A DNA stretch of 64,000 nt from an uncultured Methylomirabilota bacterium (GCA_963845565.1 CAWJSJ010000001.1:224001-288000); one strand, 5' to 3'. Positions 1 through 64,000 are shown, numbered from the stretch's first letter. Notes: a model not told the origin generated them from the letters alone. Translations and numbers: made by a program.

Positions 1-162
1 TGCGGCGGATGCGCGTCGCTCGCCCCAAGAGGCGAACGATGAGCGTAGCTTCCACCAGAGGGATGAAGGCGGGTGTTGAAACAGCAGGCGAGGTCCAGAT
101 CCGCCGCTGGGTGAGTCCGAAGCACTCTGGCCCGAGCGACCCCACTATGTGTCACTTCCCCC

Positions 163-314
163 TCCGACCCCTCGGAGCCGCTCCGAGATCTCAGGCGGTT
201 TCCGCCCAAGCCTTCACGGGGCTTCCTCGGCAGCCACTTCGCTAACCCTCCGGTTCGTCAGTGCGAAGACCGCGTCGGACCCCTCGCCGCGTGGGGTGGA
301 TCTGGTGTTGCATA
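163..314 (+). promoter_or_regulatory. Sigma54-type promoter unit A: tandem palindromic UAS (163-195), IHF-like box (~243), -24/-12 (297-314)
   Basis: TCCGACCCCTCGGA-GCCGC-TCCGAGATCTCAGG; TGGATCTGGTGTTGCATA fits GG-N10-GC; same layout recurs 12 times in the window. Confidence 0.85.
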
Positions 315-406
315 GGCATGGGAGAGAGGACGCCGACCGGAGGGAGCGAGGGGCGCGGGTCCCGCGAGGTGCCGAGGCGTGAGGTTGTCGGAGGGAGGTG
401 GGGGTC

Positions 407-487
407 ATGGAAACCGTGTTGATCATTGTGCTCGTGTTGTTTGTGCTCGGTGGAGGGGGTTGGGGCTACTCGCGGTGGCGCCGGTAG
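407..487 (+). CDS. 26-aa membrane microprotein (METVLIIVLVLFVLGGGGWGYSRWRR)
   Basis: GGAGGT RBS; hydrophobic helix; paralogue at 30885-30971; not in ORF track. Confidence 0.8.
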   Translation: METVLIIVLVLFVLGGGGWGYSRWRR

Positions 488-634
488 CGCGCGGGGCCCC
501 GTGCCGGGCCCCGAGGCACTGTCTTGCTTTCACGGTCCGGCCACGAGCGGCCACCCGAGCGCATGGGGTGCCCCGAGGGTGCCGCGTGCTGGGACGGACC
601 ATCAGACACAGAAACCAGCAGCAGGAGGAATCTC

Positions 635-814
635 ATGAAAGCCAGCACGAAGGACCAGGCGGCAGGCAAGTTTCACGAGGTGAAGGGCAAGGTCAAAGAG
701 ACGGCGGGACGCCTGACGAACAATCCCGACCTGGAAGCCGACGGCACTGCGGAAAAACTCGCCGGCAAAATGCAAGACAAGATCGGCCAAGTCGAGAAGG
801 TTCTGGGGAAGTAG
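635..814 (+). CDS. csbD: CsbD family general stress protein
   Basis: MKASTKDQAAGKFHEVKGKVKETAGRLTNNPDLEADGTAEKLAGK matches the CsbD pattern; AGGAGG RBS. Confidence 0.85.
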   Translation: MKASTKDQAAGKFHEVKGKVKETAGRLTNNPDLEADGTAEKLAGKMQDKIGQVEKVLGK

Positions 815-933
815 GCACGCGACGGAGCAACCGCCGGATCGCCCTCGGGGCCGCGGTTGGCGGTGGCGATCCGGAGCAGGAGCATTCAGCAGATGGCGCG
901 GAGGACTGCACATCGCAAGACGGGAGGAGAGAC

Positions 934-1740
934 ATGAAGCGCTTTGTCGTAGCAACCGTGGGATTCGTTGTCGGCGTCGGTTTGTTGTGGGGCTGCGCCT
1001 CCATGCAAACCTGGCCCGCGAGTGAACGGAGCGCAGAGAACAAGATGGCGCTCATCCAGGAAGAGATTGGGGACGGGCTGAAAACCGGCGCGCTGACCCC
1101 CGATCAGTCCCAGAGTTTTCTGACGAAACTGAAGGTGATTCACACCGACTATACGGCACTGCGAGATAAACCGGTCTACCGGGAGGAATGGAACGGCCTG
1201 CAGGCCAGACTGGATGCACTCGGAGAGGACGTCAACAGGGCGCGTGCCCGGACCACCCGTCGGGACGACCCCCGCAATGGGGATCGGATCGTCGCCCTCC
1301 AGCGGCGCCTTGACGAGGGGCGCAGCGACGGGCGGCTGCCGCAGCCCGAGGGGCGCGACTTGCAGGCCCGCCTCGACACCATTCGGGGGGATTATTCCCG
1401 GATGACGGACGGCGGACGAACCATGTCGTACGAGGAGCAGGACCGCGTACAGGGCCGGTTGGTTGCCCTCGACGCAGATGTCACCAGGGCGCTGGCCCCG
1501 ACCGCCCGCCGGGACGACCCCCGCAATGGGGACCGGATTGTCGCCCTCCAGCGGCGGATTGATGATGGACGGAACAGCGGGCGCTTGCCACAGACAGAGG
1601 GGAGAGAACTACAGGCTCGACTCGATGGCATCCGGAGCGATTCTTCGCGGATGACGGACGGCGGCAGAGGCGCGACGTACGCGGAGCGCACGGACATCTC
1701 CCGTCGGCTGGATTCAGTGGAACGGGAACTCGATCGCTGA
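934..1740 (+). CDS. Putative lipoprotein with ~83-aa internal helical repeats
   Basis: Signal peptide ending LLWGC; RDDPRNGDRIVALQRR block repeated 249 nt apart; GGAGGAG RBS. Confidence 0.7.
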   Translation: MKRFVVATVGFVVGVGLLWGCASMQTWPASERSAENKMALIQEEIGDGLKTGALTPDQSQSFLTKLKVIHTDYTALRDKPVYREEWNGLQARLDALGEDVNRARARTTRRDDPRNGDRIVALQRRLDEGRSDGRLPQPEGRDLQARLDTIRGDYSRMTDGGRTMSYEEQDRVQGRLVALDADVTRALAPTARRDDPRNGDRIVALQRRIDDGRNSGRLPQTEGRELQARLDGIRSDSSRMTDGGRGATYAERTDISRRLDSVERELDR

Positions 1741-1912
1741 GGGGAGCGGGTGCTGCGCGCGGGGCCGCCGCGGTCGTGTCTCGCTGAGGCGACGCCGCCC
1801 GGCCCCGCAACCTCGCCGTGATCCGCCACGGCCAGCGCGGGGAGCACCCGGGTGTCACGAGGAAGTACACCCGGGGATTCGCTACGGATAATCCGAACAG
1901 AGGAGGGCAGCC

Positions 1913-3832
<1,920 letters not shown>

Positions 3833-3945
3833 GCGGACCAGTGCCGGGGAGCGGTGGGCCGATCTCGGTGTGACACGGCCGCAGGTCTCGGAGGCGCCCG
3901 GCTCCGATGGTCGCCGCCCGGCCGAGACGCAACAAGGAGGGCACG

Positions 3946-4749
3946 ATGCTACGGAGTATGAAGAAAGAGCTCAAGGGGTTCACGATCGGCGCGACCGATG
4001 GGGACATCGGCACGGTCATGGAATGCTATTTCGACGATGCGAGCTTCACGGTCCGGCATCTGGTGGTCGACGCTGGGAGTTGGCTGAGCGAGCGCAAGGT
4101 CCTCATCTCGCCGCAGGCCCTCCGGGACGTTGATTGGGTCGGCATGCGTATCTACGCGGCATTGACCAAGGCCCAGGTGGAGCAGAGCCCGGCAATCGAC
4201 ACCGACCGGCCGGTCTCGCGCCAGCACGAGATCGCGTACTACGACTACTACGGGTATCCGTATTATTGGGCGGGCCCGTACCTGTGGGGTGCCGATCCCT
4301 ATCCCGTCCCGCGCGCGGGCCGGGCGATGAGCTTCGAGAACGAGCGGCGCTGGGACTGGGCCGGGGAGCGCGGGGATCCGCATCTCCGGAGCTCGGCCGC
4401 CGTGACCGGCTACCACATCGCTGCCACGGACGGCGCGATCGGGCATGTCGAGGACTTCCTCGTGGACGAGGCGACGTGGGCGATTCGCTACATGGTCGTG
4501 GATACGAGCAACTGGTGGTCCGGCAAGACGGTACTGGTGTCGCCGGAGTGGATCGCGCGCATAGACTGGAATGAGTCGAAGGTGCACGTCGATTTGACGC
4601 GCGAGCAGATCGAGAACAGCCCGGCGTTTGATCCCGCCGAATCGGTGCAGCGCGACTACGAGACGCAGCTTTTCGACCACTACGGCCGGCCCCGCTATTG
4701 GAATGACTTACGAGACGAGGCACCGTCGTCGCGCCGCCGCGCCGCCTGA
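3946..4749 (+). CDS. Tandem PRC-barrel domain protein
   Basis: Two ATDG.IG.V.D barrels, HLRS motif; paralogue at 28313-29087. Confidence 0.85.
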   Translation: MLRSMKKELKGFTIGATDGDIGTVMECYFDDASFTVRHLVVDAGSWLSERKVLISPQALRDVDWVGMRIYAALTKAQVEQSPAIDTDRPVSRQHEIAYYDYYGYPYYWAGPYLWGADPYPVPRAGRAMSFENERRWDWAGERGDPHLRSSAAVTGYHIAATDGAIGHVEDFLVDEATWAIRYMVVDTSNWWSGKTVLVSPEWIARIDWNESKVHVDLTREQIENSPAFDPAESVQRDYETQLFDHYGRPRYWNDLRDEAPSSRRRAA

Positions 4750-4840
4750 ACGACCGGCGCCAAGCCGCCGGCGGTCCAGACCGGCTCAGGGATCGACCGC
4801 GGGCGCGGCCGGGCGGCGCCCGCGAAGGAGGCGGAATCGC

Positions 4841-5230
4841 ATGAGGACTCGCCTTTACATTTGCTCCTTTCTCATCAGCGTGACGCTGGTTTCCCCGGGG
4901 GCCGTCGTCGTGGCAGCGGAGCCCACGGTGGCCTGCCGTACTCTCGCCTCACGTTTCGGGACGGCTGTGGCCGAACTTGACGCGAAATCTCTTGTCAATC
5001 TGGGGATTTGCGTTGCGGTCGAACTTGGGGAGCGCGCGGGCGCTGCAGAACCTCCAGCGTTAGCTCCGGGAGATACCGCCTCTCCATCTTTCCCTCCAGC
5101 GGTCGGTACCCCTTCTGAGGCGCCTATCGAAAGCAGCCTCTCGCCACCGCGAGGCAAGTATGGCGAATGGCATCCGTCGGCACTGTGGCGAGAAACGTGG
5201 CCCGAGCCAGGTCCTTGGGAAGGACGGTAG
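4841..5230 (+). CDS. Hypothetical exported protein
   Basis: AGGAGG RBS, signal-peptide-like N-terminus, abuts next gene. Confidence 0.5.
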   Translation: MRTRLYICSFLISVTLVSPGAVVVAAEPTVACRTLASRFGTAVAELDAKSLVNLGICVAVELGERAGAAEPPALAPGDTASPSFPPAVGTPSEAPIESSLSPPRGKYGEWHPSALWRETWPEPGPWEGR

Positions 5231-6721
5231 ATGACAAGTCCACGCCTCCTGGTGACGTTCGCCGGAATGCTCTTCTGGTGCACCGCGGCCCTCGCGCAGG
5301 TCCCGGCCGGACCCCCCGCCAAACCCGCAGCCCCCTCGGACCGGGCCGGCTATGCCCTGCCCGACGGCACCGGCACGAAATGGACGGGCGACCTGGATGG
5401 GATGATCAAGCGCCGCCAAATCCGAATCCTGGTCCCCTACTCGAAGACGCTCTACTTCGTCGATCGAGGGACGCAGCGAGGGATGGTCTATGAGATCGGC
5501 CGGCAGTTCGAGGACGATCTAAACAAACGACTGAAGGCAAAGACTAAGCGGGTTCGCGTGGAGTTCGTGCCCGTCGCCCGTGACCAGATCATCCCGGCCC
5601 TTCGGGAGGGGCGCGGGGACATCGCCATGGCCAACCTGACGATCACGCGCGAACGCCTGGCGCTGGTGGACTTCTCCAATCCCGTCGAGCGCAACGTGAC
5701 CGAGATCGTGGTCACCGGCCCAGAGGCCGAGCCGTTCGCCATGGTGGCGGACCTGTCCGGGAAAGAGGTCTACCTCCGCCAGTCCTCCAGCTTCTACGAG
5801 AGCATCGCGCAGCTCAACGCCGAATTCGCCAAGGCGAAGAAGGCGCCGGTGAGGGTGCGCCTGGCGCCCGAGAACCTCGAGATCGAGGACATCCTGGAGA
5901 TGGTGAACGCCGGCCTGGTCCCGGCGACCATCGCCGACGATCATATCGCCGCTTTCTGGAAGCAGATCTTCCCCAAGCTCACGCTCCACAAGGACGTCGC
6001 GGTTCGGACCGGCGGGGAGATCGGGTGGATGCTCCGGAAGGACTGTCCCAAGCTCAAGACCGCGTTGAACGCCATGTTGGCCCGCTATCCCGAGGGCTCG
6101 GCCCGGCGGAATCAGCTGTTCCAGACGTACCTGAAGAGCACCAAGTGGGCGACGGCGGGAACCTCCAGGGAGGAAATTGCCAAGTTCGAACGCTTGGTCG
6201 CATTCTTCCGCAAGTACGGGGAAAAGTACGACATGGACCACCTCCTGATGATGGCACAGGGCTATCAGGAATCCCAGTTTGACCAAGAGGCCAAGAGTCC
6301 GGTCGGGGCCATCGGCGTGATGCAAGTGATGCCGGCGACCGGCAAGGAAATGGACGTGGGCGATATCACCCGTCTCGAGCCCAACATCAACGCTGGGGTC
6401 AAATACATGCGCTTCATGATGGACCAGTTTTACGCCAACGAGCCGATGGATGCGCTCAACAAGGGCCTCTTCACCTTCGCCTCGTACAACGCCGGGCCGG
6501 GGCGGATCCAGCAGCTCCGCAAGCAGGCCATCCAACGCGGGCTCGACCCCAATCTCTGGTTCAACAATGTGGAAGTGATCGTCTCCGAGAAGATCGGGCG
6601 CGAGACCGTGCAGTACGTGAGCAATATCTACAAGTACTACCTCGCCTTCCGGATGGGCGAGGAGGAGCGCGAGGCCCGGGCCAAGGCCAAGGACGCCGCC
6701 AAGCAAGAGGCGGGCACATAG
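5231..6721 (+). CDS. MltF-like lytic transglycosylase (substrate-binding + SLT domain)
   Basis: YQESQF, GAIGVMQVMP and SYNAGPG SLT motifs after an SBP-like N-terminal domain. Confidence 0.9.
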   Translation: MTSPRLLVTFAGMLFWCTAALAQVPAGPPAKPAAPSDRAGYALPDGTGTKWTGDLDGMIKRRQIRILVPYSKTLYFVDRGTQRGMVYEIGRQFEDDLNKRLKAKTKRVRVEFVPVARDQIIPALREGRGDIAMANLTITRERLALVDFSNPVERNVTEIVVTGPEAEPFAMVADLSGKEVYLRQSSSFYESIAQLNAEFAKAKKAPVRVRLAPENLEIEDILEMVNAGLVPATIADDHIAAFWKQIFPKLTLHKDVAVRTGGEIGWMLRKDCPKLKTALNAMLARYPEGSARRNQLFQTYLKSTKWATAGTSREEIAKFERLVAFFRKYGEKYDMDHLLMMAQGYQESQFDQEAKSPVGAIGVMQVMPATGKEMDVGDITRLEPNINAGVKYMRFMMDQFYANEPMDALNKGLFTFASYNAGPGRIQQLRKQAIQRGLDPNLWFNNVEVIVSEKIGRETVQYVSNIYKYYLAFRMGEEEREARAKAKDAAKQEAGT

Positions 6722-6862
6722 CCCGGCGCTGGGGGACCGAATGAGGTCGGCAAACCCGCCCCGCCCGGTGGGCTCGCGCGGCGGCCGGTAGACGGATCGC
6801 CCCGCGGACCCCAGCAGCAAAATCCTGTCGCGTGGTCTCGCGGAAGTTTCGGGCAGAAGGAG

Positions 6863-7132
6863 ATGGGAATGAAACAAGACACCCTGACCCAGATCATGGC
6901 GTTCGCCCACTCTATCGCGCACTACCTTGGCACCTGGATCGTCGCCCTGATCCAAAGGATCCTCCCCATGACGAAGGAGCTCTCGACGCTCGCGGATCCG
7001 ATCGGCTACCTCGCGATCCTCTCGATCTTCGTGATCGTCACGGCGACCGCGAAGAAGGTGGCCATCGTCATCCTCCTCGTGGGATGGGTGCTGATCATCA
7101 TCAGGATCGTGCTCATGGCCCTGGGGGTCTAA
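6863..7132 (+). CDS. Small hypothetical membrane protein
   Basis: 89 aa, several hydrophobic segments, AAGGAG RBS. Confidence 0.65.
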   Translation: MGMKQDTLTQIMAFAHSIAHYLGTWIVALIQRILPMTKELSTLADPIGYLAILSIFVIVTATAKKVAIVILLVGWVLIIIRIVLMALGV

Positions 7133-7192
7133 TCCGGACGTGCGGAGTACTCCCGGTTCGTAACCAAGAGGGGAGCGACGGGGTTTCCTGGA

Positions 7193-8950
7193 GTGAAGGG
7201 AGATAGGGTTGTATGGATGCCATGGGATCTCCGTACAAACGTTTGGTCATCGCCTCCTACCGCCTACCATTCAGGCGCTCCGAGAAGAACGGTCAAAAAA
7301 AGAGTAGAGCAATCCTCTGGGGGGTTGGTGTCTGCGCTGGTGGCCCTATCCCGCAACGCCGAAGCGGGTGAGCCCTATCACAATGTGGTATGGGTCGAAA
7401 AAGGGGACGAGGATCTTACCGAGGACATGCAGGCGGGGGAAACCGGGGTCAATTTCCGCCTGGTGCCGGTCGCAATCGAGGCCGGCCTCGACAAACAATT
7501 CTACGGCGGGTTCTGCAACGACCTCCTCTGGCCCCTGTTCCATTATTTTCCGTCACGCGCCGTGTTCCACGAACGCTACTTTGACGGCTACGTCGCGGCC
7601 AATGCCCTCTTCGCGGACAAGATCAAATCACTCGTCCAACCGGGCGACTTCATTTGGATCCACGACTACCATCTCTTTCTCTTACCAGCCCTGCTCCGGG
7701 AGGCGCTGTCGTCCGCCACGATCGGCTTTTTTCTGCACATCCCCTTCCCGACCTTCGAACTGTTCCGCATTCTGCCGCGGCCCTGGGGCGAAGCGCTCCT
7801 CACGGGGATGCTGGGATCCGATTTGATCGGCTTCCACGTCTACGATCACTGCCAATACTTTTTGCGATCCGTCTCCCGGTTCCTGGGGAGCGAGATCACC
7901 AGGAATACGGTGGCCGTGGAGGACCGTATCGTGCGCGTCGATGCCTATCCCATCGGCATCGATTATGAGAAATTCAGCACCGCGGCCGTTCGTTCGCCCG
8001 AGGTGGCAGCGGAGAAGACGAAAATCCTCAGTGACCTCAAGGACCAAAAGCTGATCTTTTCCGTAGACCGGTTGGATTATTCCAAAGGCCTTCTGGATCG
8101 TCTGGCCGGGTTCGAATACTTCCTGGATGCGTACCCGGAATGGATCGGGAGGACCGTGTTCAATATGGTCATTGTTCCGTCACGCGACACGATCGCTAGT
8201 TATCAAGAGATGAAGCACGAAATCGAAGCCGCCGTGGGGAGGATCAACGGAAAATACAGCACGATGGCCTGGCTTCCAATCCTCTACCAATACAAGTCCC
8301 TGTCGTTCGCCGGAGTTGGTGGCGCTCTACAGTCTGGGCGACGTTGGCCTGATTACCCCTATTCGCGACGGCATGAATTTGGTCGCCAAGGAATATATCG
8401 CGTGCGAAACCGCGGAGAAGGGCATGCTCATCCTCAGCGACACCGCCGGGGCATCCGCCGAGCTCAGTGAAGCCCTCTTGATTAATCCGACGGACAAACG
8501 GGAAGTTGCGGATGCGTTACACCGGGCGCTGACCATGCCGGCACGTGACCGGGGCATCCTGGTATCCCGGATGCAGAATCGGATCCGAAGATACTCGGTG
8601 TTTTCCTGGGCCGCGGATATCATCCAGAGCACGGCGGGCATCAAGCAGGAACAGGAACTGCGGAAAGTGAACCTGCTGACGATTCCCATTGAATCCCGGC
8701 TCGTCATGCAATACCGGCAGGCCGCGCGGCGGGTGATCTTCTTAGATTATGATGGGACGCTCGTTCCCTTTTCGAGAATCCCGGAATTGGCCATTCCGGA
8801 CGTACCGACCCTGCGCCACCTACACCTCCTGGCCAAAGATCCCAAGAATCGTGTGTTCATCATCAGCGGACGCGCCAAGGATTTCATGGAAGAGTGGCTC
8901 GGCGACCTCGATGTTTTTCTCTTCGCCGAACATGGCGCGTTTCAAAAGCC
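7193..8950 (+). pseudogene. otsA: Bifunctional trehalose-6-phosphate synthase/phosphatase (OtsA-OtsB), frameshifted near 8315 and truncated near 8950
   Basis: SSGGLVSAL, LWPLFHY, WIHDYHL, DRLDYSKG, RDGMNLVAKEY, then HAD motif FLDYDGTL; similarity ends after AEHGAFQK; start uncertain. Confidence 0.85.
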
Positions 8951-9311
8951 CCGGGCAGCGTCTCGGCGAGCCTACCCCCGCCCCCCAGCCGTTACCAGCG
9001 CCGCACGTTCGGATGTCTGGTGGGGAACGGCTCACGCGTCGTGTGTCGGTCCTCGGTCGATTCTCGGGCAACGCGCTTCCCATTCGCCAATCGTCGGGAA
9101 AGGTGACAGATTTCGCCACGACGGAAATGCGACCCCCCGACGCCTGTTCTGCCGTACGTGGTCGTAACCGTCGAGCGCCATTGGCAAGGCTGGATCAAGA
9201 GACCGGCTGTTATGGGTGTGCCGTGATCACGGCACATTGTATGCTCCCTCATCCGGAGGAGTCGAGCGGGTCAGGCGTGGCAAGCGCAACAGGGAGGAAG
9301 GGGGTAGGGTG

Positions 9312-9605
9312 ATGCATGCGGAGGTGAATCACGACAAGCTGAGGACCGCCTTTATTGCGGGGCGACTTGATGCCGCCAGTGAGCGGGGCGAGACGATTCC
9401 GGATGGCGTAGAGGTGCTCATGAGAATCGTGCTGGGCGAGGCCGATATCAACGTCTTAGCGCAGTACGCGAAGGTGCTGTTCCAGGAGACGGCGAAACCT
9501 GCCGTCTCGCCCATGGCATCGGTCCGGGAAGAACGAGGGGAGGTCCCCCGGAACGGCCAGGGTGTCGGCGGCGTCCCGGTCCCGCCGAGTCTCTTGAGGA
9601 CGTGA
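9312..9605 (+). CDS. Hypothetical protein
   Basis: Protein-like composition; no family recognised. Confidence 0.4.
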   Translation: MHAEVNHDKLRTAFIAGRLDAASERGETIPDGVEVLMRIVLGEADINVLAQYAKVLFQETAKPAVSPMASVREERGEVPRNGQGVGGVPVPPSLLRT

Positions 9606-9874
9606 ACGGACTGAACACCGCGTCGGTGGCACCGCGCTGCACGGAATCGAGGGCGGAGGCGATCCTCGGGGAACGCTGTCACGAGCGTCGGGAACCACGT
9701 CGGCACTCGGGGTGTCTCTAGCGCCTGCAATCGCTTGATCTCTTCTAGCACCTCAGCCTTGTTGATCACACCCTTTTTCTCTAAGACATTCAGCAGGGCT
9801 TCCAGTTGGAACGCTTGGGCGAGGACGACTTCTTCCAGTGGGACCGTCTGCCTACCGCCCAGGACCGTAGCCAT
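9329..9874 (-). CDS. Hypothetical protein; probably only the first ~55 aa (…LEALLNVLEKKGVINKAEVLEEIKRLQ) are real
   Basis: GGAGGTG RBS and amphipathic helical N-terminus; the remainder looks like read-through, so the end is uncertain. Confidence 0.4.
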   Translation of the reverse strand: MATVLGGRQTVPLEEVVLAQAFQLEALLNVLEKKGVINKAEVLEEIKRLQALETPRVPTWFPTLVTAFPEDRLRPRFRAARCHRRGVQSVHVLKRLGGTGTPPTPWPFRGTSPRSSRTDAMGETAGFAVSWNSTFAYCAKTLISASPSTILMSTSTPSGIVSPRSLAASSRPAIKAVLSLS

Positions 9875-9923
9875 CGTCACCTCCGTGGTGGTCCGCGTCG
9901 TATGCCTCCCGTTGGTGTATCAA

Positions 9924-10204
9924 CTACGCCTCAACAAATCGGCGGAGGAACAATTCTCGCGTCACGGCGGTCGGTTGCGCCTCCAGGGTCGCCAGGAGTT
10001 CCGTGAGCCGGTCCACGGGAAGGTTGACCCGGTCCGCGAGTTCCATGAGCGCCAGGGCGTGCCGTTCGTCGGGGGCCGCGCTCGGGTCTCGGCCATCGCC
10101 GCGTGGATTTCTGCCAACAGATCGGCAGACACCTCCCCGGCCTCGACGGCTTCCGCGACGCGACGCAGCAACCACGTCTCGAAGGGCTCGGTTGGATCAG
10201 GCAT
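9924..10204 (-). CDS. Hypothetical helical protein, one frameshift near 10070
   Basis: MPDPTEPFETWLLRR… joins DERHALALMELADRV… in an adjacent frame. Confidence 0.45.
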
Positions 10205-10411
10205 GCGCGTCTTCCACCCCAGAACGGAGGTATCAATGACCAACATCCAAGAAGTAATCTTGGGAGCGCGTGATGGACTTGCCGCTGGCGCAGTCAAAGT
10301 TCCTGGACAGGATTATCCAACTTTGGCGACACATGCTGCAGATGCAACGCGGATGGGATCAATCAAGACAGCACGTTGAATGCCTGGATTGGCGTGAAGG
10401 TCCCCCCCAAA

Positions 10412-11084
10412 TGACTATTATCCAGTCATCGTAGGTGGGTACCATTATCTTATATCTTCGCGGCGACGAAGCCTGCCTTACGCCAGATGGGCTCATCGAT
10501 CCGACGGCCTTACTCCAGGCCATGGGTTTCCCCGCGGCGCCGGTGGCGACCACACCTGGGGTGGCGCGGCCACAGCTTGGGCCGGACGTCGGGCCTTTGG
10601 CAGCGCCTGCGGCTGGCACGGCGGGCAGGTCGCTGCGGCCTTCACGTCCATCACTTGCTTCTTCAGCCCCTGGTTCTCTGCCCGCAGCGCGTCCAGCTCC
10701 TTGGTGGTGGCCTGCGACGCGGCGGGCTCTCGCTGTGCCTCTCTCGGCGCGGCCGTGGGGGCTGGCGGGGTGTGGAGTCCGGTCATCACCGCGCCACCGA
10801 GGACCGCCACCGTCAGCAGTGCCCCAGCCGGAACACCGAGCAGAAACAAGCGTCGGCTCCCGGCAGCGGTGGATTCCCAGGTGATGTACTCCACTTCGGT
10901 CGCATAGTACTCGCGGTATTCATAATGCCGGCGTCCAGCGGTTGGCCAACCACCCAAAGAGTCCCATCTGGCAACTCCCTGCTCGAACGCCTCTGTCGCC
11001 GATTGGTTTAGGATTTATGGTAGCCGAGCAACCCCACCATCGCCAGCCTTCGTTCAGGGCAGCCCATCCGAATACGCCACCAGG
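10412..11084 (-). repeat. Inverted duplicate of 24417-26046, carrying one repeat unit instead of twelve
   Basis: Both flanks and the ORF match the reverse complement of the 24.4-26.0 kb segment. Confidence 0.9.
10493..10967 (-). CDS. Membrane-anchored protein with a single ASQATTKELDALRAENQGLKKQV unit and CPPC/Pro-rich tail (1-nt frameshift near 10925)
   Basis: Paralogue of the 24532 gene; ATG at 10967 aligns with its MGLFGWLA start. Confidence 0.65.
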
Positions 11085-11984
11085 AAGTCTCCAGAGTCGC
11101 CAGGAGCACGTTCATGGCCCCAGCGCGGTATATCCCCCCCGCGATGTTTCGGAAGGGTGCGCGTTGGTGCGGTGCCCGTGCCGGTCTGAACCGGGAGGAT
11201 GCCATTGAACCTCCTGGTGGTGCGCAGAGGACTAGCGACGACAGATGCCGGGCTTCTATTGGGAACGGTGGCTGCGTGGGCCGCGAGTGGGCAGCGCCCC
11301 CAACGGCAACACCGAATCATGCAGGGAAAGGTGAGAAGAAAGTACGCCGAGCGCCGCTGGCTTTGAACGATGGACGGCAGTGCCGCGAGGTGCTGCAGGG
11401 TGTCGGCGAGGGCCGCCCGCTGCGCGACGGTGAGCGTCGTGAACCGGAGGCCGCTGCGAGCCACGAGGCGGGATTCGCCTCCCCCGCATGCGCTTCCACC
11501 CGGACCGCGCTGCATGATACGATGATCACGTCACCGCCGAGACGTTCGCGCCTCCTGAGGGGCTACAGCGGCTCGCTGACGCGCCTCATCTTCGCCGGGT
11601 CCCCAAAGAAACGCTACGAGCAGGAGGCCCAGCCAAGCGCCAAGGGCGACGGTAACGCAGATGAGCGCCAGACGTTTCATCGTCATGCCCTCTAGTCCCG
11701 CGCGGCACGATCCATCGGGGGTGACGATCAAACCCTAAAGAACGGGGGCCTGGTGTCAAGCGACATTCCTCTGCCGCGGGCCGTTGGGCCCGTCTGGGGG
11801 ATCCGGTGACACGCAGATGGACCCACCCCCCGGCCTGATCCCGGTGTCGATGACCGGTGCAGTCCTGCTCCCGACTGAGGTTGAGTTTACGGCTGGGACT
11901 CGCCGCGGGAAGTGGTGGCGCCGCCAGGGGGCGATGGAGCGGCGGACGGAAGACGGTGCCCACGGCATCGTCAGGGGAGATGCC

Positions 11985-12152
11985 ATGAGATTGCTTGGAG
12001 ACATCCTCAGCATCTTGGTCTTCGTGTCGGCGCTCGGCCTCGCCGCCGTCGCCGCCGGGGTGGGGCTCGATGCGTGGTGGTGCCGGTGCGAGGCCCTGGA
12101 GCCGCGGAAGGCGTCACCAGACGGAGGGAGCCATGACGCGGAAAGCGCCTGA
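11985..12152 (+). CDS. Small hydrophobic hypothetical protein
   Basis: GGGGAG RBS, one TM helix. Confidence 0.4.
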   Translation: MRLLGDILSILVFVSALGLAAVAAGVGLDAWWCRCEALEPRKASPDGGSHDAESA

Positions 12153-12327
12153 ACCCCCGGTGCTCGTCTATCGTGGCCTGCACCGGTGCGATCAATGCGG
12201 CGGGCCGCTGGCCCCGGGGGAGATCGGCGGGATCTGCAGGAAGTGTCGCGACGCACTCCCCCGGCCACGCCGACAGCCGACGCGGCGGAAGCCCCCTGGA
12301 CGGCCACCTGAAACAAACTCGCCTTAG
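12133..12327 (+). CDS. Small putative zinc-ribbon protein
   Basis: CDQC…CRKC; GGAGGGAG RBS. Confidence 0.45.
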   Translation: MTRKAPEPPVLVYRGLHRCDQCGGPLAPGEIGGICRKCRDALPRPRRQPTRRKPPGRPPETNSP

Positions 12328-12392
12328 CGTGTCCTGAGAGGAGCGAACCCTGTGTTCAAGGACCTCTGCCACCAGAAACCGAACGTGCGGCG

Positions 12393-12602
12393 GTGAGCAC
12401 CCTTGTGGTAGCATTCCAGCAACCACTCCGGCCGTGTCCGGTCTGCGGCCAGGCCATGCTGGGGCGCCGAACGTCGGCCTGCTCTGACAAGTGCCGCGCC
12501 ACCAAGAGGCGGCGACAAAGGACCGAGACGCAGACGGAGCGGGATCAACGAGTGCGGGAGGTACTGGAGGCGGCGATGGGGGCGATGGCAGCAGAGGGAT
12601 GA
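12393..12602 (+). CDS. Small putative zinc-finger protein
   Basis: CPVC…CSDKC followed by a basic helix. Confidence 0.5.
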   Translation: MSTLVVAFQQPLRPCPVCGQAMLGRRTSACSDKCRATKRRRQRTETQTERDQRVREVLEAAMGAMAAEG

Positions 12603-12677
12603 GTACGGGGGTGGACGGTGGATTTCCCCCAGGTGAGTCGTACTTTGTTATACGGCTACCTGGCAAGGGAGTGAATC

Positions 12678-13142
12678 ATGACCTGGCTAATCGTGGGACT
12701 GCTCGCTCTGGGTATTTCTGCTTCTGGGTGCGCCAAGACAGTGAAAGATGTTGCTCCAGTATTCACCAGGGCCGGATGGTACAACATGTCCGTCAAAGAG
12801 GACGACGGCGAGCCGGTAACCCAATACAGCCTGTGGGTTGCCGAAGTGGACAGTGATCACACCGCTGCACAACACTACGCGGAGACCATGGCCCCGCACC
12901 CGGGCACACTCCAGATATGTATTGTCCCGAATTTGTCCCTCTACAGTTACCAGTGGTCCATGCTCATTCGGGAAACAGATGAGGCCGGCACGATCAAGGA
13001 CGGCAAGGTGTTGGATTCCTATGAGAACTTCCTCTATACAAGACTATACGGCAACAGCTACGATTGCTGGACCACGAAAATGTTACCCGCCGTGTGGTAT
13101 CGCATACAGGTGACCAAGTTCTGGTATGACGAAGCAAAGTAA
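12678..13142 (+). CDS. Hypothetical lipoprotein
   Basis: Signal peptide ending ASGC; visibly lower GC than flanks. Confidence 0.7.
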   Translation: MTWLIVGLLALGISASGCAKTVKDVAPVFTRAGWYNMSVKEDDGEPVTQYSLWVAEVDSDHTAAQHYAETMAPHPGTLQICIVPNLSLYSYQWSMLIRETDEAGTIKDGKVLDSYENFLYTRLYGNSYDCWTTKMLPAVWYRIQVTKFWYDEAK

Positions 13143-13327
13143 GGAACGGATCTTCCTATGGCGGCTAGACGCCCCCGGGGAACGCACCGCAGCGGGCTAT
13201 TCTAAAGAGGTACGACCCATGCGGTGCGCCCGCTGTGAGGCGGACTTTACTCCCAAGAACGTGCGCGGCTGGCGAAGGCGCTCACGGTGACGGTGGGAAA
13301 GCTGGTGGAGTGAAGGGGGGCCACGCG

Positions 13328-13576
13328 ATGAAAGTGGCACTCAGCGCATCCTGGGAGCTGACCACAGAGCACGCGGCATCGATCGCCGGCCAGCCGGTGC
13401 TGGTGCATCGCGGGACGGGGGAAGCCTACGCCCCCTGGGACGTGTTGCAACCGTTTCCGTCCTGGGCGTGGTCCACGGCCGCGGTGGCGGTCGCGCGGTT
13501 GGCCAAGCAAACACACCTCGACGCGGACGGCGCGGCGCTGGTGGCGCGGTTTGTCGGGCGCCTGCCGCTCGGGTAG
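13328..13576 (+). CDS. Hypothetical protein
   Basis: Purine-rich RBS; flanked by ~30-bp direct repeats. Confidence 0.5.
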   Translation: MKVALSASWELTTEHAASIAGQPVLVHRGTGEAYAPWDVLQPFPSWAWSTAAVAVARLAKQTHLDADGAALVARFVGRLPLG

Positions 13577-13671
13577 GAGGCAGGCGGCCCGCACGATGAC
13601 GGTGGGGAAGTTGGTGGAGTAGCCCGGTCGGGGACGACAAAGAGTGGGCTTGAAGTGGAGGCACAGAACCG

Positions 13672-13896
13672 GTGAGCGAGCCACCCATCTACAAAAAGCA
13701 CCGAATCCACACCACACGGTTGTTCAGCGGACCCTGGATTAGCCTGATCGTGAACATGGGAAAGAAGACCGTCCCCACCAAGGACGCCCTCACGGACACC
13801 GTGACGCGCGTACCGGGAGAATACGCGCTGGAGGATGAGGCCATCCAGGCGGCGAGAGCCTACATCGATCACGAGGTGAGGGAGGCCCCGGAGTAG
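13672..13896 (+). CDS. Hypothetical protein
   Basis: GGAGG RBS, GTG start, protein-like composition. Confidence 0.5.
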   Translation: MSEPPIYKKHRIHTTRLFSGPWISLIVNMGKKTVPTKDALTDTVTRVPGEYALEDEAIQAARAYIDHEVREAPE

Positions 13897-13963
13897 ACAA
13901 CCCCAAACGGAAGACGCCCCCGCGGATGCGTGACCGGACCGGGCGTCGAAAGGATGCGGTGCG

Positions 13964-14278
13964 ATGGCCCGACTCGCGGGGCAACCGACAAGGAACCCCT
14001 TCGTGACCCTGGTGACCATGCTGGACGATGATCAACTGACGGAGTGGCTTCGGATCCTGCCCGAGTTGGGGCCCGTCGGGAGGCAGGCGCACGCGGCAAC
14101 GAAAAAGGCGATGATCGAGACACACCGGACGTTAACCGTGCCCGAACCGACGCGGCCGGTCACGGTGGACCGCTCCACCTGTCGGCAGCGGGCGTGCTAT
14201 TGCCACGATGACGCGGTGTGGGTGCCTGGTGTCTTCGCGGGCGGCTGTTCCTTGTGTGGCTGTCGGCGGGCAGAGTAG
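13964..14278 (+). CDS. Hypothetical protein with Cys-rich C-terminus
   Basis: C…CYC…CSLCGC. Confidence 0.4.
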   Translation: MARLAGQPTRNPFVTLVTMLDDDQLTEWLRILPELGPVGRQAHAATKKAMIETHRTLTVPEPTRPVTVDRSTCRQRACYCHDDAVWVPGVFAGGCSLCGCRRAE

Positions 14279-14989
14279 GAGGCGACCATGGACCGCGTGT
14301 CTCTCCGGGCGAAGGACGTGGGTGCCGAGCCGACTCTGCGCGGGCAGACCGGGTGGGCGCATCGCCCGGCAAACGCCATGAGCGACACCTGGGGTTGTCA
14401 CGCGGACAACGCAACGCGCGTGCCGTGCAATCGGAGCCCAATAAATCTGGCCAATCAGAACCATGCACGAAGCGTCGCGACGGCCCCCCACATCGAACCC
14501 CAATGCGGGCCATGGGCGCGGGAGATGCTGAGGCCAGCCATGTCTGGACCAAATCGCCGCCCGGAACGCTCTAACCTACTCAAACAATCCCCTTGATTTC
14601 GACCTTCCAAATGCCATCGATTCCCGCTCGGAATGCGGGGGCCTACGGCAGACGCCCCTTCGCGACGAAGACCGTCCCCCGGACGTTGAATGCAAGCGCG
14701 GCTGCCACCACCGGGGCCACCACCGGGCGTATCCCCCCTGAGGTACGGCCAGCGCCACAACCCGGGCCGGCACGAAGGATCGGTGTGCGCCGGGCGCGTT
14801 GCGTAGAACGCCGGGCGCTGCCCAACGCCTGTCCGCACCTGATCCTCGAGAGGCATCGTCGCGCCCCCCTTTTCTGCGCACCGGGAGTCCCGTTCCCGAG
14901 GGGCTCGGGGGACGCAGGTGCGCCCGAAGGCACGCCGAAAGATGACGGCATTCGTAGGGCGGCCGTCTCCAGATTTCCCGGGTCGGGCG

Positions 14990-15557
14990 CTATTGGGGCG
15001 GTGGGGGGGGCGGCGGCGGGAGGGATTGCGAAGAAGCGGGCGGCCCGGGACGAGAGCCGGGCGGGGGCGGGGGCGGCGGCGGTGGTGGTGAGTCGATCCG
15101 TCGATGCTGCTGCACCGCCCCTGGAATCTGGTTCCCGTTCGCATACATGCACTGCTGATACGCGATATCGTACCGCCGCTGGGCGTCCCATCCGTAGGCG
15201 TGCCCGGCGTTGGCGCCCACCGCCGTACCGCCCAACAGGCCGCTCCCGGCCCCGATGGCCGCCCCGATGCCGGGGTTCCCAGAGGCGGCACCGATCGCCG
15301 CCCCCAGCCCGGCCCCGAGGACCGTCCCGAGGACCGCGCCGGCGGCCGTGTTTTGATTGACGGTCTCCTGGGGCGACAGGCCGATTTGCTGGCCCGCCCA
15401 CTGCCGGCAGGTCGCGTCTTCGGTCTGGAATTGCTCAAAGGGTTTCCCGGCGGCGGGCCAGTACCATCACGCTGGGGCCCGTCGGCAGGGTGGCACAACT
15501 GCTCAGCGCCAGTGCCGACAGTACGGCAAGGCCGAGGAAGCATCGCGGACGCCGCAT
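14990..15557 (-). CDS. Glycine-zipper lipoprotein (frameshifted)
   Basis: LSSC lipobox, PTGPSVMV, GAGLGAAIGAASG zipper, YDIAYQQCMYANGN, poly-Pro tail; 3' end approximate. Confidence 0.75.
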
Positions 15558-15566
15558 CGTTCCCTC

Positions 15567-16014
15567 CTACCGGTCGGGCGGATTCGGCGACGGCACCACC
15601 GTCATCCACCCGCCGGGGCAGTCTTGGACGTACGGATAGTACGCCCCCGCGTTCTGGCAGTAGTACCAGTAGGCGGCCGCGGCGGCGTGGGATCCTGCTG
15701 GATATACTCCGTGGGCGGCTGCTGGATCACCACGGACTGGCCGCTTGAGTAGTCGGGGTAGGGCACACCCCCCCACCATCCAGGGTATCCCCACCACCCC
15801 GGGCCGCCCCACCAACCAACGCCCCCCCGATGAAGACCCGCGGGCCCCCGTACCGATACGGATACGGGCCTCCCACGCGGTACGCGCCGCCGCCGTGAAC
15901 GCCACCCCCTCCCCCGCGGACTCCGCCAGCGGGGCCTGCGCCCGCCTCGGCGGAGAGGGCGGAGCCCGCCAACAGCACCCCTATCACCATGATCGCCCAG
16001 GCGATCTGTTTCAT
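15567..16014 (-). CDS. Exported Gly/Pro/Tyr-rich protein (frameshifted)
   Basis: Signal peptide MKQIAWAIMVIGVLL; C-terminal WYYCQNAGAYYPYVQDCPGGW. Confidence 0.7.
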
Positions 16015-16380
16015 GGCCAATCCTCCTCTGCCCGACCCGAGCGGTGGTTCGGGCTCCACGATTCCCTGCGGCCCGGCCAATGGCGCCAATCCCCGCGCAT
16101 CGCCGCCCCGCGTCTCGCGGGTGCAGAACCGCCCCCTTTGGGCCGTGGATCTTCGTCTCTCTTTCCTATTATACTCGGTTAGGGCTCGGAGGGTTTCAGG
16201 GTTTCTGGTGGCAGGCCGGAATCGGTCCTCGAATCCACTGGTGAGCATCAGAAGCCGGATCGGAACTCGTGGTACGGAGGGCCGTTCAACCAGTACCGTC
16301 CGGAAATTTACATTAACACCAAACACCCCTGGAGAATCCCACTCGTCCGTAACTCCTCTTGAACAACAGAGCAACGCCTG

Positions 16381-16405
16381 ACGGGTTCGATTCCCCTCCG
16401 GGTCC
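16381..16405 (+). other. tRNA T-arm/3'-end-like fragment (possible att scar)
   Basis: GGGTTCGATTCCC followed by CTCCGGGTCC; no recognisable 5' half or CCA. Confidence 0.3.
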
Positions 16406-16496
16406 GGCCCTAACCACTCGCTGAAATCAGGGATTGACTCTACGGAGACATTCTTTTCGCGCTATAATCTGACCAGATCGATTGCGGAGGGGTTGA

Positions 16497-17696
16497 ATGT
16501 CCGAAGAGATTCTGATGGAGACCGCGGTAGCGACAGTGCCGCAGTGGTATGAAAGCGAGTACGCACAAAACACGTATGAACTATCTCTGGACAAAACCGT
16601 GTTTAGGTTCTGCAGCCACAACCCGCTCACGCCTCAGCTGCACCTGCTGCATTTGTACATGCAGAACGCCCTTGGCCGCTGGCGCACGCAGATGCCCGCC
16701 ATCCCGACACCGAGATCGCTCCAGCAGGTCGAGGAGGAGGTGGCCGTCCGCTGGCTGGAAAATTTCGATGCCACGGTAAACTGGAACAAGTTCATTGCCT
16801 ACATCGAATATGTCAGGTTCAGGACATACGAGAACGATCGGGTGATGATCAACCTTGTGATCGGCGCCGGCGACGGCATGCTGCCGCTGTCGGACAAAAC
16901 CATACAGAAGATCGTCGATCCGCTGTCGTCGAGCCAGCAGGTATATTTCCGGGTGGACAGGGAGCTTCGGTTTCTTGATTATCAGGAAATCTTATGGAAG
17001 GAGATCCGCGAATCGTCCGAGTACAAGTTCATCCCGGCGTTCCTGGAGCCGTTCGCATCCATCCTGCAGGAAGGCGAATTCTCCGTGCATCTTACCCGGC
17101 ACGGTGACATCTTCATCATGGACTCGCGCGGGCTCATCACCGCCAACAGGAAGGGGCGCTGGCACGTTTACGACGCGCAGACTTTAAAAAACAGCGTGTG
17201 CGGCATCCTGGGCAACATCACCGTGGGAAACAACCTCTTCGAGCTGATGTTCAACATCAGTTACAGGCGGCACGGCGCGCTGCTCGTATACGATCCGGCC
17301 CACAAGGTTCTCGCGCAGGTGGTGAACCCGGAGTCGATCATCGGGGGCGCGTCGCCTTCCCCCGACGCGGCCCGCGCCATGCTCAGCCCGGTCATCCGCG
17401 AAATCCGGCTTGGCCGGACAGATCGCCTGATCAGCAAAAAGAACCTGTTCCTCGAAATCGCGGGGCTGGACGGCGCCGTGATTTTCGACGATGGGGAGTT
17501 GCTCGCCGTGGGCGCTATGATAAAATCACATCCGAACCTCGGCAGCTACCTTGGCGCGCGCACCATCGCCACTCAATCCGCGTATCGCTACGGCGGGATC
17601 CCCATCAAGGTTAGCGCGGACGGCGACATCCAGATACTCTTCGAGAGCAGCGACCACAATCACCGCGCAAGCGACGCCGAACTGACGTTTATGTGA
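16497..17696 (+). CDS. Protein with divergent C-terminal DisA_N/diadenylate-cyclase-like domain
   Basis: RHGALLV…LDGAVIFD…GART…IKVSADGDI; DGA retained, RHR replaced; lower GC. Confidence 0.65.
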   Translation: MSEEILMETAVATVPQWYESEYAQNTYELSLDKTVFRFCSHNPLTPQLHLLHLYMQNALGRWRTQMPAIPTPRSLQQVEEEVAVRWLENFDATVNWNKFIAYIEYVRFRTYENDRVMINLVIGAGDGMLPLSDKTIQKIVDPLSSSQQVYFRVDRELRFLDYQEILWKEIRESSEYKFIPAFLEPFASILQEGEFSVHLTRHGDIFIMDSRGLITANRKGRWHVYDAQTLKNSVCGILGNITVGNNLFELMFNISYRRHGALLVYDPAHKVLAQVVNPESIIGGASPSPDAARAMLSPVIREIRLGRTDRLISKKNLFLEIAGLDGAVIFDDGELLAVGAMIKSHPNLGSYLGARTIATQSAYRYGGIPIKVSADGDIQILFESSDHNHRASDAELTFM

Positions 17697-17991
17697 GGTG
17701 TCACAATTCCGGCCACCGGGAGGGAGGGTCGCGCCGCCATCCGACGATGGAGCGTGGACAGGGGGGGGACGCGCGGCAGCCCTGCGACCTTTCTCCACGA
17801 ACCCCTGTGGTCCGCAAACACTCCGTGCGGACTCGCCTTAGGCTACCTATGCGGTGGCCGGCGGAAGAGGCGAAGCAAAGCATTGCACAATTATGGGTCC
17901 GTCCCCCCGGCACCACGATTTTGCACAACAGTCCGGCAGGAGGCTATCAGACAATTCGCCTTCGCGCCCCCGCTGCGCGTCCGCCCCTTCC

Positions 17992-18141
17992 TCCAGAATC
18001 TCGGAGCCCCTCCGATATGTCGTGCGGTTTCCGTCGATCCCCCCATGCTAGGCTCGACTCGGCATCGGCGCGAATCCGGTAATTTGAAAGGGGCGCAGCC
18101 CCCTCTGCCCCGTGATTCCGAGGGTGGATCTGTTGTTGCAT
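17992..18141 (+). promoter_or_regulatory. Sigma54-type promoter unit B (more degenerate UAS)
   Basis: TCCAGAATCTCGGA-GCCCC-TCCGATATGTCGTG (17992-18024); TGGATCTGTTGTTGCAT (18125-18141). Confidence 0.75.
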
Positions 18142-18244
18142 CTTTCATCCCCTAGGGACGCGAAGTTCCGCCTGGGAGGTCATCGTCTGGGCTGATGGGG
18201 CGCCGCTCCCGACGCGGGGTTGCTGAACGAAGGAGGTGAGCCGA

Positions 18245-18469
18245 ATGGCGCAACGAATGGTGCTGCTGCTCTTGCTGACACTAACGGTCGGACTCGGCGG
18301 GTGCTATTGGCACGATGGGGGCCGGGAGGAATACCGGCCCGGGGGCTATCGCCAGGGGTACAACTCCCAGGGGTATCTTTACTATCCCCAGGGGTCCAAT
18401 GAGTCCGTCTGGCATTTCCGGCGGGGGGCAAACACGCCTGGATACGAGTACGACGGCGCGCATCGCTAA
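18245..18469 (+). CDS. Small Gly/Tyr-rich lipoprotein
   Basis: AGGAGGTG RBS, LGGC lipobox. Confidence 0.65.
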   Translation: MAQRMVLLLLLTLTVGLGGCYWHDGGREEYRPGGYRQGYNSQGYLYYPQGSNESVWHFRRGANTPGYEYDGAHR

Positions 18470-18565
18470 GGCGCTCCGGGACGGCTCGGGATGCGTTCCT
18501 TCGCCGTCCTCATTTCTTGCCGCGGGCCAGAACGGCGACGGATTCGGAGGAAAGGAGGAACATCG

Positions 18566-19036
18566 ATGGACGCGAAGGTTCGGCGGGACTTGATTGCGAA
18601 GTACAAGAACGGCTGCGGAGTCGTCTCGGCGGCGCTGGAAGGGATCACCGACAAGGAATTGGATGCGCGCCCCGCGCCCGGAAAATGGTCGGCCCGAGAG
18701 ATCACCCATCACTTGGCCGACAGCGAGATGATCGCGGCGATCCGGCTACGCATGCTGCTTGCCGAGGATGCGGCCACGATCCGCGCGTATGACCAGAAGC
18801 TCTACGCGGGGCGCCTCCACTACGACCGCCCCATCCAGGCCTCCCTCGCCGCGTTTCGCGCGGCCTGCGAGTCCACGGCGGAACTCCTCGAGCGAATGAC
18901 CGAGGGCGAGTGGGCCCGACAGGGCACCCACAGTGAGAGCGGGCGTTACTCCCCTGAGAAGTGGCTCGAGGTCTACGCCCAGCATGCGCACACCCACGCC
19001 GAGCAGATCCGCAAAGCCCGCGCCGCCGCCAGGTAG
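18566..19036 (+). CDS. DinB family protein
   Basis: PGKWSAREITHHLADSE and HAHTHAEQI His motifs. Confidence 0.85.
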   Translation: MDAKVRRDLIAKYKNGCGVVSAALEGITDKELDARPAPGKWSAREITHHLADSEMIAAIRLRMLLAEDAATIRAYDQKLYAGRLHYDRPIQASLAAFRAACESTAELLERMTEGEWARQGTHSESGRYSPEKWLEVYAQHAHTHAEQIRKARAAAR

Positions 19037-19168
19037 GGGGAATTCGGAAGCGAAAGAGAGAAGGGGGCCTGTGGGTCACGGACTTCGCGGTGTGAGCGGA
19101 GCCCCGAGACTTCCCGGGAGCCCTGTCAAGGGTTGGTTGACGATGATCCCTCGAGAATCTGGTGTGTT

Positions 19169-19459
19169 CTATCCCAAGATCACTTCGTAGAATTTGGGAG
19201 TAGGTTTGCCATCGAACAGGGGCTTGACCTGTTCGCCGGCTTTCTCATGAACTGCACTGCTATGCATCGAGTGGAAGGTGGCCTGATCTTCAAACTCGAC
19301 GACCGCCGCGTAGTTGCCTCCTTCTAACGGCTTCAAGAGTTTTCGGGCTCTGAAACCGCCAAAAGTTGAGAATGCTCGGTTTGACGAAGCAAACCACTCT
19401 CGGAACTCGGCATCTTTGCCGGCTTTGATCGGGGGGAAAGAAATCAGAGCGACAAACAT
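19169..19459 (-). CDS. Antibiotic biosynthesis monooxygenase (ABM) family protein
   Basis: Size and pattern IKAGKDAEF…GF…YAAVVEFED…H…YEVI. Confidence 0.75.
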   Translation of the reverse strand: MFVALISFPPIKAGKDAEFREWFASSNRAFSTFGGFRARKLLKPLEGGNYAAVVEFEDQATFHSMHSSAVHEKAGEQVKPLFDGKPTPKFYEVILG

Positions 19460-19556
19460 GATCACCTCCGTGTTGTTGCACGGGCGGGTGAGGCGCCCTG
19501 TTCACGACCATCGCGTCAGGCCGCGATTCCGCGCCCGCTTATAAGAGCCCGCTCGC

Positions 19557-20378
19557 TTACGCCTTGAAGAAGGCGAGCAGATCCGCGTTGATCTGGTCCT
19601 TCTGGGTCGCGCACAGGCCGTGCGGCGCGCCTTTGTACACCTTCAGTTGCGCGTTGTTGATCAGCTTGGCGGCCAGCAGGGCCGACGCGCCGATGGGCAC
19701 GATCTGGTCGTCGTCGCCATGTAAGATGAGCGTTGGCACATCAAACTGTTTGAGATCTTCGGTGAAATCCGTCTCGGAGAACGCCTTGATGCAGTCGATG
19801 ACGCCTTTGAACCCTGCTTGCATCCCCGCGAGCCAGAACGCATCCCGCAGGCCCTGCGAGACCTTGGCGCCGGGCCGGTTAGCGCCATAGAACGGCGTGG
19901 TGAGGTCCTTGAAGAACTGCGAACGGTCGGCGAGGACGCCGGCGCGGATCTTGTCGAACGCGTCGATCGGCAAGCCACCGGGATTGGCCGCCGTCCTCAG
20001 CATCAGCGGTGTCACCGCACCGATCAGCACGGCCTTGGCCATCCGCTTCGTGCCGTGGCGGCCGATGTAGCGTGCCACCTCGCCGCCGCCGGTGGAGTGG
20101 CCGACATGGATCGCGTTCTCTAGGTCGAGCGTTTTCACGAGCGCCGCAAGGTCGTCAGCGTACGTGTCCATGTCGTTGCCCGTCCAGGGCTGGCTCGAGC
20201 GCCCGTGGCCGCGGCGGTCATGGGCGATGCACCGGTAGCCGTGGGCGCCCAGAAACACCATCTGGTCGTCCCAGGCGTCCGCGTTCAGCGGCCAACCGTG
20301 GCTGAACACCACGGGCTGTCCCGTGCCCCAGTCTTTGTAATAAAGCTGCGTGCCGTCTTTGGTCGTGATCGTGGCCAT
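19557..20378 (-). CDS. cpo: Non-haem chloroperoxidase-type alpha/beta hydrolase
   Basis: [42 protein letters not shown]. Confidence 0.9.
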
Positions 20379-20441
20379 GGACCCTCTCTTTTCGGTGCAG
20401 GCTCGCGTCCGCATCAATCCGTGGAATGCGAAGAAACCAAT

Positions 20442-20609
20442 CTACGCAGTGACTTGTCCCGCGCAGCCCGGATGGCTGCAACCGCAGCCGATGACGGTAA
20501 TGTCCATGCCCTTCGCCCCCTCGCAGGGCGCGCTGCAATACCGGCTGTCGGGGGTAGCGATACACCTGCAGATTGGGTTCGCGCATTTCCCCTGCTTCTC
20601 GTCCGCCAT
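20442..20609 (-). CDS. Bacterial metallothionein-like protein, 55 aa
   Basis: MADEKQGKCANPICRCIATPDSRYCSAPCEGAKGMDITVIGCGCSHPGCAGQVTA; 8 Cys + His; AAAGGAGG RBS; not in ORF track. Confidence 0.75.
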   Translation of the reverse strand: MADEKQGKCANPICRCIATPDSRYCSAPCEGAKGMDITVIGCGCSHPGCAGQVTA

Positions 20610-20934
20610 GTGTCTTGCCTCCTTTCCCTACCACCACTCGCCGATTTCTATCGACACCCTCGGTGAAACGAAAATCCAGCATTCGGGCTTTCTGAAACCA
20701 AATATGCAACCGTGGCGTGTGTGGATTGGTGCGGTCACGCCCCGCGTCACCTTGTCTCGACCGGACCACTGGTCGATACAGCAGCCGAACGCCGTCTTGG
20801 TGACGACCCAGACGGATCGGGATGGGCGACACAGTGCGACGAGCCATCCGGCCCCGCGGCCGGGGGATCGCGCCGGAGCCAGCGTGCGACTGTCCGGGCA
20901 GTGCCCCCCCCGGTCCCGCGGGGTCCGCGCGATG

Positions 20935-21096
20935 CTACCCGTGGGAACGCAACCCGCCGAACATGTACACGAGCACTGCCACGAGCAGCACCGTCCCGAA
21001 GATCCCCAGGCCCCCGCCGGCCCCCCAATGGGAATAGCCGTAGTAGCCGCCGCCTCCGCCGAACAACAGCACCAGCACAATAATGAGCAGTAACAT
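20935..21096 (-). CDS. DUF3309-like small membrane protein, 53 aa
   Basis: MLLLIIVLVLLFGGGGGYYGYSHWGAGGGLG…; paralogues at 33144 and 44401. Confidence 0.8.
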   Translation of the reverse strand: MLLLIIVLVLLFGGGGGYYGYSHWGAGGGLGIFGTVLLVAVLVYMFGGLRSHG

Positions 21097-21168
21097 CGAA
21101 CGGTTCCTTTCCGCGGGGGAATCCGGCGGTCCATCGTGCCGTCCCGGTATCCCGCTGTGTAGGTATCG

Positions 21169-21319
21169 GTGCATAACCGGGTCCACCGCTCGCGGCCCGC
21201 GGCTCGCCGGGGTCTCCGCCTCGCGAAAACAAATGGTTGGACGGAAGGCGGGGACGCCCGCGCCACGGCTGGGCCGACGGGAATTCCCCGAGATTTCGGA
21301 ACGCCTCCAAGATCTCGGA
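21169..21319 (-). promoter_or_regulatory. Sigma54-type promoter unit C- (leftward)
   Basis: Minus strand TCCGAGATCTTGGA-GGCGT-TCCGAAATCTCGGG (21319-21287); TGGACCCGGTTATGCAC (21185-21169). Confidence 0.8.
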
Positions 21320-21368
21320 GGGCGCGTGGCGGTCCGCGGGCCCGCCGCGCGCGGCACGGCCGCCCCCA

Positions 21369-21520
21369 TCCGACGGGTCGGAGTTGGTCCGAAATCTCGG
21401 GGGGGTCCGGTCGGTGACCCCACGGAGATGTTGCGGCGACATCTTATCCAACCAGTTGATTACACGGGGCCGGGACCGTGTCAGGCCCATCACCCCGCGG
21501 GGTGGTTCTGGTGTTGCATA
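21369..21520 (+). promoter_or_regulatory. Sigma54-type promoter unit C+ with consensus IHF site
   Basis: TCCGACGGGTCGGA-GTTGG-TCCGAAATCTCGGG; CAACCAGTTGATT (21449-21461); TGGTTCTGGTGTTGCATA (21503-21520). Confidence 0.85.
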
Positions 21521-21595
21521 TTCAGATGAACGAGAGGTGCACAGGCGCCGGGTTTCGCTTGAACACGTTGGTATCGATGTCGAAAGGAGCCAACC

Positions 21596-22150
21596 ATGGC
21601 ACGCGTAATGATGATTGCAGTGTTGGTGCTGAGTCTGGGGCTGCTCGCGGCCCCCGGGTTCGCCGCCGAGAGCACGGCGACGAAGGCTGGCACGACGGCC
21701 ACCGGCGAGGTCACGGACTCCTGGCTCACGTTCAAGACCAAGCTGGCCTTGCTGGCCGACGAGCGGGTCAGCAGTAACGACGTGAGCGTGAAGACCGTGA
21801 AGGGCGTGATCACGCTCCACGGGAAGGTGGGCAGTGCCGAGGAGCAGAAGGCCGCCGAGGAGATAGCACTGAAGATCGAGGGGCAGAAGAAGGTGGTCAA
21901 CCAATTGACGGTGGTACCGACGGCGCAGCGGAAGATGGTCGATCGCCAGGACGACCAGATCGTGACGGACGTCAAGCAGGCACTCACGAAGGAAGCGTCC
22001 CTGAAGAAGGCCACCATCGACGTCCGGGCCGAGAAGGGGATCGTCACCCTGACGGGGAAGGCGCCGTCCCTCGCGACGAGCGTCCGCGCCTCCGAGGTGG
22101 CCCGGCGGGTGTCCGGCGTGCGCGCCGTGCGGAACGAGCTGACGTTGTAG
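21596..22150 (+). CDS. Double BON domain (OsmY-like) protein
   Basis: Signal peptide; DSWLTFKTKLALL…GVITLHG…VVNQL; second BON ending GVRAVRNEL. Confidence 0.9.
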   Translation: MARVMMIAVLVLSLGLLAAPGFAAESTATKAGTTATGEVTDSWLTFKTKLALLADERVSSNDVSVKTVKGVITLHGKVGSAEEQKAAEEIALKIEGQKKVVNQLTVVPTAQRKMVDRQDDQIVTDVKQALTKEASLKKATIDVRAEKGIVTLTGKAPSLATSVRASEVARRVSGVRAVRNELTL

Positions 22151-22615
22151 CACGCAGGAACAGGCCCAGGGGGAAACCCCACGCCTAGCCCGGACAGGAG
22201 GGCTCCGAGGGTTCTGGTGTGGTGGGTCGTGCGCCGTGTAGCCCGGCCGTAACGCGGACCACCGCCCACGTGGCGCGCCATACCCCGCAGGGCAGCAGGA
22301 GAAAGACGATGATCCGTAGCGCTATGCACGTCGAAGGGCCCGCGGACCGCACGGTAGCGGCGGCGCGCCTCGCCAGGCTCGCACTCGCCAGCGCGGCACG
22401 CGCGGTACGCGCGGCCACGGGAGCCGCGATGGCTCGCCCGAGGCCGATGGGCATATCCGGGTATTGGCCGAATCCCTCGTCCACGGAGGGCGGACGACCC
22501 TGGCCGCCGGCGCCACCCCACTGGTAGGGATCCGGCACATCGCCCCGGCGGGGCCCGACGGGAGGGTACGGGGCCGCCCCAAGAGCGCAATCGTATCACC
22601 GCACCTCGAGACCTC

Positions 22616-23615
22616 ATGAAATACCTCGGCCATCTTTCTCACAAAGATCCGCTCTACGGGTATCTCCGCCATGACATCCTCTCGCAGCTTGGCGTCAATG
22701 GGGTCCCTCCTGACTTCCGGGTGTATAGTATTCCCGCATCCAACCATGTCTATCTTTATGAAGATCAAGGCAGCGGGACTCGCCTGGTCGGAAAGTTTTT
22801 CGGCGGCATCGCAAACCGCTCGCCGGAGACGGGTTTGCACTACATGGAGCGAGAATTCAACAACCTTCATTATCTGCGCAGCCTCGGGTTTACCGGCTAT
22901 CCTCATTACGTCGCCCGCCCCCTTGGCCGCAACGGCAGCGTCGATTGCGTGCTGGTGGAGGAGTTCTGTTTGGGGACGCCGCTCGCCGATTTCATCGTGA
23001 AGGCAATTCGGGAAGGAGCGAAGGAGCCCCTTTTCCAAAAACTGACGGCGCTCGCCTATTTTCTCGCCACTGCGCACAACCGGACAGCGACCGGAGACCG
23101 GGTGGACTTCAATAGCGACTGCACGTACTTCGACCGGATTCTGGACCAGTTGAAACAGTGGGGATATCCTTGGATGGGAGGAGGCACAGGAATTCTACCG
23201 GCTGAAAGACCGGTGGCGGGAGAAAGGATGCATGTGGGAGGACTTTCAGGTCCTTGTCCACGGCGATGTGACTCCCAGCAATATCCTCTTCGGTGACGGC
23301 CTTTGGGTCATCGCAATCGACTTGGAGCGAATGAAGTTGGCGGACCGGGTCTTCGACGTCGGGCGGGTTGCCGGCGAGATCAAGCATTTCTTCATGCAGT
23401 ACGCGGGCGACACGCTGCAAGCGGAGCCCTTTATTGGCCACTTCCTCTGGGAGTACGCCTGTCATTTTCCCGACCGGGACGGCGCCTTTACGTCCATTAC
23501 TCGCCGCGTGCCGTTTTACATGGGGCTCACGCTGCTGCGCATCGCCCGCAACTCATGGATCAGCGGAACGTATCGGCGGCAATTGCTGGATGACGCCAAG
23601 AACACACTGAGGTAG
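22616..23615 (+). CDS. Aminoglycoside-phosphotransferase-like kinase (frameshift near 23170)
   Basis: LVGKFF, REFNNL, LVHGDVTPSNIL, IDLE motifs split over two frames. Confidence 0.75.
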
Positions 23616-23622
23616 ACGCATC

Positions 23623-24347
23623 ATGGCAATAAAAGGCATCGTGTTTGATCTCTATGGAACCGTGATTGACATCGAGACCGACGAGTCCCTGGAAGAGATC
23701 TACCGCAGCTATCGCCCATTATCTGACCTATCACGGGGTCTACCTGCACCGGTGGGAGGTCCGGGACCGTTACTACGCGATCATGAAACAGCAGAAAGAA
23801 GAGCGCGGCGAGAACTACCCGGAAATAGACGTGGAGGCCATCTGGAATACCTTCCTCAGGCAGGAAGGCATAGAAGCACCCCTCGCGCGCCGAGAACTGG
23901 CCACGATCCTCGCCCAGCTCTACCGGGCAATCTCCCGGAAACGTCTCCAGCTCTACCCCGAGGTGACGAGGGTGCTGGACGCACTACGCCCGACCTACCG
24001 CATGGCGCTTGTCTCCGACGCGCAGCCCTGCTTTGCCCTGCCGGAGATGAAGGCCGTAGGACTCGAGGGCTATTTCGACCCGATCATCATCTCCGCGCAC
24101 TACGGATTCAGGAAACCCGATGCGAGGCTTACCGCGAAAGGCCCTCGACACGTTGAACCTCGTGCCGACCGAGGTGATCTGCGTGGGCAACGACATGTAC
24201 CGGGATATTTACGGGGCAAGCCGGCTCGGCATCAAGACCATCTTCGTCGACTCCAACCAGGGAGCCAAATCCTATGAGAATGTGACCCCTGACTATGTTG
24301 CGCCCCGGTTCGAGGATGTCCTCAGGGGGGTGGCGGCGCTCAATTAA
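23623..24347 (+). CDS. HAD family hydrolase (frameshifts near 23710 and 24140)
   Basis: FDLYGT, VSD, RKPD, VGNDMYRDI motifs. Confidence 0.8.
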
Positions 24348-24531
24348 TGACGTGTCGTCGACGGAAGGCTGCGACTGCCGGTGCGTCGCCAGGACGGCGG
24401 CTCCGGTTGCAGGACGCTGGTGGCGCATTCGGACGGGCTGCCTTGAACGAAGGCTGGCGATGGTGGCGTTGCTCGGCTACAATAAATCCTAGACCAATTG
24501 GCGAGGGAGGAGTTCAGGCAGGGAGGTGCCA

Positions 24532-25987
24532 GATGGGACTCTTTGGGTGGTTGGCCACCCACTGGACGCCGGCATATGAATACCGCGAGTACTTTGGGAA
24601 CGAAATGGAGTACATCGCCTGGGAATCCACCGCTGTTGGGGGCAGGCGAGGGTTTTTGCTCGGTTTTCCGGCCGGGGCACTGCTGACGGTGGCGGTCATC
24701 GGCGGCGCGGTGATGACCGGACTCTACACCCCGCCTTCCCAAACAGTGGCGTCGAGCGAGGGACAGCGAGAGCCCACCGCGTCGCAAGCCACGACCAAGG
24801 AGCTGGACGCCCTGCGGGCAGAGAACCAGGGCCTGAAGAAACAAGTGGTGCAAGTGAACACCGCGTCGCAAGCCACGACGAAAGAGCTGGACGCCCTGCG
24901 GGCAGAGAACCAGGGCCTGAAGAAACAAGTGGTGGAAGTGAACACCGCGTCGCAAGCCACGACCAAGGAGCTGGACGACGCTGCGGGCAGAGAACCAGGG
25001 GCTGAAGAAGCAAGTGATGGACGTGAACACCGCGTCGCAAGCCACGACCACGGAGCTGGACACCCTGCGCGCAGAGAACCAGGGGCTGAAGAAACAAGTG
25101 ATGCAAGTGAGGGCCGCGGGGTCGCAAGCCACGACCAAGGAGCTGGACGCGCTGCGGGCAGAGAGCCAGGGCCTGAAGCAGCAAGTGATGCAGGTCAACG
25201 CCGCGTCGCAAGCCACCACCAAGGAGCTGAACGCGCTGCGGGACGAGAACCAGGGCCTAAAGCAGAAAGTGGTGCAAGTGAACACCGCGTCGCAAGCCAC
25301 GACACAAGGAACTGGAGGCGCTGCGGGCACGAGAACCAGGGCCTGAAGCAGCAAGTGATGCAGGTCAACACCGCGTCGCAAGCCACGACCAAGGAGCTGA
25401 ACGCGCTGCGGGACGAGAACCAGGGGCTGAAGAAGCAAGTGACGGACGTGAAGGCCACCGCGTCGCAAGCCAGGGCGAAGAGGAAGTGCGGAAGTGAAGC
25501 GCGTGAGCGCCACGCTGGCCGCGCTGCGGGCAGAGAACCAGGGCCTGAAGAAGCAAGTGATGGCAGGTGAACCACCGCGTCGCAAGCCACGACGAAGGAG
25601 CTGGACGCGCTGCGGGCAGAGAACCAGGGCCTGAAGAAGCAAGTGATGCAAGTGAAGGCCGCGTCGCAAGCCACGACGAAGGAGCTGGACGCCCTGCGGG
25701 CAGAGAACCAGGGCCTGAAGAAGCAGGTGATGCAAGTGAACACCGCGTCGCAAGCCACGACGAAGGAGCTGGACGCGCTGCGGGCAGAGAACCAGGGCCT
25801 GAAGAAGCAAGTGATGGACGTGAAGGCCGCAGCGACCTGCCCGCCGTGCCAGCCGCAGGCGCCGACAAAGGCCCGACCCCCGGCCCAAGCTGTGGCCGCA
25901 CCACCCCAGGTGTGGTCGCCACCGGCGCCGCGGGGAAATCTACTGGCCTGGAGTAGGGCCGTCGGATCGATGAGCCCATTGGCGTAA
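24532..25987 (+). CDS. Membrane-anchored coiled-coil repeat protein (several frameshifts; end approximate)
   Basis: GGAGG RBS, TM helix, 12 x 28-aa units, CPPC/Pro-rich tail. Confidence 0.7.
24779..25830 (+). repeat. Tandem array of ~84-bp coding repeats, 12 copies (9th divergent)
   Basis: GTCGCAAGCC…GAGAACCAGGGCCTGAAGAAGCAAGTG recurs at ~84-bp period. Confidence 0.95.
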
Positions 25988-26069
25988 GGCAGGCTTGGTC
26001 GCCGTTAAGATAATGGTACCCACCTACGACGACTGGATAGTAGTCCTTTAGGGGTAAATCGGACCCGGT

Positions 26070-26362
26070 GTCCTCGACGAGATCGCCGAGCTCCCGCTGG
26101 AGCTGCAGGTCAAGCTGTTGCGGGGCCTGGAGAGCGGGCAGCTGGAGCGGCTCGGCAGCACCAAGACCCTCACGGTGGATGTCCGGGTGATCGCCGCGAG
26201 CAACCGCGGCCTGGCCGCCCTGGTCGCCACCGACAGCTCCACCTTCCGGGTGTCGGTGGGGACGGCCCCCGCGGCCCGGGCGGCGCCGCCGCGCTGCTCG
26301 GCCTCAACCCCACCACCCTCGTGTCCCGCCTCAAGAAGCTCGGCCTCACGCGTCCCCGCTGA
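26070..26362 (+). pseudogene. Remnant of a sigma54 enhancer-binding protein (partial AAA+ plus Fis-type HTH)
   Basis: LDEIAELPLELQVKLLR…ERLGS…VDVRVIAASNR, then in another frame GAAALLGLNPTTLVSRLKKLGL*; lacks N-terminus, Walker A and GAFTGA. Confidence 0.85.
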
Positions 26363-26375
26363 GCGATCCCGCCCC

Positions 26376-26527
26376 TCCGACCGATCGGAGAGGCTCCGAT
26401 ATATCGTGCGTTTCCCCTCGATGTCTCCGCTGAGATCTTTCCGCCGCATCCCAGCCAACCTCCTGATTCCACCGAGCGGGGACTCGCCTCGGGCCCCCCG
26501 GCGCGCGGCTGGAACTGGCTTTGCATA
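26376..26527 (+). promoter_or_regulatory. Sigma54-type promoter unit D
   Basis: TCCGACCGATCGGA-GAGGC-TCCGATATATCGTG; TGGAACTGGCTTTGCATA (26510-26527). Confidence 0.8.
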
Positions 26528-26671
26528 GTCCAGGGACCAGGGGGGAACGCGGCACGGCGGGCGGTTGGCCGTGCGAGGGCCCGCTGCCTGGGCGACGAGA
26601 CGGAGCCCGATCGGTCCACGGCACCATCCGCACGAGATGGCGGCGAGCCACTCGGAGAGGAGGGAGGGCTC

Positions 26672-26746
26672 ATGAGTTCGATCGTGTACCTGGTCGGCGC
26701 GGTGGTCATCATTGGCGTCGTGCTGAAGATGCTGGGCGTCTATTAA
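26672..26746 (+). CDS. 24-aa membrane microprotein (MSSIVYLVGAVVIIGVVLKMLGVY)
   Basis: GGAGGG RBS; three paralogues in window. Confidence 0.8.
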   Translation: MSSIVYLVGAVVIIGVVLKMLGVY

Positions 26747-26808
26747 GGCGCGGACCCGGGCCGGCGTTGGGTGTCGCATGCACCAGAACGGATCGAAAGG
26801 AGACACAC

Positions 26809-27811
26809 ATGACACGGGGAATGATGATTGCGGTGGTGGTGCTGAGTCTGGGGCTGCTCGCGGCCCCCGGGTTCACCGCCCAGGAGACGGCCGGGGCGGC
26901 CAGGCGCGACGGCTCACCGGCGAGGTCACGGACTCCTGGCTTACCCTCAAGACCAAGCTGGCCTTGCTGGGCGACGAACGGGTGAGCAGTACACGACGTG
27001 AGCGTGAAGACCGTGAAGGGCGTGATCACGCTCCACGGGAAGGTGGCCAGTGCGGAGGAGCAGAAGGCCGCCGAGGAAATCGCCCTCACGATCGAGGGAC
27101 ACAAGAAGGTGGTCAACCAATTGACGGTGGTGCCGAGGCGGAGCGGAAAATGGTCGATCGGCAGGACGACCAGATCGTGACGGACGTCAAGCAGGGGATC
27201 AAGAAGGATGCGTCCCTGAAGAAGACCGACATCGACGTGCGCGCCGAGAAGGGGATCGTCACGCTGACGGGGAAGGCGCCGTCGCTGGAGACCAGCGTCC
27301 GCGCCTCTGAGATGGCCCGCCGGGTGTCCGGCGTGCGCGCCGTGCGGAACGAGCTGGTCGTGCCAGCGCCGGGTCCAGACGGCCCCGGCGCCCGGCCGGT
27401 CGCGGCCCGCGGCGACGACCGCGCGCGTCGACCGCGTCGAGGCCCGCATCACCATGCTGCATGCCACGCTCAACATCACCCCGGCCCAGGAAGAGCTCTG
27501 GACGAACGTCACCCAGGTGATGCGGGACAATGCGCACACCATGGACGCGCTCACGACAGGCCCGGGCCGACCAGGCCACGACCATGACCGCGGTCGAGGA
27601 TCTCAACTCCTATACCGAGATCACCAAGGCCCATGCCGAGGGCCTCACGAAATTCGTCCCCGCCTTCGAGGCGCTCTATGCCAGCATGTCGGACGCGCAG
27701 AAGGCCGAGGCGAATACCATGTTCCGCGGGCACCAGCGCCGCCCCACGGCGGCGAAGGCGCCGATGCCCAAGAGCCCCGCGATCGCGACGAACGCCGCGT
27801 CCATCAAATAG
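26809..27811 (+). CDS. Double BON protein apparently fused to a Spy/CpxP (LTXXQ) domain; several frameshifts
   Basis: BON paralogue with no stop after VRNEL, running into RVEARITMLHATLNITPAQ…LYASMSDAQK. Confidence 0.7.
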
Positions 27812-27859
27812 GGCACCCGCCACGCGCGCGAGGATGCGCGCCCAGAACGGAGGGTCAGC

Positions 27860-28210
27860 ATGAGACCATCGACAGGACGGGCCACGCAGGGGCGCCCGCG
27901 CGTCCGGCACGCTCGGGCTGGCGCTCGCCGTCGCGGCGGTGCTGGTCGGGGGCGCCCTGGCGCCGGCGTTCAGCGCCGATCTACAAGCAGCGCAATCGGC
28001 AACAGGAGCGCGACTGGCGGGCGCATCAAAGCTACCAATGGACGCATCACCCCGCCCGGCGGGCGCATCCACGGTACCAGCGCGCGTATCCGCGCCTATC
28101 GGTACTACGCGCCGCCGCCCGGTGATGTACGCGCCGCCGCCGGTCGTCTACGCCCCGCGCCGTCGCCGGGGATCAGCCTCTTCTTCGGCTTCCCCCTCGG
28201 GCATCGCTAG
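27860..28210 (+). CDS. Exported Pro/Tyr-rich small protein (frameshifted)
   Basis: Signal-like LVGGALAPAFSA, YAPPPVVYAP, PGISLFFGFP across frames. Confidence 0.5.
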   Translation: MRPSTGRATQGRPRVRHARAGARRRGGAGRGRPGAGVQRRSTSSAIGNRSATGGRIKATNGRITPPGGRIHGTSARIRAYRYYAPPPGDVRAAAGRLRPAPSPGISLFFGFPLGHR

Positions 28211-28312
28211 GAGGCGGCGCGACGGGCAGACGGGTCGGGCGCACGGCCGCTCGCCGGCGGGGCGGGCGCCGGAGGTCAAGGGGGGACAACCCTTTTCACA
28301 AAGGAGGGCACG

Positions 28313-29087
28313 ATGTTGCGAAGCATGAAGGATCTCCACGGGTTCACGATCGGGGCCACCGATGGGGACATCGGCACGGTCACCGACGGCTATTTCGACG
28401 ATCTGAGCTTCACGGTGCGCTACGTCGTGGTCGACACGGGGGGGTGGCTGACGGGACGCAAGGTGCTCCTCTCGCCGATCGCCGTCCGAACGATGGACTG
28501 GGCGCAGAAACGGCTCACGGTCGCGCTGACGAAGGCCCAGGTGGAGAAGAGCCCACCGATCGACACGGACAAGCCGGTCTCGCGGCAGCACGAGACCGCC
28601 TACTACGGCTACTATGGCTACACCCCGTACTGGGCGGGGGACTATCTCTGGGGCGCGTCACCCTATCCCTATCTCGGGAGCGGGGCCGGCCCCGAGTGCC
28701 GCGGACCTCGCGCGGGAGCAACGCTGGAATTGGGCGGCCAAGGCGCGGGAGGACCCACACCTGCGGAGCGCGCGCGCGGTGACCGGCTACTACATCCAGG
28801 CGACGGACGGCGACATCGGCCACGTGGAAGACTTTCTCGTGGACGACCAGTCCTGGACGATCCGCTACATGCTCGTGGACACCACCAACTGGTGGGCCGG
28901 CAAGAAGGTGCTGGTGGCCCCCGCCTGGATCAAGCGGGTGGACTGGGCCGAGTCGAAGGTGCACGTGACCGTCACGCGCGCGCAGATCAAGACCAGCCCC
29001 GAGTACGAGCCCGCCCGGCCGGTAGAGCGCGTCTACGAGACGCGGCTGTACGACCACTATGGCCAACCCCGCTACTGGCGGGAGTAG
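28313..29087 (+). CDS. Tandem PRC-barrel domain protein (frameshift near 28685)
   Basis: Close paralogue of 3946-4749. Confidence 0.85.
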
Positions 29088-29162
29088 CGCGACCGACCCC
29101 GGCCTCCGGGGCGCGCGCGCTCGGGCGCCCCGGCACATTCCCGTCGATGAAAGGAGACGACC

Positions 29163-29330
29163 ATGGTGAAAGATCCGGTGTGCGGCATGCAGGTCGACGA
29201 GAAGAAGGCGGGCGCCATCTCGGCGTACAAGGGAACGACGTACCACTTCTGTGCCCCCACCTGCAAATCGAAATTCGACGCGAGCCCCGAGAAGTTTACC
29301 GGCAAAGGCGTGACCCCCGCCGGGAAGTGA
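29163..29330 (+). CDS. YHS domain protein, 55 aa
   Basis: MVKDPVCGMQVD…YKGTTYHFCAPTCKSKFDASPEKF; AAAGGAG RBS; not in ORF track. Confidence 0.9.
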   Translation: MVKDPVCGMQVDEKKAGAISAYKGTTYHFCAPTCKSKFDASPEKFTGKGVTPAGK

Positions 29331-29404
29331 CCGGGGGCTGACGGGCGGGGGCGTGCGGGACGCGCCCCCGCCTACTGCCGTGCCCGGGGCGCCACCGCGC
29401 TGAC

Positions 29405-29536
29405 AAAGACGAAGCGATCTACGAGCACGGCCTGCTCCGAATCGATGCGCCCTTCAAAGATCCGATGGAAGATGCTATGAAGGTCGCCATCAAAGCAGGT
29501 GGCGTGGAAACCAAGACCAAGAAAATCGAAGCCTGA
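29405..29536 (+). pseudogene. C-terminal fragment of an Hsp20/alpha-crystallin protein
   Basis: AIYEHGLLRIDAPFKDPMEDAMKVAIK fits the sHSP A.Y..G.L.I..P pattern; no start. Confidence 0.55.
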
Positions 29537-29705
29537 TGACCCGATAACTTGAGAGAGTCTCTTCTCATCCCACCACGGATGACGCCAGATTCATCGGGCC
29601 GGACCCTACCGCTGGAGGTGCCACCCGGGTTCTAATTTCATCTAGGTAAACCCCCGGCTCTCCCGGGGGACTCCGAGAGTGTGACAGTTCCGGGCGTGCC
29701 TGCGT

Positions 29706-30461
29706 GTGGTCCGCGGACCAGCCCGGGAGAGAAGAGAACATGGTCCACATCGCAACTCCAAGATAATGTGGCGCCGTCGCCCTCAGCAAAGTTCAACAGC
29801 GCGCGGCACAACGCCTACGGATGCCCTTCGCGGACAGGTTTCGAAACTCGCGTACGCGTGGGAAAAAATCCGAGAATTGCCTCACCGCCAAGAGGATCGG
29901 CTTCTTCTGTTCGCCAGTGGCGTAGATATCTATCGCACCCAAATCGCGCGTGAGCTTTGGCCGATTTCCTTTCGCCATCTCCGCCCCATTCATATCGTTA
30001 CGGACCAAGCCGGTGCAAGCGCCAAAATGCAAGCGCGAGCGCAGACGCTTCGCACATTCGCGCGATCCGTGCCCTCCGGACACACGGTCACCTCGGCCGA
30101 GATTGATCGATTGATGCCATCGGTGACGCCGTTTCGCGCAGTGGAGGACGAGGACGGAACTTTCATCCTCTTTGAGGGAGTCGGTCGCTACCATGCGATT
30201 CGCGAAGCCCTGGGGGAGGATGCCATTTTGGATATTTGGGTTGAGGTGTTTCGGACGAAGGATCCGGCTCGCACCCTGAGGTTGGTCCATGACGTTCAGC
30301 GCGCCAATGGTCTCCGATCGGGTGTGCCGGGGCCGCTGTTGGATTTGATCGGTCCTGCGAATTCCTCAACTCCTGGATTCTTGGCTCGAGTATGGGAGCA
30401 CGGATTGATCCGGAGTTTTGTGCAGGCCCTGCGCCGGAAGTTCCCAAAAACGGCTGGCTGA
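29706..30461 (+). CDS. Hypothetical protein (weak ParB-N-like motif)
   Basis: 251-aa ORF, lower GC; PFRAVEDEDGTFILFEGVGRYHA; start uncertain. Confidence 0.5.
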   Translation: MVRGPARERREHGPHRNSKIMWRRRPQQSSTARGTTPTDALRGQVSKLAYAWEKIRELPHRQEDRLLLFASGVDIYRTQIARELWPISFRHLRPIHIVTDQAGASAKMQARAQTLRTFARSVPSGHTVTSAEIDRLMPSVTPFRAVEDEDGTFILFEGVGRYHAIREALGEDAILDIWVEVFRTKDPARTLRLVHDVQRANGLRSGVPGPLLDLIGPANSSTPGFLARVWEHGLIRSFVQALRRKFPKTAG

Positions 30462-30596
30462 AATCAACCCGTTGTGGCGCGAAGCGCTCGCGGCGCCGCA
30501 TGCCTTCCGATTCGTCCGCCCCGACCGCGCCAGTCGCTTCGCCCTGGCTCGCCGCCGCCCCCGGAGCCCGCGCCAGCGCGCGAACGCGTCCCAGAC

Positions 30597-30746
30597 TCCG
30601 AGATCTCGGAGCCGCTCCGATCCCTCGGGCGGGTGTCGCCGGTCCCTCCGCGGCACAGGTGTCGCCGCCTCCCACCCAACTGTGTAACTCCACAGGGCAG
30701 AGACCTCCCAAGGCGCGGGAGGAGCGCGATGGATCTCGTATTGCAC
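30597..30746 (+). promoter_or_regulatory. Sigma54-type promoter unit E
   Basis: TCCGAGATCTCGGA-GCCGC-TCCGATCCCTCGGG; TGGATCTCGTATTGCAC (30730-30746). Confidence 0.85.
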
Positions 30747-30884
30747 GTGTCCTGAGGGTAAGGGCCGTTTCCTCGCGCACAACGCTCACGGGCAGGAGCG
30801 GGGGGAGCAGGCCGGGACCGGCGCGTCCGCCGTGCGGCGCACGGAGACGCCGGAGCGAGATCTTCCGGGAGGGAGGTGGAACAC

Positions 30885-30971
30885 ATGGACCTCACAACGA
30901 TTGTGATCGTGCTGCTCGTCGTGGCGGTGCTGGGCGGGGGCGGTTGGGGATACTCGCGGTGGCGCCGGTAA
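30885..30971 (+). CDS. 28-aa membrane microprotein (MDLTTIVIVLLVVAVLGGGGWGYSRWRR)
   Basis: GGAGGT RBS; paralogue of 407-487. Confidence 0.8.
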   Translation: MDLTTIVIVLLVVAVLGGGGWGYSRWRR

Positions 30972-31152
30972 CCGTAACCCTCGCCGCGGAGAGATCTGCC
31001 CCCGGGGCGGCCCGCCACCGTCCTGTGGAGTCGGAGTGTCGTGCGCCCTGGGGGGCGAGAGACACGCGGCCGCCGCCTCGTGGCCGTGTCGGGGCCAGAG
31101 GGGGCGCTGGCTGCGTGTCGGGACGAACTAACCTTTAAAGGAGGGCGAACCC

Positions 31153-31467
31153 ATGAAGACAGCGAGACCGATGGTGCGAACGCTCCTGGTACTGCTGGCG
31201 CTGGTCGTGATCGCCGGCTGTGCATCCACCCGGACCCAGGAAAGCGCGGGGCAGTACACGGATAGTTCCGTGATCACGGCGAAGGTCAAGGCCGCGATCT
31301 TCGACGACAAGACCCTGAAGGTGTTGGACATCAACGTGGAGACCTTCAAGGATGTCGTCCAGTTGAGCGGCTTCGTGAATTCGGCTGAGACCAAGAACCA
31401 TGCGGCCGTGGTGGCCGGCCGCGTCAGCGGCGTGAAATCCGTCAAGAACGATCTGATCATCAAGTAG
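31153..31467 (+). CDS. Single BON domain lipoprotein
   Basis: IAGC lipobox; DSVITAKVKA…VQLSGFV…GVKSVKNDL. Confidence 0.9.
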   Translation: MKTARPMVRTLLVLLALVVIAGCASTRTQESAGQYTDSSVITAKVKAAIFDDKTLKVLDINVETFKDVVQLSGFVNSAETKNHAAVVAGRVSGVKSVKNDLIIK

Positions 31468-32034
31468 GGGGGTTCGAGGCGGGGAGGGTGCGCGTGGCGC
31501 CGTCGCCCGGCCCCACGCCCCCGTGGCGTTGCCGACATCCGTAGCACGCTGCGGGGGGTGTGGCGGCGGCACGGCGGCGTTTCGACGCGGCGGGCCTCGG
31601 TGGCCCCAGAAGCACAATCGTATCCCCTAAAGGTCCGCCCTTGGCGCCGTGATGCTTTCTCTCGCTTCGCTACGGCGCGGTCGGACGGGGCACCAGAGGA
31701 GCGAGCGTAGTCGGGTGCTCCGGGGGCGGGAAGTTCTCTTTTGTGAAATAGTCCATGGAACGATGTGACCCGTCGGCGTTTCAGCCCCATCCTAGAGTTA
31801 GGGCGTCGTCCGTCTGTGGTCCTCATGGCGTGAGGCAGCATGGGCCGCCACAATACTCCTTCCCTTCATTCGCCCCGAGGCCACGGCGGTAGCAGCCCGC
31901 ACGTCGAGGGGGGAGCTTTGCTGCGAGGGAGCGATCGAGCCATGCCCGATGTTCGGGGGCAGCGGTGCTGGGTGATTGGCTGCAGCTGCTCCCGGACGCC
32001 GTGATGCGCCGCAGGGAGGAAGAGGTGGTGTAAG

Positions 32035-32439
32035 ATGAACGAACTCGCCGTCGCCTCGCTGGTGGTCCTCGCAGTGGTGAGCGTGCTCTGGACCGTCATG
32101 ATGGTCATCGTCACGTTGGAGCTTCGTCGGGCCTCCGGGCGGCTGCAGGAGTTCATCCGCTCGCTGGAGCTGGAGTTGAAGCCCACCATCCAGCAAACCC
32201 GAGAGGCGATCCGCACTCTGAACCGGGTAGCCCAGGGAGCGGCGGAAGGGGCGGAGCGGGTGCAAGGCACCCTCGCGAAGCTCGAAGCGGTCGGGGACAA
32301 CATCCGGGCCACGGCCCGCGTGGTGCGTTCGGCAGTCGGCTCGCGGTTGATCCCGGTGGCCGGCCTTTTGGCCGGGGTACGGGTCGGGGCCAACGTGCTG
32401 TGGAAGCTGTCCACACAAAGGAGGAGGCGTCATGAGTGA
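32035..32439 (+). CDS. DUF948-like membrane-anchored coiled-coil protein
   Basis: N-terminal TM helix and heptads; overlaps the ytxH-like gene. Confidence 0.6.
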   Translation: MNELAVASLVVLAVVSVLWTVMMVIVTLELRRASGRLQEFIRSLELELKPTIQQTREAIRTLNRVAQGAAEGAERVQGTLAKLEAVGDNIRATARVVRSAVGSRLIPVAGLLAGVRVGANVLWKLSTQRRRRHE

Positions 32440-32743
32440 GGAGCGCGGCTATTCCGGTTTGGGATTCGCGGTGGGCTTCATCCTCGGCGGAGCCCTCGGT
32501 GTCAGCCTGGCGATGCTCTTTGCGCCGGAGCCGGGCCGGCGGACCCGCGAGCGGCTTCGGGACTTGGCTGCCGACGTGCGCGACAAGACCATTGACGTTT
32601 CGGACGAGCTCCGGGACAAGGCCGAAGACGTCCTGGAACGCAGTCGCGAGGTGTTCGAAGAGAAGAAGTCCATCCTCTCGGCCGCGGTCCAGGCCGGCAA
32701 GGAGGCAAGTCAGCGCCAGCGCGAGCGCCTCTCGGCGCACTGA
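32432..32743 (+). CDS. YtxH domain protein
   Basis: GFILGGALGVSLAMLFAPEPGRRTRERL. Confidence 0.85.
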   Translation: MSEERGYSGLGFAVGFILGGALGVSLAMLFAPEPGRRTRERLRDLAADVRDKTIDVSDELRDKAEDVLERSREVFEEKKSILSAAVQAGKEASQRQRERLSAH

Positions 32744-32757
32744 TCAGACGGGATGCA

Positions 32758-32826
32758 ACCACAGATTTCGCAGAATATTCTCTGTGGATTTCTCCGCGAA
32801 TCTGTGAGCTCTGGGTAATCTGTGGT
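32758..32826. repeat. Palindromic REP-like element
   Basis: ACCACAGATT…AATCTGTGGT inverted ends with internal partial copies. Confidence 0.5.
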
Positions 32827-32919
32827 GTGGTGTCTTTCCGCTCGCCGCGGAAGGAAGTGGCAGCCCATGGTCGAATTCCAACAAAGGGCGCCGGAGCGCC
32901 CGCTGCGGACCCCGCGCCA

Positions 32920-33069
32920 TCCGAGATCATGGAGTCGGTCCGAAATCTCGGGCGGTTCCCGCCGCTCACGCCGCAGCGAGGTCGCCGCGGCATCCTGGCC
33001 AACCCGGCGTTTTCACCGGGGGAACCCGCGGCGAGACGCACGAAGGGGGATGTGGACCTCCGTTTGCAC
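32920..33069 (+). promoter_or_regulatory. Sigma54-type promoter unit F
   Basis: TCCGAGATCATGGA-GTCGG-TCCGAAATCTCGGG; TGGACCTCCGTTTGCAC (33053-33069). Confidence 0.8.
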
Positions 33070-33143
33070 CTACCATAGTCAAGCAGCGCGTCAAGGGCAA
33101 GCACACTGGGAATCCTGATTCCCACGCGGGAAGGAGACGTTCG

Positions 33144-33323
33144 ATGCTACTGCTCATTCTTCTACTGGTGGTGTTGTTCGCCGGCGGCGGCGGCTATTAC
33201 GGGTATTCCCGCTGGGGGACCGGCGGGGGCCTGGGGATCCTCGGGACGGTCCTGCTCGTGGCGGTGCTCGTGTACCTGCTCGGTGGGATGAATTTCCCTG
33301 GCAGGATGCATTTCCCGGGGTAG
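33144..33323 (+). CDS. DUF3309-like small membrane protein, 59 aa
   Basis: MLLLILLLVVLFAGGGGYYGYSRWGTGGGLG…; AAGGAG RBS; not in ORF track. Confidence 0.8.
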   Translation: MLLLILLLVVLFAGGGGYYGYSRWGTGGGLGILGTVLLVAVLVYLLGGMNFPGRMHFPG

Positions 33324-33534
33324 CATCGAGCGGACGCCACGAGAAAGGCGAATGCAGCAGCGCGCGACTAGGCCCGGCGAGTCCGTGAGCGATAGGCAGG
33401 CGAGGCCTCACTCGATCTGGGCGGCGTGCAGACGACGCCTAATCACTTTGTCACACGGCGGGAGCACGCGGCACCTTCCGCGGATCGAGCGTGCGAACAT
33501 GCGTTACCCGCTCGGAAACGAAGGAGGACGACCC

Positions 33535-33891
33535 ATGACGACGAAGATCGTTGCGTTCTTACTGTTCACCGTGTTGTGCGTGCTGGGGAGCGGCACCGGG
33601 GCCGCGGCGGCTTCTCCCCCCGCGCCCCAGGTGCCCAACACCGGGGCCAATACTGGCAATCTTGATCTGACGAGCCCCGGCGGGTTCTTCGCGCCGCCCG
33701 CGCCCGCCGGGTCGCCGACCACGCCGCCCGCAGCCTCGGGCCCGGCCCTGTCCAGTCCCTTCCCGCCGCCGTATCGCTCGCAGATCCCCAACGTCCCCGC
33801 GACGCGCCCGTTGGGGCCTGGCACCGGCGGGACCCCGAATACCCCGGGGACGGTTGGTGGAACCGGGACTGCCCTGCCTCCAGCGCCCTAG
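33535..33891 (+). CDS. Exported Pro/Gly/Thr-rich protein
   Basis: AGGAGG RBS, signal peptide, low-complexity body. Confidence 0.6.
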   Translation: MTTKIVAFLLFTVLCVLGSGTGAAAASPPAPQVPNTGANTGNLDLTSPGGFFAPPAPAGSPTTPPAASGPALSSPFPPPYRSQIPNVPATRPLGPGTGGTPNTPGTVGGTGTALPPAP

Positions 33892-34358
33892 GCGAAAGAA
33901 TGGGCGGCATCGATTCACCCCATTCTAGCTCCGCCCACCCGGGACGCCATTAATTGAGCAAGAACACGGCGTCTACTGGGGGGCGCCCAGGAGCCTCTTG
34001 TCGAATCCTGCCTCGGCGGAGCCCTGTCTCGACGGCTATTCCGCACCCGGCGCACGCGACACAATCTTCTGCGCGCTTCTCTCTTGACATCCTCACGATA
34101 CTGCCTAAATTCTATAGTAGGAGGTCTATCCATGTATCCCCCCTGGAGACGGCAAGGGCCGGGTGGGATGGCGTACCGGGAAACGTCGAGGCCCCCGTCG
34201 GTTCGCTCATGACCGGTGGGGGCATTTGTGTTTTTTCGAGGACGTTTCACCCAGCATGAAGGGCGTGCTCAATGCCCCGTTCCTCCACCCAAGGGAAAGG
34301 CGGGAATCGTGGGCGCAGGGCGGGAAGAACGTCGGCACGTCGTGAGGAGGTGGCCCAC

Positions 34359-34430
34359 ATGGCGAAGGCGCCTGGAAAGCCGCAACCTGGGAATCCAGAA
34401 CCGGGGAAGCCACAGCCGGGTCCAAGATAA
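34359..34430 (+). CDS. Putative 23-aa peptide MAKAPGKPQPGNPEPGKPQPGPR
   Basis: GAGGAGGT RBS; pentapeptide repeats with synonymous variation. Confidence 0.4.
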   Translation: MAKAPGKPQPGNPEPGKPQPGPR

Positions 34431-34526
34431 GGGAGGCCGGCCACGAGCCGAGGAGGCGCTGCGCCCCGGGCGAGGGGATCAGCTTGGTGAGGATGCCCAG
34501 TCTGATCCTGGCGAGGGGGAACACAC

Positions 34527-34928
34527 ATGGCGCACGACCACGGGAAGGAATATCAGATCAGCATTGTCCACGAGGACGGTACGGAGGAACTGAGCGGGTG
34601 GATGCAGCGCGAAGAGCAGGTGGCGCCCGCGATGGCGGCGATCCACCGGCCCCACGGTACTGCGTACTGGCTTCGGGAACGCAACGTACTCTGTCCCGAC
34701 TGCCGAGAAAGGGACCAGGGAATCTCGGAATATCCCCTGACGGCGATCCCGTCGCCTCGATACCGCCCCCACGACTCCGGGTATCTGCTGGTAGCGGGGT
34801 GGCGGAACCGGTCCGAGGTGCCCCCGCCGCGGCTGACACTTCTCGCGCAAGAAACGACGACGTTGGTGTCGATGGGATTAGAGATCGTCGCCGCCTCGCA
34901 GCGAGTTATATCCAAGCGAGCGGCGTGA
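34527..34928 (+). CDS. Hypothetical protein (CPDC motif)
   Basis: GAGGGGG RBS; protein-like composition. Confidence 0.5.
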   Translation: MAHDHGKEYQISIVHEDGTEELSGWMQREEQVAPAMAAIHRPHGTAYWLRERNVLCPDCRERDQGISEYPLTAIPSPRYRPHDSGYLLVAGWRNRSEVPPPRLTLLAQETTTLVSMGLEIVAASQRVISKRAA

Positions 34929-34970
34929 GCGTGGGGGGGTCCCGCCGCCCAAGCTGAGTGTCACCTCCCG

Positions 34971-35121
34971 TCCGACCGATCGGAGGTTCTCCGAAATTTC
35001 GGGCGATTCGTGGCGTGGCTTCCCTCGCCTGTCGCCCGCCGCATCCCCGTCAACCATTTATTTCCAAACGGTGAACGCCGTGTCGCGCCCACGGCCTGGC
35101 GGGCTGGATCCGGTGTTGCAT
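34971..35121 (+). promoter_or_regulatory. Sigma54-type promoter unit G
   Basis: TCCGACCGATCGGA-GGTTC-TCCGAAATTTCGGG; CAACCATTTATTT at 35051; TGGATCCGGTGTTGCAT (35105-35121). Confidence 0.85.
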
Positions 35122-35415
35122 GTTGTGGAGTAGGCTCACAATTTCACCTGCTGCCGGGCCCCGCGGCTGCGCGGACACCCAAGCGCGAGATTGGGCGCGC
35201 CGAACCCAGAACCGCGGCTGCGGGGAACAAAAAGGGGGCGCGGGGTCGTGGACTTGGTCACCCGACGCGACTCCGCGTCCCTCCGGAGGATTCCCGTGGA
35301 GCTCACAGTTGCTCTGAACGAATCTGGTTCTGACCAACGCCGTGCCCGCAATGAGAGTTTGCCCGGAACGAGAGGTCAGGACAAGGTGCGCCTGACTGTG
35401 CGAAAGGAGGAGAGC

Positions 35416-36123
35416 ATGCGACGTGTTGTCTGGATGACGGTTGTGATTCCAGGGTTGGTGCTGCTGGTCTCTGGGTGCGCGACACGAGACTGGGTACGGG
35501 GATACGTGGCGCCGAAAGAGCTCGATATCGACCAGCGCATTGCGAAGGTCGAAGGGAAGGTCGGCGAGGAGACCGGGCGCATTGACCAGCGTATCACCGC
35601 GACAGAGGGACGGGTGACCGCGGGAACCCAGCGTATCGAGGGAATGAACGGCCGCATGAACACGCTCGAGACCTCCATTGGAGAGGCGGGAGAGGGGGCC
35701 AAGGTCGCTCGGGAGCGCGCGGACACCGCCGTGGCCAAAGCGGACGAGACCGATAGCCGGCTCACGCGTCTGTGGGACAGCCGCAACAATTGGAGCCTCG
35801 TGGAAACCATTGAGGTACCGTTCCGCTTTAACCGCTGGGACCTCAGCGATAAGTCCGAGACGGCTCTCGTGGGTTTGGTCCGCGAGCTGAAAACGAACAA
35901 TAAACTCGCCGTGGTCCTCGAGGGGTACACGGACCCGAGCGGGGACGCGGAGTACAACCTCCAGCTCAGTCAGCGCAGAGTCGAGACCGTGCGGCGGTTC
36001 CTCGTAAAGCAAGGGGTGGAGCTACCGCGGATCCATGCCGTCGGCCTGGGCCCGATCCTCGATCCCGCAACCCCCAAAGAACAGAAGCGCCGAGTGACGG
36101 TAAAGCTGACGCTCGCCGAATAG
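35416..36123 (+). CDS. OmpA family lipoprotein with coiled-coil N-terminus
   Basis: VSGC lipobox; EGYTDPSG…YNLQLSQRR…RRV. Confidence 0.9.
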   Translation: MRRVVWMTVVIPGLVLLVSGCATRDWVRGYVAPKELDIDQRIAKVEGKVGEETGRIDQRITATEGRVTAGTQRIEGMNGRMNTLETSIGEAGEGAKVARERADTAVAKADETDSRLTRLWDSRNNWSLVETIEVPFRFNRWDLSDKSETALVGLVRELKTNNKLAVVLEGYTDPSGDAEYNLQLSQRRVETVRRFLVKQGVELPRIHAVGLGPILDPATPKEQKRRVTVKLTLAE

Positions 36124-36598
36124 GCCTTGGCGTCCGGGCGAAGACCCATCGCCAAATACTGCATTTGCTCACGCATTCCCCGAGAGTTCTGCGGGCGGCC
36201 CGACAAGGGTCGTCCGCAGAACTCTCCGATCTCCCGCGCGTCAGAGTGTTGAGCGTGCATTGCCACGAACCGAAGGCGCGGAGACAAGAGAACGGCTTCA
36301 AGAAGTTGGTTCAGGACGAGCAAGCCCCCCTGCGTCCCGTATTAATCCTCGTCGGCGGTGAACCTACGGCTCGCCTTAAAGCCCCGGCTCGTGCCTTCTG
36401 CTCGACAATACGCCGCTCCTTCTCGTATTCATGTGTCGAGATGGCTCCGCAAGAAACCGAAAGACACCCTGAAACACTGAAGGAACGGCATGCGTATAAG
36501 AATGCAGGGTGGGAAGTGAATACTCACTCTTACAAGAACGTCCAATCGCATTAGCGAGAAGTGGAAGAAACGATCGTAGTTCAGCAGGGAGGGGTCCA

Positions 36599-37059
36599 AT
36601 GCGTAAGCTCCTCGTAATTACTCTGGTTGGAGCCCTGGTGTTTGCCGCTCTTCCAGGCGCCGCTCTGGCGGGGGGAGGTTGGCACGGCGGGTATCGTGGT
36701 GGGTACGGCGGGTACTACGGGGGCCACGGCGGGTGGTGGTGGCCGGGGGCCGTCATCGGGGGCTTGGCGCTTGGCGCGGCCGCCATCGTGACCGCGCCAT
36801 TCTGGGCGTTATCCGCTGCGCCGGCGTATGCCCCACCACCGGCCTATGCGCCGCCCGTGGTGTACACCCCGCCGCCGATCCGCCGACCTACCAGCAGGCA
36901 CCGAGCTACCCGCCGCCGCCCCAGGCCGCTGCGATCCAGCGGGAGGTCGTCTATCCAACCGGGCGGTACGTGCTCTACGGTGACGGAGTGCGCCAGCCGT
37001 GGCGGTGGGTCTGGGTACCGTCAACGTCGCCGCCTCCGCCACCATCCCCGGTACCCTAA
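36599..37059 (+). CDS. Exported Gly/Pro-rich protein (frameshift near 36880)
   Basis: Signal peptide, GGYRGGY, YAPPP, QREVVYPTGRY. Confidence 0.65.
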
Positions 37060-37226
37060 CCTTTGCCGGTCACCCTCCATTGCCTGCTGTGGGGGGGCGG
37101 ATGATTTGCTCCGTTTCCTCCTGGCACGTCGTGAACGGGCACGCCAGGCCGACTGGCGCCGCCGCTTGGCGCCAATACGCCCACTCCCCTGCGAGTCCCA
37201 GCGCCCCCGCTCAGCGTCACCTCCCC

Positions 37227-37378
37227 TCCGACCCCTCGGAGGCGCTCCGAGATCTCGGGCGATTCCCGCTTACGCCTCGCTGGAGATTCCACCGCAGCAT
37301 CCGGTCCAACCACACGATTAATCAGGGCGGAGACCCCGTCAGCCTCAACGACCCGGGGGGTGGATCTGGTGTTGCATA
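37227..37378 (+). promoter_or_regulatory. Sigma54-type promoter unit H
   Basis: TCCGACCCCTCGGA-GGCGC-TCCGAGATCTCGGG; TGGATCTGGTGTTGCATA (37361-37378). Confidence 0.85.
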
Positions 37379-37531
37379 TTCAGTTGAACGAGAGGTGCAC
37401 AGGACGGAGGGATGCGGGCGGAGCAGGCGTGGGGACGTGACACGTGCCCGGCTTTGGGTGCCCGGCCCGGCTGGAGGACCTGGGGAGCACCACTCGGCGG
37501 ATGGCCTCGCGCCATCCGGGAGGAGGTTCAC

Positions 37532-37606
37532 ATGTATTCGATCGTCTACATCGTGGGCGCGGTGGTCATCGTTATCGTGGTGTTGAAGATGGTCGGGCTC
37601 TACTAG
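37532..37606 (+). CDS. 24-aa membrane microprotein (MYSIVYIVGAVVIVIVVLKMVGLY)
   Basis: GGAGGAGG RBS; paralogue of 26672 and 45207. Confidence 0.8.
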   Translation: MYSIVYIVGAVVIVIVVLKMVGLY

Positions 37607-37607
37607 G

Positions 37608-37651
37608 CCGGATTATTCACGAAGGATTCGTGAATAATCCGGGCTTACCTG
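37608..37651. repeat. Perfect palindrome CCGGATTATTCACGAA-GGA-TTCGTGAATAATCCGG, copy 1
   Basis: Identical to the copy at 47357-47403, including the trailing GCTTACCTG. Confidence 0.9.
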
Positions 37652-37659
37652 AAGAACAA

Positions 37660-37767
37660 CCATTCCCGCCTGCAGCGGGAGGACACGCGGTGGTGGGCGG
37701 ACCGGGTACCCATCCACTAGGATGGGTGCGGTGTCACCATGCACCGGCGACGTCTGATCCGTTCCGG
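37660..37767 (-). repeat. 108-bp dispersed repeat, inverted copy of 60951-61058
   Basis: Ungapped manual alignment of the two copies; shared hairpins. Confidence 0.85.
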
Positions 37768-37889
37768 ACCGCCGATCCCAAGGGTTCTCGTTTTTCCGAG
37801 GGGAAGCTCCTCGACAGGTCGCCGGGGCTCGGAGCAGCGCGGGCGCCGCGTTTCTCATCAACAAGGGTGTGGAGAAGGGAGACGGAAAC

Positions 37890-38477
37890 ATGGCACGGGG
37901 AACGGTGATTGCGGTGTTGGCGCTGAGTCTGGGGATGCTTGCGGCCCCCAACCTCGCCGCCCAGGGGACGGCCAGCGGCGAGATGGCGTCCGCAGAGCGA
38001 GCGGTCAAGAACGCCGGGGCGACCGCCACGCGGGAGGTCACGGACTCGTTTCTCACCCTCCAGGCCAAGCTGGCCTTATTCGCGGACGAACGGGTCAGCA
38101 GCGGTGACGTCCACGTCACGACCCAGAATGGGGTCATTACGCTCCGCGGGAAGGTGGACAGTGAGACGGAGCAGCAGGCTGCCGGGGAGATCGCGCGAAC
38201 CATCGAGGGCGCGCGGGACGTGAGCAATCAGTTGACGGTGGTGCCGCAGGCAGAACGAAAGGCGGTCGAGCGGCAGGATGACCAGATCGTGAAGGACGTG
38301 AAGCGGGAGATCAAGAGAGATGCCGGTCTGAAGAAGGCCCGCATCCATGTGCGTGCAGACGACGGGATCGTCACGCTCACAGGGAAGACCCCATCGCTTG
38401 AGACGAGCGTCCGCGCCTCCGAGACAGCCCGCCGGGTGTCCGGTGTGCGCGCCGTGCGGAACGAGCTTGCGTTGTAG
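37890..38477 (+). CDS. Double BON domain protein
   Basis: Paralogue of 21596-22150. Confidence 0.9.
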   Translation: MARGTVIAVLALSLGMLAAPNLAAQGTASGEMASAERAVKNAGATATREVTDSFLTLQAKLALFADERVSSGDVHVTTQNGVITLRGKVDSETEQQAAGEIARTIEGARDVSNQLTVVPQAERKAVERQDDQIVKDVKREIKRDAGLKKARIHVRADDGIVTLTGKTPSLETSVRASETARRVSGVRAVRNELAL

Positions 38478-38677
38478 TGCAAAGGGGCACGTCCGCTAGG
38501 GTACCGGCCTCCGCCCGTGCCCGCGGCCGGCAGCGCGCCGCGGGTCTTCGGGTGAGGGTCGTGCCCCCGTCGCCGTGGGGTCGTTCGACGAAACGGAGAT
38601 TGCTGTACGCCAAATAACCCCTGTGTTGACGCGAAGCCCGGGGCAGCACCGGAGCCGCATGAGATAGGAGACGCAAC

Positions 38678-38881
38678 ATGTCCGTTGCCAAGATTTCAGA
38701 AATCAGTGCGACGTCGACCAAGAGTTTCGAGGACGCGATCCAGCAAGGGATTACGCGCGCGACCCGGACGCTACGGAACGTCACAAGCGCGTGGATCAAG
38801 GAGCAGCATCTCCGCGTCGAGAACGGACGGCCGGCAGAGTACCAGGTGAACATGATGGTGACGTTCGTGCTCGACGATTAG
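38678..38881 (+). CDS. Dodecin family protein
   Basis: MSVAKISEISATSTKSFEDAIQQGITRA…EYQVNMMVTFVLD. Confidence 0.9.
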   Translation: MSVAKISEISATSTKSFEDAIQQGITRATRTLRNVTSAWIKEQHLRVENGRPAEYQVNMMVTFVLDD

Positions 38882-39665
38882 CCTGGATCGGCCGGGTGCT
38901 GCGAAGCGCTTTTTGGCCAACGGCCGCGCCCGCACATCGAGGAGCCTGTGCCGCGCATGGGCGCACCAGGCGCCGGTCACGGATGCGCTCTACACCGACA
39001 TTGGCGCTGGCCACCTCGTGCGGTCCGTTCACGGCTCGCGCCGAACTTTCGCTCGCAGAGAACGGGGAGCGGTTCATACGTTCGCGTGAAGTTCGCCTTC
39101 AGCGCGACGGCTCCCGGCTCTGAACCGGGGGGGGCGCGTACGCGGCCGGGAAGAGAATGTGCCAGTTCCGAACGGCTCTGCATGCATCGAACGCGCGGCC
39201 GAGGTCGGCAGCACAGCGACGGAGCGCGGGGGCCGCCCCCGACTGACCGGGCGCGGAACAGGCACGCGCCGCCGTTCACGCGGGCCAGGCAAACGGAAAT
39301 CCGGGTCCTGGTGATAGGGGATCGATGGCTTGCGGTGCCTCGCGGCCGGAGGGCGACGATTCTCGACCTCGTCTGACAGTTTTGGTCCATCGATTGGAGA
39401 GGTGGATCAGCATCGCGGGGTGGTTAGGGGGTGTTGCCCCACGATGCAGCCGATCGGGCGTGTCTTCCTTCCTGATGCCCGAGAATCCCGACCTGGATGG
39501 CGGGGGACCGGAGCGATCGCGAGCCCGCTCGGGAATTCTCTTTGTGGACGGTCAGTTACGAGGGTGTCCAGGGCGGGAAAGAGACGCGTCCTGGCGTGAC
39601 GCGGCGACCTGCGCTCAGGCGCGGGCCATGCACAGGACCGATGATTTCCGGGACGACCGCACTCC

Positions 39666-39681
39666 TGGCACTGAGGTTGCA
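39666..39681 (+). promoter_or_regulatory. Canonical sigma54 -24/-12 element without the TCCGA UAS
   Basis: TGGCACTGAGGTTGCA matches TGGCAC-N5-TTGCA, just upstream of the FecR gene. Confidence 0.65.
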
Positions 39682-39729
39682 ATACCCATTAGCGGCTCAT
39701 AATGCGCGAGGTGTTTCCTCTCGTGCCGA

Positions 39730-40272
39730 ATGGAGGGCGACCATGAAAATCCTGAACGGGGCTCGGGTGTTTGGCTCGACTCGGCCGCATGGATTTCTTC
39801 GTCCCGCCATGTGCCGGTAGTGGGATTGGGGGCGGTGCTGGGGCTGGTGGTGAGTCTCGTGGCTGCCTCGGCGTGGGCGGCGGAGGGGGAGACGATCGGC
39901 AGCATCAAGACCCTCCAGGGGCAGGCGGCCGTCGTCCGCACGCAGCAAATTCTCCCGGCGGAAATCGGATTGAAGCTGGTGAAAACCGACGTCCTCAAGA
40001 CCGGCCCGAACGGCAGCGTCGGGATCATTCTGCGGGACGACACGCTCCTCTCCGTGGGGCCGAACAGCGAACTGCTTCTGGCCGACTTTGTCTTTGCTCC
40101 GGCTGAGGGAAAGCTGTCCCTCGTGACCAGGCTGACGCAGGGGACTGCCGCCTACCTCAGCGGGCAGATCGGCAAGCTCGCGCCGCACGCGGTCCGTTTC
40201 GAGACGCCCGTGGCCACGATCGGGACGCGGGGGACGATGTTCGCGGTCAAGATCGATGCGCCCCGCCCGTGA
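39730..40272 (+). CDS. FecR domain protein (start uncertain)
   Basis: DVLKTGPNGSVGIILRDDTLLSVGPNSEL…TPVATIGTRGT. Confidence 0.85.
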   Translation: MEGDHENPERGSGVWLDSAAWISSSRHVPVVGLGAVLGLVVSLVAASAWAAEGETIGSIKTLQGQAAVVRTQQILPAEIGLKLVKTDVLKTGPNGSVGIILRDDTLLSVGPNSELLLADFVFAPAEGKLSLVTRLTQGTAAYLSGQIGKLAPHAVRFETPVATIGTRGTMFAVKIDAPRP

Positions 40273-40290
40273 GACCCGTCCGCCGTACGT

Positions 40291-40912
40291 GATGCCCGGG
40301 CCGGCCGGTCGCGCGCTCCTGCTGATGTGTCTGTCTGCTCGGCGGCGTGGTGGGCTGTGCCACGCTCGCCCCTCCCGCGGCGGTCGTCGTCCTCCTCCAA
40401 GAGCCGGATGGCACCATCGGCCGGATCGACGTCCACACCGGACAGGGGACGCAAACCCTGAGTGCGGCCGGCCAGGCCACCACGGTGGCCACGCCGGTGC
40501 GCCCGCGTCGGCGCCGGTGACGCTCCCCGCCCAGGAGATCGCCGACACCTTCGGCGCCGCATTGGTCGCTCTCCCGAGCCCGCCGGTGCGATTCACGCTC
40601 TACTTTCTTTCGGACTCGGTCGAGTTGACGCCGCAGTCCACGCGCCTCATTCCTCAGATCGTCGCCGTCATCCGGGACCGCCGGTCCGTGGACACGAGCG
40701 TGGTCGGCCATACCGATACGGTCGCGTCCAAGGCGTACAACGACCCCCTCGCCCGGCGGCGGGCAGAAGCAGTCGGCAGGCTCCTGGAGGCCGGCGGCGT
40801 CGCCCCCGAGATCCTCGAGATTGCATCCCACGGCAAAGACAACCCGGCCGTCCCGACCGGCGACAACGTGGCCGAATTGCTGAATCGGCGCGTGGAGGTC
40901 ACGGTCTGGTAG
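40291..40912 (+). CDS. OmpA family lipoprotein (N-terminal frameshifts)
   Basis: VGHTDTV…YND.LARRRAE…HG…NRRVEV. Confidence 0.8.
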
Positions 40913-40929
40913 TGGGGACAGGGGGAAAT

Positions 40930-42987
40930 ATGCCCTGGGGGGTCTTCCGCAGAGCACCGGACAGCCGTCCATGGAAAGGCAGATTCCTCGTCCTGCTGGG
41001 GCTGGCCCTCGCCGTGGCCGTCGGGGGGCTCCACGCGTTCAAGCCCCACTTCCTCGCCGCTATTGAGTCCCTCGTGTACGACACCCTGCTGCGCTCCGTC
41101 GCCCGCCCCGAGACGGCCGGCGCGGTGGTCGTCGTGGATCTGGACGAGCCCAGCCTCGCGCGATTCGGGCAATGGCCCTGGCCGCGGTACCGGTTGGCGG
41201 CCCTCCTGGACAAGCTCACCGCCCTGGGGGCCGTGAGTGTCGGTGTGGATCTGGTGCTCGCCGAAGCGGACCAGAGTTCACCAGCCCAGCTCGAGCAGCA
41301 GTGGCGCCGCGAGTTCCACGCGCCGGTGCAGATCCGGAATCTGCCTGCGAAACTCCATGATCATGATGCCCTCCTGGCGGCGACCCTCGCGCGCGGCCCG
41401 TATGTCCTGAGCTACGGCTTCCTGTACGGCGGGATCGAGCGGCCCGTGACCCCCTGCCTGCTGCATCCGCTGACGGCAGCACTCCGCGTTCGGCCCGGGA
41501 CGGCGGACCCCCAGTCCTCCTTCCATCACGCCTCGGGCGTGGTCTGCAGTCTGCCACCGTTGGCCCGCGCCGCTGGTATGTCTGGGTTTTTCAATGCCGT
41601 CCCCGATCCCGACGGGCGGCTCCGCCGGACCCCCGTCGTCATCCGGTACCAGGACGGCCTCTACCCCAGCCTGGCCCTGGCCACCTTCCTCCGCGCGCGC
41701 GGCCTCCGGCAGGTCATGGTCACCCTGAACCCGGAGGGAATCGAGTCGCTCCAGGTCGGGGGTCTCACGGTGCCCTTGGACGCCAACGGCAACCTTCTTC
41801 TCAACTACCGGGGCCCTCGGCGCACATTTCCGTATATCTCCGCGGCGGACGTCCTGCTGGACCGGGTGCCTCCGGAGGTGGTCCGGGGGAAGATCGTATT
41901 GGTCGGCACCTCGGCGACCGGGCTCCATGAGTTGCGGGCCACGCCGCTCGACGCGGCGGTCCCCGGTGTCGAGATTCACGCCACCGTGCTCGACAACCTG
42001 CTCCAGGGAGACTTCCTGCAGGCCCCCCGGTACGCCCGGGGCCTCGACCTGGGGCTGGTGCTGCTTGCCGGGCTGGCGGCCAGTCTCCTGCTGGCCTGGA
42101 CGGGCGCGGTGTTCAGCCTCGCTCTGCTGGTCGCCGGAGGCGTCAGTGCGTGGGTGGGCTGTCAGTGGTTGCTGGCCCACCAGGGCGTGGTCGCCTCGCC
42201 GGTCCCGCTCTGGCTGGTGCTGGCCGTGGAGTTCTCCGGGCTGTCGCTGGCCAAACTCTGGCGGGCCGAGCGACACGCTCGACAGCGCACCAGAGAGCTC
42301 GTGCTGACCCAGGATGCGGCGATTCAAAGCCTGGCCGCCCTGGGGGAGGCGCGGGATACGGAGACCGGCGGCCATCTCGTGCGCACGCAGGACTACGCCA
42401 GCGCCCTGGCCCGGCATCTCTGCCGGCACCCCAAGTTCCGCGCCCAGCTCGACGAGGCGACCCTCGAGGCCCTGCACAAGATGGCGCCCCTCCACGACGT
42501 CGGGAAAATTGGGATCCGGGACGCCATCCTCCTCAAGCCGGGGCCCCTGACGGCGGAGGAGTTCGAGGCGATGAAGCAGCACACGGTGATTGCCCATCAG
42601 ATCTTTCGCGAGGCCGAGGCGCGCCTGGGGTCCAACTCCTTCCTCCGCATCGCCGATCAGGTGGCCCACTCCCATCATGAGCGGTGGGACGGCACCGGCT
42701 ATCCCGCAGGACTGCGGGGAGAGGCCATTCCGCTCGTCGGCCGGATTATGGCGGTGGTCGATGTCTATGATGCCTTGATCAGCCGCCGGGCGTACAAGCC
42801 CCCCAGGACGCACGAGGAGGCGGTCACCACGATCGTGGCCGGTCGCGGGTCACGCTTCGATCCAGACATTGTCGATGCCTTCGTGGAGATCGAAGCCGAG
42901 TTCAAGCGAATCGGTCGCACGTGCGCCGATCCTGACCCTGTCCAGACCGTGCGAGATCGCGTCCCCTGTTCCGTCAGGCCGCGTTGA
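40930..42987 (+). CDS. CHASE2 sensor - HD-GYP phosphodiesterase
   Basis: VDLDEPSL.RFGQWPWPR, TM helices, HDVGKIG, HHERWDGTGYP. Confidence 0.92.
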   Translation: MPWGVFRRAPDSRPWKGRFLVLLGLALAVAVGGLHAFKPHFLAAIESLVYDTLLRSVARPETAGAVVVVDLDEPSLARFGQWPWPRYRLAALLDKLTALGAVSVGVDLVLAEADQSSPAQLEQQWRREFHAPVQIRNLPAKLHDHDALLAATLARGPYVLSYGFLYGGIERPVTPCLLHPLTAALRVRPGTADPQSSFHHASGVVCSLPPLARAAGMSGFFNAVPDPDGRLRRTPVVIRYQDGLYPSLALATFLRARGLRQVMVTLNPEGIESLQVGGLTVPLDANGNLLLNYRGPRRTFPYISAADVLLDRVPPEVVRGKIVLVGTSATGLHELRATPLDAAVPGVEIHATVLDNLLQGDFLQAPRYARGLDLGLVLLAGLAASLLLAWTGAVFSLALLVAGGVSAWVGCQWLLAHQGVVASPVPLWLVLAVEFSGLSLAKLWRAERHARQRTRELVLTQDAAIQSLAALGEARDTETGGHLVRTQDYASALARHLCRHPKFRAQLDEATLEALHKMAPLHDVGKIGIRDAILLKPGPLTAEEFEAMKQHTVIAHQIFREAEARLGSNSFLRIADQVAHSHHERWDGTGYPAGLRGEAIPLVGRIMAVVDVYDALISRRAYKPPRTHEEAVTTIVAGRGSRFDPDIVDAFVEIEAEFKRIGRTCADPDPVQTVRDRVPCSVRPR

Positions 42988-43057
42988 TGACACGCGTGGG
43001 TGGAGGCGGGGCCGCGGTCCATTTCCCGGTGTCCTGTTGGGAGGGAAGACGGACACG

Positions 43058-43298
43058 ATGCCGACCATCGTGACATACACCGACGAGCAGCCGCCGCCGA
43101 ATCGGTGCCCCCACCGGGATCGGCTCGCCGCCGCGGGCAAGCGCATGTTGCTTCGCCGAAATGGAATGGCTCGATGCGCCGCAGCGGGACGCGCGCGGGG
43201 TGTACCAGGACCGGCGCTGTCCGCGGTGCGGCTTTACCGTCCGGGTGATTCTCCACGAGATCCCGGACACAACCCTATTGATTGGCCCCGCACGGTAG
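43058..43298 (+). CDS. Small Cys-containing hypothetical protein (frameshifted)
   Basis: MPTIVTYTDEQPPPNR… joins CCFAEM…RCPRCGFTVRVI in an adjacent frame. Confidence 0.45.
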
Positions 43299-43685
43299 AG
43301 CTTCAAGGCAGCGTCGGAGCCATCCGTCCTAAACACCACGAGCGCCGAACAGAGCCCGGCGCTCGTGAGAGACGCGCCCCACTGCGGGATCGCGCGTCCA
43401 CTGCTCAGCCGCCCGATGATCCATCCCACTCGCCAACGCTCGTTCCACATTGGTTCCCGAGGGCGGCTTGAGGCCCCGGCGGAGTGTCGGCACAGGGCGC
43501 CCGTCCGTATCCTCGCGCAACCCCCTGTGTCTCTGCGGGCCTCCCGCCGACGGGACGTCCCGACGGCGGGAGGCGTCGTGAGGTTAGGAGCCGTTACGAA
43601 ATAACGTGTCCATTTTGTGCAATTTCGTTACGGCTCCTTATGCCGCTCCCGAATTTCTCCGGTCAAGTTATTCTTTGACAACCGC

Positions 43686-44029
43686 TTACTTGGGACTGCT
43701 GGGGGAATTCGCACCCCCCACGTCGATGATGCGGGCGACCTTCTGCCCGCCCTGTTCGCTATATGTCACTTGGACCTCTTGGCCGATCGCCGGGGCGCTC
43801 GTGTACTCCAAGGAGGGGGCGAGCGTGAACTGCATCCCGGTATCGAGAGTCAAGGTCCGTTGGTCGAGATCGACAGCCGTGATCTTACCCGTGGCCGACA
43901 TCTCCATCTGGCGCGTCCCCGTCTCGGGCATCGTGCCGGCCGTGCCTGCTGGAGTCCCCATCTGGGCGACCGCGGGCGCGGCCGCCAGTAGAAGGCCAAT
44001 CAGGGTCGATGCACCGCACGCTTTTTCAT
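43686..44029 (-). CDS. Exported DUF1344-like beta-barrel protein (frameshift in signal peptide)
   Basis: GKITAVDLDQRTLTLDTG…GQEVQVTY; AAGGAG RBS. Confidence 0.65.
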
Positions 44030-44400
44030 CGTCTTCTCCTTTTCTTCGTTCGTGCTATAAGAGTCGTGAAGCGTGCCCGCATGGTGCAGGCCCCGCCACG
44101 GTACGCGAGACTTCCACCGATCGTTATCCTCCTCTGTTATGCCCGGTCTCCTTCCGCGAGGAATCGCGCCTACGCGTCGCTCCCCACACGCGGCACCCAC
44201 GCGGACCGCACGTTCCAGGGCGAATTCGTGCGGAATCCCAGTGAACGCGAACTACCGGCTCGAAACGCAAGGGGAAGCGCGCTAGCGGCGCCACCTCGAG
44301 TAGCACCAACGCCCACCCCCGTCGCGGCAACGCGCCAGTTCCTGCCCGACCCATTGCGCGCAGAACTTTCCCGCGGGGTTCGATGCTCCTCACCGACACG

Positions 44401-44547
44401 TTACCCGCCGAAGAGGAAACCGATGACCACCACGAGCAGGACCGTTCCGGCGACCCCCAGACCCCCGCCGGCCCCCCAGCGGGTATACCCGTAATAGCCC
44501 CCGCCGGCGCCGCACGCCAGCGCGAGCAGCGGAATGAGCCACAGCAT
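44401..44547 (-). CDS. DUF3309-like small membrane protein, 48 aa
   Basis: MLWLIPLLALACGAGGGYYGYTRWGAGGGLG…. Confidence 0.75.
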   Translation of the reverse strand: MLWLIPLLALACGAGGGYYGYTRWGAGGGLGVAGTVLLVVVIGFLFGG

Positions 44548-44620
44548 CCGCCGTCCCCTTTCCGCAGGGACCCCGGCGGCCCCTGGTGGCTGCCGGGTAT
44601 CCCCGCTGTCCTGGGAACGC

Positions 44621-44770
44621 TGCAAGGACAGGTCCACATCACTCGTCAAGCGCCTCGATGTGGTCTCCGCCCTGTGAAGCCGACAGGTTAGCCCGAGGGC
44701 GGCGGCGCGCTCACCACGCCTAGCTCGGCGCGCACCGTCCGAAATCTCGGATCGCCTCCACGATTTCGGA
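44621..44770 (-). promoter_or_regulatory. Sigma54-type promoter unit I- (leftward)
   Basis: Minus strand TCCGAAATCGTGGA-GGCGA-TCCGAGATTTCGGA; TGGACCTGTCCTTGCA (44636-44621). Confidence 0.8.
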
Positions 44771-44971
44771 TGGCGCGGGGCCCGCGGCAGGGGACCCGTG
44801 CCTTGCACTGGCCGGTGAGCGCTTTGCCCACCGGGGACGGGTCCGTCGAATCGAGGGCGCGTCTGCACGCGGGCCCGGCCGGTGCCCCGCCTCCGACATG
44901 CGGCCCCACCTGCGTGTCCCGACTCATGGAAACTCGGGTGCCCGCCGTCGGCCGACCTGGTGCCTTCCCCA

Positions 44972-45121
44972 TCCGACAGGTCGGAGGCGCTCCGAGATCT
45001 CGGGCGGATCGCGGCAGACCCGTCGCCAAGAGGCCGACCCGCCGCGCCGCCAACTCCTTGTTTCCAAGGCCCGGTGCGCTCGGCAAGCTCCCGGCGCGCT
45101 GGCTGGATCTGGCTTTGCATA
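44972..45121 (+). promoter_or_regulatory. Sigma54-type promoter unit I+
   Basis: TCCGACAGGTCGGA-GGCGC-TCCGAGATCTCGGG; TGGATCTGGCTTTGCATA (45104-45121). Confidence 0.85.
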
Positions 45122-45206
45122 CTCGAATGAGGACCGGGGGCCGATCGGTCCACGGCACCATCCACACGCAATGGGCTGTGAGTCAGCCTGAGAGGAGGGG
45201 GATCGC

Positions 45207-45281
45207 ATGAGTTCGATCGTGTACGTCGTCGGCGCAGTCGTCATCATTGGTGTTGCGCTGAAGATGCTGGGCGTCTATTAG
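45207..45281 (+). CDS. 24-aa membrane microprotein (MSSIVYVVGAVVIIGVALKMLGVY)
   Basis: GAGGAGG RBS; third paralogue. Confidence 0.8.
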   Translation: MSSIVYVVGAVVIIGVALKMLGVY

Positions 45282-45425
45282 GGCGCGGGCCGGATCCGCC
45301 AGGCGCCACGGGGGTCGGGGCCCGGATGTCGGTCGCGCGGCCCTTCTCCGGCCGCCTGATCGCTGGGTTGGTTTTGCGCTTGTCTTTAACAAGCAAGTTG
45401 GTGTACGGGTTAAAGGGAGCCACCC

Positions 45426-46013
45426 ATGACGCTGGGAATCGTGATTGCGGCGTTGATGCTGAGTCTGGGGCTGTTCGCAGCCCCCGGGTTCGCCGCCCAA
45501 GGGCCGGCCAGAGACCCAGTGGTATCCACCGAGCGTCCGATGAAGGCCGACGGCACGACGGCCACCGGTGAGGGCACGGACTCCCGGCTCACCCTCAAGA
45601 CCAGGCTGGCGTTGCTGGGCGACGAACGGGTCAGCAGCAACAATGTAAGCGTGACGACGGCGAAGGGCGTGATCACGCTCCGCGGGCAGGTGGCCAGTGA
45701 GGCCGAGCGGCAGGCCGCGGAGGCCGTCGCCCGCACGATTGAGGGGCAGCAGGCGGTGGTCAACCACTTGACGGTGGTGCCGCAGGCGGTTCGCACGGCG
45801 GTCGAGCGCCGGGACGACCAACTCGTGACGGACGTCAGGCAGGCGATCACGAAGGAGGCGTCCCTGCGGAAGGCCACCATCGAGGTCCGCGCGGAGAAGG
45901 GGGTCGTCACACTCACGGGGAAGGCCCCGTCGCTTGAGACGAGCGTTCGCGCCTCCGAAGTGGTCCGCTGGGTGTCTGGTGTGCGCGCCGTGCGGAACGA
46001 GCTGGCGTGGTAG
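45426..46013 (+). CDS. Double BON domain protein
   Basis: Paralogue of 21596-22150. Confidence 0.9.
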   Translation: MTLGIVIAALMLSLGLFAAPGFAAQGPARDPVVSTERPMKADGTTATGEGTDSRLTLKTRLALLGDERVSSNNVSVTTAKGVITLRGQVASEAERQAAEAVARTIEGQQAVVNHLTVVPQAVRTAVERRDDQLVTDVRQAITKEASLRKATIEVRAEKGVVTLTGKAPSLETSVRASEVVRWVSGVRAVRNELAW

Positions 46014-46296
46014 GGCAAGGGCGCGTGCCGCCAAGGGGACGAGGGGGAATTCTGCATGTTGTGGGTCGGGGACGAAGGCATCGCAAGAAACATCCGGGAG
46101 ACGTGCCGATGAGCGAGACTCCCGTCCGACCGCGATGGCCGGCGAAACCCTGGGCGGTTCGGTCGAAAACGGATGCAAATCTCCGAACGAGGGCGCTCGG
46201 CGTGATCGGTCTCTCTGGAATGGACGCCTTCGCGTGACTGTGGAGAAGACGCGTCTCACGACACCACGCGCACATCCCGCACAGTCAGGGTGCCGG

Positions 46297-47358
46297 ATGG
46301 GCCGATCGCGCACGTTCCCGCCTTTCGTGGCGCTCGCGGTTGTAACCGTTGTAACACTTGTGGCGACTGCGTGCATGCGGTTTGCCCCGAATTATCCGAC
46401 AACCCACCTGGCTGCCCACCGGCCCGACCTGCCCGTCCCAACTGGCTACGAGTACCGGAAAACGGCTTCCCCGGTGACTCTGGAACGTCAGAGCATCTCT
46501 GCCGACGGACGGTACGAGACCTATGTCCTCACGTTGCCCTCGGTGGAAGGCAATGGACAGGGTCCGCTTCCCGCCAGCGTGCAGTACCTGAAGTTGAAGA
46601 CGCCAGGCAAGAAGAAGCTGGTCATCGTGGTCCCGATCTACGGGAGTGTCAGTTTCGCATCCACAATGACGGCGAGGCACTTGATCGAATGGCAGAAGCA
46701 AGACACGAATGTCCTCTTGATCCTGGATGCAAACGAGATTTTTGACGGAGATGTCGAACGAGCCCCGATCATGACCACGGAAGCAGAGCTCCTTCAGGGG
46801 GTGCAGCGGTGCGTGACACGATTCCGTAATGCCGTGATTACCATCCGGCGGTTGATCGACTGGGCGGAAACGGTGGACGAGATCGACGCGGCGCGCATCG
46901 GGGTTGTCGGCTTCTCGATCGGGGCCTCCGTCGCCAACGTCGCGATGGGGGTCGATGCGCGGATCGCCGCCGGAGCCTTCGTGCTTCCCTCAACGAAGCT
47001 GCACGAGATCTTTGCCTACGGCCGCGTGCCGCACTGGAAAGAGTCGATCGATCGCGCCCGCGCGAACTTGCAGCTCACTCCCGACGAGCTCGCGCAGAAG
47101 GTGGAGCCGATCCTTCGGTCCATCGACCCGATTCACTTCTCGAAATCCATTGACCCGACCAGGGTGCTGCTCATCGAGGCGGCGCAAGACAGTTACGTGC
47201 CCGTACACGCGCGGCTCCTCCACTGGGAAGCCCTCGGGAGACCCCGGCTCATCCGGATCGATTACGACCACAAGGTCGCCTTCCTGTTGTCGATGACCTT
47301 CCTCAGCCGACATTTCACCGCAACGGCTATCGCGGAATTCTTCGACGAAACCCTCTAG
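46297..47358 (+). CDS. Alpha/beta hydrolase-fold putative lipoprotein
   Basis: ATAC lipobox-like site; RIGVVGFSIG nucleophile elbow, D and H downstream. Confidence 0.7.
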   Translation: MGRSRTFPPFVALAVVTVVTLVATACMRFAPNYPTTHLAAHRPDLPVPTGYEYRKTASPVTLERQSISADGRYETYVLTLPSVEGNGQGPLPASVQYLKLKTPGKKKLVIVVPIYGSVSFASTMTARHLIEWQKQDTNVLLILDANEIFDGDVERAPIMTTEAELLQGVQRCVTRFRNAVITIRRLIDWAETVDEIDAARIGVVGFSIGASVANVAMGVDARIAAGAFVLPSTKLHEIFAYGRVPHWKESIDRARANLQLTPDELAQKVEPILRSIDPIHFSKSIDPTRVLLIEAAQDSYVPVHARLLHWEALGRPRLIRIDYDHKVAFLLSMTFLSRHFTATAIAEFFDETL

Positions 47359-47403
47359 CCCGGATTATTCACGAAGGATTCGTGAATAATCCGGGCTTAC
47401 CTG
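47357..47403. repeat. Perfect 19-bp-arm palindrome, copy 2
   Basis: AGCCCGGATTATTCACGAA-GGA-TTCGTGAATAATCCGGGCT. Confidence 0.9.
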
Positions 47404-47444
47404 CGTGTGCGCCGCGCGGGGCGCAGCGGAATGGCACCTCACCC

Positions 47445-47593
47445 TCCGAGATGTCGGAGTCGCTCCGAGATCTTGGACGTTTCCTTCCGGTACCTGCGGG
47501 GGGAGTCCAGCGAAACATCCCCTCAACCACCCGATTCCATGGATGGAGATCGCGTCGTCCTGCTCGCCGAGAGGAATGGATCTGGATTTGCAG
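47445..47593 (+). promoter_or_regulatory. Sigma54-type promoter unit J
   Basis: TCCGAGATGTCGGA-GTCGC-TCCGAGATCTTGGA; TGGATCTGGATTTGCAG (47577-47593). Confidence 0.85.
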
Positions 47594-47753
47594 ATTCACC
47601 AGGGAAGCGGCGAGGGCGAAGCGCCGGCGTGACACATCATTCTCCAGTGTTGTGGGGCTTTCAGACGGCGGACGGCGCCTCGCGCGAGACGCCGCTCTGA
47701 CCGAGTGCCTGCGGGGCCCGGCCGCCAGGCGCGCAGCACAGAAGGGAAACGCG

Positions 47754-48017
47754 ATGCGAACCAGTGACGGGTTTATCCTGGGAGCGATCACGGGGGCCGC
47801 CATCGTCTGGTACTGGCGCCGAGAGATCGAGGACTTTGCGCGGGACAAGACGCGCGGGGTGCGAACGCAGGCGGCGGAGGGGCTCCAGGCGGTGGAGGAG
47901 GGTACACCGAAGGTGCTCGACCGCGGTGGGGACGCCCTGCGGCGCGCCGAGGACATCTTCCAGGAAACGTTGATGTGGGATTCACCGAAACGGCGAGTGT
48001 CCAGACCCATTGCGTAG
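47754..48017 (+). CDS. YtxH-like small membrane-anchored protein (possibly truncated)
   Basis: GFILGAITGAAIVWYW followed by a helical charged region. Confidence 0.55.
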   Translation: MRTSDGFILGAITGAAIVWYWRREIEDFARDKTRGVRTQAAEGLQAVEEGTPKVLDRGGDALRRAEDIFQETLMWDSPKRRVSRPIA

Positions 48018-48057
48018 CGACGCCGTCGAAACGGTAGAGGTAGAGGAGGATCGGACA

Positions 48058-50569
48058 ATGCATACCAGGGGGATCATCGGGCTTCTGCTGACGCTCGCCG
48101 TGCTGACACCTGTGGCGCCCACCGCGCAGGCGGCCGACGCACCGACCCCGGAGCAGGCCGCGCTCGACCAAACGCCGCCACGCTTGAGCTTCGTCGATGG
48201 GCAGGTGTCGTTCTGGCGCCCCGGCGCCCAGGATTGGGCGCAGGCCCAAGTCAACACGCCCCTCGCGCCGGGGGACCAGCTCTCCACCGGGTCCCCGGGC
48301 AATCTGGAGCTCCAGGTTGGCGTCCGTGCCTTCGTGCGCGGGCGGGCAAACACCCAGATCGGCCTGGAGAACCAGGAGCCGGATTATATCCAGTTCAAAG
48401 TGACGGCGGGTTCCGCCGCCTTTGACCTGCGCGGGCTCGAGCGCGGGCAGATGGTGGAGGTGGACACGCCGAACGCGGCCTTCACCATCGAGCAACCGGG
48501 CTACTATCGGGTGGAGGTCGCCGGCGAGCACACCTCGTTCATCACCCGCCGGACCGGCCGGGCCACCGCCATCCCGGCCAGCGGGGAGGCGTTCGTCATC
48601 GCGCCGAGCGAAGAGGTGGTGATCGAGGGCACGGCGAGCCCGCAGGTCGCCTCCTACGCCGCGCCGAAGTTCGATGAATGGGACAAGTGGAACTACGCGC
48701 GCACGCATGCGCTCCTGGACGCGGTGAGCGCCCGCCACGTCTCCCCCGGCACGTACGGGGTGAGCGATCTCGACCGCTATGGAAGCTGGCGAGTCGTGCC
48801 CGAATACGGTTCCGTCTGGGTCCCGACCTCGGTGCAGCCCGGCTGGGCGCCGTACACCACGGGTTCGTGGACGAACGATCCGTCCTACGGCTGGACCTGG
48901 GTAGACACCGCCCCGTGGGGCTGGGCGCCATATCACTACGGCCGCTGGGTCTCCGTGAACAATTACTGGGCCTGGGCGCCGGGGCCGGTGGTGGCGAGGC
49001 CGGTGTATGCGCCCGCTCTCGTCGCCTTCTTCGGCGGGCCCGGGGTGAGTGTCGGTATCAGCATCGGCGGCCCCGTCGTGGGCTGGGTGGCACTCGGGTG
49101 GGGCGAGCCGCTCGTGCCCTGGTGGGGGCGGGAGGGGTTCAGACACCGGCCGTCGTGGAACGGCTGGGGCGGCCCACGCGTCGTCAACAACACGGTCATC
49201 ACCAACACGACCGTGGTGAACGTGCAGAACATCAATGTCTATCGCAACAGCAACGTGCAGAACGCCGTGGTGGTGGTCAACGAGAATCGCTTCGGCCGCG
49301 GTCCCATCACATCGGCGCGCGTCGCCCGGGTGGATGCGAAGAGCCTCCAACTGATTCACACCGCGCCCCAGGTCGCCGTGACGCCCGCGAGCTTCGTGCC
49401 CACGGCGACCCGCGGCATCCGGCCTCCCGAGGAGAGTGTGAAGCGGTCGGTGGTCGCCACGCGCCCGCCGCACCGACGGGAAGAGTCGGCGTCCGGCGCA
49501 GAGCGGACCGTGGGGCCGGCGGGGGTCCCCGCGCCGGCGCCGCGTATCGTCACGGCGCCTCAGCAGCCCGAACCTGCTTCGGTCCTGCCCCGTCCTCCCC
49601 TCGGGCAGAGTAAGGTCGAGCGCCCCACGGCCGATATCACTCGGCCTCCTTCGCCTCCGGGGAGTCGAGGCCCACGGCGACCCGAGAAAGGGTCGGAGGG
49701 TGCGCCGGCCGTGACTCGCCAGACGCCCCGCAACCGGGCCGCGAGCCTCAGGTAGCCCGCCCCTCGCCGACAACCCCTGCGCCCCCGGCCACGACCGTGC
49801 AGCCGCCGGCAGCGCCTGAGAAGCAAGCCGGCCCGCAGCGGCCGGAGAAGGGGAAGAGTGCGGAGAGCGTGCCGCCCGTCACCCGGCAGGCACCACCGCC
49901 ACCGCCGCCCGGAGCCCCTGCGCCCCCGGCCACTTCCGTGCAGCCGCCGGCACCACCGAGAAGCAAGCCGGCCCGCAGCGGCCGGAGAAGGGGAAGGGTG
50001 CGGAGAGCGTGCCGCCCATAACCCGTCAGGCACCACCCCAAGCGGGACGCGAGCCACAAGCAACCAGCCCGGCACCGCCGGCGCCCAAGCCACCGGACGC
50101 GGGCGTGACAGCACCTCCGCCGTCGAGCAAACGTCCGGAGGCGCCACGGGTCGCGAGTCCACCGCCCGCCGCTCCTGCGCGCCCGGCCGCGCAGCCGCAG
50201 CCGCCGGCATCGCCTGAGAAGCAAGCCGCCCCGCAGCGGCCCGAGAAGGGGAAGGGTGCGGAGAGCGTGCCGCCAATAGCCCGTCCGGCACCACCCCAAG
50301 CGGGACGCGAGCCACAAGCAACCAGCCCGGCACCGCCGGCGCCCAAGCCAACGGCGCCGGGCGCGATAGCAGCGCAGCCGGCGCCCCGGCGTCCCGAGGC
50401 GGCGACCCCGCCGCCACGTCCACTGCCGGGCGAACCCGCCAATCGCCTTGCGCCGAATCGGGCGGAAAAGAGCCCGCCACGGTCTGTGGAGCGTAAGGGG
50501 TCCCCGGATCAGGAGCCTCAGCGCAAAGCGCCCGAAGGCGCGCCGGGGGAGCAGCCCAGCGGACGGTAG
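48058..50569 (+). CDS. FecR + DUF6600-like exported protein with long Pro-rich repeat tail (frameshifts after ~49740)
   Basis: RLSFVDGQVSF, DLDRYGSW, GWAPY, PWGWAPYHYGRW, VGWVALGWGE; RPEKGK.AESVPP repeats. Confidence 0.8.
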
Positions 50570-50637
50570 GGTACTGATCTCGTTGTTCAAGGCGCCGCAT
50601 CCTGGGGGCCAAGTGAAGGGAGAAAGGGGACAGGGTC

Positions 50638-50961
50638 ATGAACACAAGAGCCACGATGGCGATCCTGGCGGCAGCCGCGCTCCTCATTGGCGGATGGACG
50701 TGGGCGCCGCACAATGGCTGGGCCCAGCAGGGGACGGGGCCCGCAGGCCAGGGCCTGATGATCGGGCAGACTTCCCAAAGCGTGGCGGCCACGGGGTCGG
50801 GGATGATGGGGCAAGCGGGCCGCACCGGACCGGGGTGGATGGGGAACTGGGGATACGACTATGGCATGGGACTGGGACCGCTGGGCTGGCTGTTCATGCT
50901 CCTGGTTGGGGAGTTGATCCTTGTGGGAGTGGTTCTGTTCGCTCGCCGGCGCCCGTTGTAG
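50638..50961 (+). CDS. Small Gly/Met-rich membrane protein
   Basis: Signal peptide, GMMG, C-terminal TM helix. Confidence 0.6.
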   Translation: MNTRATMAILAAAALLIGGWTWAPHNGWAQQGTGPAGQGLMIGQTSQSVAATGSGMMGQAGRTGPGWMGNWGYDYGMGLGPLGWLFMLLVGELILVGVVLFARRRPL

Positions 50962-51692
50962 CGCCAGCCTGAAACGGGGCGCGCGGCGCTTGAATCCCCG
51001 CTTGCAGCTTGAAGCAGCGGTACGCCCTCGGGGAGAGCCGGAGGGAGGACGACGCCCGGACGAGGCAAGCACTCCACGGGTACGAGGCGCCGGGTGCCTC
51101 GCCTTCGGCCTCGTGCTGGCGTCGCTGGTGGGCCGCTTTTGGCACAACAGCGCCCTTTTCCGAGAGCATCAGCGCGGGGCAGGGCGATGTCATTTCAGGG
51201 CCTTCCTTCGACGGTGGGGTTCGGCCGGAGGGCGCCCGGTCTGTCCCTCGGCGGCAGGCGCGTCGCGCTGCCTCACGCAGGAGTGTGAATGGTCGGCAGC
51301 GTTCTGACGCGGCGCGTCCGCACCCACGCGACGGCGGGGAGTGCGCCGACGGTCCCCTGTCCGGGGTGTGGGGGCCGAGGGCGGTTCGAGTGGAGCCGGG
51401 ACGATGACACTGCCGCGCCAGTGGTCCTGGGATGCGCCGTGCGGGATGTGCGAGGGGCGTGGCGTGATTCCGGGCTCGTGGCTCCGGGACAAGCCGACCA
51501 CGCGGTCTGCGTAACGGCCTCCTCTCCGACGGTGTTCCTCGATGCGGTGCGCCCAGGGGGTGTCGCGGCGGAGCCGGAGATCGTGCGTAAGGGGGCGACG
51601 GGCTGGCGTGGTGCTCCCGGCGCCCCGGCCCACGCTGTGGGCGACACGGCCACCGCGCGCATCCTCACACCCGCGTTGCCAGGAGACGTTCC

Positions 51693-52301
51693 ATGCAACC
51701 CACGGACATCCTGATGACCGAACACCGGCTGATCGAACAGGTGTTGAATTGCCTGGAGAAGGTCGTCCAGCAGGCTGAGGCGGAGAAGCACCTGGAAAAG
51801 CAGTCCGCCCTGGAGGTGATCGACTTCTGCCGCGCCTTCGCCGATGGTTGCCACCATACCAAGGAGGAGGCCCACTTGTTTCCCGTCATGGAAGCCAACG
51901 GCTTCTCGGGCGGGTGCAGCCCCGTGGCCGTCATGCAGCGGGAGCACGAGTTGGGCCGCCTGTACATCCAGGGCATGGCGGCAGCGGTCGAGGCCGCTGC
52001 GCTGGGCGAGCCCGCGGCGCTGATGTGGTTTGGTCAGCACGGCACGAGCTACGTCAAGCTGCTGAGGGAGCATATCCACAAAGAGGACAGCTGTCTGTTT
52101 CCTGCGGCCAATCATCGGCTGACCGCGACCGATCAGCACCAGCTTCTCGCGGCGTTCGAGAAGGTCGAGGTCGAGGAGATCGGCAAGGGCACCCACGCGA
52201 AATACCTTGCCCTTGCCAATCAGTTGGCGGACCGATTCGGTGTGGCGCGCGTCGCTGCCGATCCCGCGACGTCCGATGCCGGGTGCGGCGGCGGACATTA
52301 G
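51693..52301 (+). CDS. Hemerythrin/HHE domain protein
   Basis: EHRLI, HHTKEE, REHE, EHIHKED. Confidence 0.88.
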   Translation: MQPTDILMTEHRLIEQVLNCLEKVVQQAEAEKHLEKQSALEVIDFCRAFADGCHHTKEEAHLFPVMEANGFSGGCSPVAVMQREHELGRLYIQGMAAAVEAAALGEPAALMWFGQHGTSYVKLLREHIHKEDSCLFPAANHRLTATDQHQLLAAFEKVEVEEIGKGTHAKYLALANQLADRFGVARVAADPATSDAGCGGGH

Positions 52302-52452
52302 CGGGCGGTTGCTTCAAAGGGCACTGCCCGGGGGGAAGGGTCAATCGCCTTGTCAATCCAATGATTGGGCTTGCGGTGTGGCGCGTAGAGAGAACAGTGC
52401 TCCAAAGAAAGCCCCCGCCAAGGGCGCGGCTGGCGATTGAAGGAGCCACCGT

Positions 52453-55208
<2,756 letters not shown>

Positions 55209-55282
55209 GAACACATACAACGGCGCTCGCGACGTTACCTCGATACCACGACCAGGCTGCCGCGCGTTGACGGAGAACCAGC

Positions 55283-56239
55283 ATGAATGGACCATCGCTC
55301 AAGCAGGGCTCGATGATGGTCGCCAGCACGAGGCGCCGGCGGCCCGGGGCGCCCTTGAGCAGGCCAAGCAGACTTGGCCAAGGGACTCGCCGGGCCTGGG
55401 CGATATCGTGCGGCGCCGTCAAAACGTTTTTGCGGATTGACGGGGCACAGTGGGCGGGAGCGTTCGCCTTCAATGCGTTCTTCTCGCTGTTTCCTTTGAT
55501 GATCCTGCTCGTCACAATTGCCTCGTCCTTTGTTGACCGGGACCGGGCCGGGACAGAGGTCATTGCCTACATGGAAAGCTACGTCCCGATCAGCGGCGAG
55601 ATGCAACGTCATATTTTTGACACCATTGCCGGTGTGATCCAGGCGCGCGAGCAGGCGGGCGTGGTCGCGCTTCTCATCCTGGTCTGGGCCGCCCTCCAAT
55701 GTTTCACCACCCTGATCTGCGCGACCAACCGAGCCTGGGGCACCGAGGTGTACAACTGGTGGCGGCTGCCGCTGAAGAGCCTGGTGCTGCTCGGCGTCAC
55801 GGCGGGTGCGGTCCTCCTGGGCATGGCGGCGCCGGTGCTGGCGAAAATGGCGAAGGATTGGGTCTTTCCGGTGAATGATTTTCGTTCCTGGGTCTATGCC
55901 CTGGGGAGCTTTGTCATCCCCTTGTTGGTGGTGTTCCTCAGCCTGAGCCTGTTTTACAGGCTGGCTCCGCGCCGGCCCACGCGGTTTGCCGAGGTCTGGG
56001 CCGCCGCCCTGTGCGCCACGGCTCTCTTGCAGGCGGCTGAAAGTCTATTCGTGATCTACCTCAAGCACTTCGCCACGTTCAACGCGGTCTACGGGGCGTT
56101 CGGCGGGATCATGGCGTTGCTGCTGTGGATCTACCTTTCCGGGTGCATTTTCATCTTCGGCGCCTGCCTGTGCGCCGCTCAGGCCGAAGGGCGTCCAGCG
56201 CCGGCGGAAACAACGATGGCACCGACCACGAGGAATTGA
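55283..56239 (+). CDS. YihY/virulence factor BrkB family membrane protein
   Basis: FSLFPL…YGAFGGIMALLLWIYLS…GA. Confidence 0.85.
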   Translation: MNGPSLKQGSMMVASTRRRRPGAPLSRPSRLGQGTRRAWAISCGAVKTFLRIDGAQWAGAFAFNAFFSLFPLMILLVTIASSFVDRDRAGTEVIAYMESYVPISGEMQRHIFDTIAGVIQAREQAGVVALLILVWAALQCFTTLICATNRAWGTEVYNWWRLPLKSLVLLGVTAGAVLLGMAAPVLAKMAKDWVFPVNDFRSWVYALGSFVIPLLVVFLSLSLFYRLAPRRPTRFAEVWAAALCATALLQAAESLFVIYLKHFATFNAVYGAFGGIMALLLWIYLSGCIFIFGACLCAAQAEGRPAPAETTMAPTTRN

Positions 56240-56605
56240 ACCATGACGTCGGCGTCCCGGTGAAGATGCGCACGGGTGACGCGCTAGCGGTCGCGAGGGA
56301 AATCGCGCGCGGAGTCGGCTTGCCCAACATCCGTCGCGTGGCGGACCTGAAGGCCGCGAGCGCGCAGGCGGGCAACGTGGTCCACGATCATCATTCCATG
56401 TGCGGACGTGCTCGACACGAACTCTCTCACGACATTTTGGCCCTTGACGCCAACCCGGCTGCCGACGCATAGTGGGATTGTGCGTGGTGCCGAATCTCCG
56501 ACCACGAAGGATACGGTCTCCCACTGGTCACCACCGTTGAAGGGATGGGCGGGGGAGACACGTGAGCGCTCCGGAGACGATCCCTGGTGCGTGAGGAGGG
56601 ACGCA

Positions 56606-59278
56606 ATGCGCAAACGCACACCCCGCCCGACCCCGAAGCCGGCCGCGGTCCGCGCCGGCCGGCGAGCCGCCCCGCCCCGGCCCACACCCGTCCCCCGCTC
56701 TGGGGACGGCCGCTTCCCCATTGTCGGCATCGGGGCCTCCGCCGGGGGCCTGGAAGCCCTCGAGGAGTTTTTCCGGCACGTGCCGGCCGGCAGCGGCCTG
56801 GCCTTTGTGGTCGTCCAGCATCTCGACCCGACCCACAAGGGCCTCTTGCCCGAACTGCTCCAACGCGCGACCGGCATGCCGGTCCATCAGATCAAGGATC
56901 GGACCCGGGTCCAGCCGGACTGCGTGTACGTGATCCCGCCCAACACGGACCTGTCGATCCTCCGCGGCGTGCTGCACCTCCTCACGCCGGCCGCCCCGCG
57001 CGGCCTCCGTCTCCCGATCGACACCTTTTTCCGAGCGCTGGCGGCGGACTGGCACGAGCGCAGCGTCGCCGTCGTCCTGTCGGGCATGGGGACGGACGGC
57101 ACGCTGGGCGTCCGGGCCATCAAGGAGCAGGGGGGGCTCGTCCTGGTGCAGGAGCCGGCCTCGGCCAAGTTCGCCAGCATGCCCCAGAGCGTGCTCGCCG
57201 CGGGACTGGCGGACGTCGCGGCCCCGGCCGCCGCGTTGCCCCAGAAGCTCCTCGCCTGCCTCCAGCACGCCCCCCACGGGCCCTCGACCGAGCTCCCGCT
57301 GGGCGACAAGACCGAGAGCGGTTTGGAGAAGGCCCTGATCCTGCTCCGGGCGCACACCGGCCACGATTTTTCGCAGTATAAGAAGACGACCGTGTACCGG
57401 CGGATCGAACGGCGCATGAGCCTCCACCAGCTTGACACGATCGCGGCCTACGTCCGGTACCTGCAGGCGAATCCCCAGGAGATCGACTTGCTCTTCAAGG
57501 AGCTCTTGATCGGGGTGACCAGCTTCTTCCGCGACCCGGCGGCCTGGGAACAGCTCCAGACGCGCGGCCTCCCGGGGCTCCTGGCCGCCCGGCCGCCCGG
57601 CCAGCCCCTGCGGGCCTGGGTGCCCGGCTGCGCGACGGGGGAGGAGGCATACTCTCTGGCCATTGCCGTGACGGAGGTGCTGGCCGAGCGGACACCTCAG
57701 GCGCGATGGCCGCTGCAGATCTTTGGCACCGACCTGGACCGGGACGCCATCGACCGGGCCCGTCAGGGCGTCTTTCCGGACAACATCGCCGCCGACGTGT
57801 CCTCGGAGCGCCTGCAGCGCTTCTTCCGCAAGGAGCAGAGCGGGTATCGGGTCGCGCCCGCCATCCGGGGCCTGGTGACCTTTGCCCTGCAGAACGTCCT
57901 CGGACACCCGCCCTTCACCAAGCTGGATCTCCTGAGCTGCCGGAACCTGCTCATCTACCTGGACCCGGAGCTCCAAAAGAAACTCCTTCCTTTGTTCCAC
58001 TACAGCCTGAACCCCGGCGGCCTGCTGTTCCTGGGCAGCGCGGAGACCATCGGCGGCTTCAGCGACTTGTTTACCCCGCTGGCGGCCAAGGCTCGCCTCT
58101 ACCAGCGGAACGCCTCCGCCGGGCGGGCGGAGCTGATCGAGCTTCCCGCCGCGCCGCGGGGTGTCCGGCCCGCGGCGGCGGCCGCGCCCCGGGTGTTGCT
58201 TGCGCCCGTCAGCCTCCAGGCGCTGGCGGACCAGGTACTCCTCCAGCGCTATGCCCCGGCGGCGGTGCTGGTCGCCGCCCAGGGGGACATCCTGTACATC
58301 AGCGGGCGAACGGGCAAGTACCTCGAGCCGGCGAGCGGCAAGGTCAACTGGAACGTGCTGGCCATGGCCCGCGAGGGGCTGCGAGCCGCGCTGCCCGATG
58401 CCATCCGGCAGGCTCTCCGCAAGTCGGAGGAGGTCACGCTCCGACACCTCACGGTGCGGACCGAGGGGGGGGTGCAGGTCGTGGACGTCACCGTCCAGGC
58501 GCTCGCGGAGCCGGAGGCGTTGCGCGGGACGGTGTTGATCGCCTTCCGGGACGTGGCCGCGGTTCCTGCCCCGGCTCCCCCGCGGCGCGCCGCGCGCGGG
58601 GGCGCGCCGCGCGCCCACGTCGCCGCGCTCGACCGGGAGCTGCAACAGGCCCGCGAAGATGCCCGGGGCACCCAGGAGGAGATGCAGACGGCGCAAGAAG
58701 AGCTCAAGGCGACCAACGAGGAGCTCCAGGCGACCAACGAGGAGCTGCAATCGACCAACGAGGAGCTCCAGTCGACCAACGAGGAGCTGACCACCTCCAA
58801 GGAAGAGATGCAATCCTTGAACGAGGAGCTCCAGACCGTCAACGCCGAGCTCCAGGCCAAGGTGGAGGAGTTGTCGCGGGCGAGCGCCGACATGAAGAAC
58901 CTGCTCAACAGCACGGACATCGCCACCCTCTTCCTGGACGGCGCGCTCTGCGTCCGGCGCTTCACCGCCCAGGCGACCACGCTCATCAAGCTGATTCCCG
59001 GCGACCTGGGGCGCCCGGTCACCGACCTCGCGTCCGCGCTGCTGTATCCTGATCTCCCCGCGGACGCGCAGGAGGTCCTGCGGACCCTGACGCCCATCGA
59101 GAAGGAAATCGCGACCCGCGACGGGCGCTGGTTCACGGGGCGCCTGATGCCCTACCGCACGCTCGAGGACAAGATCGACGGCGTCGTGATCACCTTCAGG
59201 GAGGTCACGGCCGCCAAGACGCTGGAGGCGGAGCTTCGGCGGACGTTGGCCGCCCGGCCGGAGGCACCCCGTGCGTGA
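56606..59278 (+). CDS. CheB methylesterase/CheR methyltransferase/PAS fusion
   Basis: GIGASAGG, VQHL, LSGMGTDG, SFFRD, GCATGEE, CRNLLIY, LQSTNEE heptads. Confidence 0.95.
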   Translation: MRKRTPRPTPKPAAVRAGRRAAPPRPTPVPRSGDGRFPIVGIGASAGGLEALEEFFRHVPAGSGLAFVVVQHLDPTHKGLLPELLQRATGMPVHQIKDRTRVQPDCVYVIPPNTDLSILRGVLHLLTPAAPRGLRLPIDTFFRALAADWHERSVAVVLSGMGTDGTLGVRAIKEQGGLVLVQEPASAKFASMPQSVLAAGLADVAAPAAALPQKLLACLQHAPHGPSTELPLGDKTESGLEKALILLRAHTGHDFSQYKKTTVYRRIERRMSLHQLDTIAAYVRYLQANPQEIDLLFKELLIGVTSFFRDPAAWEQLQTRGLPGLLAARPPGQPLRAWVPGCATGEEAYSLAIAVTEVLAERTPQARWPLQIFGTDLDRDAIDRARQGVFPDNIAADVSSERLQRFFRKEQSGYRVAPAIRGLVTFALQNVLGHPPFTKLDLLSCRNLLIYLDPELQKKLLPLFHYSLNPGGLLFLGSAETIGGFSDLFTPLAAKARLYQRNASAGRAELIELPAAPRGVRPAAAAAPRVLLAPVSLQALADQVLLQRYAPAAVLVAAQGDILYISGRTGKYLEPASGKVNWNVLAMAREGLRAALPDAIRQALRKSEEVTLRHLTVRTEGGVQVVDVTVQALAEPEALRGTVLIAFRDVAAVPAPAPPRRAARGGAPRAHVAALDRELQQAREDARGTQEEMQTAQEELKATNEELQATNEELQSTNEELQSTNEELTTSKEEMQSLNEELQTVNAELQAKVEELSRASADMKNLLNSTDIATLFLDGALCVRRFTAQATTLIKLIPGDLGRPVTDLASALLYPDLPADAQEVLRTLTPIEKEIATRDGRWFTGRLMPYRTLEDKIDGVVITFREVTAAKTLEAELRRTLAARPEAPRA

Positions 59279-60932
59279 CGAGTCGAAGCTGCCGCCCGAT
59301 GCCCCCGCGCTGCGCCGCCGCGCGGAAGCACGCCTGCGCGCCACGGCGACGCGTCCCCCCGCGCCCCGCACCGCCGCCGACACCCAGCGGCTCCTCCACG
59401 AGCTCCAGGTTCACCAGGTGGAGCTGGAGCTGCAGAACGAGGAACTCCGCCAGGCGCGCGAGGCCGGCGAGGCGGCGCTGGCCCGGTACACCGCGCTCTA
59501 CGACGAGGCCCCGGTAGCGTATCTGACGCTCGACCGGGCCGGGGGCATCCGCGGCCTGAACCTCACCGGCGCCACCCTCCTGGGGGAAGCGCGCGCCGCG
59601 GTGGTGGGGACCCCGTTCCAGCGATTCCTCCCGGCGGACGCCCACCCCGTCGTCGAGGCCGTCCTCAAGGCCGCGGGCCCCGACCCGGACCCGCAGGCCG
59701 TCTGCGAGGTGCCTCTGCGGCCGACCGCGGGCCCCCTGCGGTTCGTGCGCCTCCAGGCCACCGCGGAAGCAGCCGGCGACGAGTGCCGCGTCGTGCTCAT
59801 CGACCTCACGGACCGCCGGCAACTGGAGGAGGCGCGGCTGCTCCGGAGCAAGCTGGAAGCCACGGGGGTCTTGGCGGCCGGGATCGCCCACGACTTCAAC
59901 AACCTGTTGATGGCCATCCTGGTGAACCTCGAGCTGCTCCGGGAGCCCACGGACGACGCCACGGCGTACCTCGCCGCCGCCATCCAAGCCGTGCTGGAGG
60001 CCCGTGGCCTGACGCAGCAGTTTCTCACCTTCGCCAAGGGCGGGCTGCCGGTCCGGCGGGTGCTCGCCCTGGCTGGCGTGGTCCGGGACGCCGCCACGCT
60101 CGTCCTGCGGGGGGCGCCGGTCGAGTGCGACCTCACACTGCCGACGGATCTCTGGCTGGTGGACGGGGATCCGACGCAGCTCGGCCAGGTCGTCCGGAAC
60201 CTCGTCCTGAACGCACGCGAGGCGATGCCCAAAGGCGGGCGAGTCACCATCCGGGCGGAGAACGTCGCAGAACCCACGGCGGGTGTGCGCGTGACCATCG
60301 CCGACCACGGGCCCGGGATCCCGGCGGACCTCCTGCCCAAGATTTTCGATCCGTACTTCTCGACCAAGCAACGCGGGGCCCAGCGGGGTACGGGCCTGGG
60401 CCTGACCGTTTGCCGGGCTATCGTAGAGCAGCACGGAGGCACCCTCACGGTGGACTCCACGGTGGGGGTTGGGACCACTGTCCAGATCGTGTTGCCCGCG
60501 GCCGTGGCGCTCGCGCACGCCGCGCTCCGCCCGGCGCCCCTCGCCCTGCCCGGGACCGGCCGGCTCCTGGTCATGGACGATGAGCCGTCGGTGCGGACCA
60601 CGCTCGGCGCGCTCCTCCAACGGCTGGGCTACACGGTCGAGCTGGCCGAGCGCGGCGAGGAGGCCGTGGCGCTGTATCAAGTGGCCCAGGCGCAGGGCGA
60701 CGGCTTCGCCGCGGTGATCCTCGACTTGACGGTGCGAGGGGGGATGGGGGGCGTGGCGACTCTCGAGGCACTGCGTCGACTCGATCCCGCCGTTACGGCG
60801 CTTGCGGTGAGCGGTTACGCCGACGATCCGGTCATCGTGGATCCCGTGCGGCACGGGTTCAAGGGGGCCCTCGCCAAACCCCACGGGATCGCCGCGCTGC
60901 GCGACCTCCTCGCCCAAGCGCTGGGGCGCTGA
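59271..60932 (+). CDS. Hybrid sensor histidine kinase (PAS-HisKA-HATPase-REC)
   Basis: ELQVHQVELELQNEEL, AHDFNN, DHGPG, GTGLGL, MDDE…ILD…KP. Confidence 0.93.
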   Translation: MRDESKLPPDAPALRRRAEARLRATATRPPAPRTAADTQRLLHELQVHQVELELQNEELRQAREAGEAALARYTALYDEAPVAYLTLDRAGGIRGLNLTGATLLGEARAAVVGTPFQRFLPADAHPVVEAVLKAAGPDPDPQAVCEVPLRPTAGPLRFVRLQATAEAAGDECRVVLIDLTDRRQLEEARLLRSKLEATGVLAAGIAHDFNNLLMAILVNLELLREPTDDATAYLAAAIQAVLEARGLTQQFLTFAKGGLPVRRVLALAGVVRDAATLVLRGAPVECDLTLPTDLWLVDGDPTQLGQVVRNLVLNAREAMPKGGRVTIRAENVAEPTAGVRVTIADHGPGIPADLLPKIFDPYFSTKQRGAQRGTGLGLTVCRAIVEQHGGTLTVDSTVGVGTTVQIVLPAAVALAHAALRPAPLALPGTGRLLVMDDEPSVRTTLGALLQRLGYTVELAERGEEAVALYQVAQAQGDGFAAVILDLTVRGGMGGVATLEALRRLDPAVTALAVSGYADDPVIVDPVRHGFKGALAKPHGIAALRDLLAQALGR

Positions 60933-60950
60933 ACAGGCCGGTGCCCGCTA

Positions 60951-61058
60951 CCGGAACGGATCAGGCGTTGCCGGTACGCGGTGACACCGCACCCATCCTG
61001 GCGGATGGGTACCCGGTCCGCTCATCACCACGTACGCTCCCGCTGCAGGCGGGAATGG
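60951..61058 (+). repeat. 108-bp dispersed repeat upstream of kaiC
   Basis: Inverted copy at 37660-37767. Confidence 0.85.
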
Positions 61059-61183
61059 CTGCCCGTTTCGGCGATTCTGCACTTGACACCAAGTGCCCCT
61101 CGGGCAATAATTCTTCAATCAGCCCCACGAGTCCCGCGAACAGGCTGTCATCGCGCCTGACTGTGCCCCAAGGAGAACCGCAC

Positions 61184-62887
61184 ATGGCGAGCCACCGGAA
61201 GCCGTCCGAGCGCGACGCGGTCTTGCCGAAGTGTCCCACCGGGATTTACGGGCTGGACGAGATCACGGAGGGCGGCCTCCCCAGGGGCCGCCCGACCCTC
61301 GTCTGCGGCACGGCCGGGTCTGGCAAGACGCTGCTCGCCATGGAGTTCCTGGTCCGGGGTATCACCGAGTTCCGCGAGCCCGGCGTGTTCATGACCTTCG
61401 AGGAGACGGCCGAGGAGCTGTCCGCCAACGTCGCCTCCTTGGGCTTCCACGTCCCTCGCTTGCTCCGGACCGGGCAGCTCGCGATCGACCATGTGCGCGT
61501 TGAGCGGAGCGAGATCGACGAGACCGGCGAGTATGACCTCGAGGGGCTCTTCATTCGCCTGGGCGCCGCCATCGACCGCACCGGGGCCAAGCGCGTCGTC
61601 CTGGACACCATCGAGGCCCTGTTCGCCGGGCTGTCCAACGAGGCGATCCTGCGGGCGGAGCTGCGCCGGCTGTTCCGCTGGCTCAAGGATAAACAGGTCA
61701 CCGCGATCATCACCGGCGAATTGGGAGACGGACACCTGACCCGCCACGGGCTGGAGGAGTACGTCAGCGACTGCGTCATCCTCTTGGATCATCGGGTGCA
61801 AAACCAGGTGGCCACCCGACGCCTCCGGATCGTGAAGTACCGGGGGTCCAAACACGGGACCAACGAGTACCCCGCCCTGATCGACGAGCACGGCCTGTCA
61901 GTCCTCCCTATCAGCTCCCTGGGCCTCACCTACCCGGTCAGTACGGAGCGGGTCTCCACCGGCATCCCCCGCCTGGATGCCATGCTGGGCGGCAAGGGCT
62001 ACTACCGGGGGAGCAGTATCCTCGTGTCCGGCACCGCGGGTACCGGCAAGACGAGCCTCGCCACGGCTTTCCTCGACCGGGTCTGCCGCCAGGGCGGCCC
62101 GGCTCTCTACTGCTCCTTCGAGGAGTCCCCGGACCAGATCATCCGCAATATGCGCTCCATCGGGTATGACCTGGACAAATGGCGGAAGGCCGGCCGGCTC
62201 CGGTTCCACTCCGTCCGGCCCTCACTCTACGGCCTGGAGATGCATCTCGCCACCCTCCACAAGCTGGTCGAGGAGTTCAAGCCCCGCGCGGTGGTCCTGG
62301 ACCCGATCACCAACATGCTGAGCATCGGCGACTCCCCCGAGGTCAAGGCGATGCTGACGCGGCTCATCGACTTCCTGAAGAACCGGGGGATCACCAGCGT
62401 CTTCACCAGCCTCACCGCGGGCGGTCACGACCTGGACCAGAGCGAGGTCGGCATCTCCTCCCTGATGGACTCCTGGCTGCTCGTCCGGATGCTGGAAACG
62501 AACGGTGAGCGGAACCGGCTTCTCTACGTGTTGAAGTCCCGGGGCATGGCCCACAGTAACCAGATGCGGGAGTTCCTCCTCACCGACGCGGGAATCCAGC
62601 TCCGGGATGTCTATGTCGGTCCCGGGGCGGTGTTCACCGGCTCGTCCCGCCTGGCGCAGGAGGCCCGGGACAAGGCCGACGGCCTGGCCGAGCAGGTGGC
62701 GGCCGCACGCCGCGAGCGGGAGCTGGTCCAGGAGCAGACGAGCCTGAAAGCCCAGGCCGCGGCGCTCCTGACGCGGGTGGGTCACATCAAGGAGGAGCTG
62801 CAGACGGCCCAGCAGCAGGCCCGGCGCCGGGCGGGGGCCACCCGCACCGACCAGGAAACCTTAGCGCGCGCCCGCAAGGCGGACTGA
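61184..62887 (+). CDS. kaiC: KaiC family double-domain ATPase
   Basis: Two P-loops (GTAGSGKT, GTAGTGKT), FEE, KYRG/KSRG, ISSLMD. Confidence 0.95.
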   Translation: MASHRKPSERDAVLPKCPTGIYGLDEITEGGLPRGRPTLVCGTAGSGKTLLAMEFLVRGITEFREPGVFMTFEETAEELSANVASLGFHVPRLLRTGQLAIDHVRVERSEIDETGEYDLEGLFIRLGAAIDRTGAKRVVLDTIEALFAGLSNEAILRAELRRLFRWLKDKQVTAIITGELGDGHLTRHGLEEYVSDCVILLDHRVQNQVATRRLRIVKYRGSKHGTNEYPALIDEHGLSVLPISSLGLTYPVSTERVSTGIPRLDAMLGGKGYYRGSSILVSGTAGTGKTSLATAFLDRVCRQGGPALYCSFEESPDQIIRNMRSIGYDLDKWRKAGRLRFHSVRPSLYGLEMHLATLHKLVEEFKPRAVVLDPITNMLSIGDSPEVKAMLTRLIDFLKNRGITSVFTSLTAGGHDLDQSEVGISSLMDSWLLVRMLETNGERNRLLYVLKSRGMAHSNQMREFLLTDAGIQLRDVYVGPGAVFTGSSRLAQEARDKADGLAEQVAAARRERELVQEQTSLKAQAAALLTRVGHIKEELQTAQQQARRRAGATRTDQETLARARKAD

Positions 62888-62905
62888 GGCGACGAAAGGA
62901 AAATC

Positions 62906-63247
62906 ATGACGACGACCAAGACCAGCCTCAAGCGGCGCAAGACTGCTCCCGTCAAGGCCCGTCGCACCCCGGCGACCTGGGACCTGCGACTGTACGTGGC
63001 TGGGCAGACCGCCCGGGCCATTCAGGCCTTCGCGAATCTCACGCGGATCTGCGAGGAGCATCTGGCCGGCAAGTACAACATCGAGGTGATCGACCTTCTG
63101 ACGTCGCCCCAACTGGCGAAGGGGCACCAGATCGTGGCCGTCCCCACCTTGGTGCGGAACCTGCCAGAGCCGGTGCGCAAGATCATCGGGGACCTCTCCA
63201 ATACGGAGAAGGTCCTCGTGGGCCTCGACCTGCGGCCGCGGTCCTGA
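62906..63247 (+). CDS. kaiB: KaiB family protein
   Basis: LRLYVAGQT…[18 protein letters not shown]. Confidence 0.93.
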
Positions 63248-63266
63248 CGTGGGGGGGGGGCGTTCC

Positions 63267-63602
63267 ATGCGAAAGAAAGAGGATGCCACGGCCGCCTTGG
63301 CCCGCGCGGCCACGGCGCAGGCGCAGGCCCATTATCTGCTCAAGCTCTACGTCGCCGGCGTGACGCCGCGGTCTTCCAGCGCGATCCGGTCACTCACGGA
63401 GCTTTGCGAGACGCACCTCAAGGGGCGATACACGTTGGAGATCGTCGATCTCTACCGACAACCGACGCTGGCCGCAGGCGATCAGATTGTCGCCGCGCCT
63501 ACCCTGATCAAGAAGCTTCCGCTCCCGCTCCGGCGCCTGATCGGGGACATGGCCAACGAGGACAAGATCCTCGTCGGCCTGGATCTGAGGCCCAAGCCAT
63601 GA
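63267..63602 (+). CDS. kaiB: KaiB family protein (second copy)
   Basis: LKLYVAG.TPRS…PTLIKKLPLPLRRLIGD. Confidence 0.92.
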   Translation: MRKKEDATAALARAATAQAQAHYLLKLYVAGVTPRSSSAIRSLTELCETHLKGRYTLEIVDLYRQPTLAAGDQIVAAPTLIKKLPLPLRRLIGDMANEDKILVGLDLRPKP

Positions 63603-64000
63603 CCGAAAAGCGCAGCACCCCGAACCGCCTCGCCGCCCTCCAGACGGAGAACCAGGAGTTGCGCCACCGGCTCGAGGAAGCCGAGGAGGCGCTCCGGGCC
63701 ATCCGGGAAGGCGAGGTGGATGCCGTCGTGGTGACCGGAAGTCGGGGCACACAGATCTTCTCCCTGAGCGGCGTCGAAAGTGTCTACCGCCTGATCATAG
63801 AGACGATGCAGGAGGCGACCCTGACAGTGACCCCCGATGGCCTGATCCTGTGGTGCAACCCGCAGTTTGCGAAAATCTTCCAGAACCCGGTCGGCCAGAT
63901 CCTCGGGAAGCCTTTACAAATGTTTGTCATTCCGGAACACATTCCCAGGATCGACGCCCTGCTGGAACAGATCCGCGACGCCCCAGTGCGCGAGCGCGTC
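63599..64000 (+). CDS. PAS-domain protein, likely a sensor kinase (runs off the window end)
   Basis: LEEAEEALRAIREGEVDAVVV…YRLIIETMQE…DGLILWCN; overlaps the kaiB stop (ATGA). Confidence 0.8.
   Translation, partial: MTEKRSTPNRLAALQTENQELRHRLEEAEEALRAIREGEVDAVVVTGSRGTQIFSLSGVESVYRLIIETMQEATLTVTPDGLILWCNPQFAKIFQNPVGQILGKPLQMFVIPEHIPRIDALLEQIRDAPVRERV

Follow-up and report, generated by a model that had tools for sequence, protein, structure and literature searches.

Sigma70-family factors are credited with running general stress programmes. In a 64,000-nucleotide stretch of DNA from an uncultured Methylomirabilota bacterium (the window), genes of stress-marker families lie behind twelve copies of an apparent sigma54 promoter with an upstream operator pair, which raises the question of whether these copies form one regulon, which protein reads them and what the regulon does. 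From the sequence, we consider it probable that they belong to one sigma54 regulon for stress protection, with as many as 22 promoters, read by an FhlA-like bEBP encoded in the same island. Stress genes under a sigma54 activator, with binding and the stress role both predicted, would be an uncommon arrangement for a stress programme. bEBP regulons are usually small; a 22-promoter regulon of stress-marker genes would, if true, represent another route to such a programme.

The twelve operator pairs of the original prediction were all recovered at the same positions and on the same strands. Each consists of two 14-bp palindromes, TCCGA-N4-TCGGA, at a 19-bp period, and each is followed by a sigma54 element with the first G of its GG 101-103 bp past the pair (12/12), as had been claimed. 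This element reads TGG-N9-TGC in all 12 window promoters and begins 99-101 bp past the pair in this genome (99-103 bp in relatives); the -24 GG and the -12 GC stand at 10-bp spacing in 12/12 promoters of the window and 22/22 genome-wide. The further statement that the arms are kept was true without exception for five of the 12 pairs, which have four perfect arms; the other seven carry one or two mismatches in one arm.

The families assigned to the downstream genes (CsbD, BON, DUF3309, YtxH and OmpA) were borne out by Pfam. Promoter 1 (163-311, plus strand) comprises an operator pair (163-195), an IHF-like site (about 243-256) and a sigma54 element (297-311), and precedes DUF3309-like (407-487) and CsbD (635-814) genes, then DnaK (1913-3832) and PRC-barrel (3907-4749) genes on the same strand. 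Promoter 2 (17992-18139, plus), whose first arm reads TCCAG, is followed by a lipoprotein-like ORF (18245-18469) and DinB (18566-19036). Promoters 3 (21171-21319, minus) and 4 (21369-21517, plus) are divergent, the former preceding a DUF3309-like gene (21096-20935) and an alpha/beta hydrolase gene (20378-19557), the latter a BON gene (21596-22150). Promoter 5 (26376-26524, plus) leads to a 24-aa microprotein (26672-26746) and a frameshifted BON gene, in a module paralogous to that at C1:291054; the assembly contains many frameshifts. Behind promoter 6 (30597-30744, plus) lie DUF3309-like (30885-30971), BON (31153-31467), DUF948 (32035-32439) and YtxH (32432-32743) genes, behind promoter 7 (32920-33067, plus) a DUF3309-like gene (33144-33323), and behind promoter 8 (34971-35119, plus) an OmpA-family gene (35386-36123). 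Promoter 9 (37227-37375, plus) is followed by a 24-aa microprotein (37532-37606), BON (37890-38477) and dodecin (38678-38881). Promoter 10 (44622-44770, minus) precedes a 48-aa DUF3309-like paralogue (44547-44401; itself without a Pfam match), promoter 11 (44972-45118, plus) a 24-aa microprotein (45207-45281) and BON (45426-46013), and promoter 12 (47445-47591, plus) an 87-aa ORF (47754-48017) and a DUF6600 protein (48058-49755).

A weight matrix of the arms only, trained on the 12 window sites and applied to both strands at a threshold of at least 22 bits, matched 21 sites in the genome and none in 2 Mb of Markov-simulated sequence; each of the 21 sites had a sigma54 element on one side only. 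When any pair of 5-N4-5 palindromes at a 19-bp period was sought 92-105 bp upstream of 549 sigma54-like sites, irrespective of motif, 18 sites had at least 18 of 20 matches, 17 with TCCGA arms and one with GCCGA arms. The genome holds 22 such promoters in total, 21 of them within one 123-kb island. All 22 are intergenic, and the next gene predicted by our own gene caller lies on the same strand. Island pattern counts were 16/43 for the TGGAT type and 1/31 for the TGGCA type. Elsewhere, the operator-to-element distance was 95-101 bp in 48 of 60 matches (89-113 bp allowed). In 20/22 promoters, moreover, the best IHF-like match fell at -53/-54 and on the opposite strand, placing it about 54 bp ahead of the -24 TGG. 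These predicted sites match 6-9 of the 9 bases of the IHF consensus at the fixed position, and at least 8 of 9 in 8/22 promoters, compared with 11/1100 shuffles. The IHF-like site and the ten promoters outside the window were not part of the original prediction. A reading of the repeats as structured RNA was rejected; an Rfam scan gave no match.

We identified as the candidate activator a PAS-GAF-AAA-HTH, FhlA-like bEBP with a GAYTGA loop and the recognition helix PTTLESR. Its gene ends at C1:290479 (window-equivalent 66479), and an operator pair lies 13 bp past its stop codon. According to Pfam and Atlas, its GAF, AAA and Fis-type HTH domains follow the layout of FhlA-like GAF bEBPs (group 3), and PTTLESR falls on the last helix (residues 491-500) of the predicted structure. 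GAYTGA is among the active variants given in PMC6615313. The genome contains rpoN, on which the original prediction depends, and five HU/IHF-family genes. It yielded 31 strong bEBP matches; PTTLESR occurs in one of 30 readable bEBP C-termini, and one C-terminus was unreadable. Fold and structure searches yielded nothing beyond generic folds of the AAA, GAF and ABM types, and no ligand.

We then examined 80 loci picked by protein alone, leaving out one (L117) because its stop was at a contig end. The pair was present at 7/7 loci of PTTLESR bEBPs and at 0/72 others; the seven are 81-87% identical and close kin, and thus not independent. In Bradyrhizobium, 3/3 new PTTLESR loci had the pair, and in several phyla it sits directly behind the PTTLESR bEBP stop codon. 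In paralogues with other helices the arms differed, with period and distance unchanged. A link between RTTLQS(K/R) and GCCGA arms was seen in one locus (L103), and in the present genome a GCCGA promoter precedes an ABM gene, with an RTTLQSR bEBP encoded 31 kb away. There were misses: PSTLRSR accompanied a clear pair in 2/5 loci, and ASTLESR (L110) had none. Helix-to-arm correspondences of this kind open bEBP DNA recognition to testing through simple swaps. The claim that one bEBP plus sigma54 is at work is well supported by the co-occurrence and by the operator behind the stop, and the bEBP can now be named. Overall, the sequences argue strongly that a single FhlA-like PTTLESR activator reads the promoters.

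In the proposed mechanism, which follows the co-occurrence and the established action of bEBPs, two HTH dimers of the activator would occupy the two palindromes, a signal at the GAF/PAS region would free the AAA domain, IHF would bend the DNA and the hexamer would open the sigma54 closed complex. As the signal, our best guess is that a small ligand acts on the GAF domain, with a putative ABM-fold partner as modulator. Upstream of the activator gene, a cluster on the plus strand (56606-63602) encodes a CheB-CheR-PAS fusion, a PAS hybrid histidine kinase, KaiC and two KaiB. The N-terminal coiled coil and PAS domain of the kinase (59291-59820, plus) are 98% identical to the N-terminal extension encoded by the activator gene beyond the window. 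A PAS protein gene (63599-64000, plus) is cut by the window end, and the activator gene comes next, outside the window. This cluster is a candidate signal input and, in this strain, might further modulate the activator.

The island holds 14 of the 18 BON matches, all five DUF3309 matches and the single CsbD of the genome. It also carries cytoplasmic protection genes (DnaK, a trehalose-phosphate-synthase family gene, dodecin, USP and RNase II), together with genes that we take, from their sequence and outside the profile scan, to encode GroES/GroEL, FtsH and a cold-shock protein. General-stress marker families would be under one regulator in this genome, but not in other phyla. The earlier proposal of a general-stress or dormancy programme stood in its first part, as plausible for this genus from gene content, whereas no evidence of dormancy was found. 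The gene content suggests a stress-protection role of the regulon.

Within the genus, the activator was detected in 7/20 genomes; six of them showed the pattern exactly and one had a degenerate pair, whereas the pattern was found in 0/13 genomes without the activator. DUF3309 was present in 5/8 genus genomes with the activator and 0/13 without. G014, a single contig of 98% completeness, encodes the activator and carries at least seven promoters, yet gave no CsbD or DUF3309 match; G015 has CsbD and lacks the activator; and the 2.6-kb locus of G002 showed no operator close to CsbD/DUF3309. Promoters are paired with the same genes in G005, G009 and G014, with the order shuffled. None of 230 phylum members outside the genus had the operator pair, and the cassette is patchy across several phyla. 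Such a patchy distribution does fit accessory DNA. The hallmarks of an integrative genomic island were, however, not seen: none of the four tyrosine recombinases (the one recombinase class covered) is on C1, there is no nearby tRNA, and island GC is 62-70% versus 66%. A plasmid comparison gave no match at 1e-80 and 56 records at 1e-60, all below 60% identity.

The promoter copies are partly paralogous, a point absent from the original prediction, with four BON modules and five DUF3309-like microprotein modules, and the twelve copies therefore do not represent twelve independent origins. An internally deleted copy of the activator 3' part (26058-26362, plus), with an AAA fragment and the HTH end, is about 94% identical to the intact gene and stops shortly ahead of promoter 5. 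Eroded activator 3' ends were detected upstream of promoters at z = 34, 12, 7.9 and 5.1, which makes growth of the regulon by copying probable. Where no clear remnant was seen (19 promoters), the comparison gave 15.2 versus 13.7 matches of 30, a weak test to which C-rich composition may contribute. The ancestral cassette probably consisted of the activator gene, the operator pair behind its stop, a sigma54 promoter and an ABM-fold gene; in the genus, the promoter would have been duplicated many times over, in some cases together with a fragment of the activator 3' end, and placed before envelope, osmoprotection and protein-quality genes. The remnants show how a regulon may grow via promoter copying. 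A bolder version, which we hold only tentatively and would not yet favour, is that in one Methylomirabilales lineage a portable cassette built a complete general stress response by copying its downstream promoter at least 20 times into one island, capturing genes that elsewhere answer to sigma70-type stress factors, and that the wider family has a common promoter geometry and encodes the arms by two to three helix residues, giving natural orthogonal activator-operator pairs. A point against the stress-protection reading is that the genome also encodes an RpoD/RpoS-like sigma factor and ECF factors.

The same activator and promoters could instead remodel the envelope and periplasm in response to one cue (acid, osmotic or a metabolite). 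In other phyla, 81 of 114 called ORFs downstream of the operator were scanned, and those assigned were mainly sulfatase (11), ABM (10), DUF2092 (5), OpgC (3), HdeA/B (2), DUF992 (2) and outer-membrane barrels (2), with no match to CsbD, BON, DUF3309 or YtxH among the 81. Stress-type cargo (CsbD, BON, DUF3309) is thus specific to this Methylomirabilales genus, and ABM-fold, sulfatase and periplasmic genes take its place elsewhere. Many of the proteins encoded here are secreted or membrane-bound as well (BON, OmpA, lipoproteins), and sigma54 has been argued to control mainly the cell exterior (PMC3162934). The cytoplasmic protection genes of the island, which recur in the islands of relatives, argue against an envelope output, and we consider it unlikely.

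The remaining alternatives concern the promoters and their reader. Most copies might be passengers of segmental duplications, with few live promoters, given that promoter-plus-gene modules are paralogous at 70-89% identity, that activator remnants lie upstream of some promoters and that assembly frameshifts are many. However, arms, period, IHF position and distance were kept even though the spacers have decayed (mean pairwise identity 56%, versus 49% for shuffles), and the pairings of promoter and gene recur in G005, G009 and G014, making this very unlikely. It is likewise highly improbable that another bEBP, for instance a response regulator of the Desulfovibrio DVU3023 kind, reads the operator: the pair abuts the PTTLESR bEBP stop in several phyla and is absent from the 72 other bEBP loci and from the 230 phylum members outside the genus. 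That possibility draws on the 31 strong bEBP matches with one unreadable C-terminus, on similar single sites in the DVU3023 and DVU0653 lists and on the outlying 22nd promoter, 3.4 kb from a receiver-type bEBP on C2; the latter protein was rejected as the regulator. Finally, multiple copies with traces of copying could suggest a mobile or dispersed repeat, which the original prediction had expected to occur genome-wide without orientation to genes. The motif was instead clustered and oriented, with 21/22 copies in 123 kb and all facing genes, and without an Rfam match. The real dispersed repeat of this genome (window 43584-43690) looks different, with 189 near-full copies of about 75-94% identity on all six contigs, and the repeat explanation is scarcely credible.

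The activator shares the GAF-AAA-HTH layout with E. coli FhlA and HyfR (group 3), which are among its two best NCBIfam scores. FhlA orthology was rejected, since the NCBIfam score was 374 against an 830-bit cut-off and FhlA fell outside the operator-bearing clade in the tree. The FhlA/HyfR helix KRTTLLSR is related to NPTTLESR here, but not the same. By eye, 14-bp 5-N4-5 palindromes are also visible at E. coli hycA-hycB and upstream of fdhF, and we take these to be the FhlA sites. Their arms are TGTCG/CGTCA, in contrast to TCCGA here, and no fixed 19-bp pair was seen in E. coli; the FhlA-type site is TGT-N10-12-ACA, as opposed to TCCGA-N4-TCGGA. Unlike those of FhlA, the cassette targets are not formate hydrogenlyase genes.

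DVU3023 is a response regulator for lactate genes. Its sites, TGTCCG-N6-CGGACA, have the TCCG-N6-CGGA core in common with the operator here; among the sites listed for it, together with one of DVU0653, two differ from TCCGA-N4-TCGGA by a single mismatch, and some tandem sites are 19 bp apart (PMC4641369). In contrast, the flanks are TG...CA for DVU3023 and C...G here, so that the operator is not of the DVU3023 type (TGTCC...GGACA), and the supplementary rows examined contain no fixed pair at a fixed distance (PMC4641369). Desulfovibrio bEBP regulons comprise mostly 1-4 and at most 12 operons (PMC4641369).

The regulon shares marker families (CsbD, BON/OsmY, YtxH, DUF3309, PRC-barrel, entericidin-like, YihY and trehalose synthesis) with the RpoS, SigB and EcfG regulons. 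The latter depend on sigma70-family factors and have their genes scattered across the chromosome, whereas the regulon here would use sigma54 and an ATP-driven activator in one island. The transmissible locus of stress tolerance and the Burkholderia low-oxygen-activated locus are accessory clusters of protein-quality, USP, CBS and BON genes; we know of no such operator or bEBP from these stress islands. No description of the operator or regulon was found in the literature searched, mainly open-access text, which leaves novelty unproven.

None of the 13 RNA runs listed contained half of the query words. Four RNA-run contig sets of relatives contained pieces downstream of promoters and also across an operator (34713-35163). 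The same cassette is present in cultured Bradyrhizobium species, and the predictions are therefore testable despite the uncultured host.

The original prediction had located 12 operator pairs in the window, each made of two 14-bp TCCGA-N4-TCGGA palindromes; all 12 positions were right, and behind every pair lay a sigma54 element (TGG-N9-TGC) with its GG 101-103 bp after the pair. The arms, described there as kept, were perfect in 5/12 pairs and had one or two mismatches in 7/12. A matrix built from the arms alone detected 21 sites in the 5.36-Mb host genome, each with a sigma54 element on just one of its two sides; 2 Mb of simulated sequence yielded no match scoring 22 bits or more. The spacer of the 22nd site, behind the activator gene, measures 6 bp, which may be a homopolymer error in this frameshift-rich assembly. 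In a motif-free scan, the operator-pair sites ranked first among 549 sigma54-like sites. A mobile repeat would occur genome-wide without orientation to genes; 21/22 sites lay within C1:208,458-330,970 (the island) and all 22 were intergenic and faced a gene according to our own gene caller, which argues against that explanation. The remaining site is on C2, about 390 bp past a tRNA-Leu.

The host genome has a single-copy rpoN, on which the prediction depended, and five HU/IHF-family genes. The -24 element is atypical, with TGGAT instead of TGGCA, and the island contains 16/43 TGGAT-type matches compared with 1/31 of the TGGCA type. In 20/22 promoters, the best match to an IHF-like sequence lay on the strand opposite to TGG, 53-54 bp upstream of it. 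Because the spacers averaged 56% identity compared with 49% for shuffles, the promoter elements were kept while the intervening DNA drifted. The layout is that of the standard bEBP promoter (PMC7175178). The operator-bearing sites are almost certainly sigma54 promoters of one regulon.

Of 31 strong matches to sigma54 enhancer-binding proteins (bEBPs) in the host genome, one was singled out as the likely single bEBP that had been proposed. This activator, encoded just past the window end, has PAS-GAF-AAA-HTH domains, GAYTGA and the last helix NPTTLESR; it follows a cluster of CheB-CheR, kinase, KaiC, KaiB, KaiB and PAS genes, and an operator pair lies 13 bp after its stop. Among 30 readable bEBP C-termini of this genome, only the activator had the PTTLESR helix. 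The protein is FhlA-like, not FhlA. When 137 bEBPs were placed in a quick tree, Escherichia coli FhlA fell outside the TCCGA-bearing clade. The coiled coil and PAS of the kinase (window 59291-59820) are copied onto the activator N-terminus (L004:1317-1960) with 98% identity, and this copying is recent. Activator homologues are mostly of 521 aa without this extension, a few being of 690 aa with it; locus L097 has the same kaiB-PAS-activator order.

With one genome scanned per species, the motif turned up at 56 loci, including a few probable chance matches, in Bradyrhizobium and other Alphaproteobacteria, Acidobacteriota, Verrucomicrobiota, Competibacteraceae, Ignavibacteriales, Myxococcota and Methylomirabilota. 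The pair-to-element gap was 95-101 bp in 48/60 matches; a related bEBP was present in 19/56 five-kb loci, and the 15 readable helices comprised 12 PTTLESR and three near variants. Since these loci had been picked by motif, we tested sets chosen by protein. Among 79 scored metagenome bEBP loci, the pair was found in 7/7 PTTLESR loci, which are close kin, versus 0/72 others. In Bradyrhizobium, 4/121 genomes carried the activator, three of them new, and in all three the pair lay 2 bp past the stop with a sigma54-like element 97-100 bp on. In the host genus, 7/20 genomes had the activator, six with the exact pattern and one (G008) with a degenerate pair; the 13 genomes lacking it gave 0/13 pattern matches. 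Across 251 genomes of the phylum, matches occurred only in those six and the host genome. Names of homologues put the host in Methylomirabilales. Recognition of the operator pairs by this activator is, on these sequence comparisons, very probable.

Among bEBP paralogues, the geometry was constant and the arms varied with the recognition helix: PTTLEAR with CCCAA (3/3 fetched loci), PSTLRSR with CGCGA (2/5), and, at one locus each, RTTLQSK with GCCGA, PSTLYSR with GTCGA, SSTLRSR with GGCGA and PSTMRAR with CGTCA. In the host, the PTTLEAR gene is frameshifted and its pair, CTCCAA, has a 20-bp period. The host's RTTLQSR bEBP has its putative match 31 kb away, where a GCCGA pair stands 100 bp ahead of a sigma54 element and an ABM gene. 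TCCGA-bearing proteins grouped in a single clade (29 rows, SH-aLRT 99), which also included four changed-helix members without a TCCGA operator. The nearest described sites, those of Desulfovibrio DVU3023, share the inner core but differ in the flanks; in the literature, incompletely covered, we found no earlier account of the operator, cassette or regulon. The RTTLQSR and frameshifted PTTLEAR types stand in tandem at C5:642333-648992, and behind the latter come a palindrome pair of its own, an ABM gene and a sulfatase-like gene. Downstream of C5:367697, a PSTLRSR bEBP is followed by three palindromes resembling CGCGA/CGTGA and by a canonical TGGCAC element.

An ABM-fold gene of ~105 aa is often first behind activator and promoter (Methylomirabilota, Alphaproteobacteria, Ignavibacteriota, Verrucomicrobiota, Acidobacteriota), and the three together are the core cassette. 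Expansion to 22 promoters is special, because five genomes of other phyla had 1-4 TCCGA pairs each and the PTTLEAR type one clear pair per genome in the three genomes carrying that bEBP. A deleted copy of the activator 3' part stands ahead of promoter 5 and eroded copies ahead of C1:208458, 321185 and 222101 (z = 34, 12, 7.9 and 5.1), and the promoter-gene modules are paralogous to each other. Two genomes of the genus have 15 promoters in 70 kb (G009) and 9 in 86 kb (G005), where 53/125 and 42/125 of the island proteins, respectively, recur with their order shuffled; the G005 stretch carries the activator four times, and in both a single pair appears shared by two divergent promoters. From these sequences, the regulon probably grew as the promoter downstream of the activator was copied. 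A search of C1 gave no integrase. Beside tRNA-Leu, L007:10757-14900 (promoter, ABM gene, cytidylate-kinase-like BON protein, USP) is a satellite of the island. Runs of three tandem TCCGA-N4-TCGGA sites at the Myxococcota loci L058:2501-2750 and L066:2501-2657, one upstream of a RadC-like gene, may represent a separate regulon.

CsbD, BON and DUF3309-type families are markers of RpoS, SigB and EcfG regulons. The island, not all of whose genes sit directly behind a promoter, contains in the window CsbD, five BON genes, DUF3309-like microproteins, DUF948-YtxH, OmpA, PRC-barrel, dodecin, DnaK, a trehalose-phosphate-synthase family gene and YihY, and beyond it USP, RNase II, DedA-type, Ysc84, fatty-acid desaturase, AI-2E, MlaD and DksA-like genes. 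It holds 14/18 BON, 5/5 DUF3309 and 1/1 CsbD matches of the host genome. The proposed general-stress role found its marker families in the host island but not in other phyla: CsbD, BON, DUF3309 and YtxH were absent among 81 ORFs scanned there, where sulfatase, ABM, DUF2092, OpgC and HdeA/B genes follow the operator. Because of this cargo, of G014, a host-genus genome without CsbD or DUF3309 matches, and of an RpoD/RpoS-like sigma factor (below all cut-offs) in the host genome, a universal stress role is doubtful; for the host regulon, stress protection is predicted with moderate confidence. A conserved 24-aa hydrophobic microprotein (window 26672-26746, 37532-37606, 45207-45281; no Pfam match for the one copy scanned) directly follows several promoters as their first gene, ahead of BON genes; G005 and G009 have it too.

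Elsewhere in the window, a 106-bp dispersed repeat (43584-43690) with a 17-bp inverted repeat inside, without an Rfam match, has 189 near-full copies on all six contigs and is MITE- or REP-like. About ten 84-bp tandem units at 24690-25859 encode a coiled-coil repeat interrupted by frameshifts, with related copies at 10404-11083 (-) and C5:610259-610659. Two 49-bp stretches, 37603-37651 and 47355-47403, are 98% identical, contain an inverted repeat and each lie at the end of a gene. The low-GC region 9300-16500 has short ORFs without Pfam matches and no operator-pair promoter; part of it is duplicated on C2 (84% identical). RNA-library contigs, which give no level or strand, cover 34131-34620 in 4/4 runs, upstream of a 133-aa ORF and with a sigma70-like TTGACA at 34085.
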